Assembly (NCBI RefSeq): GCF_052425735.1
Contig: NC_135761.1
Coordinates: forward strand, 47,368,001 to 47,432,000
Direction of reading: 5' to 3'
Source of the DNA: Oculina patagonica
Lineage: Eukaryota
Length of the DNA: 64,000 bases
In this document: positions 1 to 64,000 of the stretch, in pieces
Layout of the letters: the number at the start of each line of letters is the position of its first letter
Numbering within the stretch: position 1 is the stretch's first letter
Translations under genes and position numbers: made by a program
The notes under the pieces: generated by a model
What the model was told of the DNA's origin: nothing
Seen by the model: only the letters and a program-made list of their open reading frames with translations
The model's database searches: none

Positions 1-527
1 TATTTTTCTCTCTTCTAAGGGGACTGGATCGGAGTTACTTCAGTAGGAAAACGTCAGTGATTTTGAAAGCCTCCGTTTTCGACGTCCACATTAAAACGAA
101 AGGCATTGACGAAAACACATCAAGGGAAGGTAATAGGTTTCCATTTGTGATGTGTTTTAAAGTTTTTGCTTTTGTGTATGTAAAGGCCAATTATGATGAT
201 ATCTGCGAAGAAGTATACAAATATTTGGTTCTAAGAAACAGTGTCGAGTCAGCAATTTGTTTCATATGAAACCTTGACTGGTTCCAATGCACGCTGCCAA
301 AATCTGCTTTAATACTAATAAACCGTGTGGAATATTCACCGCCTAGCACGGTGGATATAGTGTCATAAACCGAACTTCTCGACCAATCAGAATGCTGCGA
401 TTCTTATAATCACCTCTGAAATTATACTATCATATCATATCATATCATATCATGTCTTAATAAAAACTAGCAATGGTATAGTGCAGTTTCTGCGTTTTGA
501 TTGGTTGACAGCAAATGGTATATTTAG

Positions 528-1034
528 TAAATAAACCCCTTCAGGCGGCTGGTATATTAGAGGAAAATGCCCGAGGCTGAAAGATTGTTGAAAAATGAAC
601 AGTTGGCCGAGAAGCGAAGCTTCGAGGGTAACTGTGAAATTTTGAGGGCAATCTTTCAGCCAAGAACATTATCCTTTAATATACCGGCAAGCCAGAAAGG
701 GGTTTATTTATTTTATAACCCTCTGATGAATTTCTACAACGCGATTTATCGCCAGTAAATTTATAGGAAAAAACCTACGTAATAAACCCAACTTACATTG
801 TTTCAACCGCAGTTACGCCGATTGGTTTACGTGATTTTTTAACTCTGTGATTTCATTAAAAGTTAAAATTTGAATTAGGTGAATTCATTTCGTTTGTTTT
901 GTGCTTACCCACAAAATCGGGCGACGGATATCAAATCGGACGGGGTATATTCGCTGATACCCGTCGTCCGATTTTGTACCACGTGATGCGTTTTGTCCAA
1001 TGAGCGCGCACAAAAATTAATGGGTGGGTTATAA
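528..1034. mobile_element. Non-coding A..A'B..B' inverted-repeat element (tyrosine-recombinase/Crypton-like?)
   Basis: ~70-bp imperfect arms at 528-596 and 640-710, then a second pair TTATAACCC (713) and GGGTTATAA (ending 1034). Confidence 0.6.
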
Positions 1035-1051
1035 GGCGTAATATTCACCGC

Positions 1052-1207
1052 GCTAGGCGGTGAATATAGCATCTCAAGGTTTGGCTACTAAGCCATGCCA
1101 CGTTTGCCATCCAGGCGAGTGAACATGGCGCGCTAGGCGGTGAATAAATCTCAAGGTTTGGCTAATAAGCCATGCCACGTTTGCCATCCAGGCGAGTGAA
1201 CATGGCG
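1052..1207. repeat. Tandem duplication of a ~78-bp unit
   Basis: CGCTAGGCGGTGAATA..ATCTCAAGGTTTGGCTA.TAAGCCATGCCACGTTTGCCATCCAGGCGAGTGAACATGGCG occurs twice. Confidence 0.85.
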
Positions 1208-1474
1208 GCATTTGCTGAATGAAAATTTCTCTAATTGAAAAGAAATCACTCCAAGTCCTGGATATTTGAAACATTGGTGATTTTGCAAATAAACTACCAA
1301 GGCTTTTGGACCGTAAATATTTTAAAAAGATGGTTTTCAAGGCATTAGAATTGATCGTAAACATGGCGGTGTTGGAGATCGCACGCGGCCATGTACTCAG
1401 TCAGATCGACTGGCAAAACATTATTTAGTTCTCTTCAAACTGGAGCTAGTAATTTCGAGAGGATACACACAATT

Positions 1475-1847
1475 AATGATAATGATAATGAATTTATATA
1501 GCGCATTTTTCATATATATATGTTCAAATGCGCTGTACACATACTGTAATTTACTGAACAAGGCCAGACCACAACACCGGGAGCTTCGTGCCCTACTCTT
1601 TGCGAATAGTGTGTGGGTTCTTTAACGTCCCCTGTGATAAGACTGAAGATACAGGAGACGGGACCTACGGTTTATCGTCCTTTTCCGAGAAGACTAGAAT
1701 GTCTAACCATTTGCAGATGTAATTACAAAGGCAGCACATTCTCCTCAGATATTTTAAGACCCTGAGTGTTGGTCCGGTCTGGGGTTCGAACCCACGACCT
1801 CCCGCACAGCAGTCCGGCGCTTTACCAACTGAGCTAACCAGGCGGCG
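1475..1847 (-). mobile_element. tRNA-derived SINE with LINE-like 3' tail
   Basis: On the minus strand: head TAGCTCAGTTGG...GGTTCGAACC, a central body, a GCGCATTT..AAATGCGC stem-loop and a (CATTAT) tail. Confidence 0.85.
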
Positions 1848-2538
1848 GACCAGAAGTCACCAACGATTAAACAAAGGTACCAGATATCTATCTTTTTCGT
1901 TTGTTTTTTTCCGTTTTATTGCTAAAACTTGAGTGTAAATTACGATTTCAATCGATGAATTTATCTGGTTTACACGTATGCAACCGAGCACTGGTGTTTT
2001 TTTTTATATATATTTTTGATATTCAACTTTGAAAATTATATTAAAACAATTGTTCGCCTCAGGCTCAGTGATTATTGTTAATTATTAAATTCTCAACCTC
2101 GGATATTGCATTTCTTGCTTTCTGATTGGTTCACTGAATCCCGGTTATCAGCTCGTATACCTTTGTTTGACCTTATATTGGAAATGAGTGCGGCAAGTGC
2201 CGCTCAGCGTAAAATTTTTCTACGGAAAGCGACAGTTCCATCGGAAAAATGGTTGAAAACAACACATTTGGCGAGCTTTGTGAACAAGAAATAATCAGCG
2301 GTGCCTACAAAAACCACAGATCTTGGTCTCGCCATGGGTATTTTGGCGAGAAATACGAACCATGGCTGGACCAAACTCGCCTGATATGCCGCCGAAGCGT
2401 ACTAAAAAGGTACGATTAGGTATAAATATTGCTATTAGTAAAACGTTGAAGACCTAACAAAGTATACACAAAGCGGGATCCAGCTGCAACCTTGTTTTCT
2501 CTCATTTCTCTATTTTTTAATTCATTCATTTAAGTGTT

Positions 2539-2643
2539 GAGTTCCAGTTGGTTAGTAAACCGGAACACTTCATCTGACTGGGTTGATGTAAAACCCTGTT
2601 GTATGTTTACGCCACAAAATGAGTCGATTTTCGTGAGGTAAGT
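2539..2643 (+). promoter_or_regulatory. Putative promoter block and non-coding first exon of copy A
   Basis: The 29-mer GAGTTCCAGTTGGTTAGTAAACCGGAACA (2539-2567) is identical upstream of copies A, B and C. It is followed by a donor GAG|GTAAGT at 2637/2638. The matching acceptor CAG|GTTTC is at 4737/4738, 30 nt before the ATG. Confidence 0.6.
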
Positions 2644-2915
2644 GATTTGTAGCTGATCTGATATCAATGTTCCATTGCTGTGTTGTTGAGTCGCAAGTTG
2701 GTGCAACTGTAGTCTGAGTGAGTAGAGAAGCGACAACAACACTTACTATATTCAAATGTCTGTTGCTCAATCTATTGTATCATATGTAGTTGTTTGTATT
2801 ATCGAACTGACTGATGTCCGTTATAGTAGAGTATCGATGAAGTAATATATAACATCCCGACAGTTTCATCTATGACATCATATGACATCATGATTAACAC
2901 CTCGATTTGTAGCAA

Positions 2916-3860
2916 TGACATGTTCGGTCGAACCAAACTTCAAAATTGAAAGTCACTCACTCGCTGGGCTAAGTTTTACACGGTTGAAATGAGCAGTTTA
3001 ATACTTGTGGTTTAATGCTTTGAGTCACGTTTATATTGTTAAACTATTTTTAATTATACAGCCGCTTTCAATATGTTTTAGCTTTTATGTTTATGTTGCA
3101 TTGGTTTAGCTCAGAACGTCCAGAACCGACTGTGCAGACTGCAATAACGTTCATTAAAAATTCGTATTAATTAAAATATGCAGTATTGGTCTTCCGTCAG
3201 TCTTAAAAATTAACATATGGCCTCCGGGAAATATCTCGTGTTTAAAGACATTTCCCATCGTTTTATTTTGGTGTTTATATTGTTTCGTTGAGATAATGGA
3301 CAATTAGTGTTTTCCTATTGCAATCCGTTGATTATAATAATAATAATAATAATAACAACTTTATTTAAATTGATTGACATTGATTTCGTCCGTAGATGGT
3401 TATGATTGACATGTTATATGACATGTACATGTTCGATCGAACCAAAATTCAAAATTGAAAGACACTCGCAATTGCAGCTGGGCTAAATTTTACACGGTTG
3501 AAATGAGCAGTTCAATACTTGTGGTTTAATCTTTGAGTCACACATTTATATTGTTAGACTATTTTTAACTATACAGCCGCTTTGAACGTGTTTAAACTTT
3601 AATGTTTATGTTGCATTAATTTAGCTCAGAACGTCAAGAACCGATTGTGCAGACTGCAATAACGTTCATTAAAAATTCTTATTACTTAGGCGGCATCAGC
3701 CGAGTCTTTAGCCAGTGTTAGAAATTAACAGATCGCCTCAGGGATATTATTTGTGTTTGAAGACATTTCTCGTCGTTTTACTTTGGTGTTTCGTGGAGAT
3801 AATTGACAATTATTGTTTTCCTATTTAAATCCATTGATTGACACTGATTTCGTCAGTAGA
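2916..3860. repeat. Diverged local duplication (~430-bp unit) in the leader intron of copy A
   Basis: 2916-3330 resembles 3429-3845; it is single-copy in copy B (33340-33710). Confidence 0.8.
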
Positions 3861-4767
3861 CAGTTATGATTGACATGTTAGCCTTTGCAACATTAACCTT
3901 GTTGTCAGCCTGTTCCAGGCGTTCTGTTAGTTGGAGCAGCACAAAAAATGGGATTAGCGGGGGCGGCGATTCGCTAGGAGCCTGGGGCGAGGGAGCAAAT
4001 GAATGCCTGTGAACATTCGCAACTAAAGCTCGATTCCTTTCGCGAAGAACAGAAAGATTCCTGACAGATGTTATTACTGGAAACATCCCACTGGCTCGAA
4101 AAGAACGTGATTGTCTTTTTACGAATAATGCACGCGATAAACGGAAAAGATGATCGATTATCCTAGTGCAGTTCTTTATGAGAGAACTGGAGTAAGACGA
4201 CACATGTTAGCTTTCAGCCAAGCGTGGTGTTACTATAAATGCAAGGCATTCACATCCTTTGTGGAATATTTCAGATCTTAATTAGAGAAAAGCAGTTTCT
4301 TGCGATAGAAATAGGCCAAGGGAGACTACAAAAACATATCGCAAATTATAAAGATTTTGAACTTAACTAGACAAAAGGCTGGACAGGCAGAAAGTAACGC
4401 GCGCAATAAATCCGCCATCTTAAACTTATAGAACTTGACCACATTCGAATTGTTCTATTTAGAACTAATTCTAATAATACAGCAAAATGTGTCCTTTAGA
4501 ATCATGTGTGCAGCAGAGTCATTTAATTTTATTGAGAAATGTACATACTTGTGTTACGAACTCGTGTAGACCTGAAGTTCATGTTATGGGGTCGCTGCAA
4601 AAAAAGTGGGCAGACTGGGTTTCCTAAAAAGTAAAGAAAACCTCATAACGAGGTTGTTTGGACACACTCTGTTCACCTCGTTGTAATGTTGATTGTCTTT
4701 TTTTCCCATTTTTTTCATTAAATGAAAAATAAAACAGGTTTCTGCAGTAGGCCAGTGAGAGTGAGTG

Positions 4768-7700
4768 ATGGAAGATGCTCTGGTTCGGAATCCAAAAGAG
4801 AAAGCAAGTTTCCTCTCGCTGTTGACTTTCTCGTGGATAAGCAATGTTCTCAAACTCGGAAGCAAACAACCATTGGACGAGAAACACTTGTTTGTAGTCG
4901 AAACTTCATATCAAACAGAAAGATTGGTCGCTGATTTGGAGAGGGAATGGCTGGCAGAAGAAAGACGGTCTGAACAAAACCGAACAAAGCCTCGCCTGTG
5001 GAAGGCCATGATGAGAGTCATTCCCTGCAGAGATTATATCGCAATGGCGTTCATTAGGTTTGGTTACACGATAGCATTGAATGTTTTTCCTTTGCTCATA
5101 TGGTTCTTCTTGAGAAACATTTCTACAGCTTCAGAGATGAGTTACAAGGAAACACTGCCGTTTGTAATCGGCATTTCTCTGGTCGCCATAGCAAGGTCTC
5201 TAGGCTTAACTCATGGGATGTTTAAGGCGGAAATGATGACGACTAGACTGAAAGCTGCGACGATTGGACTTGTGTACAAAAAGGCAAGTAATGTATCTTA
5301 GTCTTTTAAAGTGTATTACAAATGGAAAAGTATTAATTGCACATATTTGTTCGACATGGATATTTCTAAATTTCTGATATTATTATACCGCGCTTCCCTT
5401 AACCAAATGAATAACGAATGCTTAACCAATCTCGTCTTTCATGGAATAATATCTAGCAGAGTATCTTACTCAAGAATAATGCAGAAGGCTGTTTAGAATT
5501 TTTAGTAAGGGTAAAAATATTTATTTGATTTAAAAATTGTTCATTCGGCGGTTACATGTTGTATGACTAGACCAGGGCGTATGGAGAGAGGGCGTTGAAA
5601 CAAGCGTGGTCGCGCGGGAGAGCCTTGATGCAAGGTCCTGGGCACTAACGGGGGAATTTGGCCGAGGTTTCCCTGCCAAACACTACGGCGGACGGAAGCG
5701 GCGGTTCAAATTTCAGCTTAGCAGGTGATTTAGAAGAAGTTCTAAAGTTTGACGTGACTGATGATTTTGAAGAATTACTTGACGTACAAGAGGAGATTAT
5801 GGAAAGCTCGTCAAATACGGAATTTAACCAAGAGGGGGAGAACTTGAAAATGTATTATGCGAGGATTGCAACAAAAAGCTTCAATATTCCAGAAGAGTAT
5901 GAAATTGCGTCAAGGGTGACGGGGAAAACAGACAGAAACTCGACATCTGTTACTACAGCGGCTATACCCTACATCAAGGGCACTGAGACTATTTCGCGGA
6001 TTCTACAACCCTACTATTTTCGTGTAGCTCACATACCTATAACTACGTTACGACATTTACTAACTAACGTTAAAGACAGGGACGAACCTAACGACAGACA
6101 GCGAGCGATTTATAAGATTAAATGCTACGACTGCCAGGCCTCCTACATCGAAGAGACCTGTAGAAACCTGACCACGAGACTGACTGAATACAAAGGAGCG
6201 ACGAGAAATGGTGATGTCAACAATCACATTTCTGAACACCATCGACTTACTAACCACAAAATCGACTGGGACTCTGCTGAATGTTTAAATTACAGTACTA
6301 ACTATTTTCAACGACTGACTTTGGAAAGCTGGTACACAAACTAAGAACAAACGCCTATAAGCAGATGTCAACAACTACCGGCACCTGACAAACGACTTAT
6401 TTACGACTAAAACAGAACCGACAAACGGACCGCTAACAGAACGACTTAAATTTGACTAACAATAGACGGAACATAACGACTTAATTTGACTAACAATAGT
6501 CGGGTCGAAACTGACCAATTACTGTCGAAAAACTTTAAACGAGTCTTACAGCCAATAACATCACGGCTAAACTGACCAATCAACTTCGACGGACCAGACT
6601 TATAGCATCATCGACTGACAACAACGTTTCACTTGACTCTGACTTCCGCTGAGGTTGTTGAAACGTCAGTCGCCAACAATAGTTCTTCTCAGAACTACTC
6701 TCACCCGGACGATCATACTCTACGACCAACGGATTGTATGTTGTTAAACATCTTTATTCGTTAGAAATAGCTTTAAAATGCTACGAAGAACTAAGAAGAA
6801 ATCTTCTTGACATTTGAGGCTGACTGTCACAACGAAACGTCCCAAGAATGTATATATTATGATTGCGTGCAGGATCTCTAATTTGCATAAAAAAACAGAC
6901 ATTGAATTCCTAGGGTCCCTGACAAGCCTCGCAGCGCACGTTCAAATAGGCCATTTACGATCTATTAATATTCTAACTTGGCTGCGAGGCTTGGGGGAAT
7001 AAAACAAAAGAAATGATTTATTCATTCCTGAACCTCGACGTGATATCTTTTGTTTATTCCCCCAAGCCGCGGACCCAAGTTAGAATTTTAATATATCGGA
7101 AATGGCCTATTTTAGCGATGTGACTGCCATGTTTTGAAACAGCCAATCAAAAAAATTGAAATTACTTGACCAGATCTTGCCTTCCGGTTCGTCCACCCGT
7201 GCGTTCTGGGAACGAGACTGGATGACGATTAGATAGGCCATTTCCGAGTTATCCTTTGCCTCTGTTTCAAAACGAGTCTACTTGCGAAACCATTCAAATG
7301 AAAATGAGTTTGATTTGCATGAAAATGGACTTGTTGGTGACACTTAATAATAAAGCTAAGTTCAAGCCTACTTGACAAATACGGTAGTTTTGGGCCTTAA
7401 CAGGGGCAGTCCTAAGACACCGTGACTTCGACGCTGTTACTGATTTTTTATATAATCTAGGGAGAATCGCCATAGAAATATTTTCTTTTGCCGGCGTGAA
7501 GATAACACTCGACTGGGAAAATCTACGCCCATGTAGTATTTGCAGAAACTTGTCCCGAAACATGCCACTCGCTCCTTGCTCATTTAAATTTTAAGTTTCC
7601 TCTGTGAAGAAATCGATGTGGTCATGGTTGCTAACATGATAAGCCTATAACCGAAGAAATTACTGTGAGGCGTTGTCATATATTGGTCAGCGGTTTTGTA

Positions 7701-10700
7701 CGCATGCTCAATAAAGGGCGGACCCTGTTCGTGTTTGGCCGCCATGTTGAAATGTAGTGTTTTGTGGCGTGTGTTTTTATCTGGCCTAATCAGACCTATT
7801 AGAAGCCATCCAAAGGTTTCTCGATATTTAACACTGGCGACGAGGACGGGATTGACTAACTAACAAAGAATGGCGGCAGTTAACATCAAAATTCAAGGAG
7901 TAGCTTCGTTCGATTGCAAAGGAAATTCGTCTACATTGCGACCACATTGGAAAAAATGGCTTCAATCGTTTCAACACTTTTTTGTGGCCAAAGGAGTGGT
8001 GAACGATGCACAAAAGAAGGCTTTGCTTCTTCACACCGCGGGAATTGAGGCATTTTGTCAAAAAAAGTCGTAGTAAGCCACACTATTTTAGAATCATCCT
8101 CAGTCATAACAAATCAATGAAATGAGATACTGTGAATCCTGAGCTACAAAGCCACAGATGGGAACAGCTCGTAAGTTCATATGGGATTCACTCACGCGCT
8201 CTTCCCATCTGTGGCTTTGTAGCTCAGATGGTAAAGCAGTGGTCATGTAACCCGAAAGTCGTGGGTTCCAGTCCCACCTGAGCCACTGAATTTTTTTCAG
8301 TGCCCAGGTTTTACAGTGTCTCATTTCATTTATTTGTTAAGCCACACTATCTTCACACATTAGAGCCATTTTCTGAATAAAATGAATAAGCGACTTACGG
8401 TAAGCTCTTCGGTTATAGGCTTATCATGTTAGCAACCATGGTCACATCAATTTCTTCACAAGGGAGTTGTGCACGAGGAAGATATGACTTTTAAGTAAAA
8501 AAGAAAATTCTGGAACTTTATCAGCTTTTTATACTGACTTTATTTTCCAGATCCTTAATCTTAATAGATGTACTTTACAAGACACCATTTCAGAAAACAC
8601 CATCAACTTGGTTTCCAACGATGCTCAAGCTATCGAAAAGTTAAGTCTCCCCAGTTTTGTATTTCCATTTGCTCCACTGGACCTCGTTATCTCCATGGCT
8701 CTTCTGTGGTATTTATTAGCATGGCAAGCCTTAATAGGAGCTTCTTTCTTTCTTCTTGTTGTGGTGTATGGATCGTTTGCAGCTCATAAGATTGGGAAGG
8801 TTCGCCACCAATCAGCCGCAGAAACTGACAAACGATTGGAAATGATGAAAGAAGTTATTGCAGGAATCCGCGTAGTTAAAATGTACGCCTGGGAATGGAA
8901 TTTCAGGGATCTGGTTGCACAAATAAGGAAGTTAGTACAAATTTTTTATTTAACTGTTAAGCTACATGGCCGCCTTTTTAATCACCGATCGCGAATAGTA
9001 AACGAGGCCAGGCTACGTCGACACTCTCATGTCGACCGGGAAGAAGCGGCATAATTATTACAAACGGTAAAACAGTCAAAAGGCAACGAGATTCAGTATT
9101 CTTAAGCCGAAAGTCGAAATATAAAATGCTATTCCAAGGACAACGCGCACGCATCTAGCTGTATAATGAGGGCCCATTAGCAAATAGCAATCAACAAACG
9201 AATCAGTAGGATTTACGGATTTCCAAAAGCAAGTTGAAAATGAGCCCCAGTTAGAAAATGGCTACTAAAAGACGTTTGTTCGCTTTAGCAAAAAAGCTCC
9301 TCGTAGAAGAGGGGATACTGCTCAGTGCTACAACACGGACAGGTGTTGAGTAAATTGCACAGCTATCATCATATTTAAACAATGTGAATCCAGTGTTTAG
9401 GATAAGCGTTAAGAAAATCCAGAGCGGCTAGATTGAAATATCCTGCCTAGAAATAGTTTTGAGGTTTTGACGCCATTTTAAGTTCTAAAACCGTATTATC
9501 GATATCGCGTATAAAACCAGCGTGTTTGGGGAGAGGTGAATAGATGTTTTATTTAGAGCTCGATAAGTTAATGAAATGTAACAATTTTTCTTTGAACAGA
9601 AAGGAAATCTCCTTGATTCGCATCCGAGGATTCATGATCTCAAGTATCTACGCCTTGTTCTTCACCAGCTCTGCCATGGCAGGATTCGTTTCAGTCACAA
9701 TAATGCTATTTACAAAGCATTCACTAACGTCGTTTAAAATCTTTACGCTAATTTCTATCTTATCTAACATCAAATTCATCGTCACGATTTTTATAGCAGA
9801 AGCATTATACCATATTGCGGATGCGAGAACTGCATGTAATAGGATGCAACGCTTGATAGAAAAGAAAGCTATCTTAACACGTGAAATGGATCACAAAGAT
9901 AAACTGTATCCTTTAGAAGTTTACTTCAGAGGTAGAAGGTATAAACCACAATTCATTAGGACTCAAAGTTTTAGAAATGGAAGACCAGCCTTGGTTAGTG
10001 CTCGGAAACTTAAACAGACATCTCAGCACATCCAACCACAGGCATTTCTTGAGAACGTTTCATGTTTCTGGAGCCAAATGTCAGAACGTCCTGCGTTACG
10101 GAATGCATCATTGGGTGCTACTAATGGTCAACTTATTGGTATAACAGGGCCAGTTGGAAGCGGCAAAACATCTTTGCTGATGTGTATCTTAGGAGAACTT
10201 CCAATCTCTTCTGGGAAAATCTCTTGTATTGGAAAAATAGCTTATATCTCCCAAACGCCTTGGGTCTATTCTGGCACTGTGCGAGAAAACATAGTTTTTG
10301 GTAACCAGTTTGTTGAACAAAAATACAACAAGGTTATCGAGGTCTGTGACTTGCAGAAAGATATAGAACACTTTACAAAACATGATCTAACGGAGATTGG
10401 ACAACGTGGAGTAATCCTCAGTGGTGGTCAGCGTGCACGAGTGAGTCTGGCACGCGCAATCTACTCAGACGCGGACATCTACCTATTGGATGACCCACTC
10501 AGTGCAGTGGATGCTAAAGTCGGCAAACATTTGTTTGAGAGATGCATCAAAGAGTTCCTAGAGGGGAGGATACGTATCCTGGTCACTCATCAGTTACAGT
10601 TTCTGGAACAAACAGACAGCGTTGTTATGCTACGGAATGGCTCCGTTGTTCGTCAAGGAACGTATAGTCGAATTGAAAAGGACAAGCAAGTGGCTTCTTA

Positions 10701-12376
10701 TTTCCTATCTCAAGCAAAACAAGACCTCAATGGCGAGATTGATAGTAACGAGATTTCTTTATTTTCTACTGAAGACACCTTCAAATCGATGAATGCTGCC
10801 AAAGCAGACCGTGACAGGGTGGATCTGAAAGAAGAAGAAGAGGACAGAATGGTTGGAACTGTCAAGTGGTGGTTGTACTGGAAGTATTTTAAAGCTGCAC
10901 TTCCAACAGTTTTGATAATCGGCCTTATTGTGTTCTTTGCTATTGTTCAGGGTAAGCAATAGTTTAAGTACGGGTATTCCCTGAATTTCGAAGATCCACA
11001 TAAAGTAAACATAAAAGATATTAGTTAATCTATTTACATAGCTCTTTTTAATAGAAGTTAGTATAAGTTCTTTTCTTTTTATCATTACATCATTACATTG
11101 GTTATGAGAAAAGAAAGGACGCCACGTTCTAGTGAAAACATCGTAGAAAACGTACATCAAATTGCAAGGAAGTTTTCTTTAAAGCCAGAAGTCCATTTAT
11201 TTCTTCATGTTTAAGTATATCAAATAAACTGGAATTGCGATTGAAGAGAATAGCTAGAGATATGGCACTAACTACTGGGTTGTCCCGAGGAGACTCGTGG
11301 TGAACCATGCGTTAATACCATTTCCATATCTGATAAATGTACTGTTAGGCAACATGGTTCAATTGGATTCCCCCATAGCTGAGTGGTATCCAGCAGGAAC
11401 CTGGCTTCATTGTTTGTGTTTGATGAATTTGACTTGAGCGCACAAGTCACATTTATAAACTTGTACGGAAATTTAGCCTCTTTTAAGCATCGTTATGTTG
11501 GTAAGAGTCGTCCTAAAATAAAAGGACACGACTTCTTCCGCACAAATCATTTAGTTATTTAAGTGTTGGTGTCGCCAAGTGTTATTAATTCGTAACTTTG
11601 AAGAAAGGACACGACTACTTTCACAGAAAGCCATGCGTTATTGATCTGGTAACCAAATTTAGTGTAAACGTTTGTTTTCTGTTTCAGTGTTCTGGATTGC
11701 GCCCTATTGGTGGCTCTCACGCATCTCTGAAATGCCATTGGAGCAACAGAAGAGCCACAAAACGCTTGTGGTGTACGGATCCATTGTGACTGTCTCCTTA
11801 CTTCTTACGATAATATCCTCCTTCTGTTTCTACCTCGCTGCTTTAAAGGCTTCAGAAAACCTCCATGACCAGATGACAAAAGCTACTTTGAAAGCACCGG
11901 TCCTATTCTTTGATACTAACCCAGTTGGTCGCATCTTAAACCGCTTCTCTAAGGATATCGGGAGTATGGACGATATACTTCCAGGACAGTTCCTTTTTGC
12001 CACGCAATTGTGCCTGTACTTTTTCAGTGCTACCATACTTTCAGCGGTGACAAATGTGTGGCTTTTTATCACTTGTACCCCCTTAATAGTCTTGTTTATT
12101 TACCTCGCTAAATATTATTTGAAATCCGCTCGGGAGATAAGACGACTTGAAGCAATAACGTGCAGTCCAGTGTACTCCCTTATTGCTGATACTGTGGCAG
12201 GACTGGAAGTAATTCGCTCATCAGAGATGGAGGATGATTTCCTTCGGAAATTTTACCAGTAAGTAAACTTATGTTAAAAACATATAATTCGTTGTCGCTG
12301 ACTAAAGAATATATAAGCTTTTGCAACTTTAATTTTAGAGACTTGAAGAAGAGAATGGCTAATAAGGAATATAACC

Positions 12377-12441
<65 letters not shown>

Positions 12442-15400
12442 GCTTTCGTAATTGCAGCTTCTTTAACACTGCCACTTTCAAAAGAAGTGACATCTATCTG
12501 TGATAGCGGCTTGTAACCAAGATTCTCTGTTGAAATGATGAGGCATAGGTTTATAACACCATTGAAACTTTATTTAAATGCGAAAATTCCATGTCAGCCA
12601 GATCAGAACTGATTACGCTGTGCGGGTTTTTAGATACCAAGACAAGAACACAGCAGCCCTGATATTATTGAAGGCCTCTACACGTTGGCTTGCTCTTCGA
12701 GGAGATGTCTTAAGTAACGTTCTTGTGACTTCCGTGTCAGCCGGAGCATTATTTGCAACACAAAGTCCAGGTAAGTGCCATCATCTGACAGACCGAGTAT
12801 ATTGGTAGACTTAATACATTGAGACCACCAAGGTTTATTTTATGTTTGTTTAACTGGAAATTGGTGTTAGCTCTGTTTTCGTACTTTTGAAAAGTAACCT
12901 GACCTTTTCCTGTTTTTTATGTACGTAGTCTGTGTATTTAATGTACAGCTTCTTTCCTCAATATTTACCGTCGCTTGCATCTAAGCGTGAACACGAGCCG
13001 CCGAAACATGATCTAATTGGGGATCAAACATGGCATGTTTCGTCATGAAATATTGAAGTTTAGCAGACCGTAACGGCAACTTTCGAGCTCAGAATGCTCG
13101 CCATAACCATTGAGTACAGGCGAAACTTTACACCAGAAGTGATTCAAGTGAACCTGCAAATGCACATCGACACAGATCAAGATCACTTTGTCGGAAGAAG
13201 TCTTCTTACTTTTTATTTCCGACATTTCGAAACGCGGAATTTGTTGAACTTTCGGCGCGAAAGTTGCCGTAACGGTTTGCCAAACTTCAACGTTAAATGA
13301 CGAATCATGCCACGTTTAAATCGAGTAGTGCATGGTCTAGTAACGTGAGACAGCGAAATAGGTTATTTGTGTTTTAGCTTTGGCAGGTATGTCCCTCACC
13401 TTTGCAGCCGAGACATTAGAAGCCTCACAGTATGGCATCCGTGTCGCCTCAGAAACAGAAAATTATATGACCTCAGTAGAAAGAGTGTTCACATACACCG
13501 AAATCGACCCAGAGCCTGGGTACAGCACCGAAACCCTTCCTTCAGAAGAGTGGCCGACAACGGGTACCTTGACACTACGTGACTTGTCATTAGCATATTT
13601 GAAAGGAGCGCCAGCAACTTTGAACAACATAAGCGCCAGTGTCGCTGATAAGGAAAAAGTTGGTGTAGCAGGTCGCACGGGAGCTGGGAAATCGTCTTTA
13701 GTGGCGGCTTTGTTTCGAATGCCAGAACCTGAAGGCGAGGTAATTATATGAGAACTGTTATTTAATATATGGCAAAGCCAGTCTTCTGAGCGTTCTACTT
13801 GGTTCGTTCTTTGTCGGGATTTTGCTAAACGTACCGACAGTTTCTATGGAAACCGTCCAAGCCGTGTACCTTAATGATTCGATTTAGCGCCCTCCTTCCA
13901 ATAAGCGCCCCCTTCCGACCGAATGTGTTTTTGTAAATAAGCGCCCCTATTCCAATAAGCGCCCCCATTCTTATTAGCGCTCCCATTCTTATAAGCACCC
14001 CTATTCTAATAAGTGCCCCTATTGTGGATAACTGGCCCTACTGAAGTCACTGACGTCAACTAGATAAACTCCTGACCGTTCACCGTACAGTTCATGTATA
14101 TATTTACTGTTAAAATGAAGAATTATTTTAAAAGTAACTGAACTTTTGACAATTTCTAACTGTTACAGTTCCTGTTATTATAAGATACATTTGGTTGTTT
14201 CTCAAAAAATTAAATAAGCGTCCTGTCCCGAATAAGCGCCCTGTCTCGAATAAGCGCCCTCCCTTGAGGTGCCAAAAGTAAATAAGCGCCCCGGGCGCTA
14301 AATTGAATCATTACGGTATTTGTTTTTCAAAAGCCTGGAGCAAATGAAAATTTGCAACCAAAACTGCGGAAGGAAATTGTGTTAATACTCTCATTCTTCG
14401 CAAAGAAACCTCCTAAAAGATTGATATTTTACAGAGTTTACAACATGGACCAGGAGGAAAAATATTTACCAACCGACTTTTACTATTCTACAGATCGGGA
14501 AACTTCTTAGACCATTATTCACTTAAAAGTACATTCGCACAATATAACGCTCATTAATAACTTTAACTGTCCTTGATATGCTTCTGGTTTAATACCATAA
14601 CTGAGAGAATTCTCGCACGCTGATTGGGCCCAAAGTTACGGTTAATGAGGGTATAGACCATGAAAGAGACATCAGATCATGCCACGCACACTCGCGGGCC
14701 TTAAATGTGCAAGTTTCGTTTCCATGAATAAAAGCGAATTTCATTTTGTTTTGTTTGAATCAAGTACGCATTTGTTTTCGGAATTTAGGATTGGACTTTT
14801 ACTCAGGTGATTTGTCGAAAGAAAATTTAAAAGACTTTGAATTTTTTGTCAAACTGAGAAGAACGGTGCTAGCGAACCGGTAGCGGACTTAGCGAACTGT
14901 CGACGTTCAGTGAACAAGCGCTAACAAAATCTTCAGAAAGAACAATCATCTTGCTCTCTTTTAGCGATAGGCACACACTCGACGAGAGAATAAAAGGTAA
15001 TTAAAATTGTTAATCTTTGAATTCTTATTCATCTTCTTTTGCATCATTGTCGTTTTAACGTGTCGGGAATTTTTACGTCTGCCCCGGCAAAGTTTCTTCA
15101 CTGACAGGAATCGCTTTTGATAAATACTTGATCGAGTTTGTTATCAGTATAAAACAAATCGACCACATTTTTCCATGTTCTGAGTGGTTCTGATTGGGTA
15201 ACTGTTGTTCTTACCACATTTTGACGTCTTCTGTGATCTAAAAATGAACAGACCCACAGTAAAATGGAATGTATTTGTTTTATACAATAACACAACAGTA
15301 AGTACACTTATATGCCGCTTCCGGTGAACTAAAGTTGTTACGTTTTCGTTTCATGAGAACGTTTTCCGTAACCATGAAGTACAGCTAAACCGATTTATTT

Positions 15401-18274
15401 AACAAAATAACGGAAAATTAAATCATTAACAAAAAACTGACCTTTATTCCATCTGAAAAATTGTCTTAAACAGTAACCTTTAAAAATAGCGTTCAACCGC
15501 AATTCATGGATTTGCCGTGGCGTCGTCCAACTGTTCAGCATCGGACAAAAACTTTCATGCAGATTTCGATAATTTCTCGAATCATTCACTGTCTACTTCA
15601 AACATCGCTAGAAATCGCGGACATTGAAGTCGGCGAATTTTGATGCATCTTACATTAATCGCTCACGAAACTTGGTAATAGCCGCTGATTCGAAAGCCTG
15701 ACTTTGGGCTCATATACATCTACGATGATACACAAAAATGCGGCCTACACAGAGAAATATTTTGTGAAGTAAGAAAACCACTGGTCAAAAATATTCCTGA
15801 TAATAAAACTGGAGCAAAAGATCTTTCAAACGATGGCTTTTGCGGCAAAATTGGAGCAAAGACGGCTGAAATATCGTAGCTCAAAGACAGCGGATTTTGG
15901 GATTTCAACGTGGACTGCCGCCGTGTGTTTACAGTATGCGTTTTTTTGTGGTTTTCTAACGGCAAAGATACAAATGAAATCTAATCGGAAGGAGATGAAA
16001 ATCGTTTGGTGAGTTAGATTCATGTATAGTTTTATCAAATCTGCTTGCACATTTTTTCGATCACATTCAGTTTGCCGATAATCTCTGTTTATAAACTTTG
16101 AGTTTTCGGTTTTCGCCATACATTCCTCCTCTACGCCTTATAATTTTGGTCTCAAATACTGTTCGCAGAAAACGTTCATGAATACAAATGAAATTCGAAG
16201 CGCACTTCAATTCTGTACAATGTTTTCTTAATACACCAGTCTATTGTGTTCCGCTGCAAATTTTACATTTTTAATTTTAAGAAATATTTAATAAAACATT
16301 TCATTCTCCATACATTTTCTTTGTAATCCTTGCGTTCGCTTCTACGGTCAATGTACCGCAGGACATACTATTCGCGGACTCGGAGGTCCGCGATTTCTGG
16401 AGATGCTTGTTTAGCCTAGTTAAACTTTAATGTTTCGAACGGGTAACGATTTTTGGCGGAGTGTTTCTTACTGTAGATTTATAATCAGACTGAACTTTTT
16501 AGTTTTGTTGTCGGGCCCCGCGAGTTGTGAATCACTTTGCCGACAACACTGATTTGGACTATGAACTCTGATCACGCGCGCGAGTCACCATACACTGACG
16601 TTATTTATGCGTCTGTACTCTAATNNNNNNNNNNNNNNNNNNNNNNNNNNNNNNNNNNNNNNNNNNNNNNNNNNNNNNNNNNNNNNNNNNNNNNNNNNNN
16701 NNNNNNNNNNNNNNNNNNNNNNNNNNNNNNNNNNNNNNNNNNNNNNNNNNNNNNNNNNNNNNNNNNNNNNNNNNNNNGTTTACTGGTGGCCCAGTAGTTT
16801 ACAATATGGCCCTCCCTAATTAATTACATATTACATACTTTAATCGGTTATTGTATAAACTCTCATAGACCATAGAAATGACGCCATCGGATAAAATGTC
16901 CAAAACTTTGCAGTGAAACCACTCGCCTAACGGCTCGTGATTCCACTTGAGTTTTGTACATTTTCTGACGTCATTTCTATAGTTAATAAGAGTGTAGACC
17001 ATTGCAAAATGTGGTCGATTGTTAAAAGGAATCAAAAACAGTAAGCGATATCTTGAACACTGCCATTGCGAGTCGGCGTTTATTTCTGATTGAAAAGCAA
17101 GTTAAAAAGTTTAAAAACTCGGCAGAAAACCGCAGAATAACTCAAACCAATCTTTACTTGAAAAGGAAACTACAATTGTTTTCCAGCAGCAAAGAAATAG
17201 TGGTCATTTAGAAGTTTTAATATAAAATGTCCTGTCAACTGAACTGCCACTTTGGAATATGCTTTACATTCAACTGAGCGAGTTTCGCTCAACGAAGACA
17301 AACTTAAATTCACTTCACCGCCTGGATTCTTTTTTGAGCAATTTCTCTTCAACTAGCTGAGAAGACCAAGAATTTGCTTCTCCGTTCAGTCCTTCGACCA
17401 TTTTGTCGTTATAAAGCGCAAAAGCAGTTTTCAATTGCAGATGGAAGCGTCTCGACTCAAATTAAAGGGAGCTTGAAGTGATGCCAGCTTGTGCCAGCCA
17501 GCAAGAAAACGGCGCGAACAGTTGAATGGTCTTCTGTCCTGATTGGCTGGCTTCGTTATTTTCTTGTTTCTGATTGGCCCACGGCAGCAGGCTAAAATAT
17601 ATTTTAGCCCGCTGAATTCTCCATTTTAGCCCGCAAAATACGCCTCAATGCCCGATGAAATGATTATAATATCATTTTGACAAGTTTGTTTATTCTTTAT
17701 ACAGGTTATCATAGATGGTGTGAACATCAAGGATCTAAATCTACAGGCGTCTCGCAGGTCCATGGCCGTAATAACTCAGGATCCTGTCCTCTTTAGCGGC
17801 ACCCTCAGGAAGAACCTGGACCCTTTCTCTTTGTATCAAGATCTTGATCTGTGGCGTGCTTTGGAAGATGTTCAGTTGAAGACCCTGATACAACAACTAC
17901 CTGACCAGCTGGAGTACAAGTTGAGAGAGTCTGGAAACAACTTCAGTGTTGGTGAGCGGCAATTGCTGTGTTTAGCCCGTGCGCTGTTACAAAGAAGCAA
18001 GATTATAATCCTGGATGAAGCCACTGCTAATGTAGATTTCAAGACCGACAGACTGATTCAAGAAGTTATACGCAACAGATTTAAAGATTCCACAGTAGTA
18101 ACCATTGCTCATCGATTGAATACCATCATGGACTATGACAAAGTGTTGGTTATGGAGCAGGGACGAGTTGTTGAATTTGACAAACCTGAAGTTTTGCTTC
18201 AGGATAAGAACGGTGTCTTTGCTCGTCTTGTTCAGACTTATAGTGCGACTGTCTCTAAAGAACATTTTCCATGA
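4768..18274 (+). CDS. ABCC4: ABCC4/MRP4-like ABC exporter, copy A (7 coding exons, 1295 aa)
   Basis: Exons 4768-5283, 8551-8930, 9600-10951, 11688-12258, 12634-12770, 13378-13739 and 17705-18274 total 3888 nt with matching phases. Architecture is TMD1-NBD1-TMD2-NBD2 without TMD0. NBD1 has GPVGSGKT/LSGGQRAR/LLDDPLSAVD; NBD2 has GRTGAGKS/FSVGERQ/ILDEATA; TMD2 has FFDTNPVGRILNRFSKD. An in-frame TGA lies upstream of the ATG. An N gap lies in the last intron. The symbol is family-level, not proven orthology. Confidence 0.92.
5929..6730 (+). mobile_element. Penelope-like element 3' fragment (GIY-YIG endonuclease and pLTR)
   Basis: IPYIKGT...AIYKIKCYDCQASYIEET.RNLTTRLTEY...HHRLTNHKIDWD...RLTLESWY is a decayed GIY-YIG domain. 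A hammerhead-like remnant lies at 6634-6671. Confidence 0.88.
7674..8050 (+). mobile_element. Gypsy LTR retrotransposon 5' fragment (LTR, PBS, start of gag)
   Basis: TG..CA LTR at ~7674-7833; PBS TGGCGACGAGGACGGGATT at 7835 (tRNA-Ser(GCT)-like); gag N-terminus FD...WKKWLQSF..F..AKGV.NDAQKKALLLH.AG. Confidence 0.8.
8087..8337 (+). mobile_element. Foldback tRNA-derived short element with 13-bp flanking direct repeat
   Basis: TAAGCCACACTAT at 8074-8086 and 8338-8350; box A TAGCTCAGATGG and box B-like GGTTCCAGTCC; inverted outer arms. Confidence 0.7.
12379..12441. repeat. (AAT)n microsatellite, about 21 units
   Basis: Direct reading of the sequence. Confidence 0.95.
13869..14316. mobile_element. 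Tc1/mariner-pogo-type MITE with AATAAGCGCCC subterminal repeats
   Basis: TIRs CCTTAATGATTCGATTTAGCGCCC and GGGCGCTAAATTGAATCATTACGG with a TA TSD. The copy B intron (~24652) has the empty site with a single TA. Confidence 0.85.
16625..16777. other. Assembly gap (153 N) in the last intron of copy A
   Basis: Run of N. Confidence 0.99.
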
Positions 18275-19427
18275 ACCAGTAAACTACTGGAAAAACTTCT
18301 TATACTTAATGATACAGATGATTGAATTTCTAACAGGACCTCAAGTAAAAGTATTTGGTCAAGGTTTCTCAACGCCCTTAAATAGACATCTGCCAAGGTT
18401 TACGGAATTTAGATAAACAGGTATTACAATTTGGGAAACGGAAAACATGTAGTCCACAGGACGCGCGCGCAAGAGGACAAAAACTCGCCCAAATTAATGG
18501 CGAATTCAACTACGACACTGACGATGACGATGACATAATTTTTGTTGGCTTTGACGTCATTTGTCGCCACATGATTTTATTAGATCCGCCATCTTGGATT
18601 TCACAATTCCTTGGAAAGCCAGTTATATTTTCAGAAATTGTATTAAGCAGGGCCATTCTGGATACCAGCCACTGTGCTGAATGGGCCACCCTGCATAAAT
18701 AAAGTTTACCTTACCTTACCTTACCTAACGGAAATTGATGCACAATCAAGCCAAAATGTTTATGGAATGTAAAATTTAAGAAATCGAATAATTTTGCTTT
18801 TAATGGGGCTTTGTCACGGATTTTAACAGATTTTTGAACAGCCAAAATTTATACTTGTGTCATAGGAAACCTAAAAATTATGATCCATTTTTTTAACAAT
18901 TGTTTTATTAAAGCATTTAAACTGTCAACAAGCGTCTTTGCCTGCGGATGGCTAGGATGGAAATGGATTGCAACTTGAAAAATTAAGGCCAAACTTTTCA
19001 AGTTGTTTTCGCACGTCTTCAAAAAAAAATGAGATTTTTTAGCCGCAGTTTGATTTCTATCCGCAAATTAAGGTTACATATGTCATACGTATTAAAAAAA
19101 CAGTTTGCATAGAGGTCAGAGAAACGTTTTTTCTATTAATAAAAAAAAACTTTTAAAAGTGAAAGTATTTAGAATAAAAGTACGTAGACTTAAAAGCATG
19201 AAGACTAAAAGTAAATGAGTTGTTTGCAGACAGTATATAGGGCTCAAATTAAATAAACATTTCATTTGACGAATTTGGAATTTTAATGTGGTCTTGTTGG
19301 CAATAAATTCAACTAATAAACAAGTAAATAGCTGATCCTTTTCTTAAAAACAGTAACTTATTGTAACAATTAAATATGAACAGTATTTTACATTTCATTG
19401 GCCCCTGTTTTTTCGATTAAACGCCTG

Positions 19428-19666
19428 GGCCCGGTTGTTAAAAGCACGATTAAGCTAATCCAGGATTAGCGTGAATTTTGAATTCAATTTTAAAACATTT
19501 CTTTGAGGTTTTCTTTTTATATTCTTTGTCCCCCAGTTTTGACGTGGACCAATCTCAAATTTCACAAAGCATTAGCTATGGAAAAGCCTTCAAAAGAAGA
19601 GAAATTAAAACCTCGATCATCTCTTAATCCTTGGTTAGCGTTTATCGCCTTTCGAACAACCCGGCC
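19428..19666. mobile_element. PIF/Harbinger-like MITE, nested in an older MITE (~19402-19905)
   Basis: GGCCCGGTTGTT.AAAG and CTTTCGAACAACCCGGCC termini with CTG/CAG flanks. Confidence 0.7.
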
Positions 19667-20283
19667 CAGGGCGTTAATTTTTAACTTAGCCTGATGGACC
19701 CGGCATTTATTTGAATCCTGCAGTTTATTTGAGCCCGGTGTTATTAAGAAAGAGGTTTAAATAATTATTCTTGACAAACATGTATCCGTGTAGTATACCT
19801 ACAGCTTATTATTCTTTAAATAAATACCTGCGGTACCCATTTTCAACTCCACCTTGGAGACCCAGCGTTTATTCGGTTCCCGATTTTTAATCGAGAAAAT
19901 ACGGTGTACATATTTATCCAAACATTATTAAAGAAACTCTTCATTAGTCTACAAAAATTAATGCTATAACCCATCCTTTCAAAATTGTTGAATCTTCATG
20001 CAATGCAGAAATGCTTGCGACAAGTCAAATCAACATAACAACAGCAACAATGTTTATAGTCTTTGATGATTTTCTCAGGATCTTAAATCCATAAACCTTT
20101 TATGTAACTAGGAGCTTACATGTGTAACATAAATTGGATATAGCTTTTCTTAAATTTTCTTCGAAAAATACAGACCAAGATTTAGTGCTTACTATTAAAT
20201 AAGCTTCCCCACTGATCCCCATTCCAAAAGAATAAATGAAAATCAGGGTATGAAGGTGTGTAGTATTGCAGTGCAATACATAC

Positions 20284-20587
20284 TAGTTACGCAACGCTTT
20301 CGAGTGGTATACTATGGAATATCCCACGAGTCACTTGTATTTTCTCGGTATACACACGAGCCTTTAGGCGAGTGTGTATACGAAGAAAATACAAGTGACA
20401 AGTGGGATATTCCATAGTATACCACGAGAAAGTGTTGTGTAACTATTTTATACCATGCCATAGAAAATACGCTCACTAAATTTCATCGAGAATAAGATCG
20501 CAGCGCACGATGGGAAGGTTGGCCGTCGAATATGCAACGGCTTTCCTGTATTCTGATTGGCTGTATTTTCTATGGCATGGTATAAAA
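20284..20587. mobile_element. Non-coding A..A'B..B' inverted-repeat element
   Basis: Hairpin at 20284-20445, plus a perfect 25-bp pair at 20446-20470 and 20563-20587. It is absent from the paralogous site near 34940. Confidence 0.8.
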
Positions 20588-20660
20588 TGCTATATAATTT
20601 GATGTAATGTTGCAGAGAAAAATAATGCAGTGGACAACAGTACGTGCCTCTTCACATTGA

Positions 20661-21980
20661 AGCAATAGAGGACTTTTTTCCGTGTTTACAAAGCCCCATC
20701 CAAACACGAGAGGGGATGGGAGAATTCGAGACAGTTATGCAAAGGTTTGTACAATTTTCGAGAATTCTCCCAACCACCCGAGTGTTTAGATGAGGCTATG
20801 TAAACACGGAAAAAAGTCCTCTATTGCTTTTATAAAATATTTCACGAAAATATTCCAACAAAAGAGGGTATTTTGTTTATTTACTTCTTGGTTGAAATAG
20901 ATTTCTCAAAACGCGTATCTGACAACAAATGAACCAATCAAAATTCGCGTTATAAGAAAATTTATTTCAAGCGCCATCGTGCGCCGTGTCAATGAAAGCG
21001 AAAAATGCTCAAATTATATGGTTCTGTAAGGAAAGAACTTCAAGATGAGGAGTTTATTTAAACTAAAAGTGAATGTCACTGTGCTTGATCGCTCTTGAAA
21101 GTGACGTAAACTTGCCTGATTTGGCAGCCCGAGAAGTTGAATCGCTCATCGTGCCTTGTGAAGTTTTGCTGCTTAGGAAACACTGCCAAGTAGCGGATCC
21201 AGCGGGGTCGGTAGCAATGTCTATGCCTTTCTTGTACGGTTTGTTGTTTAGATAGCAATCTTAACCAATCCAGTGTACTTCTACTGTAGTTTCCTCCATC
21301 TTTGTTATGTGCCTCAAGCGTAGAATAACCTCAAATGTCATCAAATTCTGCTTTGGTTTTCTGATAAATATCTCCATTAGTAGGGCCCTTGCCGAAGCCC
21401 ATTTTGAATGAAAAAAGTTCACGACTATCATTGCCAATGTAATAATAGGTTTTTTACGCTGAAAACATCTTTGACGGCAAAAAGGTAGCAACCGATCGGC
21501 CGTGCAAAGTTTGATTTTCAATATTTTCAGTCTGTAGCACATAATTTCGTGTGCGTTTTCCTGTATTTTTTTCAAATAAAGAATATCTTATAGCGAACTT
21601 TATTGTAGTACTTTAATGTAAGAATTAATTTGAAAAATGTTTACTGCGTATTTTGTTGCATATTTTTTCGTTCGCCTGAGCTCCCTCGACTAGCTCGAGG
21701 TCGAAACAGCCAAAGGGCTGTGGCTCTTCTTTCTTTTGCTTTTTTCCCTGGACTAATGGGGGAAAAGATAGCCAAACCCAAATCAAAATTTGGTATATTT
21801 CTTATTCATTTGTTAAATATTTGTACTTGAAATTACTTTACGAGTCTTTCGAAAGCTTTGAAATGTTTTCAAATTGTGCTGGGAACAGACAGGGTGACGT
21901 CACAACCATGTTTACATACTCTCATCTAAACTCACCTATCGACCAATAAGAACGAGCGCACTATCTTAAATATTTTATAA
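20661..21980. mobile_element. Non-coding A..A'B..B' inverted-repeat element (~1.3 kb)
   Basis: Hairpin at 20661-20829, plus TTATAAAATATTT (20830) and AAATATTTTATAA (ending 21980). It is absent from the paralogous site near 35010. Confidence 0.78.
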
Positions 21981-22494
21981 AATGTTCTATTAACAGTTAA
22001 TCTGGACATCAGCATACAAGGGGGGCTGCTCTCAAATAAAATAAATAATACTGCAAGGGTATTAAATGACTTTTGCCCTCGTTTCTTTTTTTAGATATCA
22101 CTTTTGCAAAATGTTGAAAGTAAGAACATAAAACGGGTTTGGTGACAATATATATTTGATTTTAAATAGATAAAATATGGACTATGTGGAGTTGTACTTT
22201 TCTGTGCAAAAAGAAATGTATGCAGGTACAAAATATGACTGTGCATACATATGGCTGTGATGTTTCTCGCTACATTTTGTTATTTTTCAGTTTCCAAAAA
22301 CAAGCAAATGCAAAGGTGTTTTAAGTCCGGCTGCAAATGTCTAAGTGCAAAGAAGGGAATTTGTGAGCTGTTTTTTTTTTTTTTTTTTTTTTTTTTTGGG
22401 TTGGGGGTGGGGGGGGGGGTGATGTCGTGAGACTTCTTAATTTTTCATACATGAGGTATAAATCAAACTTAACTTATTTTTTTAAGTTAAAAAA

Positions 22495-22565
22495 AGTCGA
22501 GACCAAGAGGATTCGAACCCGGGTCGCCGGCATGCCGAGCGGTAGCGATATCCACTAAGCCACCG
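22495..22565 (-). mobile_element. tRNA-derived SINE head
   Basis: On the minus strand: GGTGGCTTAGTGG...CCCGGGTTCGAATCC followed by a T-run. Confidence 0.6.
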
Positions 22566-22571
22566 ACGACC

Positions 22572-23238
22572 TAATCTCGTTCCAAGATCTCGCGGGCGAA
22601 GCCGAAGGCGAGATCTGGTGAAATCCGATTTGTGCCGATTGGTTGGAGTGCATTACATTAAAAATCTCAATGCCCTTACAAGTAAAAATATTTAAAATTA
22701 CAATGTCTGTATTTTATGCAAATTATAGATCATGCACGCAATCATAATATATTCATTTTTGGGACGTTTCGTTGTTTACAGTCGGCCTCAAAAGACAAGA
22801 AGATTCGTTTTAGTTCTATTTCAAACGAATAACGATGTTTAAAAACAGAGAATCTGCCGTTAGAATATTTACGTTTGATTACGTGACCGGATCAAATTTG
22901 CATAAAATGTCTCAGCTCAGACATTGCATGTAACCGCCGAATGAACAATTTTTTTAAATCAAATAAATATTTTTACCCGACCTAAAGCCTTCATGATTGC
23001 CTTTTGCTTAGTAAAATACTCTGCTAGATATTATTCCAGGAAAGACGAGAATGGTAAAGCATTCGTTATTCATATAGTTGAGGATTGGGTATTTATTTGA
23101 TTGCCATTTTCTTAGAATTGTCTAGGGCATGCGCAATTGAGTCGCCTGCCACATTCCTGACAGGCAATCACGTGGTACAAATCGGATTTGACCAGATCTC
23201 GCCTTCGGCTTCGCCCGCGAGATCTTGGAACGAGATTA
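22572..23238. mobile_element. MITE with ~65-bp TIRs
   Basis: TAATCTCGTTCCAAGATCTCGCGGGCGAAGCCGAAGGCGAGATCTGG.. and its reverse complement at the other end. The interior (22925-23085) is related, inverted, to 5395-5560. Confidence 0.85.
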
Positions 23239-23772
23239 TAACCGCAGTGCTTGTTAGGCTAACCGCAGTGCTGTTTAGTCAGAGTATTCTACATGAACTG
23301 ACTGTTACGTGGTATAAATATGTCATGAGGTGTCTCGCTATTGTCTCACTACACGTCTCGCATATTTAGCACAAGCAAAAAAGCTACAAACTATATACCC
23401 TGTGGTATCTACCCTACCCTACACTGAAAAAAACATTGGAATAGGCATAAAAACTAGCCTATTCCCCTCTTCCTTCTCCTCTTATTACCTTTGACATAAT
23501 CTGTTGCAATAGGCCAATTCCTAGGTGCCCTTAGCCTTTCCTTTGAGTATCTAATTTTATAGTCTTTGATGTGAAAATCATTACTTTTCTCATGCACATT
23601 AAACCAGTTTTTGCACTTGCCCTCATTATGAAAGTGAGGGTTTTGTCTACCTAGGAAATGGCCTATGCAGCTTCCCATAACCTCTAAAAGTTTAGGTTTT
23701 GGGCTTGCAAAATCAGTCATGGTATAAATTCAATTCTCGGTATCATTTACTTCAACAAAGTTCTTCTTTCAG

Positions 23773-26700
23773 TCATAAGCTGGTTTGTGGGGAACCTTTT
23801 TCAGCGGCAGCAATGTTAAAAGTCTGAACAAGACGGGAGAAGACGCCATTCTTATTCTGAAGCAAAACTTCAGGTTTGTCAAACTCAACAACTCGTCCCT
23901 GCTCCATAACCAAAACTTTATCATAGTCCATGATGGTGTTCAATCGATGAGCAATGGTTACTACTGTGGAATCTTTAAATCTGTTGCGTATAACTTCTTG
24001 AATCAGTCTGTCGGTCTTGAAATCTACATTAGCAGTGGCTTCATCCAGGATGATAATCTTACTTCTTTGTAACAGCGCACGCGCTAAACAAAGCAATTGG
24101 CGCTCACCAACACTAAAGTTGTTTCCAGACTCTCTCAACTTGTACTCCAGCTGGTCAGGTAGTTGTTGTATCAGGGTCTTCAACTGAACATCTTCCAAAG
24201 CACGCCACAGATCAAGTTCTTGATACAAAGAGAAAGGGTCCAGGTTCTTCCTGAGGGTGCCGCTAAAGAGGACAGGATCCTGAGTTATTACGGCCATGGA
24301 CCTGCGAGACGCCTGTAGATTTAGATCCTTGATATTCACACCATCTATGATAACCTGTATAAAGAATGAAAAAACGTGTCAAATTACTTTCAAAGACAGA
24401 TAAAGTAATTAATGAGCATTATATTGCACGGACTCACTTTCAAGTGAATAATGTTCTATAAGAAGTGTCCCGATCTCTAGGATAATAAAAGTTGGTTGGT
24501 GAATATCCTTCTTCTTCGTCCATGTTGTAAGCTCTGTAAAATATCAATCTCAGTTTTAGGTAGTTTCCTTGCGAAGAATGAGGGTATTTACACATTTTAT
24601 TTTCGCAATTTTAGTTGCAAATTTTGAGTTTGCCGGCTTTTGAAAAACAAATACGCGGCTTTGATTGTTTCCATGGAGACTGTCGGTCAGTATTAGTGTC
24701 ACCAATTAGTGTGTAAAACGCTCAAACGATTGACACTTAAATAAAGTTTACTAATACTACATCCTGACAAAGAAAGAACAAATCAGAACGCTCGAAAGAC
24801 TTGCTTTGCCATATATTAAATAACAGTTCTTATATAATTACCTCGCCTTCAGGTTCTGGCATTCGAAACAAGGCCGACACTAAAGACGATTTCCCAGCTC
24901 CCGTGCGACCTGCAACACCAACTTTTTCCTTATCAGCAACATAGACGCTTATGTTGTTCAAAGTTGCTGGTGCTCCTTTCAAATATGCTAATGACAAGTC
25001 ACGTAATGTCAAGGTACCCGTTGTCGGCCACTCTTCTGAAGGAAGGGTTTTGGTGCTGTACCCAGGCTCTGGGTCGATTTCGGTGTATGTGAACACTCTT
25101 TCTACCGAGGTCATGTAATTTTCTGTTTCTGAGGCGACACGGATGCCATACTGTGATATTTCTAATGTTTCGGCCGCAAAGGTGAGGGACATACCTGCCA
25201 AAGCTAAAACAAGAGTAAACTATTTCTCTGTTTCATGTTATACTATATAAAACTAAACTATGCACTGTTCGATTAAAAAATAATTGAAAAAAATCCTTAG
25301 GACGACGGTTAGTTTATAATTAAATTCATGGTTACTAATAATGGTCAACTATAACAGGAAAACTAGCGAAGAATCTTCACCAGTGGAATTTTTTTTTTGA
25401 TATATCGTACAATCAAGCTGGTCTTCTTTAGGTGATTAATTATGGTGTGTGGCTGCTCTGGTTTATCCAGGCAGGGTCAAAAATAAAATTTTGTTGCCAT
25501 TTTGTTTATATGACACACTGCTGTATTTTACTCAAGACCATTTCATCGTCAGTTGATCATGATCTCTATAAATTACATAAACAATACATTTTGTAATCAT
25601 TGCAGGTCAGTCAGTTACAAGTACAATTACGATAAATATTGACGAAAGTAGCTGTACATTAAATACACAGACTATGTAATTAAAACAGGTATTGGTCAGG
25701 TTACGTTTTAAAAGTACGAATACAAAGCTAACACCAATTTCCAGTTGAACAAGCAAAAAAAAAAAGAAAAAACCTGGGGGGTCTCAATGTATAAAGTCCA
25801 CCAATATACTCGGTCTGTCAGATGATGACACTTACCTGGACTTTGTGTTGCAAATAATGCTCCGGCTGACACAGAGGTTACAAGAAAGTTACTTAAGACG
25901 TCTCCTCGAAGGGCAAGCCAACGTGTAGAGGCCTTCAATAATACCAGGGCTGCTGTGTTCTTGTCTTGATATCTAAAAAACCCTCTTAGCTTAATCAGGT
26001 TATGTGGCTGGTATTGACATTTTCGCATTTTAAAAACGTGTAATGGTGTTATCAATTTATGTCTGAGCAAACCCAGTTATAGACCCATCATTTCAACAGA
26101 GAATCCTGGTTACAAGCCGCAAACTCAAAGAATTCGCACTTCCTTGGTAAAGTTACGGTGTTAAAGTAGTTTCATTTATGACCTCTCTCTTATACCAGTT
26201 AATTGAACCCTATAAGCCCCTCCTTTTAACCAGTCTCTAAAAATAAAGTGGAATAAGCTTAATAAGCCGACAACGAGTTTTTAGTTTTTAATATAAGTAT
26301 ACTTACTGGTAAAATTTCCGAAGGAAATCGTCCTCCATCTCTGATGAGCGAATTACTTCCAACCCTGCCACAGTATCAGCAATAAGGGAGTACACTGGAC
26401 TGCATGTTAGTGCTTCAAGTCGTCTTATCTCCCGAGCGGATTTCAAATAATATTTAGCGAGGTAAATAAAAAATACTGTTAAGGGGGTACAAGTGATAAA
26501 AAGCCACACATTTGTCACCGCTGAAAGTATGGTAGCACTGAGAAAGTACAGGCACGATTGAGTGGCAAAAAGGAACTGTCCTGGAAGTAATGCGTCCATA
26601 CTCCCGATATCCTTAGAGAAGCGATTTAAGATGCGACCAACTGGGTTAGTATCAAAGAATAGAACCGGTGCTTTCATAACGGCTTTTGTCATCTGGTCAT

Positions 26701-29700
26701 GGAGGTTTTCTGAAGCCTTCAAAGCAACGAGGTAGAAACAGAAGGAGGATATTATCGTAAGAAGTAAGGAGACCGTTACAATGGATCCGTACACCACAAG
26801 CGTTGTGTAGCTCTTCTGTTGTTCAAACGGCATCTCAGACATCCGTGAGAGCCACCAATAGGGCGCAATCCAGAACACTGAAAGAGAAAACAAACGTGTA
26901 CATTAGATTTTGTTACCAGACCAATTACACATGGATTTTTGTGAAAGCAGTCGTGTCCTTTTTTTCGACTGAGTTGCGAATTAATAACAGTTGGAGACAC
27001 CAATCTTAAACAACTAAATGGCATGCATTTCTACTAGTGGAGTTCACGGGTCGATAGGGTGGGTGGCTGCTTTAGTGTCTTTTAGGATGACTCTAACCTT
27101 CATAAAAATGCTTGAAAGAGGTTAAATTTACGTACAAGCTTGAATGTGCGCTCAAGTCGAATTATTAGAACAAATGGAAAGCTTTTGAATCCAAGAATAA
27201 GAATAATATAATAATAATTTAATACTTATTCGCGCAAATTAGATATGATATGATCAAATGCGCCTACATCAAGTTAATTTAAAACTTTATTGAACAAGTA
27301 TGTCTTAATTGTTCGTTTAAAAAGATCGTAGCTTATCGATCTTATTCGATGTATTTATTCCACAGTCAGGGGCTGCATTTGAACGATCCCAAGAGTTTGT
27401 CGCGATCGAGGTTATTTGTTTTCTCTAATCTTGATAGTACAAAATAAGAGGGAAGCATAAATGCCGTAAAAGAGAATCAATTTTGTACTCGATACAACCG
27501 GAAGAAGTGAAGACGTTTAAAGTAGGTGATGTGGAATTAGGTGTCTGACTGACAACGGGCCGCACAATTAAAGTGAAGGTACCTGATGGATGCCACTGAG
27601 CTATGGGGGAATCGAATTTAACCTTGTAGCCTGACAGAACATTTATCAGATATAGAAATAGTATTAACACATGCATGGTTCACCGATAGCTCAGTAGTCT
27701 CCGACAACTCAGTAGTTCGAGACAGCAACTAGTATGTTCCTGGGTTCGACTCGCACTGGATATTCAGTATTTTTCATTTCTGAGTAATCTAATTTAAAAG
27801 TATATCTTTACTCGCAACTCTACGTTTATTTGGTGAGGTCTAGAAAGTGATGCAATAAATAGACTCCATGGCTTTAGAGGGGCTACACGAAACCTTTTGG
27901 ATTAGATGTACATTTTTAAAGACGAGTTTAGTAGAACTCAAGGTTTTATAGTTTCTTAACCAGTCTTATGAGAATAAACAAACGAACAAATAAACACACA
28001 CAAATACTAATTAGATGGTGTCACGACTCCTATTTGAATGAATTGTGTTAGTGGTGTAACTAGTATCCTTCATGTGCACTTTGTGTAACTTCGAAATGCA
28101 GGGAATATATAACTGTATTAAAACGTTTGCTTACCCTGTACAATAGCAAAGAAAACAATAAGGCCGATTATCAAAACTGTTGGAAGTGCAGCTTTCAAAT
28201 ACTTCCAGTACAACCACCACTTGACAGTTCCAACCATTCTGTCCTCTTCCTCTTCCTTCAGATCCACCCTGTCACGGTCTTCTTTAGCAGCATTCATCGA
28301 TTTGAATGTATTCTCCGTAAAATATGAAGAAATCTCGTTATTTTTATTCTCACCGTTGAGATCTTGTTTTGCTTGAGAAAGAAAACAGGAAGCCACTTGC
28401 TTGTTCTTTTCTATCCCACTATAAGTTCCTTGACAAACCACGGAGCCGTTCCGCAGCATAACAATGCTGTCTGTTTGTTTAAGAAACTGTAACTGATGAG
28501 TGACCAGAATACGTAACCTCCCCTCTAAGTACTCTTTGATGCATCTTTCAAACAAATGTTTGCCGACTTTGGCATCTACGGCGCTGAGTGGGTCATCCAA
28601 TAAGTAAATGTCCGCATCTGAGTAGATTGCGCGTGCCAGACTCACTCGTGCACGCTGACCACCACTTAGAATCACTCCACGTTGTCCAATCTCAGTAAGG
28701 TCATGTTTTGTAAAGTGTGCTATATCTTTCTGCAAGTCACAGACTTCGATGACCTTGGTGTATTTTTGTTCATCAAATTGGTTACCAAAAACTATGTTCT
28801 CTCGCACAGTGCCAGAATAGACCCAAGGCGTTTGGGAGATATAAGCTACTTTTCCAATACAAGAGATTTTTCCAGAGGAGATTGGAAGTTCTCCTAAGAT
28901 AGTCATTAGCAAAGACGTTTTGCCGCTTCCAACTGGCCCTGTTATGCCAACAAGTTGCCCATTAGTAGCACTCAATGATACATTCCGTAATGCAGGACGA
29001 TCTGAAATTTGGCTCCAAAAACATGAAATGTTCTCGATAAATACCTGTGGTTGGATGTGCTCAGAGGTCTGTTCAAGTTTCCGAGCACTAACCAAGGCCG
29101 GTCTTCCCTTTCTAAAACTTTCAATCCTTATAAATTGTGGTTTATTCCTTCTACCTTTGAAGTGAACATCTAAAGGAGACGGTTTGTCTTTGTGATCCAT
29201 TTTGCGTGTTAAGATCGCTTTCTTTTCTATCAAGCGTTGCATCCTATTGCATGCAGTTCTTGCATCCGCAATAAAGTGTAGTGCTTCTGCTATAAAAACC
29301 GTGACGATGAATTGGATGTTTGATAAGATAGAAATTAGGGTAAAGATTTTTAACGACGTGAGTGGATGTTTTGTAAAAAGCATTACTGTGATTGAAACGA
29401 ATCCTGCCATGGCAGAGCTGGTGAAGAACAAGGCGTAGATACTTGAGATCATGAATCCTCGGATGCGAAACAAGGAGATTTCCTTTCTGTTCAAAAGAAA
29501 ATTGTAACATTTACTTGACTTATCGAGCTCTAAATGAAACATATTTTTACCAATACTTGAACAGCTGGGTTTATGCCTGATAATACCGTTTTTAGAACTT
29601 TAAATTGTGTCAAAACCTCAAAAACTATTTCTAGGCAAGATATTTGAATCTATTTCTGTGGTGTTCCTTAACGCTAACCCTAAACACTCTCTCTCAGCAA

Positions 29701-32422
29701 GCATCTTGAAAAAGGGGCTCATTTTCAGCGTGCTTTTAGAAATCCGCGAATCCAGTCGTCATGAGAGAGTCAGCACGGCCTCACCTTGTTTACTATTTGG
29801 TGATTAGAAAGGCGAGAATGCAGCCCAACAATCAAATAAAGCATTTGTACGAACCTCCTTATTTGTGAAACCAGATCCCTGAAATTCCATTCCCAGGCGT
29901 ACATTTTAACTACGCGAATTCCTGTAATGATCTCTTTCATCATCTCCAATCGTTTGTCGGTTACTGCGGCTGATTGGTGACGAACCTTCCCAGTCTTATG
30001 AGCTGCAAACGATCCATACGCAACCACAAGAAGAAAGAAAGAAGCTCCTGTTAAGGCTTGCCATGCCAATAAGTACCAAAGAAGAGCCATGGAGATAACG
30101 AGGTCCAGTGGAGCAAATGGAAATACAAAACCGGGGAGACTCAACTGTTCGATAGCTTGAGCATCGTTGGAAACCAAGTTGATGGTGTTTTCTGAAATGG
30201 TGTCTTGTAAAGTACCTCTATTAAGATTAAGGATCTAGAAAATAAAAGTCAATATAGAAGAAATTCCAGAAATTTTCCTTTTAAGGTCGGGACACACTAG
30301 GCGACAAATCGCAGCGACAGGTTTCTGCAACAAGTCGCGCCGTGTGTACTGCTTCAAATAAGTCGCTGCGACAAGGCGCTTGTTCGGTGTACACGCAGCG
30401 AATTTGGAAGAGTGGGAATGTGAACTAGTTTGTCGCAGCGACTCGACGCAGAAGTGTGCACACGCTGCGACAACGCTTTTTTCGCTCATTTTGTCGCTGC
30501 GATCAGTTGTACGAATTCAAACTGGTTTGAATTTGTGCGACTGATCGCAGCGAAAAAATTCTGTCGAAGCGACAAAGATTGTGGCAAAAATGCACCATGT
30601 CACACCAGACAACATGTTGCAGCAACTTGTCTCCGCGAAATGTTGCAGCGACTTGTCGCCCTTAACTAAAACGTCATATCTTTATCGCGCGCACCTAAGA
30701 TACTATTAAAATTGTTTTACATGTAAAGATATTGATGTGGTTATGGTTGATTACATAATAAGCCTATACCCGGAGAGCTTACTGTCAGGCGCGTACTCAT
30801 TTTATTCAGAAAATGGCTCTAAGGTGTAAAGATACTGTGTGGCTACCTGTGACACTTCTTTAACGAGCAGCCAATGTTTCAAATTTATCTGTTTTTTATA
30901 TAAGAACTTCTCGTTTTCGGCCGAGGCTGAACGATCTATAATTTTCGACAATTTAAGCCTTAAAACTTTTTATTTCATTTTTTCTAAATTAAAAAAAGGT
31001 GGTATTTCAATGGCCTTGGATACGTTTATAATAGAATGCTTCAGAGTTTGAGCGATTTTAGCCTCAACGTTGTCATAAGGAAGGTTCCTATATAAAAAAA
31101 GCCTCCTAGCGTTTTTAAAGGAAGAACATGCAGAAAAATTTGTTGAGGCCCGATAGTTTTGTTGAAATTTTCATCATGGGTGAAGAAAATGCAAACAAGA
31201 AAGAAAAAGTACGAAAAAAATACAACTTGAAAACTTGTCGAGAAGTATCTGGTCGAAAAGCGTCACGAAATCAGAGAAATTGAGAAGATCGCTCCAACTG
31301 GACCAACTGAGTTAGACAGCTACTTCATCCAGTTTGTTTTAGCTGCAAAGGACTAAAGCAGGATATGATTTAGAACAGCTATCTCTCCACGGAATTTTTT
31401 CTAGGGGTTGAACAACATTTGAGTCGTTCTGGTGACTGAGCTATCGTTAAAGACAGTGATTTCCAAAAAACTAGAGTCGCGTGGAAAGCGGAATGGAGGC
31501 GAAAACAGACCAAACGCCAAACAAGGAAATCGAAATTTATTTGAAATAGTTGGTCTGTGTAAATGTACAGAACAAATAAAACTCTGTTGGGAGACTGTTT
31601 ATAAAACCGAAAAACCAAAAACAGTATTAGAATTGATTTTTAGCCTCTCTTAAAGAGAAGATAAATTTTGAGTTTTGGACTGCTTTCCTTTATTGTATAT
31701 TACAAAAATTAGAGTATTCGCCCTCGTTTTCTAGTCAACTGTGCTGCGTCTCGTTGAATCTTCTCTTAAAGAGAAGATGGAATTTTTCGGTAAAGGCTAG
31801 GGTAGTAATATCAGAAGCCTAGAAATATTCATGTCGAAGAAATATGTACAATTGGTTACTTTGCCTTTTTTGGAACACTTTTTAAAGACTAAGATACATT
31901 ACTTGCCTTTTTGTACACAAGTCCAATCATCGCCGCTTTCAGTCTAGACGTTATCATTTCCGCCTTAAACATCCCGTGACTTAAGCATAGAGATCTTGCA
32001 ATGGCGACCAGAGAAATGCCGATGACAAACGGCAGTGTTGCCTTGTAACTCATCTCTGAAGATGTAGATATGCTTCTCAAGAAGAACCATATGATCACAG
32101 GAAAAACATTCAACGCTATTGTATAGCAAAACCTGATGAACGCCATTGCAATATAATCTCTGCAGGGAATAATTCTCATCATGGCTTTCCACAGGCGAGG
32201 CTTTGTTCTGCTTTGTTCAGACGATCTTTCTTCTGCCAGCCATTCCCTTTCCAAGTCAGCGACCAATCTTTCTGTTTGGTGTGAAGTTTCGACTGCAAAT
32301 AAGTGTTTCTCTTCCAATGGTTGTTTGCTCCCAAGTTTGAGAACATGGCTTATCCAGGAGAAAGTCAACAGCGAGAGGGAACTTGCTTTCTCTCTTGGAT
32401 TCCGAACCGGGGCATCCTCCAT
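23773..32422 (-). CDS. ABCC4: ABCC4/MRP4-like ABC exporter, copy B (7 coding exons, 1299 aa, ends -QTSL)
   Basis: Exons 32422-31907, 30234-29855, 29486-28135, 26877-26307, 25972-25836, 25203-24842 and 24354-23773 total 3900 nt. Splice positions, phases and motifs are the same as in copy A. Confidence 0.93.
30284..30661. mobile_element. PIF/Harbinger-like MITE, right end partly deleted
   Basis: GGCGACAAATCGCAGCG and GCAGCGACTTGTCGCC arms, TTAA/TAA flanks and many GTCGCWGCGAC repeats. It is absent from the copy A intron near 8495. Confidence 0.72.
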
Positions 32423-33046
32423 CACTCCCTCTATTTGGCCTGTTACGGAAACCTGTAGTTAATGAAAACAATGGGAGAAAAAGACAACCAACGTTACAAA
32501 GAGGTATAAAGAGTGTGTCCAAAGAACCTCATTTTTAGGAAACCCAGTCTGCCCACTTTTTTTTAAGCGACCCCGTAACATGAACTTCAGGTCTACACGA
32601 ATTCTCTGTTAGTGACACAAGTATAGATTTTGCTGCATTATAAGAAGTATTTCTAAATGAAACCATTCCAAAGTGGTCAAGTCCTGTGAATTTAAGCTGG
32701 TGGATTTTTCGCGCACGTTAGTTCCTGCCTGTCCGGCCTTTTATCTTATGTAGTTTGAAATCTTTGAAATTTGCCATTTGTTTTTTAGTCTCTCTTGGCC
32801 GATTTCTATCGCAAGACACTACTGTTCTCTAATTAAGACCTGAAATATTCTATGAAGGATGTGAATCTCTTGCATTTTTAGTGACACCAGGCCTGGCTGT
32901 TTGATTAAAGCTGACATGCGTCGCCTCGCTCAAGTTTCCTCATAGACAACTGCACCAGCATAATCAATCAGTATTCGTGGAAAGAGTTAAAAACAATCAC
33001 GTTCTTTCCAAGCCGGTGGGAAGTTTTTCACTGATAACATCTGTAA

Positions 33047-33097
33047 AAGCCATTTTCGTAGCGGGAGCGAATGAGAGGCGGCTGTATTCGCAGGCTA
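33047..33097. mobile_element. 51-bp one-ended TIR-element remnant with 9-bp TSD
   Basis: CATCTGTAA at 33038-33046 and 33098-33106; ends in CGCAGGCTA. Copy A (~4065) has the empty site. Confidence 0.65.
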
Positions 33098-33964
33098 CAT
33101 CTGTAAGGGATCTTTCTGTTCTTCACGAAAGGAATCGAGCTTTAGATGCGAATGTTCGCAGGCATTCATTCGCTCCCTCGCCCCAAGCCCCTAGCGACTC
33201 GCCGCCCCCGCTAATCCTGGTTTTCGTGCTGCTCTCAACTAGCCGAACGCCTGGAACAGGCTAACAACAAGGTTAGTGGCGTTAGTGTTGCAAAGGCTAA
33301 CATGTCAATCATAACTGTCTACTAACGAAATCAGTGTCAATCAATGGATTTAAATAGGAAAACACTAATTGTCCATTATCAAACACGAGAAATATCCCTG
33401 AGGCGATATGTTAATTTCTAAGACTGACTAAAGACTGATGCCGCATAAGTAATAAGAATTTTTAATGAACGTTATTGCAGTCTGCACAGTCGGTTCTGGA
33501 CGTTCTGAGCTAAACCAATGCAACATAAACATTAAAGCTTAAATACATTCAAAGCGGCTGTATAGTTAAAAATAGTTTAACAATGTAAATGTGTGACTCA
33601 AAGTATTAAACCACAAGTATTGAACTGCTCATTTCAACCGTGTAAAATTTAACCCAGCTGCATTTGTGAGCGACTTTCAATTTTGAAGTTTTGTTCGACC
33701 GAAGATGTCATAAAGCTACATATTGAGGTGTTAATCATACATGCCATATGATGTCATAGATGAAACTGTCGGGATGTTATATTACTTCATTGATATTCCA
33801 CTAAAAAAGACAAAAATCATTTCAATAATACTAACAGCTACAGATGATGCAATAGACATTTGAATATAGTAAGTGTTTGTTGCCACTTCTACACTCAGAG
33901 TAAAATGTGACGTTTGACTCAACAACACAGCAATGAAACATGGCTATCATTTCAGCTACAAATC

Positions 33965-34075
33965 ACTCACCTCACGTGCACGAAAATCAGCTTTTCTAAT
34001 GGCGTAAAAATATCACAGCACTTTACATAAACACAGTAAAATGTCATGTTCCGGTTTACTAACCAACTGGAACTC
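33965..34075 (-). promoter_or_regulatory. Putative promoter block and non-coding first exon of copy B
   Basis: Same 29-mer at 34075-34047; donor GAG|GTGAGT at 33971/33970; acceptor at 32453/32452. Confidence 0.6.
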
Positions 34076-34377
34076 GACACTAAAATGAATGTATTAAAAA
34101 ATAAAGAAATGAGAAAAAACAACGTTGCCGCTGGATGACGAGAATGGATCCTTTACGTTTTTTTTTATTTTTAACCGTGTATAAATTAATGTTAAAAGAA
34201 AGAAAAGAAAAGAAAAATCACGTAATGAACGTTGGCATTAAGCTTGTCAACAACATCAAGGTATTTCAATTACCGGATTAGGCGATTTTGAAACCTTTTT
34301 TATTATGTATAATGAGTAAGTAAGAGAAACCCATCCCGTAAATACAATGTATGTCGTGTGAAGAAGAAGAAAGAATT

Positions 34378-34450
34378 GCCCTGAGCGGGATTTAAACCCA
34401 CGTCCCCCTGAACACCGGTTGGGTGTGATGACCACTACACTATCAGGTCA
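34378..34450 (-). mobile_element. Degenerate tRNA-SINE head
   Basis: On the minus strand: TAGTGTAGTGGTCATCACAC...GTGGGTTTAAATCCCGCTCAGGGC. Confidence 0.55.
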
Positions 34451-37400
34451 ACCACGCTGGCAACGCAGTTATTTTAGATAGTGATTAGACCGTACGTGGT
34501 ATCCCGGGATTATGTATATACGAATTGCTGCAGTGATCGATCGTAAATACCCTAAAATACAAACCTTTTTGCCGTGGTAGAACTTACAAACTTAACATGT
34601 TCGAGTAAATATGATCAAGGTTATTTGAAATGGCTGATTTTGGTGTGTTAAAACTTAACAATTTATTCACTGTGCCAACTAAGGGGTCTCTAATAATTCT
34701 TGTATCTTTGATTAATATATATATTAACCAACTGGATAGAAATGTATACACCTTTAAAAAACTATTTTTAAAGAAGCACTTGAGTGTGTTGTATAATTAT
34801 ATTCAAATGCCCACCTTCAAATACAAACCAAGATTTAATGCTTACTATGAAATAAGCATGCTTTCCCGCACTGATCCCCATTCCAAAAGAATAAATGAAA
34901 ATAAAGGTCTGAAGTGTGTGTAATATTGCAGTGAAATACAATGCAATGCAATTTAATGTTATGCTGCAGAGAAAAATAATGCAATTGACAACAGTATGTG
35001 CATCTTTACACAATGGTTTATTAACAGTTAGTCTGGACATCAGCATACAAGGGGGCTGCTCTCAAATAAAATAAATAACGCTGCAAGGGTATTTAATGAC
35101 TTTTGTCCTCATTTCTTTTATCAGGCAACAGTGAATGCCTTGAAAGGACTTTTGCAGATGTTATTTGATTTTAAATAGATTAAATCTGAACTATGTGGAG
35201 TTGTACTTTCCTGTGCAAAAACAAATGTTGCAAGTACAAATTATGACTGTGCATACATATGGTTGTGATGTTTCTCGCTATATTTGTTATATCTCATCCC
35301 AATTGAAGTTTCCAAAAAGAAGCAATTCTGACTGAATTGCAAAGGTGTTTTAAGCCTGGCTGCAAATGCCTATGTGCCAAACAGGAAGGGGATTCTGTGA
35401 GGCCTTCACGGTAAGAAGTTATTATATAAACGTATACTTCTTGGTATATTTTTGGTTATTTGCAGAAGAGAATATTCATCTAGTCCAAATAAATGCTTGC
35501 TCACCTATTTTTTGCCAAAAAAATCCCCTATACTCATTGTTGAATGTTAAAGTTCCAGTGGGAAGGTAGTTTACCCTAGTTTAGGCATTGGGATGTTGCT
35601 GAGGGCTTAAGATGCAGTCTCTCATATTTAAGACAAGCAAAAAACTACAAATATATACCCAGTGATACCTACCCTACCCTACACTGAAAAAACATTTATA
35701 TTGGTATTAAACTATTAGTGGCGCTCTACAGCGGCCCGAAGGGCCGCAGAGCAGAGCCCCATACGCATAGAAAATTAACGGACCCATGCTTTTGGTTTTT
35801 CATGGTCGTCATGGCTAGCGGAGCGCCTCGCGGGCGCGTCCGTCCGTACGTACATACATACATACATACATATCGTGTCGCGCAACATCCGGGATCTTAG
35901 AAGGTCTTGACAACTCGCGCAGTACTGGCGCGAAATAATTTTGCAGTGTGAAGTGTCTCGGCAAGGAGATTTTCAAAACTACTTCGCAGACTACGTATTT
36001 TTGAATCCTTTTCTGAAAGTTAGAACTTGAGACAAACATATTTGTTTTGGCTCGTTGTTATGCCGATGACTACAAACGAGAGCAGGGTAAACTTAACTTC
36101 GAAGAAATAGGGTTGAAGCGATCTACGACGGGAAAGAGTGGAGAGAAGGAGAACCCGGAAAATGAACAGGCGAGCAAGCTGAAGACAGAAGAGAGGGCCG
36201 ATAACACAGGCAAAGAAATAGCAGAGAACAAGGGAACGGATACAAAACGAGCAGTGTACTGGTGAAGGTGAGTACAAAACCTCAGTGTTTTCGTCATTAC
36301 AGTACGTATTTTCTTACTTTATACGCAAAGTAAGCTTATATTTACAGCAAATTTTACTTGCTTTCGCCACTTAACTAAGCATTTGCTTGTGACATGACAA
36401 ATGTTGAAAAATACCATTCGTTAAAATTCCGTTTTACTGTTCAAAGAGGAGAACTTGACAGCTGATGTCAACAAATAATTATTAGGCCTTCGAGGAACGA
36501 ATTCACAAAGAATATTGATCAACACATTTCGAAGAAAATTTAGCTTACGATTTTTAAATGCTTGTGATGTGATTGCTTTGTTATTTTGCATTTGATTGTG
36601 ACATGGCTAATGTTGAAAAATACTATTCGTTAAAATTCAGTTTTACTGTTCAAATAGGAAAATTTGATTACTGATGTCAACAAAGGAAGCTTATACATTG
36701 TGTATTTACGGCAAATTTTACTTGCTTTCGCCACTTAACTAAGCATTTGCTTGTGTCATGACTAATGTTGAAAAATACCATTCGTTAAAATTCCGTTTTA
36801 CTGTTCAAAGAGGAGAATTTGATTACTGATGTCAACAAATAATTATAAGGCCTTCGATGAACGAATTCAGAAAGAATATTGCTTACGATTTTTGAATGCT
36901 TGTGATGTGATTATTTTGTTTTACAGTGCTGGAAGGCTAGAGCAGCTGCTGGAATTTCAAGACTAAAATTAGTGACTTGTCAGTTTGCACGAAGCACCTG
37001 GAATTTCATTAACTCCGAGTGAAAAAGATCGATTCAGTGCATGCAGTTTATTGATATTCGTGATTGAGGTAAAATTTCTGTTCATTTCTAATCAGAGTAA
37101 ATAAACACCGGCTTCATTGCTTAGCCCTTTCATTTTCAAATATATTAAAGAGTGACTTGTCATGTAGTTCTGTTCACTATTGAGTGTTCATGCGGATGAC
37201 ATATCTGAGTCCTGAATGATTAACTTATAAGTTCAACAATTTTGAGGTTTGAGAAACCCTCAACCCTTTGGTTCTGTTTTGCTGGTTTCATTCAGAATGT
37301 CAACAGTAAATAATATATTTGTACATGTCATGAAACTTCCTAATCTTGTTGTGGAACTTGGAAAATGCACACAAGTAAGGTTAACCTGGAATTTTTTTGA

Positions 37401-38225
37401 GTAAAGTCATGCCATTTTAGACACTGTATGCAGCTGTGTAGGCAAACTTTAATACATTGACTATTATTATTGTAGTGTTGAATGTGTATCTTTGAAAATC
37501 CTCATGTAGTATTACTGTTAGGAGAAAAGCTTTTAGGATGTGGCAATATTTTTTCAATGCATGCACATGTATATATAGGGCTCAGTAGGGGGAGGTGGGT
37601 GGAATGTTTTAAGGCCAAACCTTTTAACTAAGAGGGGGTGTAAGGGTTTGCAATGATGCTTTGAGTTTATTAAAATATTTAGTTAACTTCGCAGTTATCA
37701 GTGTGATACATCTCTGTTAAATATCTAATGGATCCTTTCGCATCCAGTGGTTTTCCTTTAGTTAAATAAGCTTGAGTTAAGTGTTTTGCTTTATAAATTA
37801 TTGACATTGATGACAATTACCGGTAATTAATTTTAATTTAATCTGTGGCATTTGACTTTTTTCAGGGTTAACATGAGTTGCAGAGTTTGCAGAGCCACTG
37901 ACACAAAAACAGAATGTGGACAAGGACTTAAAAAAAATCCAACTCGATGTTTGGGTGTCGTCATGATGCTATTTTTAAGAGACTAGTAAATAACATGTAA
38001 AATAAAATCAAGAGAGCTGCATGTCCCAGGCTTGTGTCATGTAAAATAATTTCTTCACTATTTATCACCGAGCTTAAAATCTACCATCTTTATTATTATG
38101 TACTGCAAACTTGATGAATTCGACATTGCTGATCCTAGCAGTGTGCAGGATGCGTGTCACTTATCAACCTATAGTAAAATGCCCCAGCTCACAGCGAGTC
38201 TCACGTAGCTCAGTTGGTTAGAGCG

Positions 38226-39904
38226 CTGTCGCAGTGATCCTGGCATCCCCCAATTTTAGGCACCCCCGTCCCAAGATCCCTAGTGAATTTGGCATCCCCT
38301 CAGGGGATGCCAAGATCACTAACAGCGTTGAATACAGCAGACTGGGGCAAGTGAAGCAAACCAAAATTCCACTCAAAGACCATTTTGCTTTATCACTTAA
38401 TATATTTAGACTACTGTTACATAACCGGAAGTTGTGTTAAGCTATTGCACCATATGTACCCAGAATGCTTAGCGAATAAAGTGTTGTTCAGCAGATGGGT
38501 ACTTGTTTGGAAGCTATCTATGATATGCTAATTTGGCGACGAGGAACACCACAGCGACGAGAGACCCTACAAGCGTTCTCTGTGTGAGGAAAAAGTGTGT
38601 TTTTGAAGAGTCGGCGGTAGTCGAGTCGTCCACGTGCACACGGAAGGCGGCGTGGCGAAGGAGAGAGACGCAGTGAAAAATGGAGATGTCCAGCGAAACA
38701 CCGAGAAGAAAAGCGAGGGAGGAGCCAACCGCCGGAGAGGAACGAAAGGACTGAAGCCCTGAGAATTGTGCAGCACAAGAGACCCGGAGGAGCGGAGGCC
38801 GGGGAGAAGGGAGGGAGGAGAGACGAGAAGGACAGAGGAAGACAGGGGACAGGAGGGAGAGTAAGGGGAGGGTGGGAAGCCCCCCGGCGGGGGCGGTCTA
38901 GGGGGGGAAGGAGAGCCCTCGCTGGAGGGGAGGGGGGGAGGAGAGCAGAGGAGACGGGGGGCGGGTGCGCGGGGGCCGGGGGGAAAGCGGAGGGGGCGGG
39001 GGAGAAGGGAGGGGGATGGAGACGGGGGCCCTGTGGGGGGAGGTGGGGGGGAGGGGGGGGGGGGCGGGGGGGGGGGGGGGGGGAGGGTGGGGAGGGGCAG
39101 GAGGCAGTGCCGGGGGGGGACGCAACAGGATGGCGAAAGTGTTAGCAATGAAGCTTGTACTTGGAAGCATTTATTGATATGCTACAATCACAAAGCTTTG
39201 TTCATAAATTTAATCGTTCTTAGCAAACAATATTAGCGTCTTTGCAGATATGGAACTATGGAACTAAGGAAAACAAACTACCTATATGGACTAAACCGAA
39301 ATCACAAGGTAAAAGTCATTAAGTTAACCCAGTATTTACTAACCTTAACCTGCAATAAAACCGTTTGCTGATAACAATACAAACAAAAGAGATAAGTTCA
39401 CAGACTCGAGAGGTCAGTTTTCACGCCAAGCGATCGCATTCATATCGGTATTGCGTGACAGTCCTTTGTCAGTTTCTTGATCATGTTCGCATTTGAAATG
39501 TTCATTCACCGAGCAAATTGGAAGCTCTTACAATGCGCTTTTTATGTTTGAAATATTAAAGGTTTAGCGATAAGCACCATGTGCGTGTTAGTATAAGGGA
39601 TTTCGACGCGTGGTTCGGTGTTAACAGGTTTTAGGAATAATTACGCGGACTTGAATCAAACGGTTGTTTCAGTAGCTTTGCGAATATTTGCGAAGTCGTC
39701 AATACTGTTTGCTAAGAACGATTAAATGTATGAAGGCAAAGCTTTCTGATAAAGCAAAATGGTTTTTGAATGGAATTGTGGTTTGCTTCACTTGCCCCAG
39801 TCTGCTTTTAGTGATCTTGGCATCCCCTGAGGGGATGCCAAATTTACTAGGGATCTTGGGACGGGAGTGCCTAAAATTGGGGGATGCCAAGATCACTGCG
39901 ACAG
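38226..39904. mobile_element. Long-TIR non-autonomous DNA transposon inserted in a tRNA-SINE
   Basis: TIRs CTGTCGCAGTGATC.../...GATCACTGCGACAG extend about 170 bp or more, with a probable 2-bp TSD (CG). It splits GTAGCTCAGTTGGTTAGAGCG from CCCAACCGG...GGGTTCGATTCCC. Confidence 0.85.
38397..39186 (+). mobile_element. Degraded or poorly assembled Gypsy-like LTR element remnant
   Basis: LTR-like segment with AATAAA, then PBS-like TGGCGACGAGGA (38534-38545). The GATATGCTA end motif recurs at ~39177-39186, and the remnant is flanked by ATCAC repeats. Confidence 0.45.
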
Positions 39905-42631
39905 CGCCCAACCGGTATCTGGGCGACCATGGGTTCGATTCCCGTCGCGGACTCAGATTTTTTCTCTTTCCCACGCTCGTGTCATGTAGAATAAATTTCT
40001 TCACTAAGAAAAAAAATTATATTTTAAATGTAAACATATTTACAGTGTACTTCAGAAAACGGCCTGTGTCCAAATATTTTGAGCCCTCAACTACACAGGA
40101 CTAACATGTAGTTGTCTAATTATATCTTTGGTTGACCTTGAGGGAGATAGTGGAGTTAAAGAGCAATGTAATAATTTTTATTTGGAATGGTAATACTGAA
40201 ACTGATGGTACTGTAATTCTAAAGTATAGAAGTTTAAATCGTGATTGTGAGCAATATGCAGTACCAATTTCATTCTTATGTACTGTATGCTGTGTACAGT
40301 TAAATAATGTTAATAAGAACAGTTACAGCTATAATTTTAATTTTCTAAAGCTAGATTGTGTTCTATAAATATTCTAAAGGTACCATGCAGCAACCAAATT
40401 GTGACTCGTTTGCGTACTTTGTGAACTCCATGAAGAATGGGCAAGCAAGCAAACATGATTCTATGATTTGAACGACACTAAGATTGAGACTCAAAAACAA
40501 TATTCTAGCTTCCCAGAATTTTTTTTTTCCTGTAAGCGAAGCGAAACCCCCTTAAGAGGAAGGAGAGTCAAAAAGACATGTAAAAGTGTAAAAGGTGCTA
40601 TCATATTTTTTCTTCTTTTTTATTTTTTTTATTGTCTGGAACAGAGTACCCATTTTGCAATGTTTGTCTGGAACAGGGTCGAAAATTCAGCCTTTTTAGT
40701 CTCAGCGACACCCCCGTAGAAAATTTTGGGGATTACCCCCGCCCCCCCCCCCCGACACGGTAAAAAAGAATAAGGAACTATATTTATATTTATAAAAAAT
40801 GATTCATTTTTTTCTGTGTAATCAAATAACGACACTAAGATTGAGACTCAAACAATATTCTAGCTTCCAAGAATTTTTTTTCTGTTAGTGAAGTGAAACC
40901 CCTTAAGAGCAAGGGGAGTCGAAAAGACATGTAAAAGTGGAAAAGGTGCTATAATCTTTTTTCTTCTTTTTTTTGGGGGGGGGGGGGTGGGGTTCGAGAT
41001 GGGGTCACCCTGTTCGGTGGAAAGACAGAATGTCACTTCTTTGCTTCAGGTTAGTTTCACTCCGGTTTGCTTGTAGTTAGGTTCACCTCTGTTTGCTCGC
41101 AGTTAGCTTTATTCATCTGGTTTGCTTGTGGTTAGCTCTTACTCTCAGTTGCTTGTGGTTAGCCTTTCACGTCAGTTTGGTTGGAGTTAGCTTGGTTTGG
41201 GCAATATGCTGTAAACCTTCAGCTATAACCTCTGCCATTTCCATTCAAAATTAAAATATAGGCAAATAGTGAAAATGAAAATAAATAAATTAATGAATGA
41301 AAATCAACCTTATTCTAAATGTAGATGTTTATTATTTCCTTTATACTTTAAAAGTTAAGACAAGTTTTTTTCTTTCTTTTAAAGCTGGTAAAGCAACAAC
41401 AAAAATGCCTAATTTACCACATGATATGTCTATCCACCCTGACATGCAGCCCCCCCCCCCCTCCTTTTTTCTACATTAACGTTACATAACTGCCCGTTTT
41501 GCAGCATAAATTTCCATCCAGACTTCTGGATGATAATGCTGTCGGTGGAATTATGTTTTGATTGATTTGGTTTGTTCTATTATTTGGTGTTGCTGTACAC
41601 TGTACCCGGGAAGGGGGGGGGGGGGTATGTGCTGCTCAACAGGGTATGCTTTTTGGCTCTCTGACTCTGAAACAGAAACAGGGTATACAAATCACCCTTT
41701 TGACTCTGGAACAGGGTTGATTTTTCTCCCAGAATCCTGATTAAACACGTTAAGCTATGAAACTCCGCTCCTTTCATCACTTAATATCGAGGCCACAGAC
41801 GAAGTCAATTGAGCTTTTTGTGATATATGCTTGTGTTTTTATTCTAACTTCATATATTTCCATTGTGGATATTGTCTGGAACAGGGTACCCATTTTGCAA
41901 TGTTTGTCTGAAACAGGGTCGCAAATTCAGCCTTTTTAGTCTCAGCGACATCCCCGTAGTAAATTTTAGGGAGTACCACCGCCCCCCCCCCCTCCCAGAC
42001 ACGGTAAAAAGAATAAAAAACAATATTTTTTATTTATAAAAAAATAAATAAAATGAATAAACAATTCTTAGCCGTAAAATGGTACAATGGCTCAGGCTCA
42101 GCGGCACGCCCCCTGTAGTAAATTTTGGGGAGTCCCCTCCCCCCCCCCCCTCGGACATGGTAAAAAAGAATAACCTGGAACAATATTAATATTTATAAAA
42201 AAAGAAACTAAAAATTTTTAACCGTTAAATTGTACAATGGTCAGAATTCAAAGTTAAAATGCAAAATGATTAACTGGGGAGCGCCGCTTTTAGGCTTGCT
42301 TAAATCTATATATTCCAATCCACCACTATGCCTCCTCCTGTAAGTACCTTTAGGATAGTCTGTTGCAATAGGTCAATTCCTAGGTGCCCTTAGCTTATCC
42401 TTTGCCTATCCTATCCTATCCTTTGATTTTTTATTCTCGTGCACATTACACATGTTGTGCACTTGCCCCCATTATGAAGGTGAGGGTTTTGTGTATCTAG
42501 AAAATGGCCTATGGAGCTTTCCCATAACCTCTCAAAAGTCAGGTTTGGGCATGGAAAAATCAATCATATTATACATTCAATTTTCTGTATCATTTACTTC
42601 AAAAAAAATCTTCTTTCAGTCATGTGCTTAT

Positions 42632-45600
42632 TTATGGAAAAGCTTTTTCAGCGGCAGTCATGTTAGAAGTCTGGACAAGACGAGCAAAGACTCCATTCTT
42701 ATTCTGAAGCAAAACTTCAGGTTTGTCAAACTCAACCACTCGCCCCTGCTCCATAACCAACACTTTATCATAGTCCATGATGGTGTTCAATCGATGAGCA
42801 ATGGTTACTACTGTGGAATCTTTAAATCTGTTGCGTATAACTTCTTGAATCAGTCTGTCGGTCTTGAAATCTACATTAGCAGTTGCTTCATCCAGGATAA
42901 TGATCTTGCTTCTTTGTAACAGCGCACGCGCTAAACAGAGCAATTGGCGCTCGCCAACACTGAAGTTGTTTCCAGACTCTCTCAACTTGTACTCCAGCTG
43001 ATCAGGTAATTGTTGTACCAGGGACTTTAACTGAACATCTTCCAAAGCACGCCACAGATCAAGATCTTGATACAAAGAAAAAGGGTCCAGGTTCCTCCTG
43101 AGGGTGCCGCTAAAAAGGACAGGATCCTGAGTTATTACGGCCATGGAGCTGCGAGACGCTTGTAGATTTAGATCCTTGATGTTCACACCATCTATGATAA
43201 CCTGTATAATGAAAGAACAATGTATCATATTGATAAACAGACTTTACTTTTTTAAAGGAAGCCTCCACAGTTGAAACAGATTGCCATTAAAATGTGGGAA
43301 ATATTGTCTTGACTAAAACGTTCCTGCAGAAATTGGATACGAATATCAGCCATTTTGGGATATATGGCAGCGACAAGGCCTGAGGATTCTTTATGCTTCT
43401 CAACTGATTTTGCGTGTGGGACCGGTATTAACGATGTGGGTGTTCGAGTGAGTAACTGTCTAATGTTGTGCTCTTGGTTAATGAATAATGTGGGCCGTAA
43501 GGCACATCAGGTAGATAGTCTTTTTGAATGTGGCACTTAACATTCATTAACAGTTGTTTTATAATCTACCTCGCCTTCAGGTTCTGGCATTCGAAACAAA
43601 GCCGCCACTAAAGAAGATTTCCCAGCTCCCGTGCGACCTGCCACGCCAACTTTTTCTTTATCAGCGACACAGACGCTTATTTTGTTTAAAGTTGCCGGTG
43701 CTCCTTTCAAATATGCTAATGACAAGTCACGTAGTGTCAAGGTACCCGTTGTAGGCCACTCTTCTGGAGGAAGGGTTTCGGTGCTGTACCCAGGCTCTGG
43801 GTCGATTTCGGTGTATGTGAACACCCTTTCTACTGAGGTCATGTGATTTTCTGTTTCCGAAGCAACACGGATACCATATTGTGAGGCTTCCAATGTCTCG
43901 GCCGCAAAGGTGAGGGACATAGCTGCCAAAGCTATAACAAAAACAAACGATTTCTCTTTAGTATCATGTAAACTAGATGTAATAAAACTATGTTCTGTTC
44001 AATTTAAAAATTATTTGACGAGAAAAATCCTTTGGGATGACGCTTCGATTAGAATTTAAATTTATGGCTAATTATTATGGTTACATATAACGAGAAAACA
44101 GGATAGAAAATAGACTAGAGAATAAGTTTTATCGATATTTCGTACATTCAAGCTGTTTTTCTTCATGTGATTAGTTATGGTGTAGTATGACAAGGCATGT
44201 TGTTGCTTTTGGTTCATCGAATTCCAGGCAGGGATAAAATGTGTCATCTCCAGAAAGATTATCATTGTCGACAGAGGCAAAAAAAGAAAGACCACTTACA
44301 TACTCCAATGTATTTAACTCAAATCCATTCAATGCCAGTTGATCATGATTTCTAAGTTTAATACACACTGCTAATAAAATGTATATAACATAAAGAATAC
44401 GTTTTAGAATCGTTGCAGGTATGTTACAAATAAAACTACGGTAAATCTATTGACGAAACAAACTGTGCACAAAATACACAAACAAACAACAAGAAACAGA
44501 TAAAAGTCATGTTTCTTCTTGAATTGACAAAAACAGACTTAACACCAATTTCCAGTTGAACGGGAATAAAATAAAGAAAGAATCAAACAGAACGTAAGTG
44601 GTCTCAGTGTAAAAAGTTCACCGATTTTTTCGATACACAGTCTGTCAGATGACGACACATACCTGGACTTTGTGTTGCAAATAATGCTCCGGCGGACACA
44701 GACGTTACAAGAAAGTTACTTAAGAGGTCTCCTCGAAGGGCAAGCCAACGTGTAGAGGCCTTCAACAATATTAGGGCTGCTGTGTTCTTGTCTTGATATC
44801 TAAAAAAAAAAATATTTTATCAGGTTGAAATGGACCTTTTCATGGTACGTTGGTGTTACAAATTTATGGCTAAGCAAACCCATCATTTCGATACAGAGAA
44901 TCCTGCCTAAAAAGAAGTTCCGTTTACAAACCCTTCCTTACAAGGGTTACAAGTACCATATGCCCTTGCTTTACGTAAGTCTCTCTAAAGTTGTACAAGC
45001 CAAGGGCTTCCTTGGTGGTAAATTCTTAGTAGTATAAGTACACTTACTTGTAAAATTTCTGAAGGAAATCGTCCTCCATCTCTGAAGAGCGAATTACTTC
45101 CAATCCTGCCACAGTATCAGCAATAAGGGAATACACTGGACTGCATGTTATTGCCTCAAGTCTTCTTATCTCCCGAGCGGATTTCAAATAATATTTAGTG
45201 AGGTAAATAAACAGTACTGTCAATGGAGTACAAGCGATAAAAAGCCACACATTTGTTACCGCTGAAAGTATTGTAGCACTGAAAAAGAACAGGCACAGTT
45301 GAGTGGCAAAAAGAAACTGTCCTGGAAGCAGATCGTCCATGGACCCGATATCCTTGGAGAAACGATTTAAGATGCGACCAACTGGGTTAGTGTCAAAGAA
45401 TAGGACCGGTGCTTTCATAATCGTTTTCGTCATCTGGTCATGGAGGTTTTCTGAAGCCTTCAAATTAGCGAGGTAGAAACAGAAGGAGGATATCATCGTA
45501 AGAAGCAAGGATATCGTAACAATAGATCCGTACACCAGAAGCGTTGTAAAGCTTTTCTGCTGTTCAAACGGCATCTCAGCCATTCGTGAAAGCCACCAAT

Positions 45601-48600
45601 ATGGCGCAATCCACAACACTACAAAAAGAAACAAACGTGTACCATTGAATCTTGATTACGAGGCCTTTAATTAGGTTTGGTTTTATGTTGAAACTACTCG
45701 TGTCGTTTTTCGAAGTTGGGAATTAATTAGAATTGCAAAAACGAACAGTTGAAGCACTAAAAGAACACACGAATAGGTAGGGCATTTTTACTGAGGGGGT
45801 CCTTGGGAGGAAAGGATGAGGGGCGGGTTGGGTGTTTTCAAGACTGAGTTTTACCTCGATAAAAATGCTTGAAAGTGGTTTCATTTGCTTACGAAATTGA
45901 ATCTTGTAGCCCGACGTGACAGATCCACATGACTCACTACGAGTCTCCCACAGCGCAGTAGGTAGAGCATCCAACAGGTTCCTGGCTCCGATTGTGTTTA
46001 GGGACTCAGAATTTTTTCTAAGTAATTCAACTTGAAACTATATCTCTAGCTATCTTCTTTATTCGCCCTTTCAGTTTATCTAATATTCTAAACGTGATGC
46101 AATAAATACACACCCGGCTTTAAAGTGACCTTTCTTTCAATTTAAGTTACGTTTCTTTTTTAAAAGATGATTTCACTAATCAGTCTCATGACAACAACGA
46201 AATGAACTCATAATAACTACAATATAAGAGAACTATGTTACTAGACTAACTAGTACGTTTCGTGTGGACTTCATGTGTGTCTTCGAAATGTAGAGAATAA
46301 TTGCACTAAAAATTATCGCTTACCCTGAACAATAGCGAAGAAAACAATTAGGCTGATTATTAAAACTGTTGGAAGTGCAGCTCTAAAATACTTCCAGTAC
46401 AACCACCACTTGACAGTTCCAACCATTCTGTCCTCTTCTTCTTCTTTCAGATCCACCCTGTCACGATCTTCGTTAGCAGCATTCATCGATTTGAAGGTAT
46501 TCTCAGTCAAAAATGAAGAAATCTCGTTATTGTTATTCTCGCCATCGAGGTCTTGTTTTCCTTGAGATAGAAAATAGGAAGCCACTTGCTTGTCCTTTTC
46601 TATCCCACTATACGTTCCTTGACGAGCAACGGAGCCATTCCGCAGCATGATAATGTTGTCTGTTTGTTTGAGAAACTGTAACTGATGAGTGACCAGGATA
46701 CGTATCCGCCCGTCTAAGAACTCTTTGATGCATCTCTCAAACAAATGTTTTCCGACTTTGGCATCCACTGCACTGAGTGGGTCATCCAATAGGTAGATGT
46801 CCGCATCTGAGTAGATTGCGCGTGCCAGACTCACTCGTGCACGCTGACCACCACTGAGGATTACTCCACGTTGTCCAATCTCCGTTAGATCATGCTTTGT
46901 AAAGTGTGCTATATCTTTCTGCAAGTCACAGACCTCGATAACCTTGTCGTATTTTTGTTCAACGAACTGGTTACCAAAAACTATGTTCTCTCGCACAGTG
47001 CCTGAATAGACCCAAGGCGTTTGGGAGATGTAAGCTATTTTTCCAATACAAGAGATTTTCCCAGAGGAGATTGGAAGTTCTCCTAAGATACACATTAGCA
47101 AAGACGTTTTGCCGCTTCCAACTGGCCCTGTTATACCAACAAGTTGTCCATTGGTAGCACTCAATGATGCATTCCGTAATGCAGGACGTTCTGACATTTG
47201 GCTCCAAGAACATGAAACGTTCTCAAGAAAAACCTGTGGCTGAATGTGCTGAGATGTCTGTTCAAGTTTCCGAGCACTAACCAAGGCTGGTCTTCCATTT
47301 CTAAAACTTTCAATCCTTATAAATTGTGGTTTATACCTTCTACCTTTGAAATAAACTTCTAAAGGAGACGTTTTGTCTTTGTGATCCATTTCGCGTGTTA
47401 AGATGGCTTTCTTTTCTATCAAGCGTTGCATTCTATTACATGCAGCTTGTGCATCTGCAAGATAGCGTAGGGCATCCGCTATAAAAATCGTGACCACCAT
47501 TCTTATGTTAGCCAAGATAGAAATCAATGTAAAGACCTTGAACGACGTTAGTGGATGTTGCGTAAGAAGCAGTGTTGTGACTGAAACAAATCCAGCCATG
47601 GCAGTGCTGGTGAAGAATAAGGCGTAAATACTGGAGACGATAAATCCTCGGATGCGAATCAGTGAGGTTTCCTTTCTGTAAAAAAAAAAATTTTGAAACT
47701 GGGTTACCTTTGACTAGCGCTCAAATAACCATCTCTACCACTCAAATTAAACGGGCTCAAAATGATGAAACTATCTCTGTAAAAGAATATCTGACCCAGT
47801 TGTCTTATTTGTCAGCTCTCTGGATTCACAATCGGAGCGGCGGACCGGGGGGCCTGCGCCCCAGGGCCCCCGCGGGTGGGTCGCGATTAGATTGGTTATT
47901 TCCTCTTTCGTTTGCTTTTCGGTGGTAGAACAAACTTTTATCATTTGTATTTACTACTAGAACACTTATGCTACCCGCTCTTGTTTCCTAATGGCTTTAC
48001 TCCGCTGGCTATTGTTCCTCGTTCATTGACTATTGTTGATGAAGACATGGACGAGTAGCCTAACTGTTAAACAGGAAACTTGACTATAATTTAAAATCGA
48101 GCGATTAGTGTTAAACTGCGTTTTTACTGAAAACAATTAAAGTTTAATTCCATGTCTTTTGCTCAGAATAGGTCAGATGATTCACAGCGTATCCAACGCC
48201 TGTAATTGACCTTGCTCCCAATGTGCGACTTCATAGCTCAGTTGGTAGAGCATCACACCGGTATCGCGGAGGTCACGGGTTCAAATCTCGCTGAAGCCCC
48301 CAATTTTTTAAGGCTTCTTTCTTTGCAATTTCACTGCGAGGATCACTTCTTTACTTTACATCTACGGTATCTGCAGTTCATATATGAATAATTTCATATA
48401 CTACACTACATTCTATCCTTTCACGGGAAAATAAGAACTCACGATTGACCTTGCTCCCTGTGTGACTTCAATAGCTCAGTTGGTAGAGCATCGCAGAGGT
48501 CACGGCTTCGAACCCCGTTGAAGACCTGAATTATTTCTTGCTTCTTTCTTTGCAATTTTTTAATTGCAATTTCACTGCTAGGATCATTTCTTTACTTCAG

Positions 48601-50878
48601 TACCATCTTTCTTCCTCGCAAAATAAACTTTCAGTTCGTCTTTTGACATTTCTTTCAAAAACTTGGTGCCATTCCGAAACGGTAAGGCAAACATTGTTGA
48701 TGGTATTACTTAATCTTTTTCACTGCATAAAAAACACCATCGACATTTGCCGCACTCATTTTCCATATAAGGTCAAACGTAGGTATAATGGCTGGCAACC
48801 AAGATCCAGTGAACCAATGAGAAAGCTAGAAATGCTTTATCCTAGGTTGAGAATTTAATTAATAATTTGTATTAGCCCTTTTTTATGTCAACGTGTAATT
48901 TGTTTTGCGAACTACGATCCCATTTTGAGCGAGCTTGATTTCTACAAAAAGTATATCGTGTATATATCATTTGCTCTGTGAAAATCGTATTCGTTTAAGA
49001 TACATTTTTGAATTAAAGTATTTCTTTTACTTGGATATACTTCTATTCATTACTTGCTCCCAACCTTCCTTTTCTCTAGGCTTTTGATTCTACCAACCCA
49101 TCGCCTTCACGCCTACCAACCCTTTACCGTCCGCTCTCTCTCCCTTTGTTCTCATGGTGGGCCAGGTGACTATCGAGGAACACTCTAATGGAGAGGGCTT
49201 TTACCTGGGATTTGAAGTTTATCATTTTTCTTCTTTACAGTCACAGATATTAGTGAACATTCCGCAACCTTCAAACCTGCCCCCCCCCCCCCCCACCAGT
49301 GTCAGTCTTTTACCCTTCCGACATCTTCCCCTCGCGTATTCCACCACTTGATTCTGCCAAGCGCAAATACTATTTATTCAAGTTGTGAAAGTTGCATTGC
49401 CAGATCCCTCCCTTCTCCTTCCTTAGTCTATCCCCCTACTAACCTCTGCGTAACCTCTCCTTCAGCGGCGTTGTTTGCCGCGCGAATCTACCCTACGTTT
49501 TTTTAGCAGTTTAGCAGAGCTGGGTACAGGGTGAGTCACCGACAAAAACGAATCCTCGAGGAACCCCGAGTGAATTATGAACCGGGCTTACTCCAGACCG
49601 CCCGGTTAATAAAAAAACTCAAGCGAATTGAAAACCGGTTTGTTCCCCGGGATGCCTGTTTAATTTAACATTGATACCAACCTTCTTAATTGTGCAACCA
49701 GATCTCTGAAATTCCATTCCCAGGCATACATTTTTACCACCCGGATTCCTGTAATTATCTCTTTCATCATCTCCAATCGTTTGTCGGTTACTGCAGCTGA
49801 TTGGTGGCGTACCTTCCCAGCCTTATGAGCTGCAAACGATCCATATGCAACAACAAGAAGGAAGAAAGAAGCTCCTACCAAGGCTTGCCATGTGACTAAG
49901 TACCACACAAGAGCCATGGAGAGAACGATGTCCAGAAGAGCGAATGAAATGATATAAACGGCAAAACCCATCTGCTCGATAGCTTGTGCATCGTTGGAAA
50001 CAAGATTGATAGTGTTTTCTGAAATGGTGTCTTGTAAAGTACATCTATTAAGACTAAGAATCTGAAAAAGAAGCGAAGGAAAAATAGTTTTCTCATGTAT
50101 TTAGGACGATTCCAACAAAGTGATTTAGTTAAGCTTGGATGACAGTGCTTTTATGTCTACGTGCACAGAACCAACCCCTAATGCGAATACTGTAACAGCA
50201 ACAAAGCACTGTTTCCCATAGTCTAAAAGAGTTCCTTTCACAAATAGACGCCATTCTTCATCCGCTCGGAAAGACGAAACTGTCGGGTAAAAGGGCAAAA
50301 TCCTAAGCTGGAATTAACATGTTTGTTGTACGCTTTTAAAAATGCTAAGATGCATAACTTGCCTTTTTATACACAAGTCCAATCATGGCAACTTTCAGTC
50401 TGGTTGTAATCATTTCTGTCTTGAATACACCATGGCCTGTGAATACAGATCTTGCAATGGCGACCAAAGAAATACCAATAACAAACGGCAGTGTTTTCTT
50501 GTAACTGATGTCTGAAGCTATAGAAATGCTTCTCAAGAAGAACCATAGGAGCAAAGGAAAAACATTAAATGTTAACGTATAGAAAAACCTAAGGAACGCC
50601 ACAGTGATATAATCTCTGCAGGTAATAACTCTCATCATGGCCTTCCACAAGCGAGGCTTTGTTCGGTTTTGTTCAGACGATCTCTCTTCTGCCAGCCATT
50701 CCCTTTCCAAGTCAGCGACCAATCTTTCTGTTTGATATGAAGTTTCGACTGCAAACAAGTGTTTGTCTTCCAATGGTTGTTTGCTCCCTAGTTTTAGAAC
50801 ATTGCTTATCCAGGAGAAAGTCAACAGCGAGAGGAAACCTGCTTCTTCTTTTGGATTCCGAACCGGAACGTCCTCCAT
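42632..50878 (-). CDS. ABCC4: ABCC4/MRP4-like ABC exporter, copy C (7 coding exons, 1295 aa)
   Basis: Exons 50878-50363, 50061-49682, 47675-46324, 45618-45048, 44799-44663, 43931-43570 and 43201-42632 total 3888 nt, with the same architecture and motifs. Confidence 0.93.
48206..48600 (+). repeat. Two tandem units (~240 bp) of a tRNA-containing repeat
   Basis: TTGACCTTGCTCCC...ATAGCTCAGTTGGTAGAGCATC...GAGGTCACGG..TTC at 48206 and 48445. Confidence 0.75.
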
Positions 50879-53025
50879 CACTCACTCTCAACGGCCTATT
50901 GCGGAAACCTGTTTCTTGTTCAGTAAACGAAAACAAAATGGGTGAAAAAAGACAACCACAGTTACAAATATTGTGTATGTTGTGGTTTAAATTTCTCTTT
51001 GGTTTAATTTTTGTTGAAACCAGTTTGTCTTTTATTTCCCTTTGTTTCAGATTATGAAAATGAATATGTGACAATGAAATATCAAAATTAAACTGGTTTG
51101 AAAAATTTTTAACCAAAGAATAATTTAAACCACAAAATGTACATTAACTGCGAACCAGCAAACAATTGGATCCCTAACCCAAATACAAAGGCTAACCAGA
51201 AACTTTGATAACTTAGGGTCCTTAGCCGTTTGATAACTTAAGCTTACAAGACCAATTGAAGTGTGTCATGTATACTAACCGGAGTGTTTTTTGGTCTAAC
51301 AGGAGTGTGATAGACTAACAGGAGTGTGTTATTTAGTCTACCTCGAGTGCTATTTAGATTTAACAGAGTCTTATTTGAGCTAACCAGGAAGCGAGTTATG
51401 AGAGCCTTGTGGGCCAAAAATCCCTACTTGCTCTAATAAAAGGGCTAACGAAAAGCTTCCTTAGCTACCTTTGGCTCATTGCTATTTAGGCTCTGGGAGG
51501 CTATTAAAGCTGACCAGTCTGTTAATTAGGCTAACCAAAATGACTCAATGACTCGATGGCACGCACTTTTTTTGCACACCCTGTTACTTGCTTTTTGACT
51601 TATGGCCATAACCCTAGGTGGCTATAGGGCCGGACACCCTGTACGTCGTTTTAAATCGAGTTGAGCAATCACAATTCTCATGCCATTTTATTTGTCCCTT
51701 GAACAATTAAGCTTATCTGGTTTTGCAAGTACAGTCCACTCATTTTGCCTTCTCTAGCTTAATTTGCGGAAAGACACACCGAAGGCAAGATTTTGTAAGT
51801 TTTGTCGTTTCTCTAAAGATGGTTTTAACCCACTTCTGGCGTTTATGTTATATAATCGCAAGAGTCAATAGTGCAACGTCCATGAATCTAATTTGGTTTT
51901 ACCAAATTTATTCACATTAATGTGCGCATGATCGAGGATTAAAGAACAAATCTCTGGTAATCATCATAAGATGTACAGTATAATGGATGATTACCATACA
52001 CAGCTTAATAGGTCTAATGAAAGTAAGCTCGAAAAAAATATCCTTCAACCACTTCTTTCATTTAATGGGAAATAACATCAATTTATTATCTCAGCCTGAT
52101 ATGATCTGTTTTTAAAACAAACGTATGAAAGTTCGTCCTGCCGTCATACAAGACGCATGACACAGCGGAGGCATAATTCGATGGATAGACCACGAGTTTC
52201 AAGTATAACAGGAACCGACGCCTTCGTTGGACTACGAGAAGCCAAAATACAGTCGATATACAGGCGGGGGCGGGCGGAGAGGGAGGGGGGGGGGGGGGGG
52301 GGCGGGGCGGCGGGGGGGGGGGGACGGGAGGGGCGGAAAATCAGATAGAAAATATTTCAGTGCTCAGTGAACTGACAGTTTTCTAGTGTCAGAAAGACTA
52401 AAACGACGAGAAATGTCTTTAAACACGAGAAATTAATATCCCGAGGCAAATGTTAATCTCTCCGGCAAACTAATGCCCGGAGCTGCAATACAACAAATGA
52501 GAATTGGTAACCGGACCTTTATTGCAGTCTGCATATTTGGCTATGAATTATCGAACTAAGCCAATAAAACATTGCGTTAAAGCTTACATACAATGAAAGC
52601 GCTGTAAACGTTAATTGAATAAAGTTCAAATTTTGGTTTTGCATATAGCTGTTAGACTTAATGCACTAAACCACAAGTATCGAACAGTTCATTTCAACCG
52701 TGAAAAAATTTAACTGTATGTATACGTTGAGTGACCTTAAAGTTTGAAGTTTAATTTAACCCAAACATACCATTATACCTAACTGTCTAGTTGTTTATAG
52801 TCATTGTGGTATTATGTCATCGATGAAACTGTCGGGATGTTTATATTCGCCGATAATTCCACCAAGGACATTAATCAGTTTAATAGTATTAACAGCTACA
52901 TATGATGAAATAGATTGTTGAATATCGTTAGTGCTTGTTGTCGCTTTTCTACCTTCGGACTACAGCTTGCATTACTGTGGACTCAACACAGCATTGAAAC
53001 ATTACTAACACGTCAGCTGCATGTT

Positions 53026-53131
53026 ACTTACCTCAATAAAATCGGCCTATTTGATTGCGTAAACGTATTACAGGATTTTACATTAAACCCAGTCAAACAA
53101 AATGTTCCGGTTTACTAACCAACTGGAACTC
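53026..53131 (-). promoter_or_regulatory. Putative promoter block and non-coding first exon of copy C
   Basis: Same 29-mer at 53131-53103; donor GAG|GTAAGT at 53032/53031; acceptor at 50909/50908. Confidence 0.6.
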
Positions 53132-53187
53132 AAGACCAAGATGAATAAATAAACAAATAATGAAATGAGAATAAATAATGTTGCAGC

Positions 53188-53419
53188 TGTAAAGAACATT
53201 CACGAACGCTTTATTGCGCAAGAACTTGTTTTGTTTGTATAGATGTAACACGTGATCACCTGAATATAATCGATTGTACATTAGACTTTGACCAGTCCAT
53301 TAGCGAAGCGAAGACGAGTACACGATATCGAGTTCGAAACGAAGTTTTATGTTGTAAATAGGGACGAAATCGCGAATTAAACGGAAATTATTCAAATCAC
53401 AAACTCGAAGTTTATTATA
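53188..53419 (+). repeat. 5' LTR of BEL/Pao element (232 bp)
   Basis: Direct repeat of 60074-60304; by eye it differs by a single 1-bp indel (TTCGAAAC vs TTCAAAC). Confidence 0.96.
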
Positions 53420-53437
53420 TGGCGCCCAACGTGGGGC
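53420..53437 (+). other. Primer-binding site, tRNA-Lys(CTT) type
   Basis: TGGCGCCCAACGTGGGGC directly abuts the 5' LTR and is the known tRNA-Lys1,2 PBS sequence. Confidence 0.88.
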
Positions 53438-53459
53438 AGTGTTAGCGATACAAACGAAT

Positions 53460-55288
53460 ATGGACGAAAAGGAGATCGAAAGGCTGGCGCGTGTTCGCGC
53501 GAAACGCGGAGGAAATCGAAGTGTAATGACGAAACTGATGTACGAAGCGGAGGGCCTGCTCGAGGCGGAACCGATCGACAAAAAACGACTGAAGGTGATA
53601 GCGGATTCCCTTGACCAAAACCTGAAGTTAGTGAAGTCTCTCGACGAAGAAGTGATCGAAACATGTAATGTGGAGGAAATCGTTAAGGAGATAGAAGATT
53701 CTGACGAAATCAACTCACGAGTGATGGAAATGTTACGAAAGATAAATGAAGCTTTGAGCCCGAAACAGAACGACCCATTGACTGGAAAGAAAGACGGGAA
53801 ACATGCAACCTCTGGTTCTCTGCAGTCGACTGGCCCGATTACGGTAGATCCACCCGAAAATGGGGATTCTGGAAACGACCAAATTCTTCAAGTCCCTGGA
53901 ACGTTTATACCTGGAATGCAACCGCCACATGTTCCTTTGACCCAAACTGGAAATACTCAAGAACCAGGGAGTTCAGGTACGGCTTTTCAATTGCCTACTA
54001 ACTTAAACACAAATGCCACAGCCTTTCAGCCGAAGGCTAAGTTACCTAAGCTCGTTCTACCGAAATTCAGAGGAGATATTACGCAATGGCAGAGCTTTTG
54101 GGATAGCTTTAACAGCGCAATCCATACTAACCCACAATTGAGTCAAATCGATAAATTCAACCACTTGCATTCATTGTTGGAGGGTCAAGCTGCACGCGCT
54201 ATACAAGGGTTGACTCGAACGGATGCGAACTACAACTCGGCAATTGAACTGTTGCACAATCGTTTTGGCAAGACCCAGAACATTATCTCAAAGTACATGG
54301 ATGAGCTGCTTAAAATTCCTGCGTGTTCAGGAGATAAGGCTTCACAACTCCGGTTCGTATACGACAAGATTAGCATTAACGTACGAGGGTTAGCGTCATT
54401 GGGAGTGAATTGTACTCAGTATGGAAGCTTATTGATTCCAGTAATAATGTCCAAATTGCCACAAGAAGTGCGAATTCAAGTCGCGAGAAACACCGCTCGA
54501 GAGGTATGGGAAATTTCAGAGTTGTTAGATGTCATCCGACAGGAAGTCGAGGCTCGAGAGATTAGCGAAGGTGTAAAAACAAACGTGAACACTACGGAGA
54601 AACCAAAACAACCGCAGTTTAAATTACCCCCAACCGCAAATACTCTTGTTTCCATGCAAGGGAAAGAATTTCAAATTCGCTGCGTTTATTGCAATGGGGA
54701 GCATTACTCAGCCTCCTGCCCGAAAGTTCGAATATCCAAAGATCGAAAAGAAATTCTACAGAAGAATAATCGTTGTTTTATTTGCCTGAAAACTGGGCAT
54801 GGGGTAAATAACTGCGTCAAAACAAGGAAATGCCGACATTGCGATGGCAGACACCATCAATCGATTTGCCCAAGAATTGACACGCCTACGGAAGAGCAAA
54901 GAAACACGAATCGAAACGAAAACTCGAAGGAATCGCAAAACGAAAGTACGACAGTAACCACGACTACAACCGCGAATTCTCTGACCAAAGGAACTGTGTT
55001 ACTTCAAACAGCAAGTTGCATGGCGATCAACGGATCCAATTCAATTCCAGTGCGCGTACTCCTCGACAACGGAAGTCAACGATCATATGTTTCATCGAGT
55101 GTGTCTTCTCGTCTAAATTTAAAGCCTGTCAGTTCAGAAAATCTGAGCATCAACACCTTCGGGGACGCAAATTACCGGAAACAAAAATGCAATGTGGTAA
55201 AGCTATGTTTACAAACACGAAGTCACGAGGAATTGGAACTCTTTGCATTGAACTACCCTGTTATCTGTTCACCGCTGCCAAGCAAAAT
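53460..55288 (+). CDS. BEL/Pao gag-pol segment 1 (Gag, zinc knuckles, aspartic protease), interrupted by an insertion
   Basis: LPKLVLPKFRGDITQWQSFWDSF; CVYCNGEHYSASC, CFICLKTGHGVNNC and CRHCDGRHHQSIC; LLDNGSQRSY. The frame runs into the nested element at 55289. Confidence 0.9.
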
Positions 55289-56141
55289 TAACCTGCGATC
55301 AGGCATTATTTTTCTCGCGGCGGAGGGGTCAACGGAAAAATGAACGCCTGATACAATTACTTGTCGAGTCGTCTGTAAAAAGTCCAGAATCTGGACTTTT
55401 TTCTGATTGGTCAGAAAACAAAAGGCAACATTAAAACTCTATCCTGATTGGCTAATTGAGTTCAAATCTAATTTCTGGTCCAAAAATATCACGCGTAGAT
55501 GATTGTTATCATGGCGGGTGTTGAGCGGAATGAAGTAGAGAGCGAGTTCTTTTAGCTTTCAGAAAATATCTCAAGAGTTTTGTTCACAAAACATTTAAAG
55601 ACGAACAAAGGGAGTGTATTCGACGAATAGTTTGTAAAAGAAAAGATGTATTGGCGGTGCTTCCGACGGAATTCGGCAAGAGCGTGATCTATCACCAATG
55701 GTGTCGAAGATTATTACATCACACCACCAAAGACGCCAGACGATAGTGCCAGTGACGAAAACTACAACCTTGAAATGTCTAATTTGAGCCTTACACAAAA
55801 TCAGCCTTTGCAGAAAACATTCTGTAGTTGCTGTGCCTCGTTCTATAAAGAGTGCCGACACGGTGGACCGAAGTGGCCCTGCATTCTGTAGTTGCTCCCA
55901 AATTTTAAAAACCATCTGATCAGCTCGTTCAAAAGGGTTATTCAAACACACGTTTGTGAGAGTAAAAATATAATTCGAAGGCGCTAATCACGCTTATCTG
56001 ATGGCATCGCCGACATTCTCGACGACGTTGACAGATACTTTAATTAGGGGGCGGCAGACGACTTCACAAGTAATTGTATCAGGCTTTCCTTTTTTCGCCT
56101 TCCCTCCGCCGCGAAAAAAAAGAAAGCCTGATCGCAGGTTA
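55289..56141. mobile_element. Non-autonomous TIR DNA transposon (AcademH-like), 853 bp, nested in BEL gag-pol
   Basis: Perfect 16-bp TIR TAACCTGCGATCAGGC; 9-bp TSD AAGCAAAAT (55280-55288 and 56142-56150); internal RecQ-like helicase remnant. Removing it restores the host frame. The element is certain; the superfamily call is inference. Confidence 0.88.
55591..55700 (+). pseudogene. RecQ-like SF2 helicase motif-I remnant
   Basis: Translates as TFKDEQRECIRRIVCKRKDVLAVLPTEFGKSVIYHQ; compare RecQ-type DVLAVLPTGxGKSLxYQ. Confidence 0.75.
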
Positions 56142-56150
56142 AAGCAAAAT

Positions 56151-57263
56151 CAATGTTGCTGACTATGTCCATTTAGAGGGCCTCGATTTTGCAGACGACT
56201 TTGACAGTACCGAATCTATTGATGTCTTGATTGGTTCCGATTACTACTGGAACTTTGTAACTGGGGATTCCATTAAAGGCGAACATGGTCCAACCGCAGT
56301 TGACAGCAAATTTGGATGGCTGTTGTCTGGACCAACATACGATCAATCATCTAGCAATGTTGTCGCTTCCAATTTGATTATTTCCGGTGAATGCAATTCG
56401 ATGTTTGGAGGACAAGATGACGAATTGGTTGAGAGTTTGAAGAAATTCTGGGAGTCCGAGAGTACTGGAATTCTAGACGACTCCAAGATCGAACGACAAG
56501 TACCCGATATCGCAAAGCAAACCGATATCTCCTTCAATGGTCGGCACTACGAGACAAGATTGCCCTGGAAAGAAGACTGCGCGCCAACCTCAAACAACTA
56601 TGGTATGTGTGTGTCAAGACTACGATCCCTGCATCATAAACTAAGGAACGAACCGAATTTACTGAGCGATTACGACAAGATCATTCGAGAACATGAACAG
56701 GCCGGAATCGTTGAAAGGATTCCCGAAGAAGAAACAAGCAGTGACACGAGTCGAGCTTATTATTCGCCACACCATGCAGTTATCAGAAAGGATCGCGAAA
56801 CAACTAAAGTACGTATAGTATACGATGGGTCAGCAAAATCGTCCAAAGAGGAACTGTCACTAAACGACTGTTTAGAGACCGGCGATAATTACATTCCGCA
56901 CATATTTGACATGCTATCAAGATTTCGAAACAACCTTGTGGGTCTTACTGCAGACATCGAAAAGGCCTTTCTGATGGTGAGCATTAAAGAAGAAGACCGA
57001 AAAATGCTACGCTTCCTGTGGTTTGATAACCCAGAGCAAGACAGACCCAAAATAGCGCAATTTCGATTCAACCGGCTTTTGTTTGGATTACGACCATCAC
57101 CTTCGATACTTGGAGCAACAATAGCTCATCACTTGTCCTTGTACAAACAAAGTGAACCGGAAATGGCAGCGCTTCTCGAAAAATCATTCTACGTCGATGA
57201 TCTGCTTTCTGGAGCTGAAAACGATGAGAAGACCCTAGAAATTTATCACAAATCGAAAAAAAA
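56151..57263 (+). CDS. BEL/Pao gag-pol segment 2 (end of protease region, reverse transcriptase)
   Basis: DVLIGSDYYW, RIVYDGS, ADIEKAF, LLFGLRPSP and YVDD. It ends at an A8 run where the frame shifts. Confidence 0.9.
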
Positions 57264-60034
57264 TAATGGCAGACGGAGGATTCAATTTGAGAAAGTGGAA
57301 CTCTAACTCGCCTAAGGTGATGTCTGAGATTTCAAATTCTGAAAGGTCTCGAGAAGATACAATTACGCCAAGCAAATCGCGGTCAGATGTCACAATAATT
57401 GAAGATGATCAATCTTTCGCTAAAACGACTACTGGATTGGACAGTCCTTCTACGAAGGATGACACTGTCAGTAAAGTTCTAGGATTAAAGTGGAATACTC
57501 TCAGCGACGAACTTTTCTTCGATTTTTCCAGTTTACACACGTACGCGATGTCACTTCCGCTCAACAAGAGGTCCGTTTTAAAGGTCACAGCGAAGATCTT
57601 TGATCCGATGGGATTCTTAACGCCTTTCACGATAGGATTGAAGATTCTATTTCAAGAACTTTGCGTGGACAAAATCAATTGGGACGAACCGCTTCATGGA
57701 AAGCTTCTTGGAAGGTGGAAATCCTTGCTAGACGAAATCAGATGTTTCGAAACTGTGCGTATCCCGCGATGCTATTTTGTTACGACGCCTGTGGAGGTTC
57801 AAATACACGCCTTCGGCGACGCCTCCGAACACGCCTACGCCGCAGTTGTTTACTTGAGGTCTTGCTACGAAGATGGTCGTATTCACGTGAGCTTAGCAGC
57901 CTCCAAATCCAAAGTGGCACCCATGGCAAAGCAATCCATTCCGCGTTTAGAACTGTTAGGCGCTTTATCTCTTGCACGGCTAGTCGACAAGTTCAAGACA
58001 TCGATTGGAGGAAATCACAAAACTGTTTATTGGACTGACTCGATGACAACTTTGTGCTGGATCAAAAATCAAAGGATTTGGAAACAGTACGTGCAACACC
58101 GAGTCGACGAAATTCGCAGCCTAACTTCGAAGGATTCATGGCGACACTGCCCCGGTCATTTAAATCCTGCTGATTTGCCCTCGCGCGGTTTGACAGCTAA
58201 AACCCTTGCAACGTGCGAAACATGGTGGAAGGGACCCGAATTCTTGTACCTTCCCGAATCTGAATGGCCCGAGAATCGAACGACCCAGTCCGAAGATGAA
58301 TTGGTTCTCAAGGAAGTGGTCAAATCGCCGTCAACTACTGTGCACTCACTTGTGAGTAACTCAGCCAACATGCCAGAGAAGAAGATTGATCAGATAATCG
58401 ACATTAATCGATTTCACGACCTGACAAAATTACTTCGTGTTACCGCTCTCGTTATCAAGGCCGCTGAGTCATTCAAGAATTCAGTCATAAACAAAGAGGA
58501 TACTCGGAGAGAACACATGCGATTAAACGCAACAGATGTAAACGAAGCCGAACGACTGTGGATCCTTACAGTTCAACGGTCAGCCTTTTCCAAGGAAATC
58601 GCTTTTCTTCTGGGTAAAGAACGCAGTTGTACCCCTACAACGTACGTCACGCAGTTTGGATTGTTTTTGGACAAAGAAGTTATCAAGTGTAAGGGGAGAC
58701 TGAACAATGCACCGTTGCCTGTAAACACGAAGAATCCCATTCTACTGCCAGCCAAGCACGAATTCACCCGTTTACTAATCAAGCATTCACACGAGTCTGT
58801 GAAACACAGTGGTATCAGGGACACTTTAACGACATTACGAGAACGCTATTGGGTACTGCGTGGACGAGAAGCGGTGAAAGGGTTCATTCGAAGTTGCGTT
58901 ATTTGTCTCAAACACGAAGGTTCACCATACGGCCCCTTACCTCCTGACGACCTTCCTAGTAATCGAGTGTCAGAGGATCCGCCCTTTACGCATATAGGGC
59001 TCGACTTCGCCGGACCGTTGTACGTCGAAACGAAAAATTCAAAGGAAGAATGTAAAGAATCGCAAAAGGTCTATGTGTGCCTCTTCACGTGTGCCTTCAC
59101 CCGAGCTGTACATTTAGAACTAACACGAGGACTTAGTGTTGAATCGTTTTTACTTGCCTTCCGAAAGTTCACTAGTCGAAAGGGAGTGCCTGCCACCATC
59201 ACTTCTGACAACGCGAAGACGTTCAGATCTTCGTCTCAAGATATACGAAAGATAACGCGAGCAGAGGAAGTTTGGCGATACCTCGCGAACAAGCAGATCA
59301 CGTGGAATTTTATTGTCGAAAAGGCCCCGTGGTGGGGAGGATTTTGGGAACGGCTTGTGAGAAGCATCAAGAAACCCTTAAAGAAGGTCCTAGGGAGGTC
59401 TACACTCCGTTTTGACGAGTTGGAAACTGTTTTAGCGGAGATCGAAGCAGTCATCAATTCCAGACCCCTAACGTACGTGTACGATGACGAAGAGTCCATC
59501 TCTTACCCTTTGACACCTTCCGATTTGATTTATGGTCGACGAATCGCATCAACCCCGAACGCTGCTCACTATGACGTAATCAGTACCAATCAATCGCTCA
59601 CAAAGAAATTCCGTCATCATAAACATGTTCTTCAACAACTGACCAATCAGTGGCGTCGAGAATACCTACTCGAGTTGAAGGAACGATCTCAAGTTCGACC
59701 TAAGGGGAGCAACAAACGAAGTATTTCCATTGGAGACATCGTCTTGCTGAAAAACGATTCTACGAGTAGAGCTTTTTGGAAATTAGGAAAAGTCGAAGAA
59801 CTTATTCCCGGAAGAGATGGCAATGTTCGTGCGGCTGTGGTGAAATCTGTTAGTGATTCCGGTCGTCCGTCTCGTTTAAGAAGAGTCGTACAGCATTTGG
59901 TGCCCATCGAAGTAAAGGTGCAGCCTGAAGCTACAGTAACGAATGAAGTCCAATCAGCTAATCAAGGTGCAAGGCCAAGGCGCACCGCTGCAGTTGCTGG
60001 AGAGTCAAGACGAAGAGAACTTAACGTTGTGTAA
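57264..60034 (+). CDS. BEL/Pao gag-pol segment 3 (RT C-terminus, RNase H, integrase)
   Basis: FNLRKW, HAFGDASEHAYAA, IPRLELLGA, NPADLPSRG, HHCC zinc motif, GLDFAGP, SDNAKTF and APWWGGFWERLV. Confidence 0.92.
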
Positions 60035-60073
60035 ATAAGTTAGTTATTCGCTTTCACGATATAACTAGGGGAG

Positions 60074-60304
60074 TGTAAAGAACATTCACGAACGCTTTAT
60101 TGCGCAAGAACTTGTTTTGTTTGTATAGATGTAACACGTGATCACCTGAATATAATCGATTGTACATTAGACTTTGACCAGTCCATTAGCGAAGCGAAGA
60201 CGAGTACACGATATCGAGTTCAAACGAAGTTTTATGTTGTAAATAGGGACGAAATCGCGAATTAAACGGAAATTATTCAAATCACAAACTCGAAGTTTAT
60301 TATA
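60074..60304 (+). repeat. 3' LTR of BEL/Pao element (231 bp)
   Basis: Follows the PPT and is followed by the TSD GCAGC. Confidence 0.96.
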
Positions 60305-61065
60305 GCAGCAACATCCAGCTTTGTTTTTACTTTCCTACATGTAAAAATAGCATACTTAAAATGCTAGCTTTCGCCGATCCACGGCATCATCAGGTATTGA
60401 AGAATATTCCGCGTGGGCCTTTACATAAAAAGCGCAAGAATGCGGGAAGAATGTAAAATATATGAGAATAACAAAGTACAAATATGAATAAGTGTCATTG
60501 TACAAAGAGTCTCTCCAGAATTCACTGCATTCCTCTCTAGTGTTGACTAGTATTAGTTAGTATTTTCTTTTGTAAATTGCTTCGAATAGGCGTAGACTAA
60601 ATTGTATGACTCAAAGGTTTCCATTATATAACCAAAAGTATTGAACGGTTCATTTCAACTGTGTAAAATTTAGTGTTGAATTAAGTTGTCTTTAAGTTAT
60701 TTTCAATTTGAAGTTTGGTTTAGCCATGCAAAACATGTCAGTATAACTGGTTGGGGTGTTACTAAACTTCTAGCAATCGCTGCTAGTCGAAGTCTACTAG
60801 AATAGTCATTTAAGTTTGACAATCTGGTTCGTTAAAATACTCGTATTTACAAGTTCGTGCAATCTTGAATGTGTTTGCCGCATGTTGTAGCTGTAAGACG
60901 TATAAAACACTTTTTTTAAAAGCACTGCTTTGAAATGACATAGTTGTAAAAAGCAACATGTTATCTGTTGTCTGAATTGTTTTTCTTGGGAGGAAAAAAA
61001 TGACCACATTTTTGCACTCTCTATCTTTTTTTTTAACCGAGTTCTTCTTTCATTAAATAGGTTAT

Positions 61066-64000
61066 TTATGGAAAACCATTTTCAGCGGCAGTCATGTTAT
61101 AATTCTGAACAAGACGAGCGAAGACTCCATTCTTATTCTGAAGCAAAACTTCAGGTTTGTCAAACTCAACCACTCGTCCCTGCTCCATAACCAACACTTT
61201 ATCATAGTCCATGATGGTGTTCAATCGATGAGCAATGGTTACTACTGTGGAATCGTTAAATCTGTTACGTATAACTTCTTGAATCAGTCTGTCGGTCTTG
61301 AAATCCACATTAGCAGTGGCTTCATCCAGGATGATGATCTTACTTCTTTGTAACAGCGCACGCGCTAAACAAAGCAATTGGCGCTCGCCAACACTGAAGT
61401 TGTTTCCAGACTCTCTCAACTTGTACTCCAGCTGGTCAGGTAATTGTTGTACCAGGGACTTTAACTGAACATCTTCCAAAGCACGCCACAGATCAAGATC
61501 TTGATATAAAGAGAATGGGTCCAGGTTCCTCCTGAGAGTGCCGCTAAAGAGGACAGGATCCTGAGTTATCACGGACATGGACCTGCGAGACGCCTGCAGA
61601 TTAAGATCCTTGATTGTCACACCGTCTATGATAACCTGTATAATAAAAGAGCAAACGCGTCAATTTGGTAATAAAGACATATCTTTGCAATGACAGTTAA
61701 TTAAAGTTATTAATGAGCATTACATTGTGCGAATGCACATACAAGTAAATAATGGTCAAAGAAGTTTCCCGATCTATAGAATAATAAAAGTCGGTTAGTA
61801 GATATTCTTCGTTCTTGTCCATGATGTAAGCTCTGCAAAATATCTTTCTTAAATTTCGTTTCTTTGCGAAGAATAAGAGTATAATAACACATAATTAATA
61901 TTGCACATAAATAACAGTTCTTATATAATTACCTCGCCTTCAGGTTCTTGCATTCGAAAGAAAGCCGCCACTAAAGAAGATTTCCCAGCTCCGGTGCGAC
62001 CTGCTACACCAACTTTTTCCTTATCACCAACACAGACGCTTATGTTCTTTAAAGTTGCTGGCGCTCCTTTTAAATATGTTAATGACAAGTCACGTAATGT
62101 CAAGGCGCCCGTTGTAGGCCACTCGGCAGGAGGAAGGGTTTCGGTGCTGTACCCAGGCTCTGGGTCGATTTCGGTGTATGTAAACACTCTTTCTACAGAG
62201 GTCATATAATTTTCTGTTTCCGAGGCGGCACGGATGCCATACTGTGAGGCTTCTAATGTCTCGGCTGCAAAGGTGAGGGACATCCCTGCCAAAGCTAAAA
62301 CAAAAATGAACTCAAGCTCATTCTTTGTTTCATGTTACTATATGAAATCAGGCTTTGCAATTGCTCTACTTGATTTGAAAAAAATTAGACGAGAGAAATC
62401 CATTAGGACGGCAGCTAGTTTTTAATCTTAAATTATGGTTAATAACAACAGCCAGCTACAACAAGAAAAGCGTCAAGGAAAAACACTCGATTAGTAAAAA
62501 GCGTTTCGGATATTTCATACAAGACCGAGCTGGTCTTCGTCGGTTAACTAATCATCATGATGGTGTTTGACTGGTCTGCCCACTTCCAAGAAGACAAAAC
62601 TTTACTTTTTACCGCCAGTTCACACACATACGCAAAGCCATTCCATTTTCAGTTGATCCTGTTCTCTCAGTTTGAATACACACTTCAGGTACCATGAATA
62701 CATTTTACAAAAACATTTTGTTTCGTAATCGTTGCAGGTCAGTCAGTTAGAAGTACAATTACGATAATTGTTAACGAAAGGAGCTGTACATTTAATAGAC
62801 AGACTTCGTAATTAAAAAGCAGAAAAAGGTCAAGCTACTTTTTAAAAGGACAAAATCAGAGCTGATATCAATTTCCAGTTGAACAAGCATAAAATAGCAC
62901 TGGGTGATCTCAATGTATAAAGTCCACCAATATACTCAGTCTGTCAGATAATGACACTTACCTGGACTTTGTGTTACAAATAATGCTCCAGCTGACACAG
63001 AAGTCACAAGAAAGTTAGTTAAGAGGTCTGCTCGAAGGGCAAGCCAACGTGTAGAGGCCTTCAATAATATCAGGGCTGCCGTGTTCTTGTCTTGATATCT
63101 AAAAAAACCCACTCAGCTTAATCATGATCTGGCTGACATGGACATTTTCGCATTTTAAAAACGCTGTAATGGCGTATAAATAGATGTCTGAACAAACACA
63201 GTTATAGTCCCAACAGGGAATTCGTGTTAGAAGCCGCAATCACAGCTACAGTTCAATCTCTGTTATATGGCCACCGAAGGTACTGAGCAAAGTGTCCGTA
63301 TTAGAGAGGTTTCCTTATATTACTGAGGTCACCACGGTCACCTCTCTAATATGGTATTCTCTCTATTACGGACAATCTCTGATGTGCCAACAAAGTTCTC
63401 ATATAATCCCTCTAGCAAAACCCTCTTTAATATGGACCCTCTCTAATATGGACAACGGACACTAAATTTCGGCCCCAGGCGAGTTTCACTGTTTATTATG
63501 GACTCCGGTGATCAGGCGATGATATTTTTTGTGTCCGTAATGTAATTTTTCTGTTTGTGGTTTGAAAAACAGCAAAGTATCCGAGACATTTTCGGAATTG
63601 TGCTTAATGTTGATTTTTTACCTGCAGAATTGCTATGCGTACATGTAGCAGATGTAAAATTTATTACCTTCCTGATAAACATTGTAACTCGATGCTGCTT
63701 TAAATGCAGTTAAAAGAGGAATAAGGGCCTCGGTTTAGTTAATTAATACTTTAAGCTTTTAAGTCAAAATGGTTAAGTTAAGTGTTAAAGTAGTTTCATT
63801 TATGACCTCTTTCTTAAACCGGTTATTGAACCTTATTTTTATAATTCTATAAAAAAGTAAAGTTGTATAACCATATATAATTTTTTAGTCAGCGACGGTT
63901 TAACATAAGTATACTTACTGGTAAAAGTTTCGAAGGAAATCGTCCTCCATCTCTGAAGAGCGAATTAATTCCAATCCTGCCACAGTATCAGCAATGAGGG
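61066..64000 (-). CDS. ABCC4: ABCC4/MRP4-like ABC exporter, copy D (3' part; continues beyond the window)
   Basis: Exons >64000-63919, 63098-62962, 62294-61933 and 61635-61066 match exons 4-7 of the other copies in phase, and the three complete exons match in length (137/362/570 bp). Confidence 0.9.
63248..63480. mobile_element. Tc1/mariner-type MITE fragments
   Basis: TACAGTTCAATCTCTG start and repeated CTCTCTAATATGGA motifs. It is not present in the same intron of the other copies. Confidence 0.5.

Follow-up and report, generated by a model that had tools for sequence, protein, structure and literature searches.

The window, i.e., the whole stretch of 64,000 nts of Oculina patagonica DNA analyzed here, contains three complete ABCC4-like genes (copies A, B, and C) and the 3′ part of a fourth one, copy D (Table 1). 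The presence of at least four such paralogues had been anticipated by a sequence-only reading of this DNA, and so had the open frames and the identical length of exons 1–6 in the complete copies (516/380/1352/571/137/362 nts); both hold. The 1352-nt exon starts, as had been proposed, at TM5 and ends in the linker between NBD1 and TMD2. Copy D runs past the window, with exons 1–4 at C4:47431919-47436823 (C4 being a chromosome-scale contig), and its full coding sequence is open and intact (1295 aa). The BEL/Pao element lying between copies C and D has LTRs of 232 bp (53188-53419 and 60074-60304), 99.6% identical; its internal ORFs encode DUF1759, DUF1758, RVT_1, Peptidase_A17 (Pao), Integrase_H2C2, and rve domains, with the pol region split across ORFs.

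Table 1. Positions of the ABCC4-like genes and of the neighboring elements within the window.
Feature	Position	Strand	Details
Copy A upstream (promoter) region	2478..4767	+	Inverted duplicate upstream of B, partial upstream of C
Copy A, ABCC4-like, intact	4768..18274	+	7 coding exons, 1295 aa, single terminal stop
Copy A exons	4768-5283, 8551-8930, 9600-10951, 11688-12258, 12634-12770, 13378-13739, 17705-18274	+	
Dispersed repeat, ~810 bp	5926..6734		Copy A intron 1; own-genome DNA search
Young dispersed repeat, ~805 bp	15603..16405		Copy A intron 6; own-genome DNA search
Assembly gap, 153 N	16625..16777		Within copy A intron 6
Copy B, ABCC4-like, intact	23773..32422	-	7 coding exons, 1299 aa; tail-to-tail with A
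Copy B exons	32422-31907, 30234-29855, 29486-28135, 26877-26307, 25972-25836, 25203-24842, 24354-23773	-	
Copy B upstream region	32423..34136	-	Homologous to that of A; self-BLAST
Copy C, ABCC4-like, intact	42632..50878	-	7 coding exons, 1295 aa
Copy C exons	50878-50363, 50061-49682, 47675-46324, 45618-45048, 44799-44663, 43931-43570, 43201-42632	-	
BEL/Pao-type LTR retrotransposon	53188..60304	+	Between C and D; LTRs and ORF domains; no part of the ABCC genes
Copy D, 3′ part	61066..64000	-	Exons 7, 6, 5, and start of exon 4
Copy D exons in window	exon 7 61635-61066, exon 6 62294-61933, exon 5 63098-62962, exon 4 from 63919 to window end	-	

The homologous introns of the copies are partly alignable (76–91% identity), with the exception of most of those of copy C. 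The claim that every intron had been rebuilt by different transposons was thus overstated, although each of the two large introns of copy A does carry a repeat of ~800 bp. When the genome was searched with the whole of intron 1 (3267 nts; 3153 first-look candidates), its repeat was found in at least 45 scored copies of 90–93% identity on many chromosomes; the corresponding search with a 2885-nt query from intron 6 (2805 first-look candidates) gave at least 39 scored copies of 95–96% identity for the second repeat. Intron 6 (13740-17704) is also the site of the assembly gap, which lies 2885 nts past the exon 6 donor and 927 nts ahead of the exon 7 acceptor; no coding sequence is affected, and exons 6 and 7 are joined in phase 0. 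Self-BLAST pairs the sequence upstream of A with that of B in three segments (2478-3243 with 34136-33381, 3423-4071 with 33711-33097, and 4558-5385 with 32604-31803, all at 80–90%) and with that of C in one (2481-3026 with 53189-52655, at 75%).

Expression was followed in the Logan contigs of one run, X1, whose RNA nature is guessed, and the evidence is assignable to copy A only. The coverage by this run is confined to exons, with introns 4, 5, and 6 excised precisely at their GT..AG borders. A spliced contig spanning the junctions of introns 5 and 6 carries copy A variants (16 out of 16 in exon 6), and in it exon 6 continues into exon 7 at the predicted sites. At least copy A is probably transcribed and spliced, the source being a probable RNA run.

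A copy count in the adjacent sequence (tblastn over 138 kb) revealed that the window covers the middle of a cluster located at 47.34–47.46 Mb of C4 and consisting of seven adjacent members, U1, U2, A, B, C, D, and E, of which U1 and U2 lie wholly outside the window on the upstream side and E outside on the downstream side. Six members are intact, with spliced models of 1272–1299 aa, one of the cluster copies bearing an in-frame deletion of 23 aa, and E is a decaying pseudogene. The copies were amplified in tandem, as the sequence-only reading suggested, and also in inverted order. The cluster members form a clade in the tree (support 100), and this combination of adjacent paralogues, intact and decayed, is that of a birth-and-death array. 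Two of the seven members are already annotated in public databases, one as ABCC4-like: our model of copy B coincides residue for residue with NCBI protein P0177 ([quoted passage not shown]), and that of U2 with P0178.

The domain order is TMD1-NBD1-TMD2-NBD2, with two ABC_membrane and two ABC_tran domains detected by Pfam on exons 2, 3, 4, 6, and 7 of copy A, as in a full transporter. In all six intact copies, copy C included, every NBD motif is retained. NBD1 contains the Walker A GPVGSGKT, the signature LSGGQ, and the Walker B IYLLDD, ending in D-D and so devoid of the catalytic Glu; NBD2 contains GRTG[AT]GKS, the degenerate signature FSVGE, and IIILDE, ending in D-E. From these motifs one ATP site is predicted to be degenerate and the other catalytically competent, which is the usual ABCC asymmetry. 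In a PDB search, MRP4/ABCC4 was the best match (E ~1e-92, vs. 5e-76 for ABCC2 and 2.5e-74 for ABCC5), and the top named full-length matches of the copies are ABCC4 or ABCC4-like. Residues 8–1283 of copy A align end to end with residues 11–1273 of frog ABCC4 (36% identity), and with "long" ABCC proteins the alignment begins only at about residue 230, i.e., TMD0 is absent. Judged by these alignments, the proposed ABCC4 likeness stands, and the genes of the cluster are predicted to encode ABCC4-type short MRPs, namely full ABC transporters without TMD0. One-to-one orthology with vertebrate ABCC4 was considered and rejected, since the 31 cnidarian sequences without exception fall into a single clade (SH-aLRT 99, in a tree whose outgroup is imperfect) apart from the bilaterian ABCC4-like sequences; the coral genes are co-orthologues at best.

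The coding sequences of the copies differ by 7–13%, the exons being 90–93% identical. Pairwise NG86 estimates, which are distorted by gene conversion so that dS is not a clean clock, give omega values of 0.19–0.26 for all 15 pairs of the six intact copies, with dS of 0.2–0.3 among U2, A, B, C, and D and ~0.5 to U1. Omega averages 0.15–0.26 by domain and reaches 0.41 in the 40-residue linker. The copies have therefore been kept by purifying selection (omega ~0.2, far from 1), in agreement with the earlier proposal. The description of the array as expanding, on the other hand, finds no support, given the dS of ~0.2 of even the youngest whole-gene pairs and the decay of one member. Copy A deserves separate mention: its 5′ 1200 nts group with B (support 100/98) and its 3′ half with U2 (100/99), and AU tests reject the alternative groupings (p = 0.004 and 0.0005). 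These groupings make copy A a mosaic generated by recombination or gene conversion.

TMD1 lines the substrate path in ABCC pumps, and it is the most diverged domain of the cluster (mean dN 0.107, vs. 0.032 in NBD2). This divergence bears on the possibility that the cluster is the largely redundant product of neutral birth and death, its copies being kept mainly for dosage or through slow decay and having no copy-specific specialization in chemical defence. Such redundancy would agree with the lack of any domain with omega above 0.41, and of any sign of positive selection at this resolution, with the homogenization of the copies by gene conversion, with the presence of one pseudogene and one shortened copy, and with the existence of ~90 similar loci. 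However, the purifying selection is uniform over the six copies, at dS values up to 0.5, which argues that each of them is functional; moreover, TMD1 is the domain that has diverged most, and the C-terminus of copy B is unlike that of the other copies, its last residues being TSL. We regard redundancy as a rather unlikely explanation.

The origin of the exon layout was examined by comparison with other genes. The plan 516/380/~1350/571/137 is found in the Nematostella RefSeq ABCC4, in a Pocillopora gene, in 23 out of 23 distant paralogues, where HSP boundaries fall on the same exon ends, and in ~90 loci genome-wide, the evidence for the distant paralogues and for the genome being at the level of HSPs or open frames. 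Specifically, a search of the own genome with the exon 4 peptide gave 108 matches, ~91 of them full-length (139 of 139 candidates scored), and at least 95 exon 3 matches have open frames of ~450–500 aa. Altogether, the ABCC4-like loci number ~90 and are distributed over at least 17 clusters, the loci being counted as exon-level six-frame matches rather than curated genes, some with stops and a few forming near-identical pairs that could be assembly duplicates. Thus, the layout does not define a subfamily, as had been supposed, but is shared more widely, which is essentially the third outcome that the sequence-only reading had named as refuting its view; it is an old trait, common to ~90 genes of this genome and to sea anemones, and not special to the cluster.

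Compared with the ABCC4-like genes of Bilateria (32 coding exons in fish, 29 in crinoid, and 27 in clam), the coral genes are strongly intron-depleted, lacking ~20 introns shared by bilaterians. This depletion upholds one half of the suggestion that the genes are retrocopy-derived or intron-stripped. The other half, namely that an intron-rich ABCC4 gave rise to a processed retrocopy, which lost all introns, later gained six, and was amplified locally, would also account for the long stretches devoid of introns, such as the 1352-nt exon, and for the two of the six introns (position 939, phase 2, and position 1106, phase 0) that have no bilaterian counterpart, one of which was demonstrably gained. 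Yet introns 1 and 2 (172, phase 0, and 298, phase 2) coincide with those of fish, crinoid, and clam in both alignment column and phase, and so the genes of the cluster are not classical retrocopies. Furthermore, introns 3 and 5 are no more than 1 nt or 4 alignment columns away from ancestral positions, their homology to bilaterian introns being only approximate; the layout predates the anemone-coral split and occurs in ~90 paralogues, which leaves no recent parent-retrocopy pair; and a crinoid ABCC4-like query matched only long-exon loci in the own genome, with no intron-rich ABCC4 among the 35 of 569 candidates scored. An origin by retrocopy is thus highly improbable. It is scarcely credible that the assembly shows just one or two genes several times over, as uncollapsed haplotypes or duplications, in spite of the gap inside copy A and of near-identical ABCC pairs elsewhere (e.g., C5:2.84 and C5:2.89 Mb), since dN/dS of 0.19–0.26 together with dS of 0.2–0.5 identifies selected paralogues, the copies differ in intron length, transposon content, and orientation within one contig, DNA contigs from runs under two organism labels fit copy B closely (more than 100 of ~250 at ≥99%), and the transcript contig matches copy A specifically.

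Intron 6 has a distinct distribution. It is missing in Nematostella, in bilaterians, and in ~72 coral loci, whose last exon is fused; the loci that do have it number ~22 (the clade comprising C4:43-44 Mb, C4:47.3, C4:52.6, and C5:20.7), and Pocillopora has it as well. The RefSeq ABCC4 of Nematostella vectensis (P0175) accordingly has exons of 516/380/1346/571/137/920 nts, the last one fused, while the Pocillopora meandrina gene (P0180; 549/380/1334/571/137/362/...) has intron 6 as in the C4 cluster. The intron phases of these genes are identical to those of the cluster; the donor of intron 1 is GC in the cluster members, copy A included, and GT in Nematostella and Pocillopora. P0175 and the genes annotated as "ABCC4-like" or "MRP4-like" in other anthozoans, P0180 and Actinia tenebrosa P0179, are 43–44% identical to the Oculina proteins over the full length and belong to the same cnidarian clade.

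We propose the following history, to which, as a structural and evolutionary account, we assign a probability of about 0.8. A six-exon plan (516/380/~1350/571/137/~920 nts) would have arisen before the anemone-coral divergence, when no fewer than 20 ancestral introns were lost, the cnidarians sampled being Hexacorallia, and the seventh exon would derive from the gain of intron 6 in a subclade that includes the C4 cluster. The cluster would then have grown through whole-gene duplications, both tandem and inverted, that took along ~2 kb of upstream sequence, followed by birth and death, in which exons stayed under purifying selection, one copy suffered an in-frame deletion, and another decayed. 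Segments would have been swapped between paralogues by recombination or gene conversion, with introns free to change through indels and transposon insertions. As for function, family membership suggests ATP-driven exporters of organic anions, conjugates, or signaling molecules, and the paralogues, differing most in TMD1, may differ in substrate range or expression; a role in export and defence, suggested on the same grounds, we hold with roughly even confidence.

The layout being old and shared, and two members being already annotated, the cluster is a sound but mostly ordinary find, and there is otherwise nothing unusual about the array in the window, a tandem cluster already annotated in part. 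The wider family has practical consequences. Coral ABCC4-like genes have emerged as outliers in population-genomic scans (PMC11874183; PMC6505131), and a single coral "ABCC4" match belongs to a set of ~90 recombining paralogues, which affects read mapping, SNP calling, and claims of selection on "the" ABCC4. The six-exon plan and the one derived intron offer a simple structural marker to sort the family, which represents a clean case of massive intron loss followed by rare intron gain in animal genes. More tentatively, stony corals could hold the largest ABCC complement seen so far in an animal, this genome having ~90 ABCC4-like loci, spread over at least 17 tandem clusters, with a six-exon plan predating the anemone-coral split and a datable intron gain at a GAG|GTT site in one subclade; the C4 cluster might then be one recombining module of a large set of diversifying exporters relevant to chemical defence or symbiont metabolite traffic. 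No published account of such a coral ABCC4-like repertoire was found in the literature searched.

Vertebrate ABCC4/MRP4 (solved structures such as 8BJF and 8SX7) resembles the coral proteins in lacking TMD0 and in the asymmetry of its NBDs, at ~36% identity. The relationship is nevertheless one of many-to-one co-orthology; the coral genes have 6–7 coding exons vs. 32 in a flatfish ABCC4-like gene, and the S/T-X-hydrophobic C-terminal ending is missing in five of the six intact coral copies, only B possessing one. In mites, insects, and sea urchins, lineage-specific ABCC expansions are taken to signal a capacity for detoxification or metabolite export. In the spider mite Tetranychus urticae, with 39 ABCC genes among 103 ABC genes, as in other arthropods, short MRPs lie side by side with a conserved exon pattern, which has been put down to repeated tandem duplication and discussed as detoxification capacity (PMC3724490). 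The coral family is of independent origin in another lineage and, with its ~90 ABCC4-like loci, is the larger one at the exon level.

ABC_membrane and ABC_tran pieces recur along the window, as seen by ORF listing combined with Pfam, and self-BLAST resolves the repeated pieces into four ABCC4-like copies, A to D, whose positions are collected in the table. The splice sites of copy A were set by reading frame and consensus, and carried to the other copies via alignment. Copies A, B, and C each consist of seven coding exons, of which exons 1–6 have the same lengths in the three genes (516, 380, 1352, 571, 137, and 362 nt). Acceptors are AG throughout and donors GT, intron 1 excepted, and the spliced frames are open, as are exons 5–7 of copy D, its in-window part. 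The sequence-only reading had described ABCC4-like copies with open frames, equal lengths of exons 1–6 and a 1352-nt exon; the gene models bear this description out. Furthermore, the model of copy B is identical at every residue to the public 'ATP-binding cassette sub-family C member 4-like isoform X1 [Oculina patagonica]', and that of the upstream gene U2 to 'hypothetical protein ACROYT_G016125 [Oculina patagonica]'. The models are thus independently validated, and two genes of the cluster are already annotated.

Features of the window, of the surrounding cluster and of related loci (window positions in nt unless kb is given; positions with a contig prefix, C2–C14, refer to chromosome-scale contigs of the same genome)
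Feature	Position	Strand	Remark
U1		+	upstream; intact, 1296 aa
U2		+	upstream; intact, 1272 aa; 69-nt in-frame deletion in exon 3
Copy A	~4.6–18.3 kb	+	intact, 1295 aa
Copy A, intron 1 donor	5284–5285		GC
Copy A, intron 6	13740–17704		
N run	16625–16777		inside copy A intron 6
Copy B	23.7–32.6 kb	-	intact, 1299 aa
Copy B, intron 1 donor	31906–31905		GC
Copy B, 3′ end	23773–23830		diverged C-terminus
Copy B, skipped segment	25980–26292		intron 4
Copy C	42.6–51.0 kb	-	intact, 1295 aa
Copy C, intron 1 donor	50362–50361		GC
Copy D	61.0 kb to window end	-	intact, 1295 aa
E (L035/L036)	C4:47447427–47459295	+	downstream of window; pseudogene
BEL/Pao-type LTR retrotransposon	53188–60304		between copies C and D
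Inverted-repeat element	38216–39913		repeats 38216–38395 and 39913–39747; core 38.6–39.1 kb
tRNA match	1771–1843	-	
tRNA match	8213–8285	+	copy A intron 1
tRNA match	34377–34449	-	
tRNA match	48227–48299	+	copy C intron 2
ORFs without Pfam match	5658–6344; 38567–39148; 38768–39145; 39688–40104; 53300–53713		intergenic or intronic
Example ABCC4-like clusters (Mb)	C2:28.1–29.0; C3:4.1–4.2; C3:8.6; C3:25.05–25.12; C4:43.3–44.6; C5:2.7–2.9; C12:12.3–12.5; C12:18.9–19.2; C13:29.7–29.8; C14:13.26–13.33		
L011	C5:2840883–2842184		exons 3 and 4 fused
L012	C5:2887733–2889034		exons 3 and 4 fused
More distant ABCC-type cluster	C8:12.6–13.8 Mb		

The window corresponds to C4:47368001–47432000. A tblastn search with protein A over the window and 70 kb of fetched flanks identified seven cluster members, four in or partly in the window and three wholly outside. 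Six are intact and keep the Walker A, signature, Walker B, and H-loop motifs in both nucleotide-binding domains (NBD1 and NBD2), with the typical ABCC asymmetry. The seventh, E, is a pseudogene: exon 1 is frameshifted, exon 3 is cut down to approximately aa 317–591, exon 6 is frameshifted with a 5-nt deletion, and exon 7 is interrupted and lacks its end. The tandem amplification and intactness proposed from the sequence are therefore right; the description of the array as expanding is not supported, since dS is near 0.2 in the youngest whole-gene pairs and one member is in decay. The GC donor of intron 1 (AAG/GCAAGT) is present in all six intact members; as the Nematostella and Pocillopora homologues have GT at this site, the GC-AG intron constitutes a shared derived mark of the cluster. 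At the protein level, copy B has a diverged C-terminus, 4 aa longer and with TSL as its last residues, an ending similar to class I PDZ ligands and shared with frog ABCC4; in the other copies, the last residues are FP or FS. The copy B terminus may reflect a difference in localisation.

As for the identity of the genes, the exon 3 peptide matches MRP4 best among solved structures (E ~1e-92), with ABCC2, ABCC5, CFTR, and ABCC1 well behind, and protein A aligns with ABCC4 end to end, without the extra N-terminal domain (TMD0) of the 'long' ABCC proteins. Among named full-length proteins, the best relatives carry the label ABCC4 or ABCC4-like and come from Nematostella, frog, octopus, crinoid, clam, and arthropods. 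A quick ML tree was built from the exon 3 region; its root is approximate because the outgroup of 'long' proteins was not monophyletic, with two of them placed inside the ABCC4-like set. In this tree, the 31 cnidarian sequences together make up a single clade (SH-aLRT 99) next to the ABCC4-like proteins of bilaterians, and the C4 cluster clade has a support of 100. This placement indicates that the genes are ABCC4-type co-orthologues, not one-to-one orthologues. It is only through family membership that a role in export and defence, as proposed earlier, may be suggested.

The origin of the intron-poor layout was analyzed with exon maps in which annotated proteins were threaded exactly onto their own loci; the Actinia tenebrosa protein was excluded (no exact threading), and Nematostella was represented by the RefSeq ABCC4 (P0175), the older JGI models P0012 and P0010 being set aside as probable annotation artefacts. 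The ABCC4-like genes of flatfish (Limanda), crinoid (Antedon), and clam (Mercenaria) have 32, 29, and 27 coding exons, respectively, with approximately 20 intron positions common to the three, so the Oculina genes are strongly intron-depleted. The Nematostella gene has 6 coding exons (516/380/1346/571/137/920 nt) and that of Pocillopora 8 (549/380/1334/571/137/362/525/105 nt). In the joint alignment, introns 1 (172/0) and 2 (298/2) occupy the same column and phase as introns in all three bilaterians; intron 3 (749/1) lies 1 nt off an intron common to fish and crinoid, and intron 5 (985/1) four columns off a bilaterian intron of the same phase, beside a 2-aa indel. Intron 4 (939/2) is found only in the cnidarians, and intron 6 (1106/0) only in the corals. 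The sequence-only reading had proposed a retrocopy-derived or intron-stripped subfamily. Intron depletion is confirmed (6–7 versus 27–32 coding exons), but a recent or classical retrocopy is ruled out, because two ancestral introns are kept at their exact positions and phases. The pattern fits massive intron loss.

This layout extends far beyond the cluster. The exon 3 peptide has at least 95 matches in its own genome, on eleven chromosome-scale contigs, most of them covering the full 450 aa in a single open frame of ~450–500 aa. The exon 4 peptide has 108 matches (all 139 candidates scored), approximately 91 of which are full-length and single-exon, with 35–63% identity. In 23 distant paralogues, judged from loci extending 1.5 kb on either side of the matches, the HSPs end at the exon boundaries of copy A, with exons 3 and 4 fused in three. 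A search of the same genome with the crinoid ABCC4-like protein recovered long-exon loci alone, and no intron-rich ABCC4 among the 35 candidates scored out of 569. Overall, the ABCC4-like loci lie in at least 17 tandem clusters. The layout, taken earlier for a feature of a subfamily, is essentially that of all ABCC4 genes in the clade, Nematostella included; being family-wide and old, it was inherited by the array, not invented there. Two virtually identical loci, L011 and L012, lie 47 kb apart and share a fusion of exons 3 and 4 in a single open frame of 665–671 aa; they reflect a segmental duplication of very recent date or else a duplication in the assembly. On C8, at least 11 more distant, clustered ABCC-type loci give shorter matches to exon 4 (29–36% identity) and seem to form a further ABCC subfamily that has expanded and whose exon structure differs.

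The exception to this inherited plan is intron 6. When the last Nematostella exon was searched against the genome, approximately 72 loci showed one open frame of ~300 aa, with exons 6 and 7 fused, and approximately 22 were split where intron 6 sits. The latter are exactly the tree clade comprising C4:43–44, C4:47.3, C4:52.6, and C5:20.7 Mb, and the Pocillopora gene has a 362-nt exon 6 as in the Oculina cluster. By exon maps and genome search, the intron is missing in Nematostella, flatfish, crinoid, clam, and most Oculina paralogues. Its confinement to one clade and Pocillopora would most simply be explained by a gain within the subfamily, predating the Oculina–Pocillopora divergence.

Pairwise Nei-Gojobori (NG86) estimates give a dS of 0.20–0.30 among U2, A, B, C, and D, and of ~0.5 to U1. 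Omega is 0.19–0.26 in all 15 pairs of the six intact genes, in agreement with the earlier proposal that the copies are kept by selection; its mean per domain is 0.26 in the first transmembrane domain (TMD1), 0.20 in NBD1, 0.16 in TMD2, and 0.15 in NBD2, amino-acid change being highest in TMD1. Exons are 90–93% identical between copies. Homologous introns vary in length by a factor of up to ten and can be aligned only in part (76–91% identity), those of copy C mostly not at all; the two large introns of copy A carry one ~800-bp dispersed repeat apiece, with dozens of scored copies genome-wide. Self-BLAST shows that the duplication also takes in ~2 kb of upstream sequence at A, B, and, in part, C. 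An artefact of uncollapsed haplotypes is rejected by the dS of 0.20–0.5 and by introns of unlike length and content. In trees of gene parts, the 5′ 1200 nt group copy A with its inverted neighbour B, and the 3′ half groups it with U2; AU tests reject the alternative groupings, with p-values that are generous, the partitions having been picked after viewing the sliding window. Since its nearest relative shifts along the gene, copy A is, judging from these trees, a mosaic formed via recombination or gene conversion, and dS is no clean clock.

Sequencing runs were compared with copy B. The poly(A) raw-read run X23 yielded no reads on it, whatever the expression of the gene. X15 and X16 cover the introns and are DNA-like. 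In X1, whose RNA nature is guessed, only the exon bins are covered, and three joints, whose ends read GT..AG on the coding strand, fall exactly at predicted introns 4, 5, and 6. In a 635-nt spliced contig of this run, exons 6 and 7 meet where predicted; the contig carries the copy-A variant at all 16 diagnostic sites of exon 6 and differs from B at four positions in exon 7, fitting the three of A plus one SNP; the main X1 contig was assigned to copy A by these variants. It follows that at least one cluster member, copy A, is transcribed, with correct splicing that extends to the intron containing the gap. The gap in question, the only N run in the window, is distant from both splice sites of intron 6, and the exon 6–exon 7 junction is in phase 0, with ABCC4 homology continuous across it; given that this junction is also seen spliced, the gap is irrelevant to the copy A model. 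In copy B, 311 bp of intron 4 are skipped by DNA contigs of both X15 and X16, which looks like an insertion/deletion polymorphism between individuals or populations.

Other elements are interspersed with the genes. The BEL/Pao-type element has 232-bp LTRs that are 99.6% identical, indicating a recent insertion; it contains a gag-like ORF (DUF1759/DUF1758) and a pol, split over separate ORFs, that encodes RT, Pao peptidase, and integrase. A ~1.7-kb element is bounded by ~180-bp inverted repeats (89%), each outer end beginning with a tRNA-like segment, and its extremely G-rich, purine-rich core (GC 0.49) lacks any ORF that Pfam recognises; the element is probably a repeat of foldback type or derived from a SINE. 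Finally, four Rfam tRNA matches have modest scores (34–44 bits), and two of them are intronic; functional tRNA genes are less likely here than tRNA-derived SINE heads.

The array in the window is itself an ordinary tandem cluster, partly annotated already. The family-wide picture is more interesting, with its approximately 90 loci, a six-exon plan of ancient origin, a single intron gain, and mosaicism between paralogues. Our literature search, made in a limited library, returned no description of the size or exon plan of the coral ABCC4-like family, which does not by itself prove novelty. Several coral genes have been mapped to the ABCC4 KEGG module (PMC6505131), and one ABCC4 homologue was an outlier in a scan for coral adaptation (PMC11874183). 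In arthropods, tandem expansions of ABCC genes that are specific to a lineage and keep a conserved exon pattern are well described; Tetranychus urticae, for example, with the largest metazoan ABC set then reported, has 39 ABCC genes (PMC3724490).

Follow-up and report, generated by a model that had tools for sequence, protein, structure and literature searches.

Expansion of MRP-type exporters within single lineages is common among invertebrates and is believed to widen their chemical defence and their export of metabolites; in corals, the expanded sets are also candidates for roles in symbiont traffic and stress responses. The closest described system is MRP4 (ABCC4), known from the human and bovine proteins and their cryo-EM structures (e.g. 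8bjf and 8sx7). The TMD1 side of the MRP4 pocket lies packed against the hydrophobic part of the substrate, and it holds a second anion site at R362; the MRP4 mutants L363A, H152A, and K106A retain wild-type methotrexate resistance, so these positions tolerate change. Across the MRP family, a conserved, positively charged P-pocket accounts for overlapping substrates, and variation in the rest of the pocket determines specificity (bioRxiv 10.1101/2022.12.12.520055). The P-pocket/H-pocket pattern seen between MRP1 and MRP4 is repeated here among recent coral duplicates: whereas MRP1 and MRP4 are anciently separated subfamily members, the coral copies lie in one array and are 82-90% identical to one of their number, gene A, over exon 3 (73% for copy Z).

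The window analyzed, a 64-kb stretch of DNA, takes in part of an array of tandem MRP4-like genes from an anthozoan, most likely a stony coral. The array extends past the window, spans ~121 kb, and contains seven copies, more than the initial annotation counted: Z, Y, A, B, C, and D are intact, and E is degraded. The genes are seven-exon, TMD0-less ABCC ("short MRP") exporters, and in 6/6 intact copies the frame (1272-1299 aa) and every splice site are kept. Five of the copies, Y, A, B, C, and D, group together as a separate clade (support 0.96) within the family of coral MRP4-like proteins, and Z groups with another coral's sequence; the relatives in this family, among them the 'multidrug resistance-associated protein 4-like' protein of Orbicella faveolata and proteins of Desmophyllum pertusum and Porites evermanni, are 65-78% identical over exon 3. 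The genome that carries the array has at least 95 exon-3-like matches, ABC-type and mostly ABCC-like. These matches, the tandem arrangement, and the lineage-specific clade of Y, A, B, C, and D indicate MRP4-like paralogues and not one-to-one orthologues of vertebrate ABCC4; the array is an ordinary lineage-specific transporter expansion.

The gene models in Table 1 are supported for gene A by RNA-type contigs from four runs, which cover the exons and skip the introns. The junctions 8930/9600, 10951/11688, 12258/12634, and 12770/13378 are joints in spliced contigs, and loose ends of contigs match the junctions of exons 1 and 2 and of exons 6 and 7; gene A is transcribed and spliced as modelled. 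Its first intron has a GC donor, the others being GT-AG. We preferred this GC donor (5284) to a GT donor at 5288 because it keeps the frame, is present in 6/6 copies, and agrees with a loose contig end at 8549. An exon 6 acceptor at 13386 was likewise ruled out, as it would leave the TM11-12 loop three residues shorter still and the RNA joints lie at 13377/13378.

Table 1. Genes, exons, and pocket features of the array, in window coordinates.
Feature	Position	Strand	Remarks
Gene A, ABCC4/MRP4-like	4768..18274	+	1295 aa, seven exons; tblastn and splice sites
Gene A exons	4768-5283, 8551-8930, 9600-10951, 11688-12258, 12634-12770, 13378-13739, 17705-18274	+	stop included
TM2 hypervariable patch of A, residues 145-155	5200..5232	+	= MRP4 150-160 (H152, H153, F156, Q160)
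TM3 hypervariable patch of A, residues 202-212	8638..8670	+	= MRP4 207-217 (F211)
TM6 core of A, residues 355-373	9766..9822	+	inside the 9745-9850 interval annotated earlier
QYGIR, TM12 of A	13428..13442	+	exon 6 alignment: Q1003 = Q994, Y1004 = W995, R1007 = R998
Gene B	23773..32422	-	1299 aa; exon lengths and splice sites match A; C-terminus four residues longer
Gene B exons	31907-32422, 29855-30234, 28135-29486, 26307-26877, 25836-25972, 24842-25203, 23773-24354	-	
TM6 of B	29264-29320	-	
QYGIR of B	25139-25153	-	
Gene C	42632..50878	-	1295 aa
Gene C exons	50363-50878, 49682-50061, 46324-47675, 45048-45618, 44663-44799, 43570-43931, 42632-43201	-	
TM6 of C	47453-47509	-	
QYGIR of C	43867-43881	-	
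Gene D, 3' part within window	61066..64000	-	intact, 1295 aa; continues to window coordinate 68823
Gene D exons in window	exon 7 61066-61635, exon 6 61933-62294, exon 5 62962-63098, exon 4 end from 63919	-	
QYGIR of D	62230-62244	-	

Gene A encodes, in a single 1295-aa frame over seven exons, the domain order TMD1-NBD1-TMD2-NBD2 that MRP4 also has, with two Pfam ABC_membrane domains (exons 2 and 4) and two ABC_tran domains (exons 3 and 6-7). In HMMER searches of solved structures, MRP4 chains are the top match for exons 2, 3, 4, and 6, and CFTR, not MRP4, is the top match for exon 1; exon 5, which is too short to score, gave only chance-level matches. Residue 7 of the gene A protein aligns to MRP4 residue 10 and residue 6 to CFTR residue 2, which puts the start of the protein only a few residues from the MRP4 N-terminus, so that it lacks a TMD0 and begins at the L0/lasso region; exon 1 opens with the first ATG in 6/6 copies. 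The alignment of the copies shows LLDDPLSAVD and LSGGQ in NBD1, and ILDEATANVD and FSVGERQ in NBD2. The ATP sites are thus asymmetric, NBD1 having an aspartate in place of the catalytic glutamate after Walker B and NBD2 a degenerate signature (FSVGxRQ), as in MRP4; such asymmetry is typical of ABCC proteins. The genes are ABCC-type exporters of the short MRP4-like kind, with ATP-dependent organic-anion efflux as the function predicted from their sequences.

The copies are only ~38% identical to a vertebrate ABCC4 representative, and they keep some residues of the MRP4 pocket and replace others. Equivalents of R946 (except in Z, which has G), Q994, R998, F324 (Y in D), and F368 are kept, and the position of W995 is aromatic, being Y in all copies, so that the anion-binding side is invariant in 5/6 of them. 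In contrast, H152, H153, F156, F211, D842, and Q849 are replaced, and R362, L363, and L367 are replaced or variable.

The initial annotation drew attention to TM6, and its readings of the sequence hold up well. The three TM6 strings it gave for A, B, and C are present, at coordinates that are exact or a few bases off; QYGIR occurs four times in the window, once each in A, B, C, and D, and is identical in all six intact copies; and its by-eye alignment to MRP4 is reproduced by phmmer, which aligns exon 3 of gene A with residues 301-390 of 8sx7_A, TM6 included, without gaps. In A, B, and C, respectively, the R362 position is K, Q, and R, the E374 position Y, H, and R, and the R375 position H, F, and Y; for gene A the equivalences are K357 = R362, F358 = L363, I362 = L367, F363 = F368, Y369 = E374, and H370 = R375. 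K357 thus occupies the position of the MRP4 R362 sulfate site. The conserved arginine of lower TM6 sits at the E374 position in the coral family and at R375 in MRP4. In this region, 9670-9855 is covered by RNA-type contigs of run X1 and 9600-9855 by those of run X2, with one other letter each, the sole difference listed for both runs lying at position 9708, outside TM6.

The weight placed on TM6 has to be shifted. TM6 is moderately variable (29% among the three copies), yet TM3 (42%) and TM1 (36%) exceed it, and the patches at residues 145-155 of TM2 and 202-212 of TM3 vary more, so the main hot spots lie outside TM6. E374 and R375, put forward as affecting substrate handling, are not named as substrate contacts in the MRP4 cryo-EM papers searched. 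R362, L363, and L367 are direct substrate contacts in that work, so these variable TM6 positions face the pocket and not lipid, as judged via the published MRP4 contacts. The TM6 differences between copies are of two sorts: those at positions 357 and 369 hit residues conserved in the family (K in 79 of ~86 and R in 84 of ~100 other coral relatives, respectively), whereas positions 358, 359, and 370 are hypervariable over ~100 such relatives and among the top TM5-6 sites. The basic residues are replaced in B (Q357 and H369), in A (Y369), and in the decayed E (H369).

A concentration of variation at the pocket is evident when TMD1 as a whole is considered. Of the positions that contact substrate in vertebrate MRP4, a contact list taken from a protein ~38% identical to the coral copies, 9/10 in TMD1 vary between copies, as against 124/286 other sites (43%; Fisher p = 0.004). 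The enrichment persists when the TM6 positions behind the original proposal are left out (6/6, p = 0.007) and when K106 is added to the list (9/11, p = 0.013). In TMD2, 3/11 contact positions vary, which is not significant. The two most variable windows in folded domains map to MRP4 150-160 and 207-217: in 11-residue windows across the six copies, the TM3 patch has 21 extra amino-acid states against 7 silent ones, the highest inside folded domains and second overall to the C-terminal tail, and the TM2 patch has 19 against 7. The TM3 mapping comes from a gap-free HMMER alignment to MRP4 180-303. That of TM2, which extends the +5 offset without gaps and is the weakest of the mappings, was used because it agrees with the nearest full-length relatives and with the alignment to CFTR; a MAFFT alignment of TM2 with 68 distant representatives scattered gaps through the helix and was dropped.

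These patterns suggest, with a probability we put at roughly 0.55, that the copies export overlapping but non-identical sets of amphipathic organic anions. Each copy retains a common ATPase engine, two NBDs with the usual ABCC asymmetry, together with the TMD2 pocket side, whose MRP4 counterpart (R946, Q994, R998, and the aromatic at W995) grips the anionic group; the copies diverge chiefly on the TMD1 pocket side, in TM2, TM3, and TM6. A and B, which have lost basic TM6 residues, would have moved furthest, and gene conversion holds the 3' halves alike, NBD2 above all. That the substitutions alter substrate range is plausible from the sequences. The substrate specialization proposed in the initial annotation is partly supported: the enrichment at TMD1 contacts, the constancy of the anion-binding side in 5/6 copies, and the loss of basic TM6 residues in A and B favor it, and omega values below 1, the absence of E374 and R375 from the contacts named in the papers searched, and the share of gene conversion in the sameness of the NBDs count against it. 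Divergence by way of the pocket is a common route for such gene families, and the array leaves the understanding of MRP4-type proteins unchanged. Its value lies elsewhere: six near-identical pumps with a common engine and an anion-binding half nearly identical in 5/6 make up a compact natural experiment, and since three short pocket patches hold most of what differs between copies, the array is a convenient test of which residues set the substrate range of MRP4-type exporters.

A less probable account, although one that deserves to be taken seriously, is that the copies are redundant and have drifted under neutral or relaxed constraint, a polyspecific pocket tolerating various side chains and equivalent copies being kept for dosage or expression. 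The selection measures fit it readily. The hot patches have a maximum-likelihood omega of 0.53, compared with 0.27 for TMD1 outside them and 0.17-0.18 for TMD2, NBD1, and NBD2; omega is raised in the patches yet below 1 in every partition, so positive selection, for which the initial annotation had suggested site-wise tests, is not shown. The excess of nonsynonymous over silent change at pocket codons is not significant (p = 0.12). Omega does exceed 1 for single pairs in places (~6 for A-D in the TM3 patch, ~1.4 for A-B in TM6), values that we set aside as evidence of positive selection because they reflect a handful of changes; site-wise tests are low-powered, since there are six sequences with a mosaic history. 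Relaxed constraint accounts for the omega and N:S figures as well as adaptive divergence does, and the hypervariability of positions 358, 359, and 370 among coral relatives, the tolerance of MRP4 to the L363A, H152A, and K106A changes, and the decay of copy E all point the same way. Against drift, the changes in A and B at 357 and 369 remove charge at residues conserved in ~84-92% of coral relatives, six frames remain intact with their splice sites all kept, and the TMD2 pocket side is almost frozen, which is unexpected for a pocket that is merely tolerant.

The initial annotation also described the NBDs as almost invariant, and NBD2 does differ by few residues: its 255 codons show 8 (A-B), 9 (A-C), 11 (B-C), and 13-20 (the three pairs with D) nonsynonymous differences. 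This sameness is in part concerted evolution, as silent divergence and conflicting segment trees reveal. Between Z and the other copies, dS falls from ~1.0 in TM5-6 to 0.24 in NBD2, and divergence at four-fold sites from 0.57 to 0.19, about three-fold; at four-fold sites the TMD1 half differs from NBD2 with p = 0.001-0.005. In the TMD1 tree the sister of gene A is B (bootstrap 99), and in the TMD2 tree it is Y (96). In AU tests the TMD1 data reject the trees of the other three segments (p = 0.004-0.005), and the TMD1 tree is itself rejected on the data of NBD1 and of TMD2 (p = 0.04). Because gene conversion keeps the 3' halves alike, NBD2 especially, the contrast between TMDs and NBDs is exaggerated, and similar scans should allow that 'invariant NBDs' in a tandem array may partly reflect concerted evolution and not constraint alone. 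That the contrast is mainly a product of conversion, with homogenized 3' halves, a TMD1 that escapes, and differences reflecting age and not selection, is nevertheless improbable, for it accounts neither for the clustering at pocket positions within TMD1 nor for the two- to three-fold higher omega of the patches, omega being already scaled by silent change; gene conversion does contribute to the contrast, but it does not explain all of it.

Beyond the reading of overlapping but non-identical substrate sets, it is conceivable, though we regard it as doubtful, that the A/B/E lineage has neofunctionalized: with two basic TM6 residues lost and the TM2 and TM3 pocket patches changing fast, these pumps may have shifted from doubly anchored organic anions to less anionic or neutral cargo. 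If true, a single tandem array would record a recent change of substrate class that could be dated; conversion would preserve the ATPase engine, and TMD1 would be shielded from conversion. The TM6 consensus of the stony-coral relatives is near the type of Y, C, and D. Several of these relatives share contigs, so tandem arrays are found in other corals too.

A whole-genome search, with 80 kb of added flank, places the MRP4-like (ABCC4-like) exporter genes in a tandem array of seven copies in the order Z and Y upstream (+), A (+), B, C and D (-), and E downstream (+); all but E are intact and have their splice sites in common. Y shows an in-frame loss of 23 codons between TM6 and NBD1. Copy E carries frameshifts in exons 1, 3 and 6 and a broken exon 7, and lacks about residues 592-747 (the linker and the last part of NBD1); its TM6 is B-like but has additional changes, among them F363L. 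An exon-3 tree that includes ~100 other coral relatives groups Y, A, B, C and D in a clade of their own (support 0.96), and Z is the only copy pairing with another coral's sequence. Genome-wide (529 Mb) there are at least 95 exon-3-like ABC-type matches, mostly ABCC-like, placed on contigs numbered C1-C14; stony corals usually have 14 chromosomes, which this numbering would fit, and ABCC gene expansions are common in invertebrates. The three long open frames between C and D look like a retrotransposon insertion, and a G+C island in the B-C spacer (0.49 vs ~0.39), with proline/glycine-rich long open frames on both strands, looks like low-complexity sequence.

Coordinates (window-based) of array copies and associated features
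Feature	Position	Strand	Detail
Copy Z	-29630 to -20363	+	loci L031-L034 (with Y)
Copy Y	-8670 to -457	+	loci L031-L034 (with Z)
Copy E, degraded	79427-91295	+	loci L037-L038
TM6 string, A	9766-9822	+	
TM6 string, B	29264-29320	-	
TM6 string, C	47453-47509	-	
QYGIR motif	13428, 25139, 43867, 62230		4 occurrences
GC donor, intron 1	5284-5285		AAG/GCAAGT
Contig joints, gene A	8930/9600, 10951/11688, 12258/12634, 12770/13378		RNA-type contigs
X1 contig, TM3 patch	8638-8660		
Deep intronic stretches, gene A	12916-13283, 13836-14000		
N run, intron 6 of gene A	16625-16777		153 N
B tail	23773-23800		ends -QTSL
B-C spacer island	38500-39230		
C-D open frames	53358-60031	+	661, 387, 931 aa

The flagged stretch is a hydrophobic helix that carries, in the frame 1 translation, the copy-A string of the initial annotation, and a six-frame motif scan located this string, its B and C counterparts, and QYGIR. 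MRP4 is the top match of the exon-3 frame in a phmmer search of all solved chains, with residues 16-105 aligned gap-free to MRP4 301-390. This alignment agrees with the earlier one made by eye, placing K/Q/R (A/B/C) at R362, Y/H/R at E374 and H/F/Y at R375; further equivalences are F/F/M on L363, I/V/I on L367 and F on F368, and in exon 6 QYGIR does align opposite QWCVR (Q994, W995, R998). By the offsets from HMMER alignments, A numbering equals MRP4 -5 in TMD1, +11 in TM7-11 and +9 in TM12, the register of TM2 being an ungapped extension.

The substrate contacts named in the MRP4 cryo-EM papers are H152, H153, F156, Q160, F211, F324, R362, L363, L367 and F368 on the TMD1 side, with K106 added later, and D842, Q845, Q849, T856, R946, M990, G991, M992, Q994, W995 and R998 on the TMD2 side; E374 and R375 are absent from the contacts given in the MRP4 cryo-EM literature searched. 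Across the six copies, 9/10 TMD1 contacts are variable versus a background of 124/286 (Fisher p = 0.004); the corresponding values are 6/6 versus 107/250 without TM6 (p = 0.007) and 9/11 versus 124/285 with K106 (p = 0.013). On the TMD2 side, 3/11 contacts vary versus 66/299 (p = 0.46, not significant). An unbiased 11-residue scan finds the most variable folded-domain windows at gene A residues 145-155 (TM2) and 202-212 (TM3), which map to MRP4 150-160 (H152/H153/F156/Q160) and 207-217 (F211), with lower TM6 (366-376) clearly behind them. The proposal that the copies differ at TM6 pocket residues stands for the R362, L363 and L367 positions, which, as contacts in MRP4, are predicted not to face lipid and belong to a set more variable than other TMD1 positions, but divergence is not greatest in TM6.

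We favor, with a probability of about 0.55, a reading of the array as exporters with a common engine and anion anchor that differ on the hydrophobic/second-anion side of the pocket; engine and anchor would be kept, and that side would diverge between copies. The pattern agrees with the published description of the MRP family, in which overlapping substrates are explained by a P-pocket that is conserved and positively charged, and specificity by other pocket variation (bioRxiv 10.1101/2022.12.12.520055). In Acropora, multi-copy genes of the ABCC4 class, with many fixed amino-acid differences, are already on record, and the array adds a further case.

The main rival, neutral drift at pocket positions that tolerate change, is the less likely reading. 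The three patches (TM2, TM3 and TM6) together give an ML omega (GY94) of 0.53 and a pooled pN/pS of 0.57, compared with 0.27 and 0.27 for the rest of TMD1, 0.17 and 0.17 for TMD2, 0.18 and 0.19 for NBD1, and 0.17 and 0.16 for NBD2; singly, the patches have pN/pS of 0.52 (TM2), 0.74 (TM3) and 0.48 (TM6). Scaled to silent change, the patches evolve at two to three times the rate seen elsewhere, yet not above neutral, and at the pocket codons the N:S excess falls short of significance (p = 0.12). Relaxed constraint and a mix of constrained and adaptive sites are inseparable on these data. Positions 358, 359 and 370 (gene A numbering) are among the most variable in TM5-6 across other coral relatives, and copy differences there are unremarkable. 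Two positions, in contrast, are conserved among the other coral relatives: K occupies 357 in 79 of about 86, and R occupies 369 in 84 of about 100. Copy B departs at both, with Q357 and H369; at 369, A carries Y and the decayed E carries H. The sulfate of DHEA-S is bound in MRP4 by R362, which in the outward state is stacked on F324, and R375 lies one residue after the conserved lower-TM6 arginine of the coral family. This charge loss in TM6 of the A/B lineage is the most specific lead for altered substrate handling. In Z, the equivalent of MRP4 R946, an arginine central to anion binding, is G.

Gene conversion does contribute to the contrast between TMDs and NBDs, though it is not a full alternative. 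Between Z and the other copies, dS is ~1.0 in TM5-6, 0.6-0.7 in NBD1 and 0.24 in NBD2, and four-fold sites give 0.57 in TM5-6 versus 0.19 in NBD2 (TMD1 half versus NBD2, p = 0.001-0.005). The sister copy of A is B in TMD1 (bootstrap 99) and Y in TMD2 (96); under AU tests, none of the other three segment trees is accepted by the TMD1 data (p = 0.004-0.005), nor is the TMD1 tree accepted by the NBD1 or TMD2 data (p = 0.04). Since silent divergence is uneven and the segment trees switch, the copies are gene-conversion mosaics, with the 3' part homogenized most. For the A-C pair, TM5-6 exceeds NBD2 about 6.5-fold in dN and about 3.3-fold in dS; on a log scale the TMD/NBD contrast is roughly half age and half constraint. 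The NBDs, earlier described as nearly invariant, do have lower omega than the patches, but their sameness is partly a product of gene conversion, as the dS values and AU tests indicate.

Gene A, delineated by tblastn with distant full-length relatives and splice-site reading, has seven exons and encodes 1295 aa with two ABC_membrane and two ABC_tran Pfam domains. Its N-terminus lies within a few residues of MRP4's start, and the protein therefore lacks TMD0. NBD1 has D after Walker B and LSGGQ, and NBD2 has the catalytic E and FSVGERQ, the usual ABCC asymmetry. Its named relatives come from the stony corals Orbicella, Desmophyllum and Porites and are MRP4-like proteins (65-78% identity over exon 3). 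Exon lengths in B and C are identical to those of A, except for a B C-terminus four residues longer; in all copies the protein is most variable over its final 15 residues, 10/15 sites differing among A, B and C. The GC donor of intron 1 (GC-AG) is conserved in all six intact copies, and the loose end of one RNA-type contig fits its junction.

In four public runs, RNA-type contigs span the exons of gene A and leave its introns almost empty; besides the joints seen, the E1/E2 and E6/E7 junctions are matched by loose contig ends. TM6 of A is covered by contigs of two runs with one difference each, the sole difference listed for both being at 9708, outside TM6. One contig of run X1 has K202Q, S207G, V209E and a silent change, all in a span of eight TM3-patch codons; 9/12 translated exon-3 differences are silent, and silent changes also predominate among the remaining exon differences of the four runs. 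This single contig, which may be an allele or come from a sister species or close paralogue, hints at variation of the TM3 patch among alleles or close relatives as well. In all four runs, contig depth over two stretches of gene A introns is in the hundreds to thousands, which suggests abundant transcribed repeats, and the N run in intron 6 leaves the coding sequence untouched.
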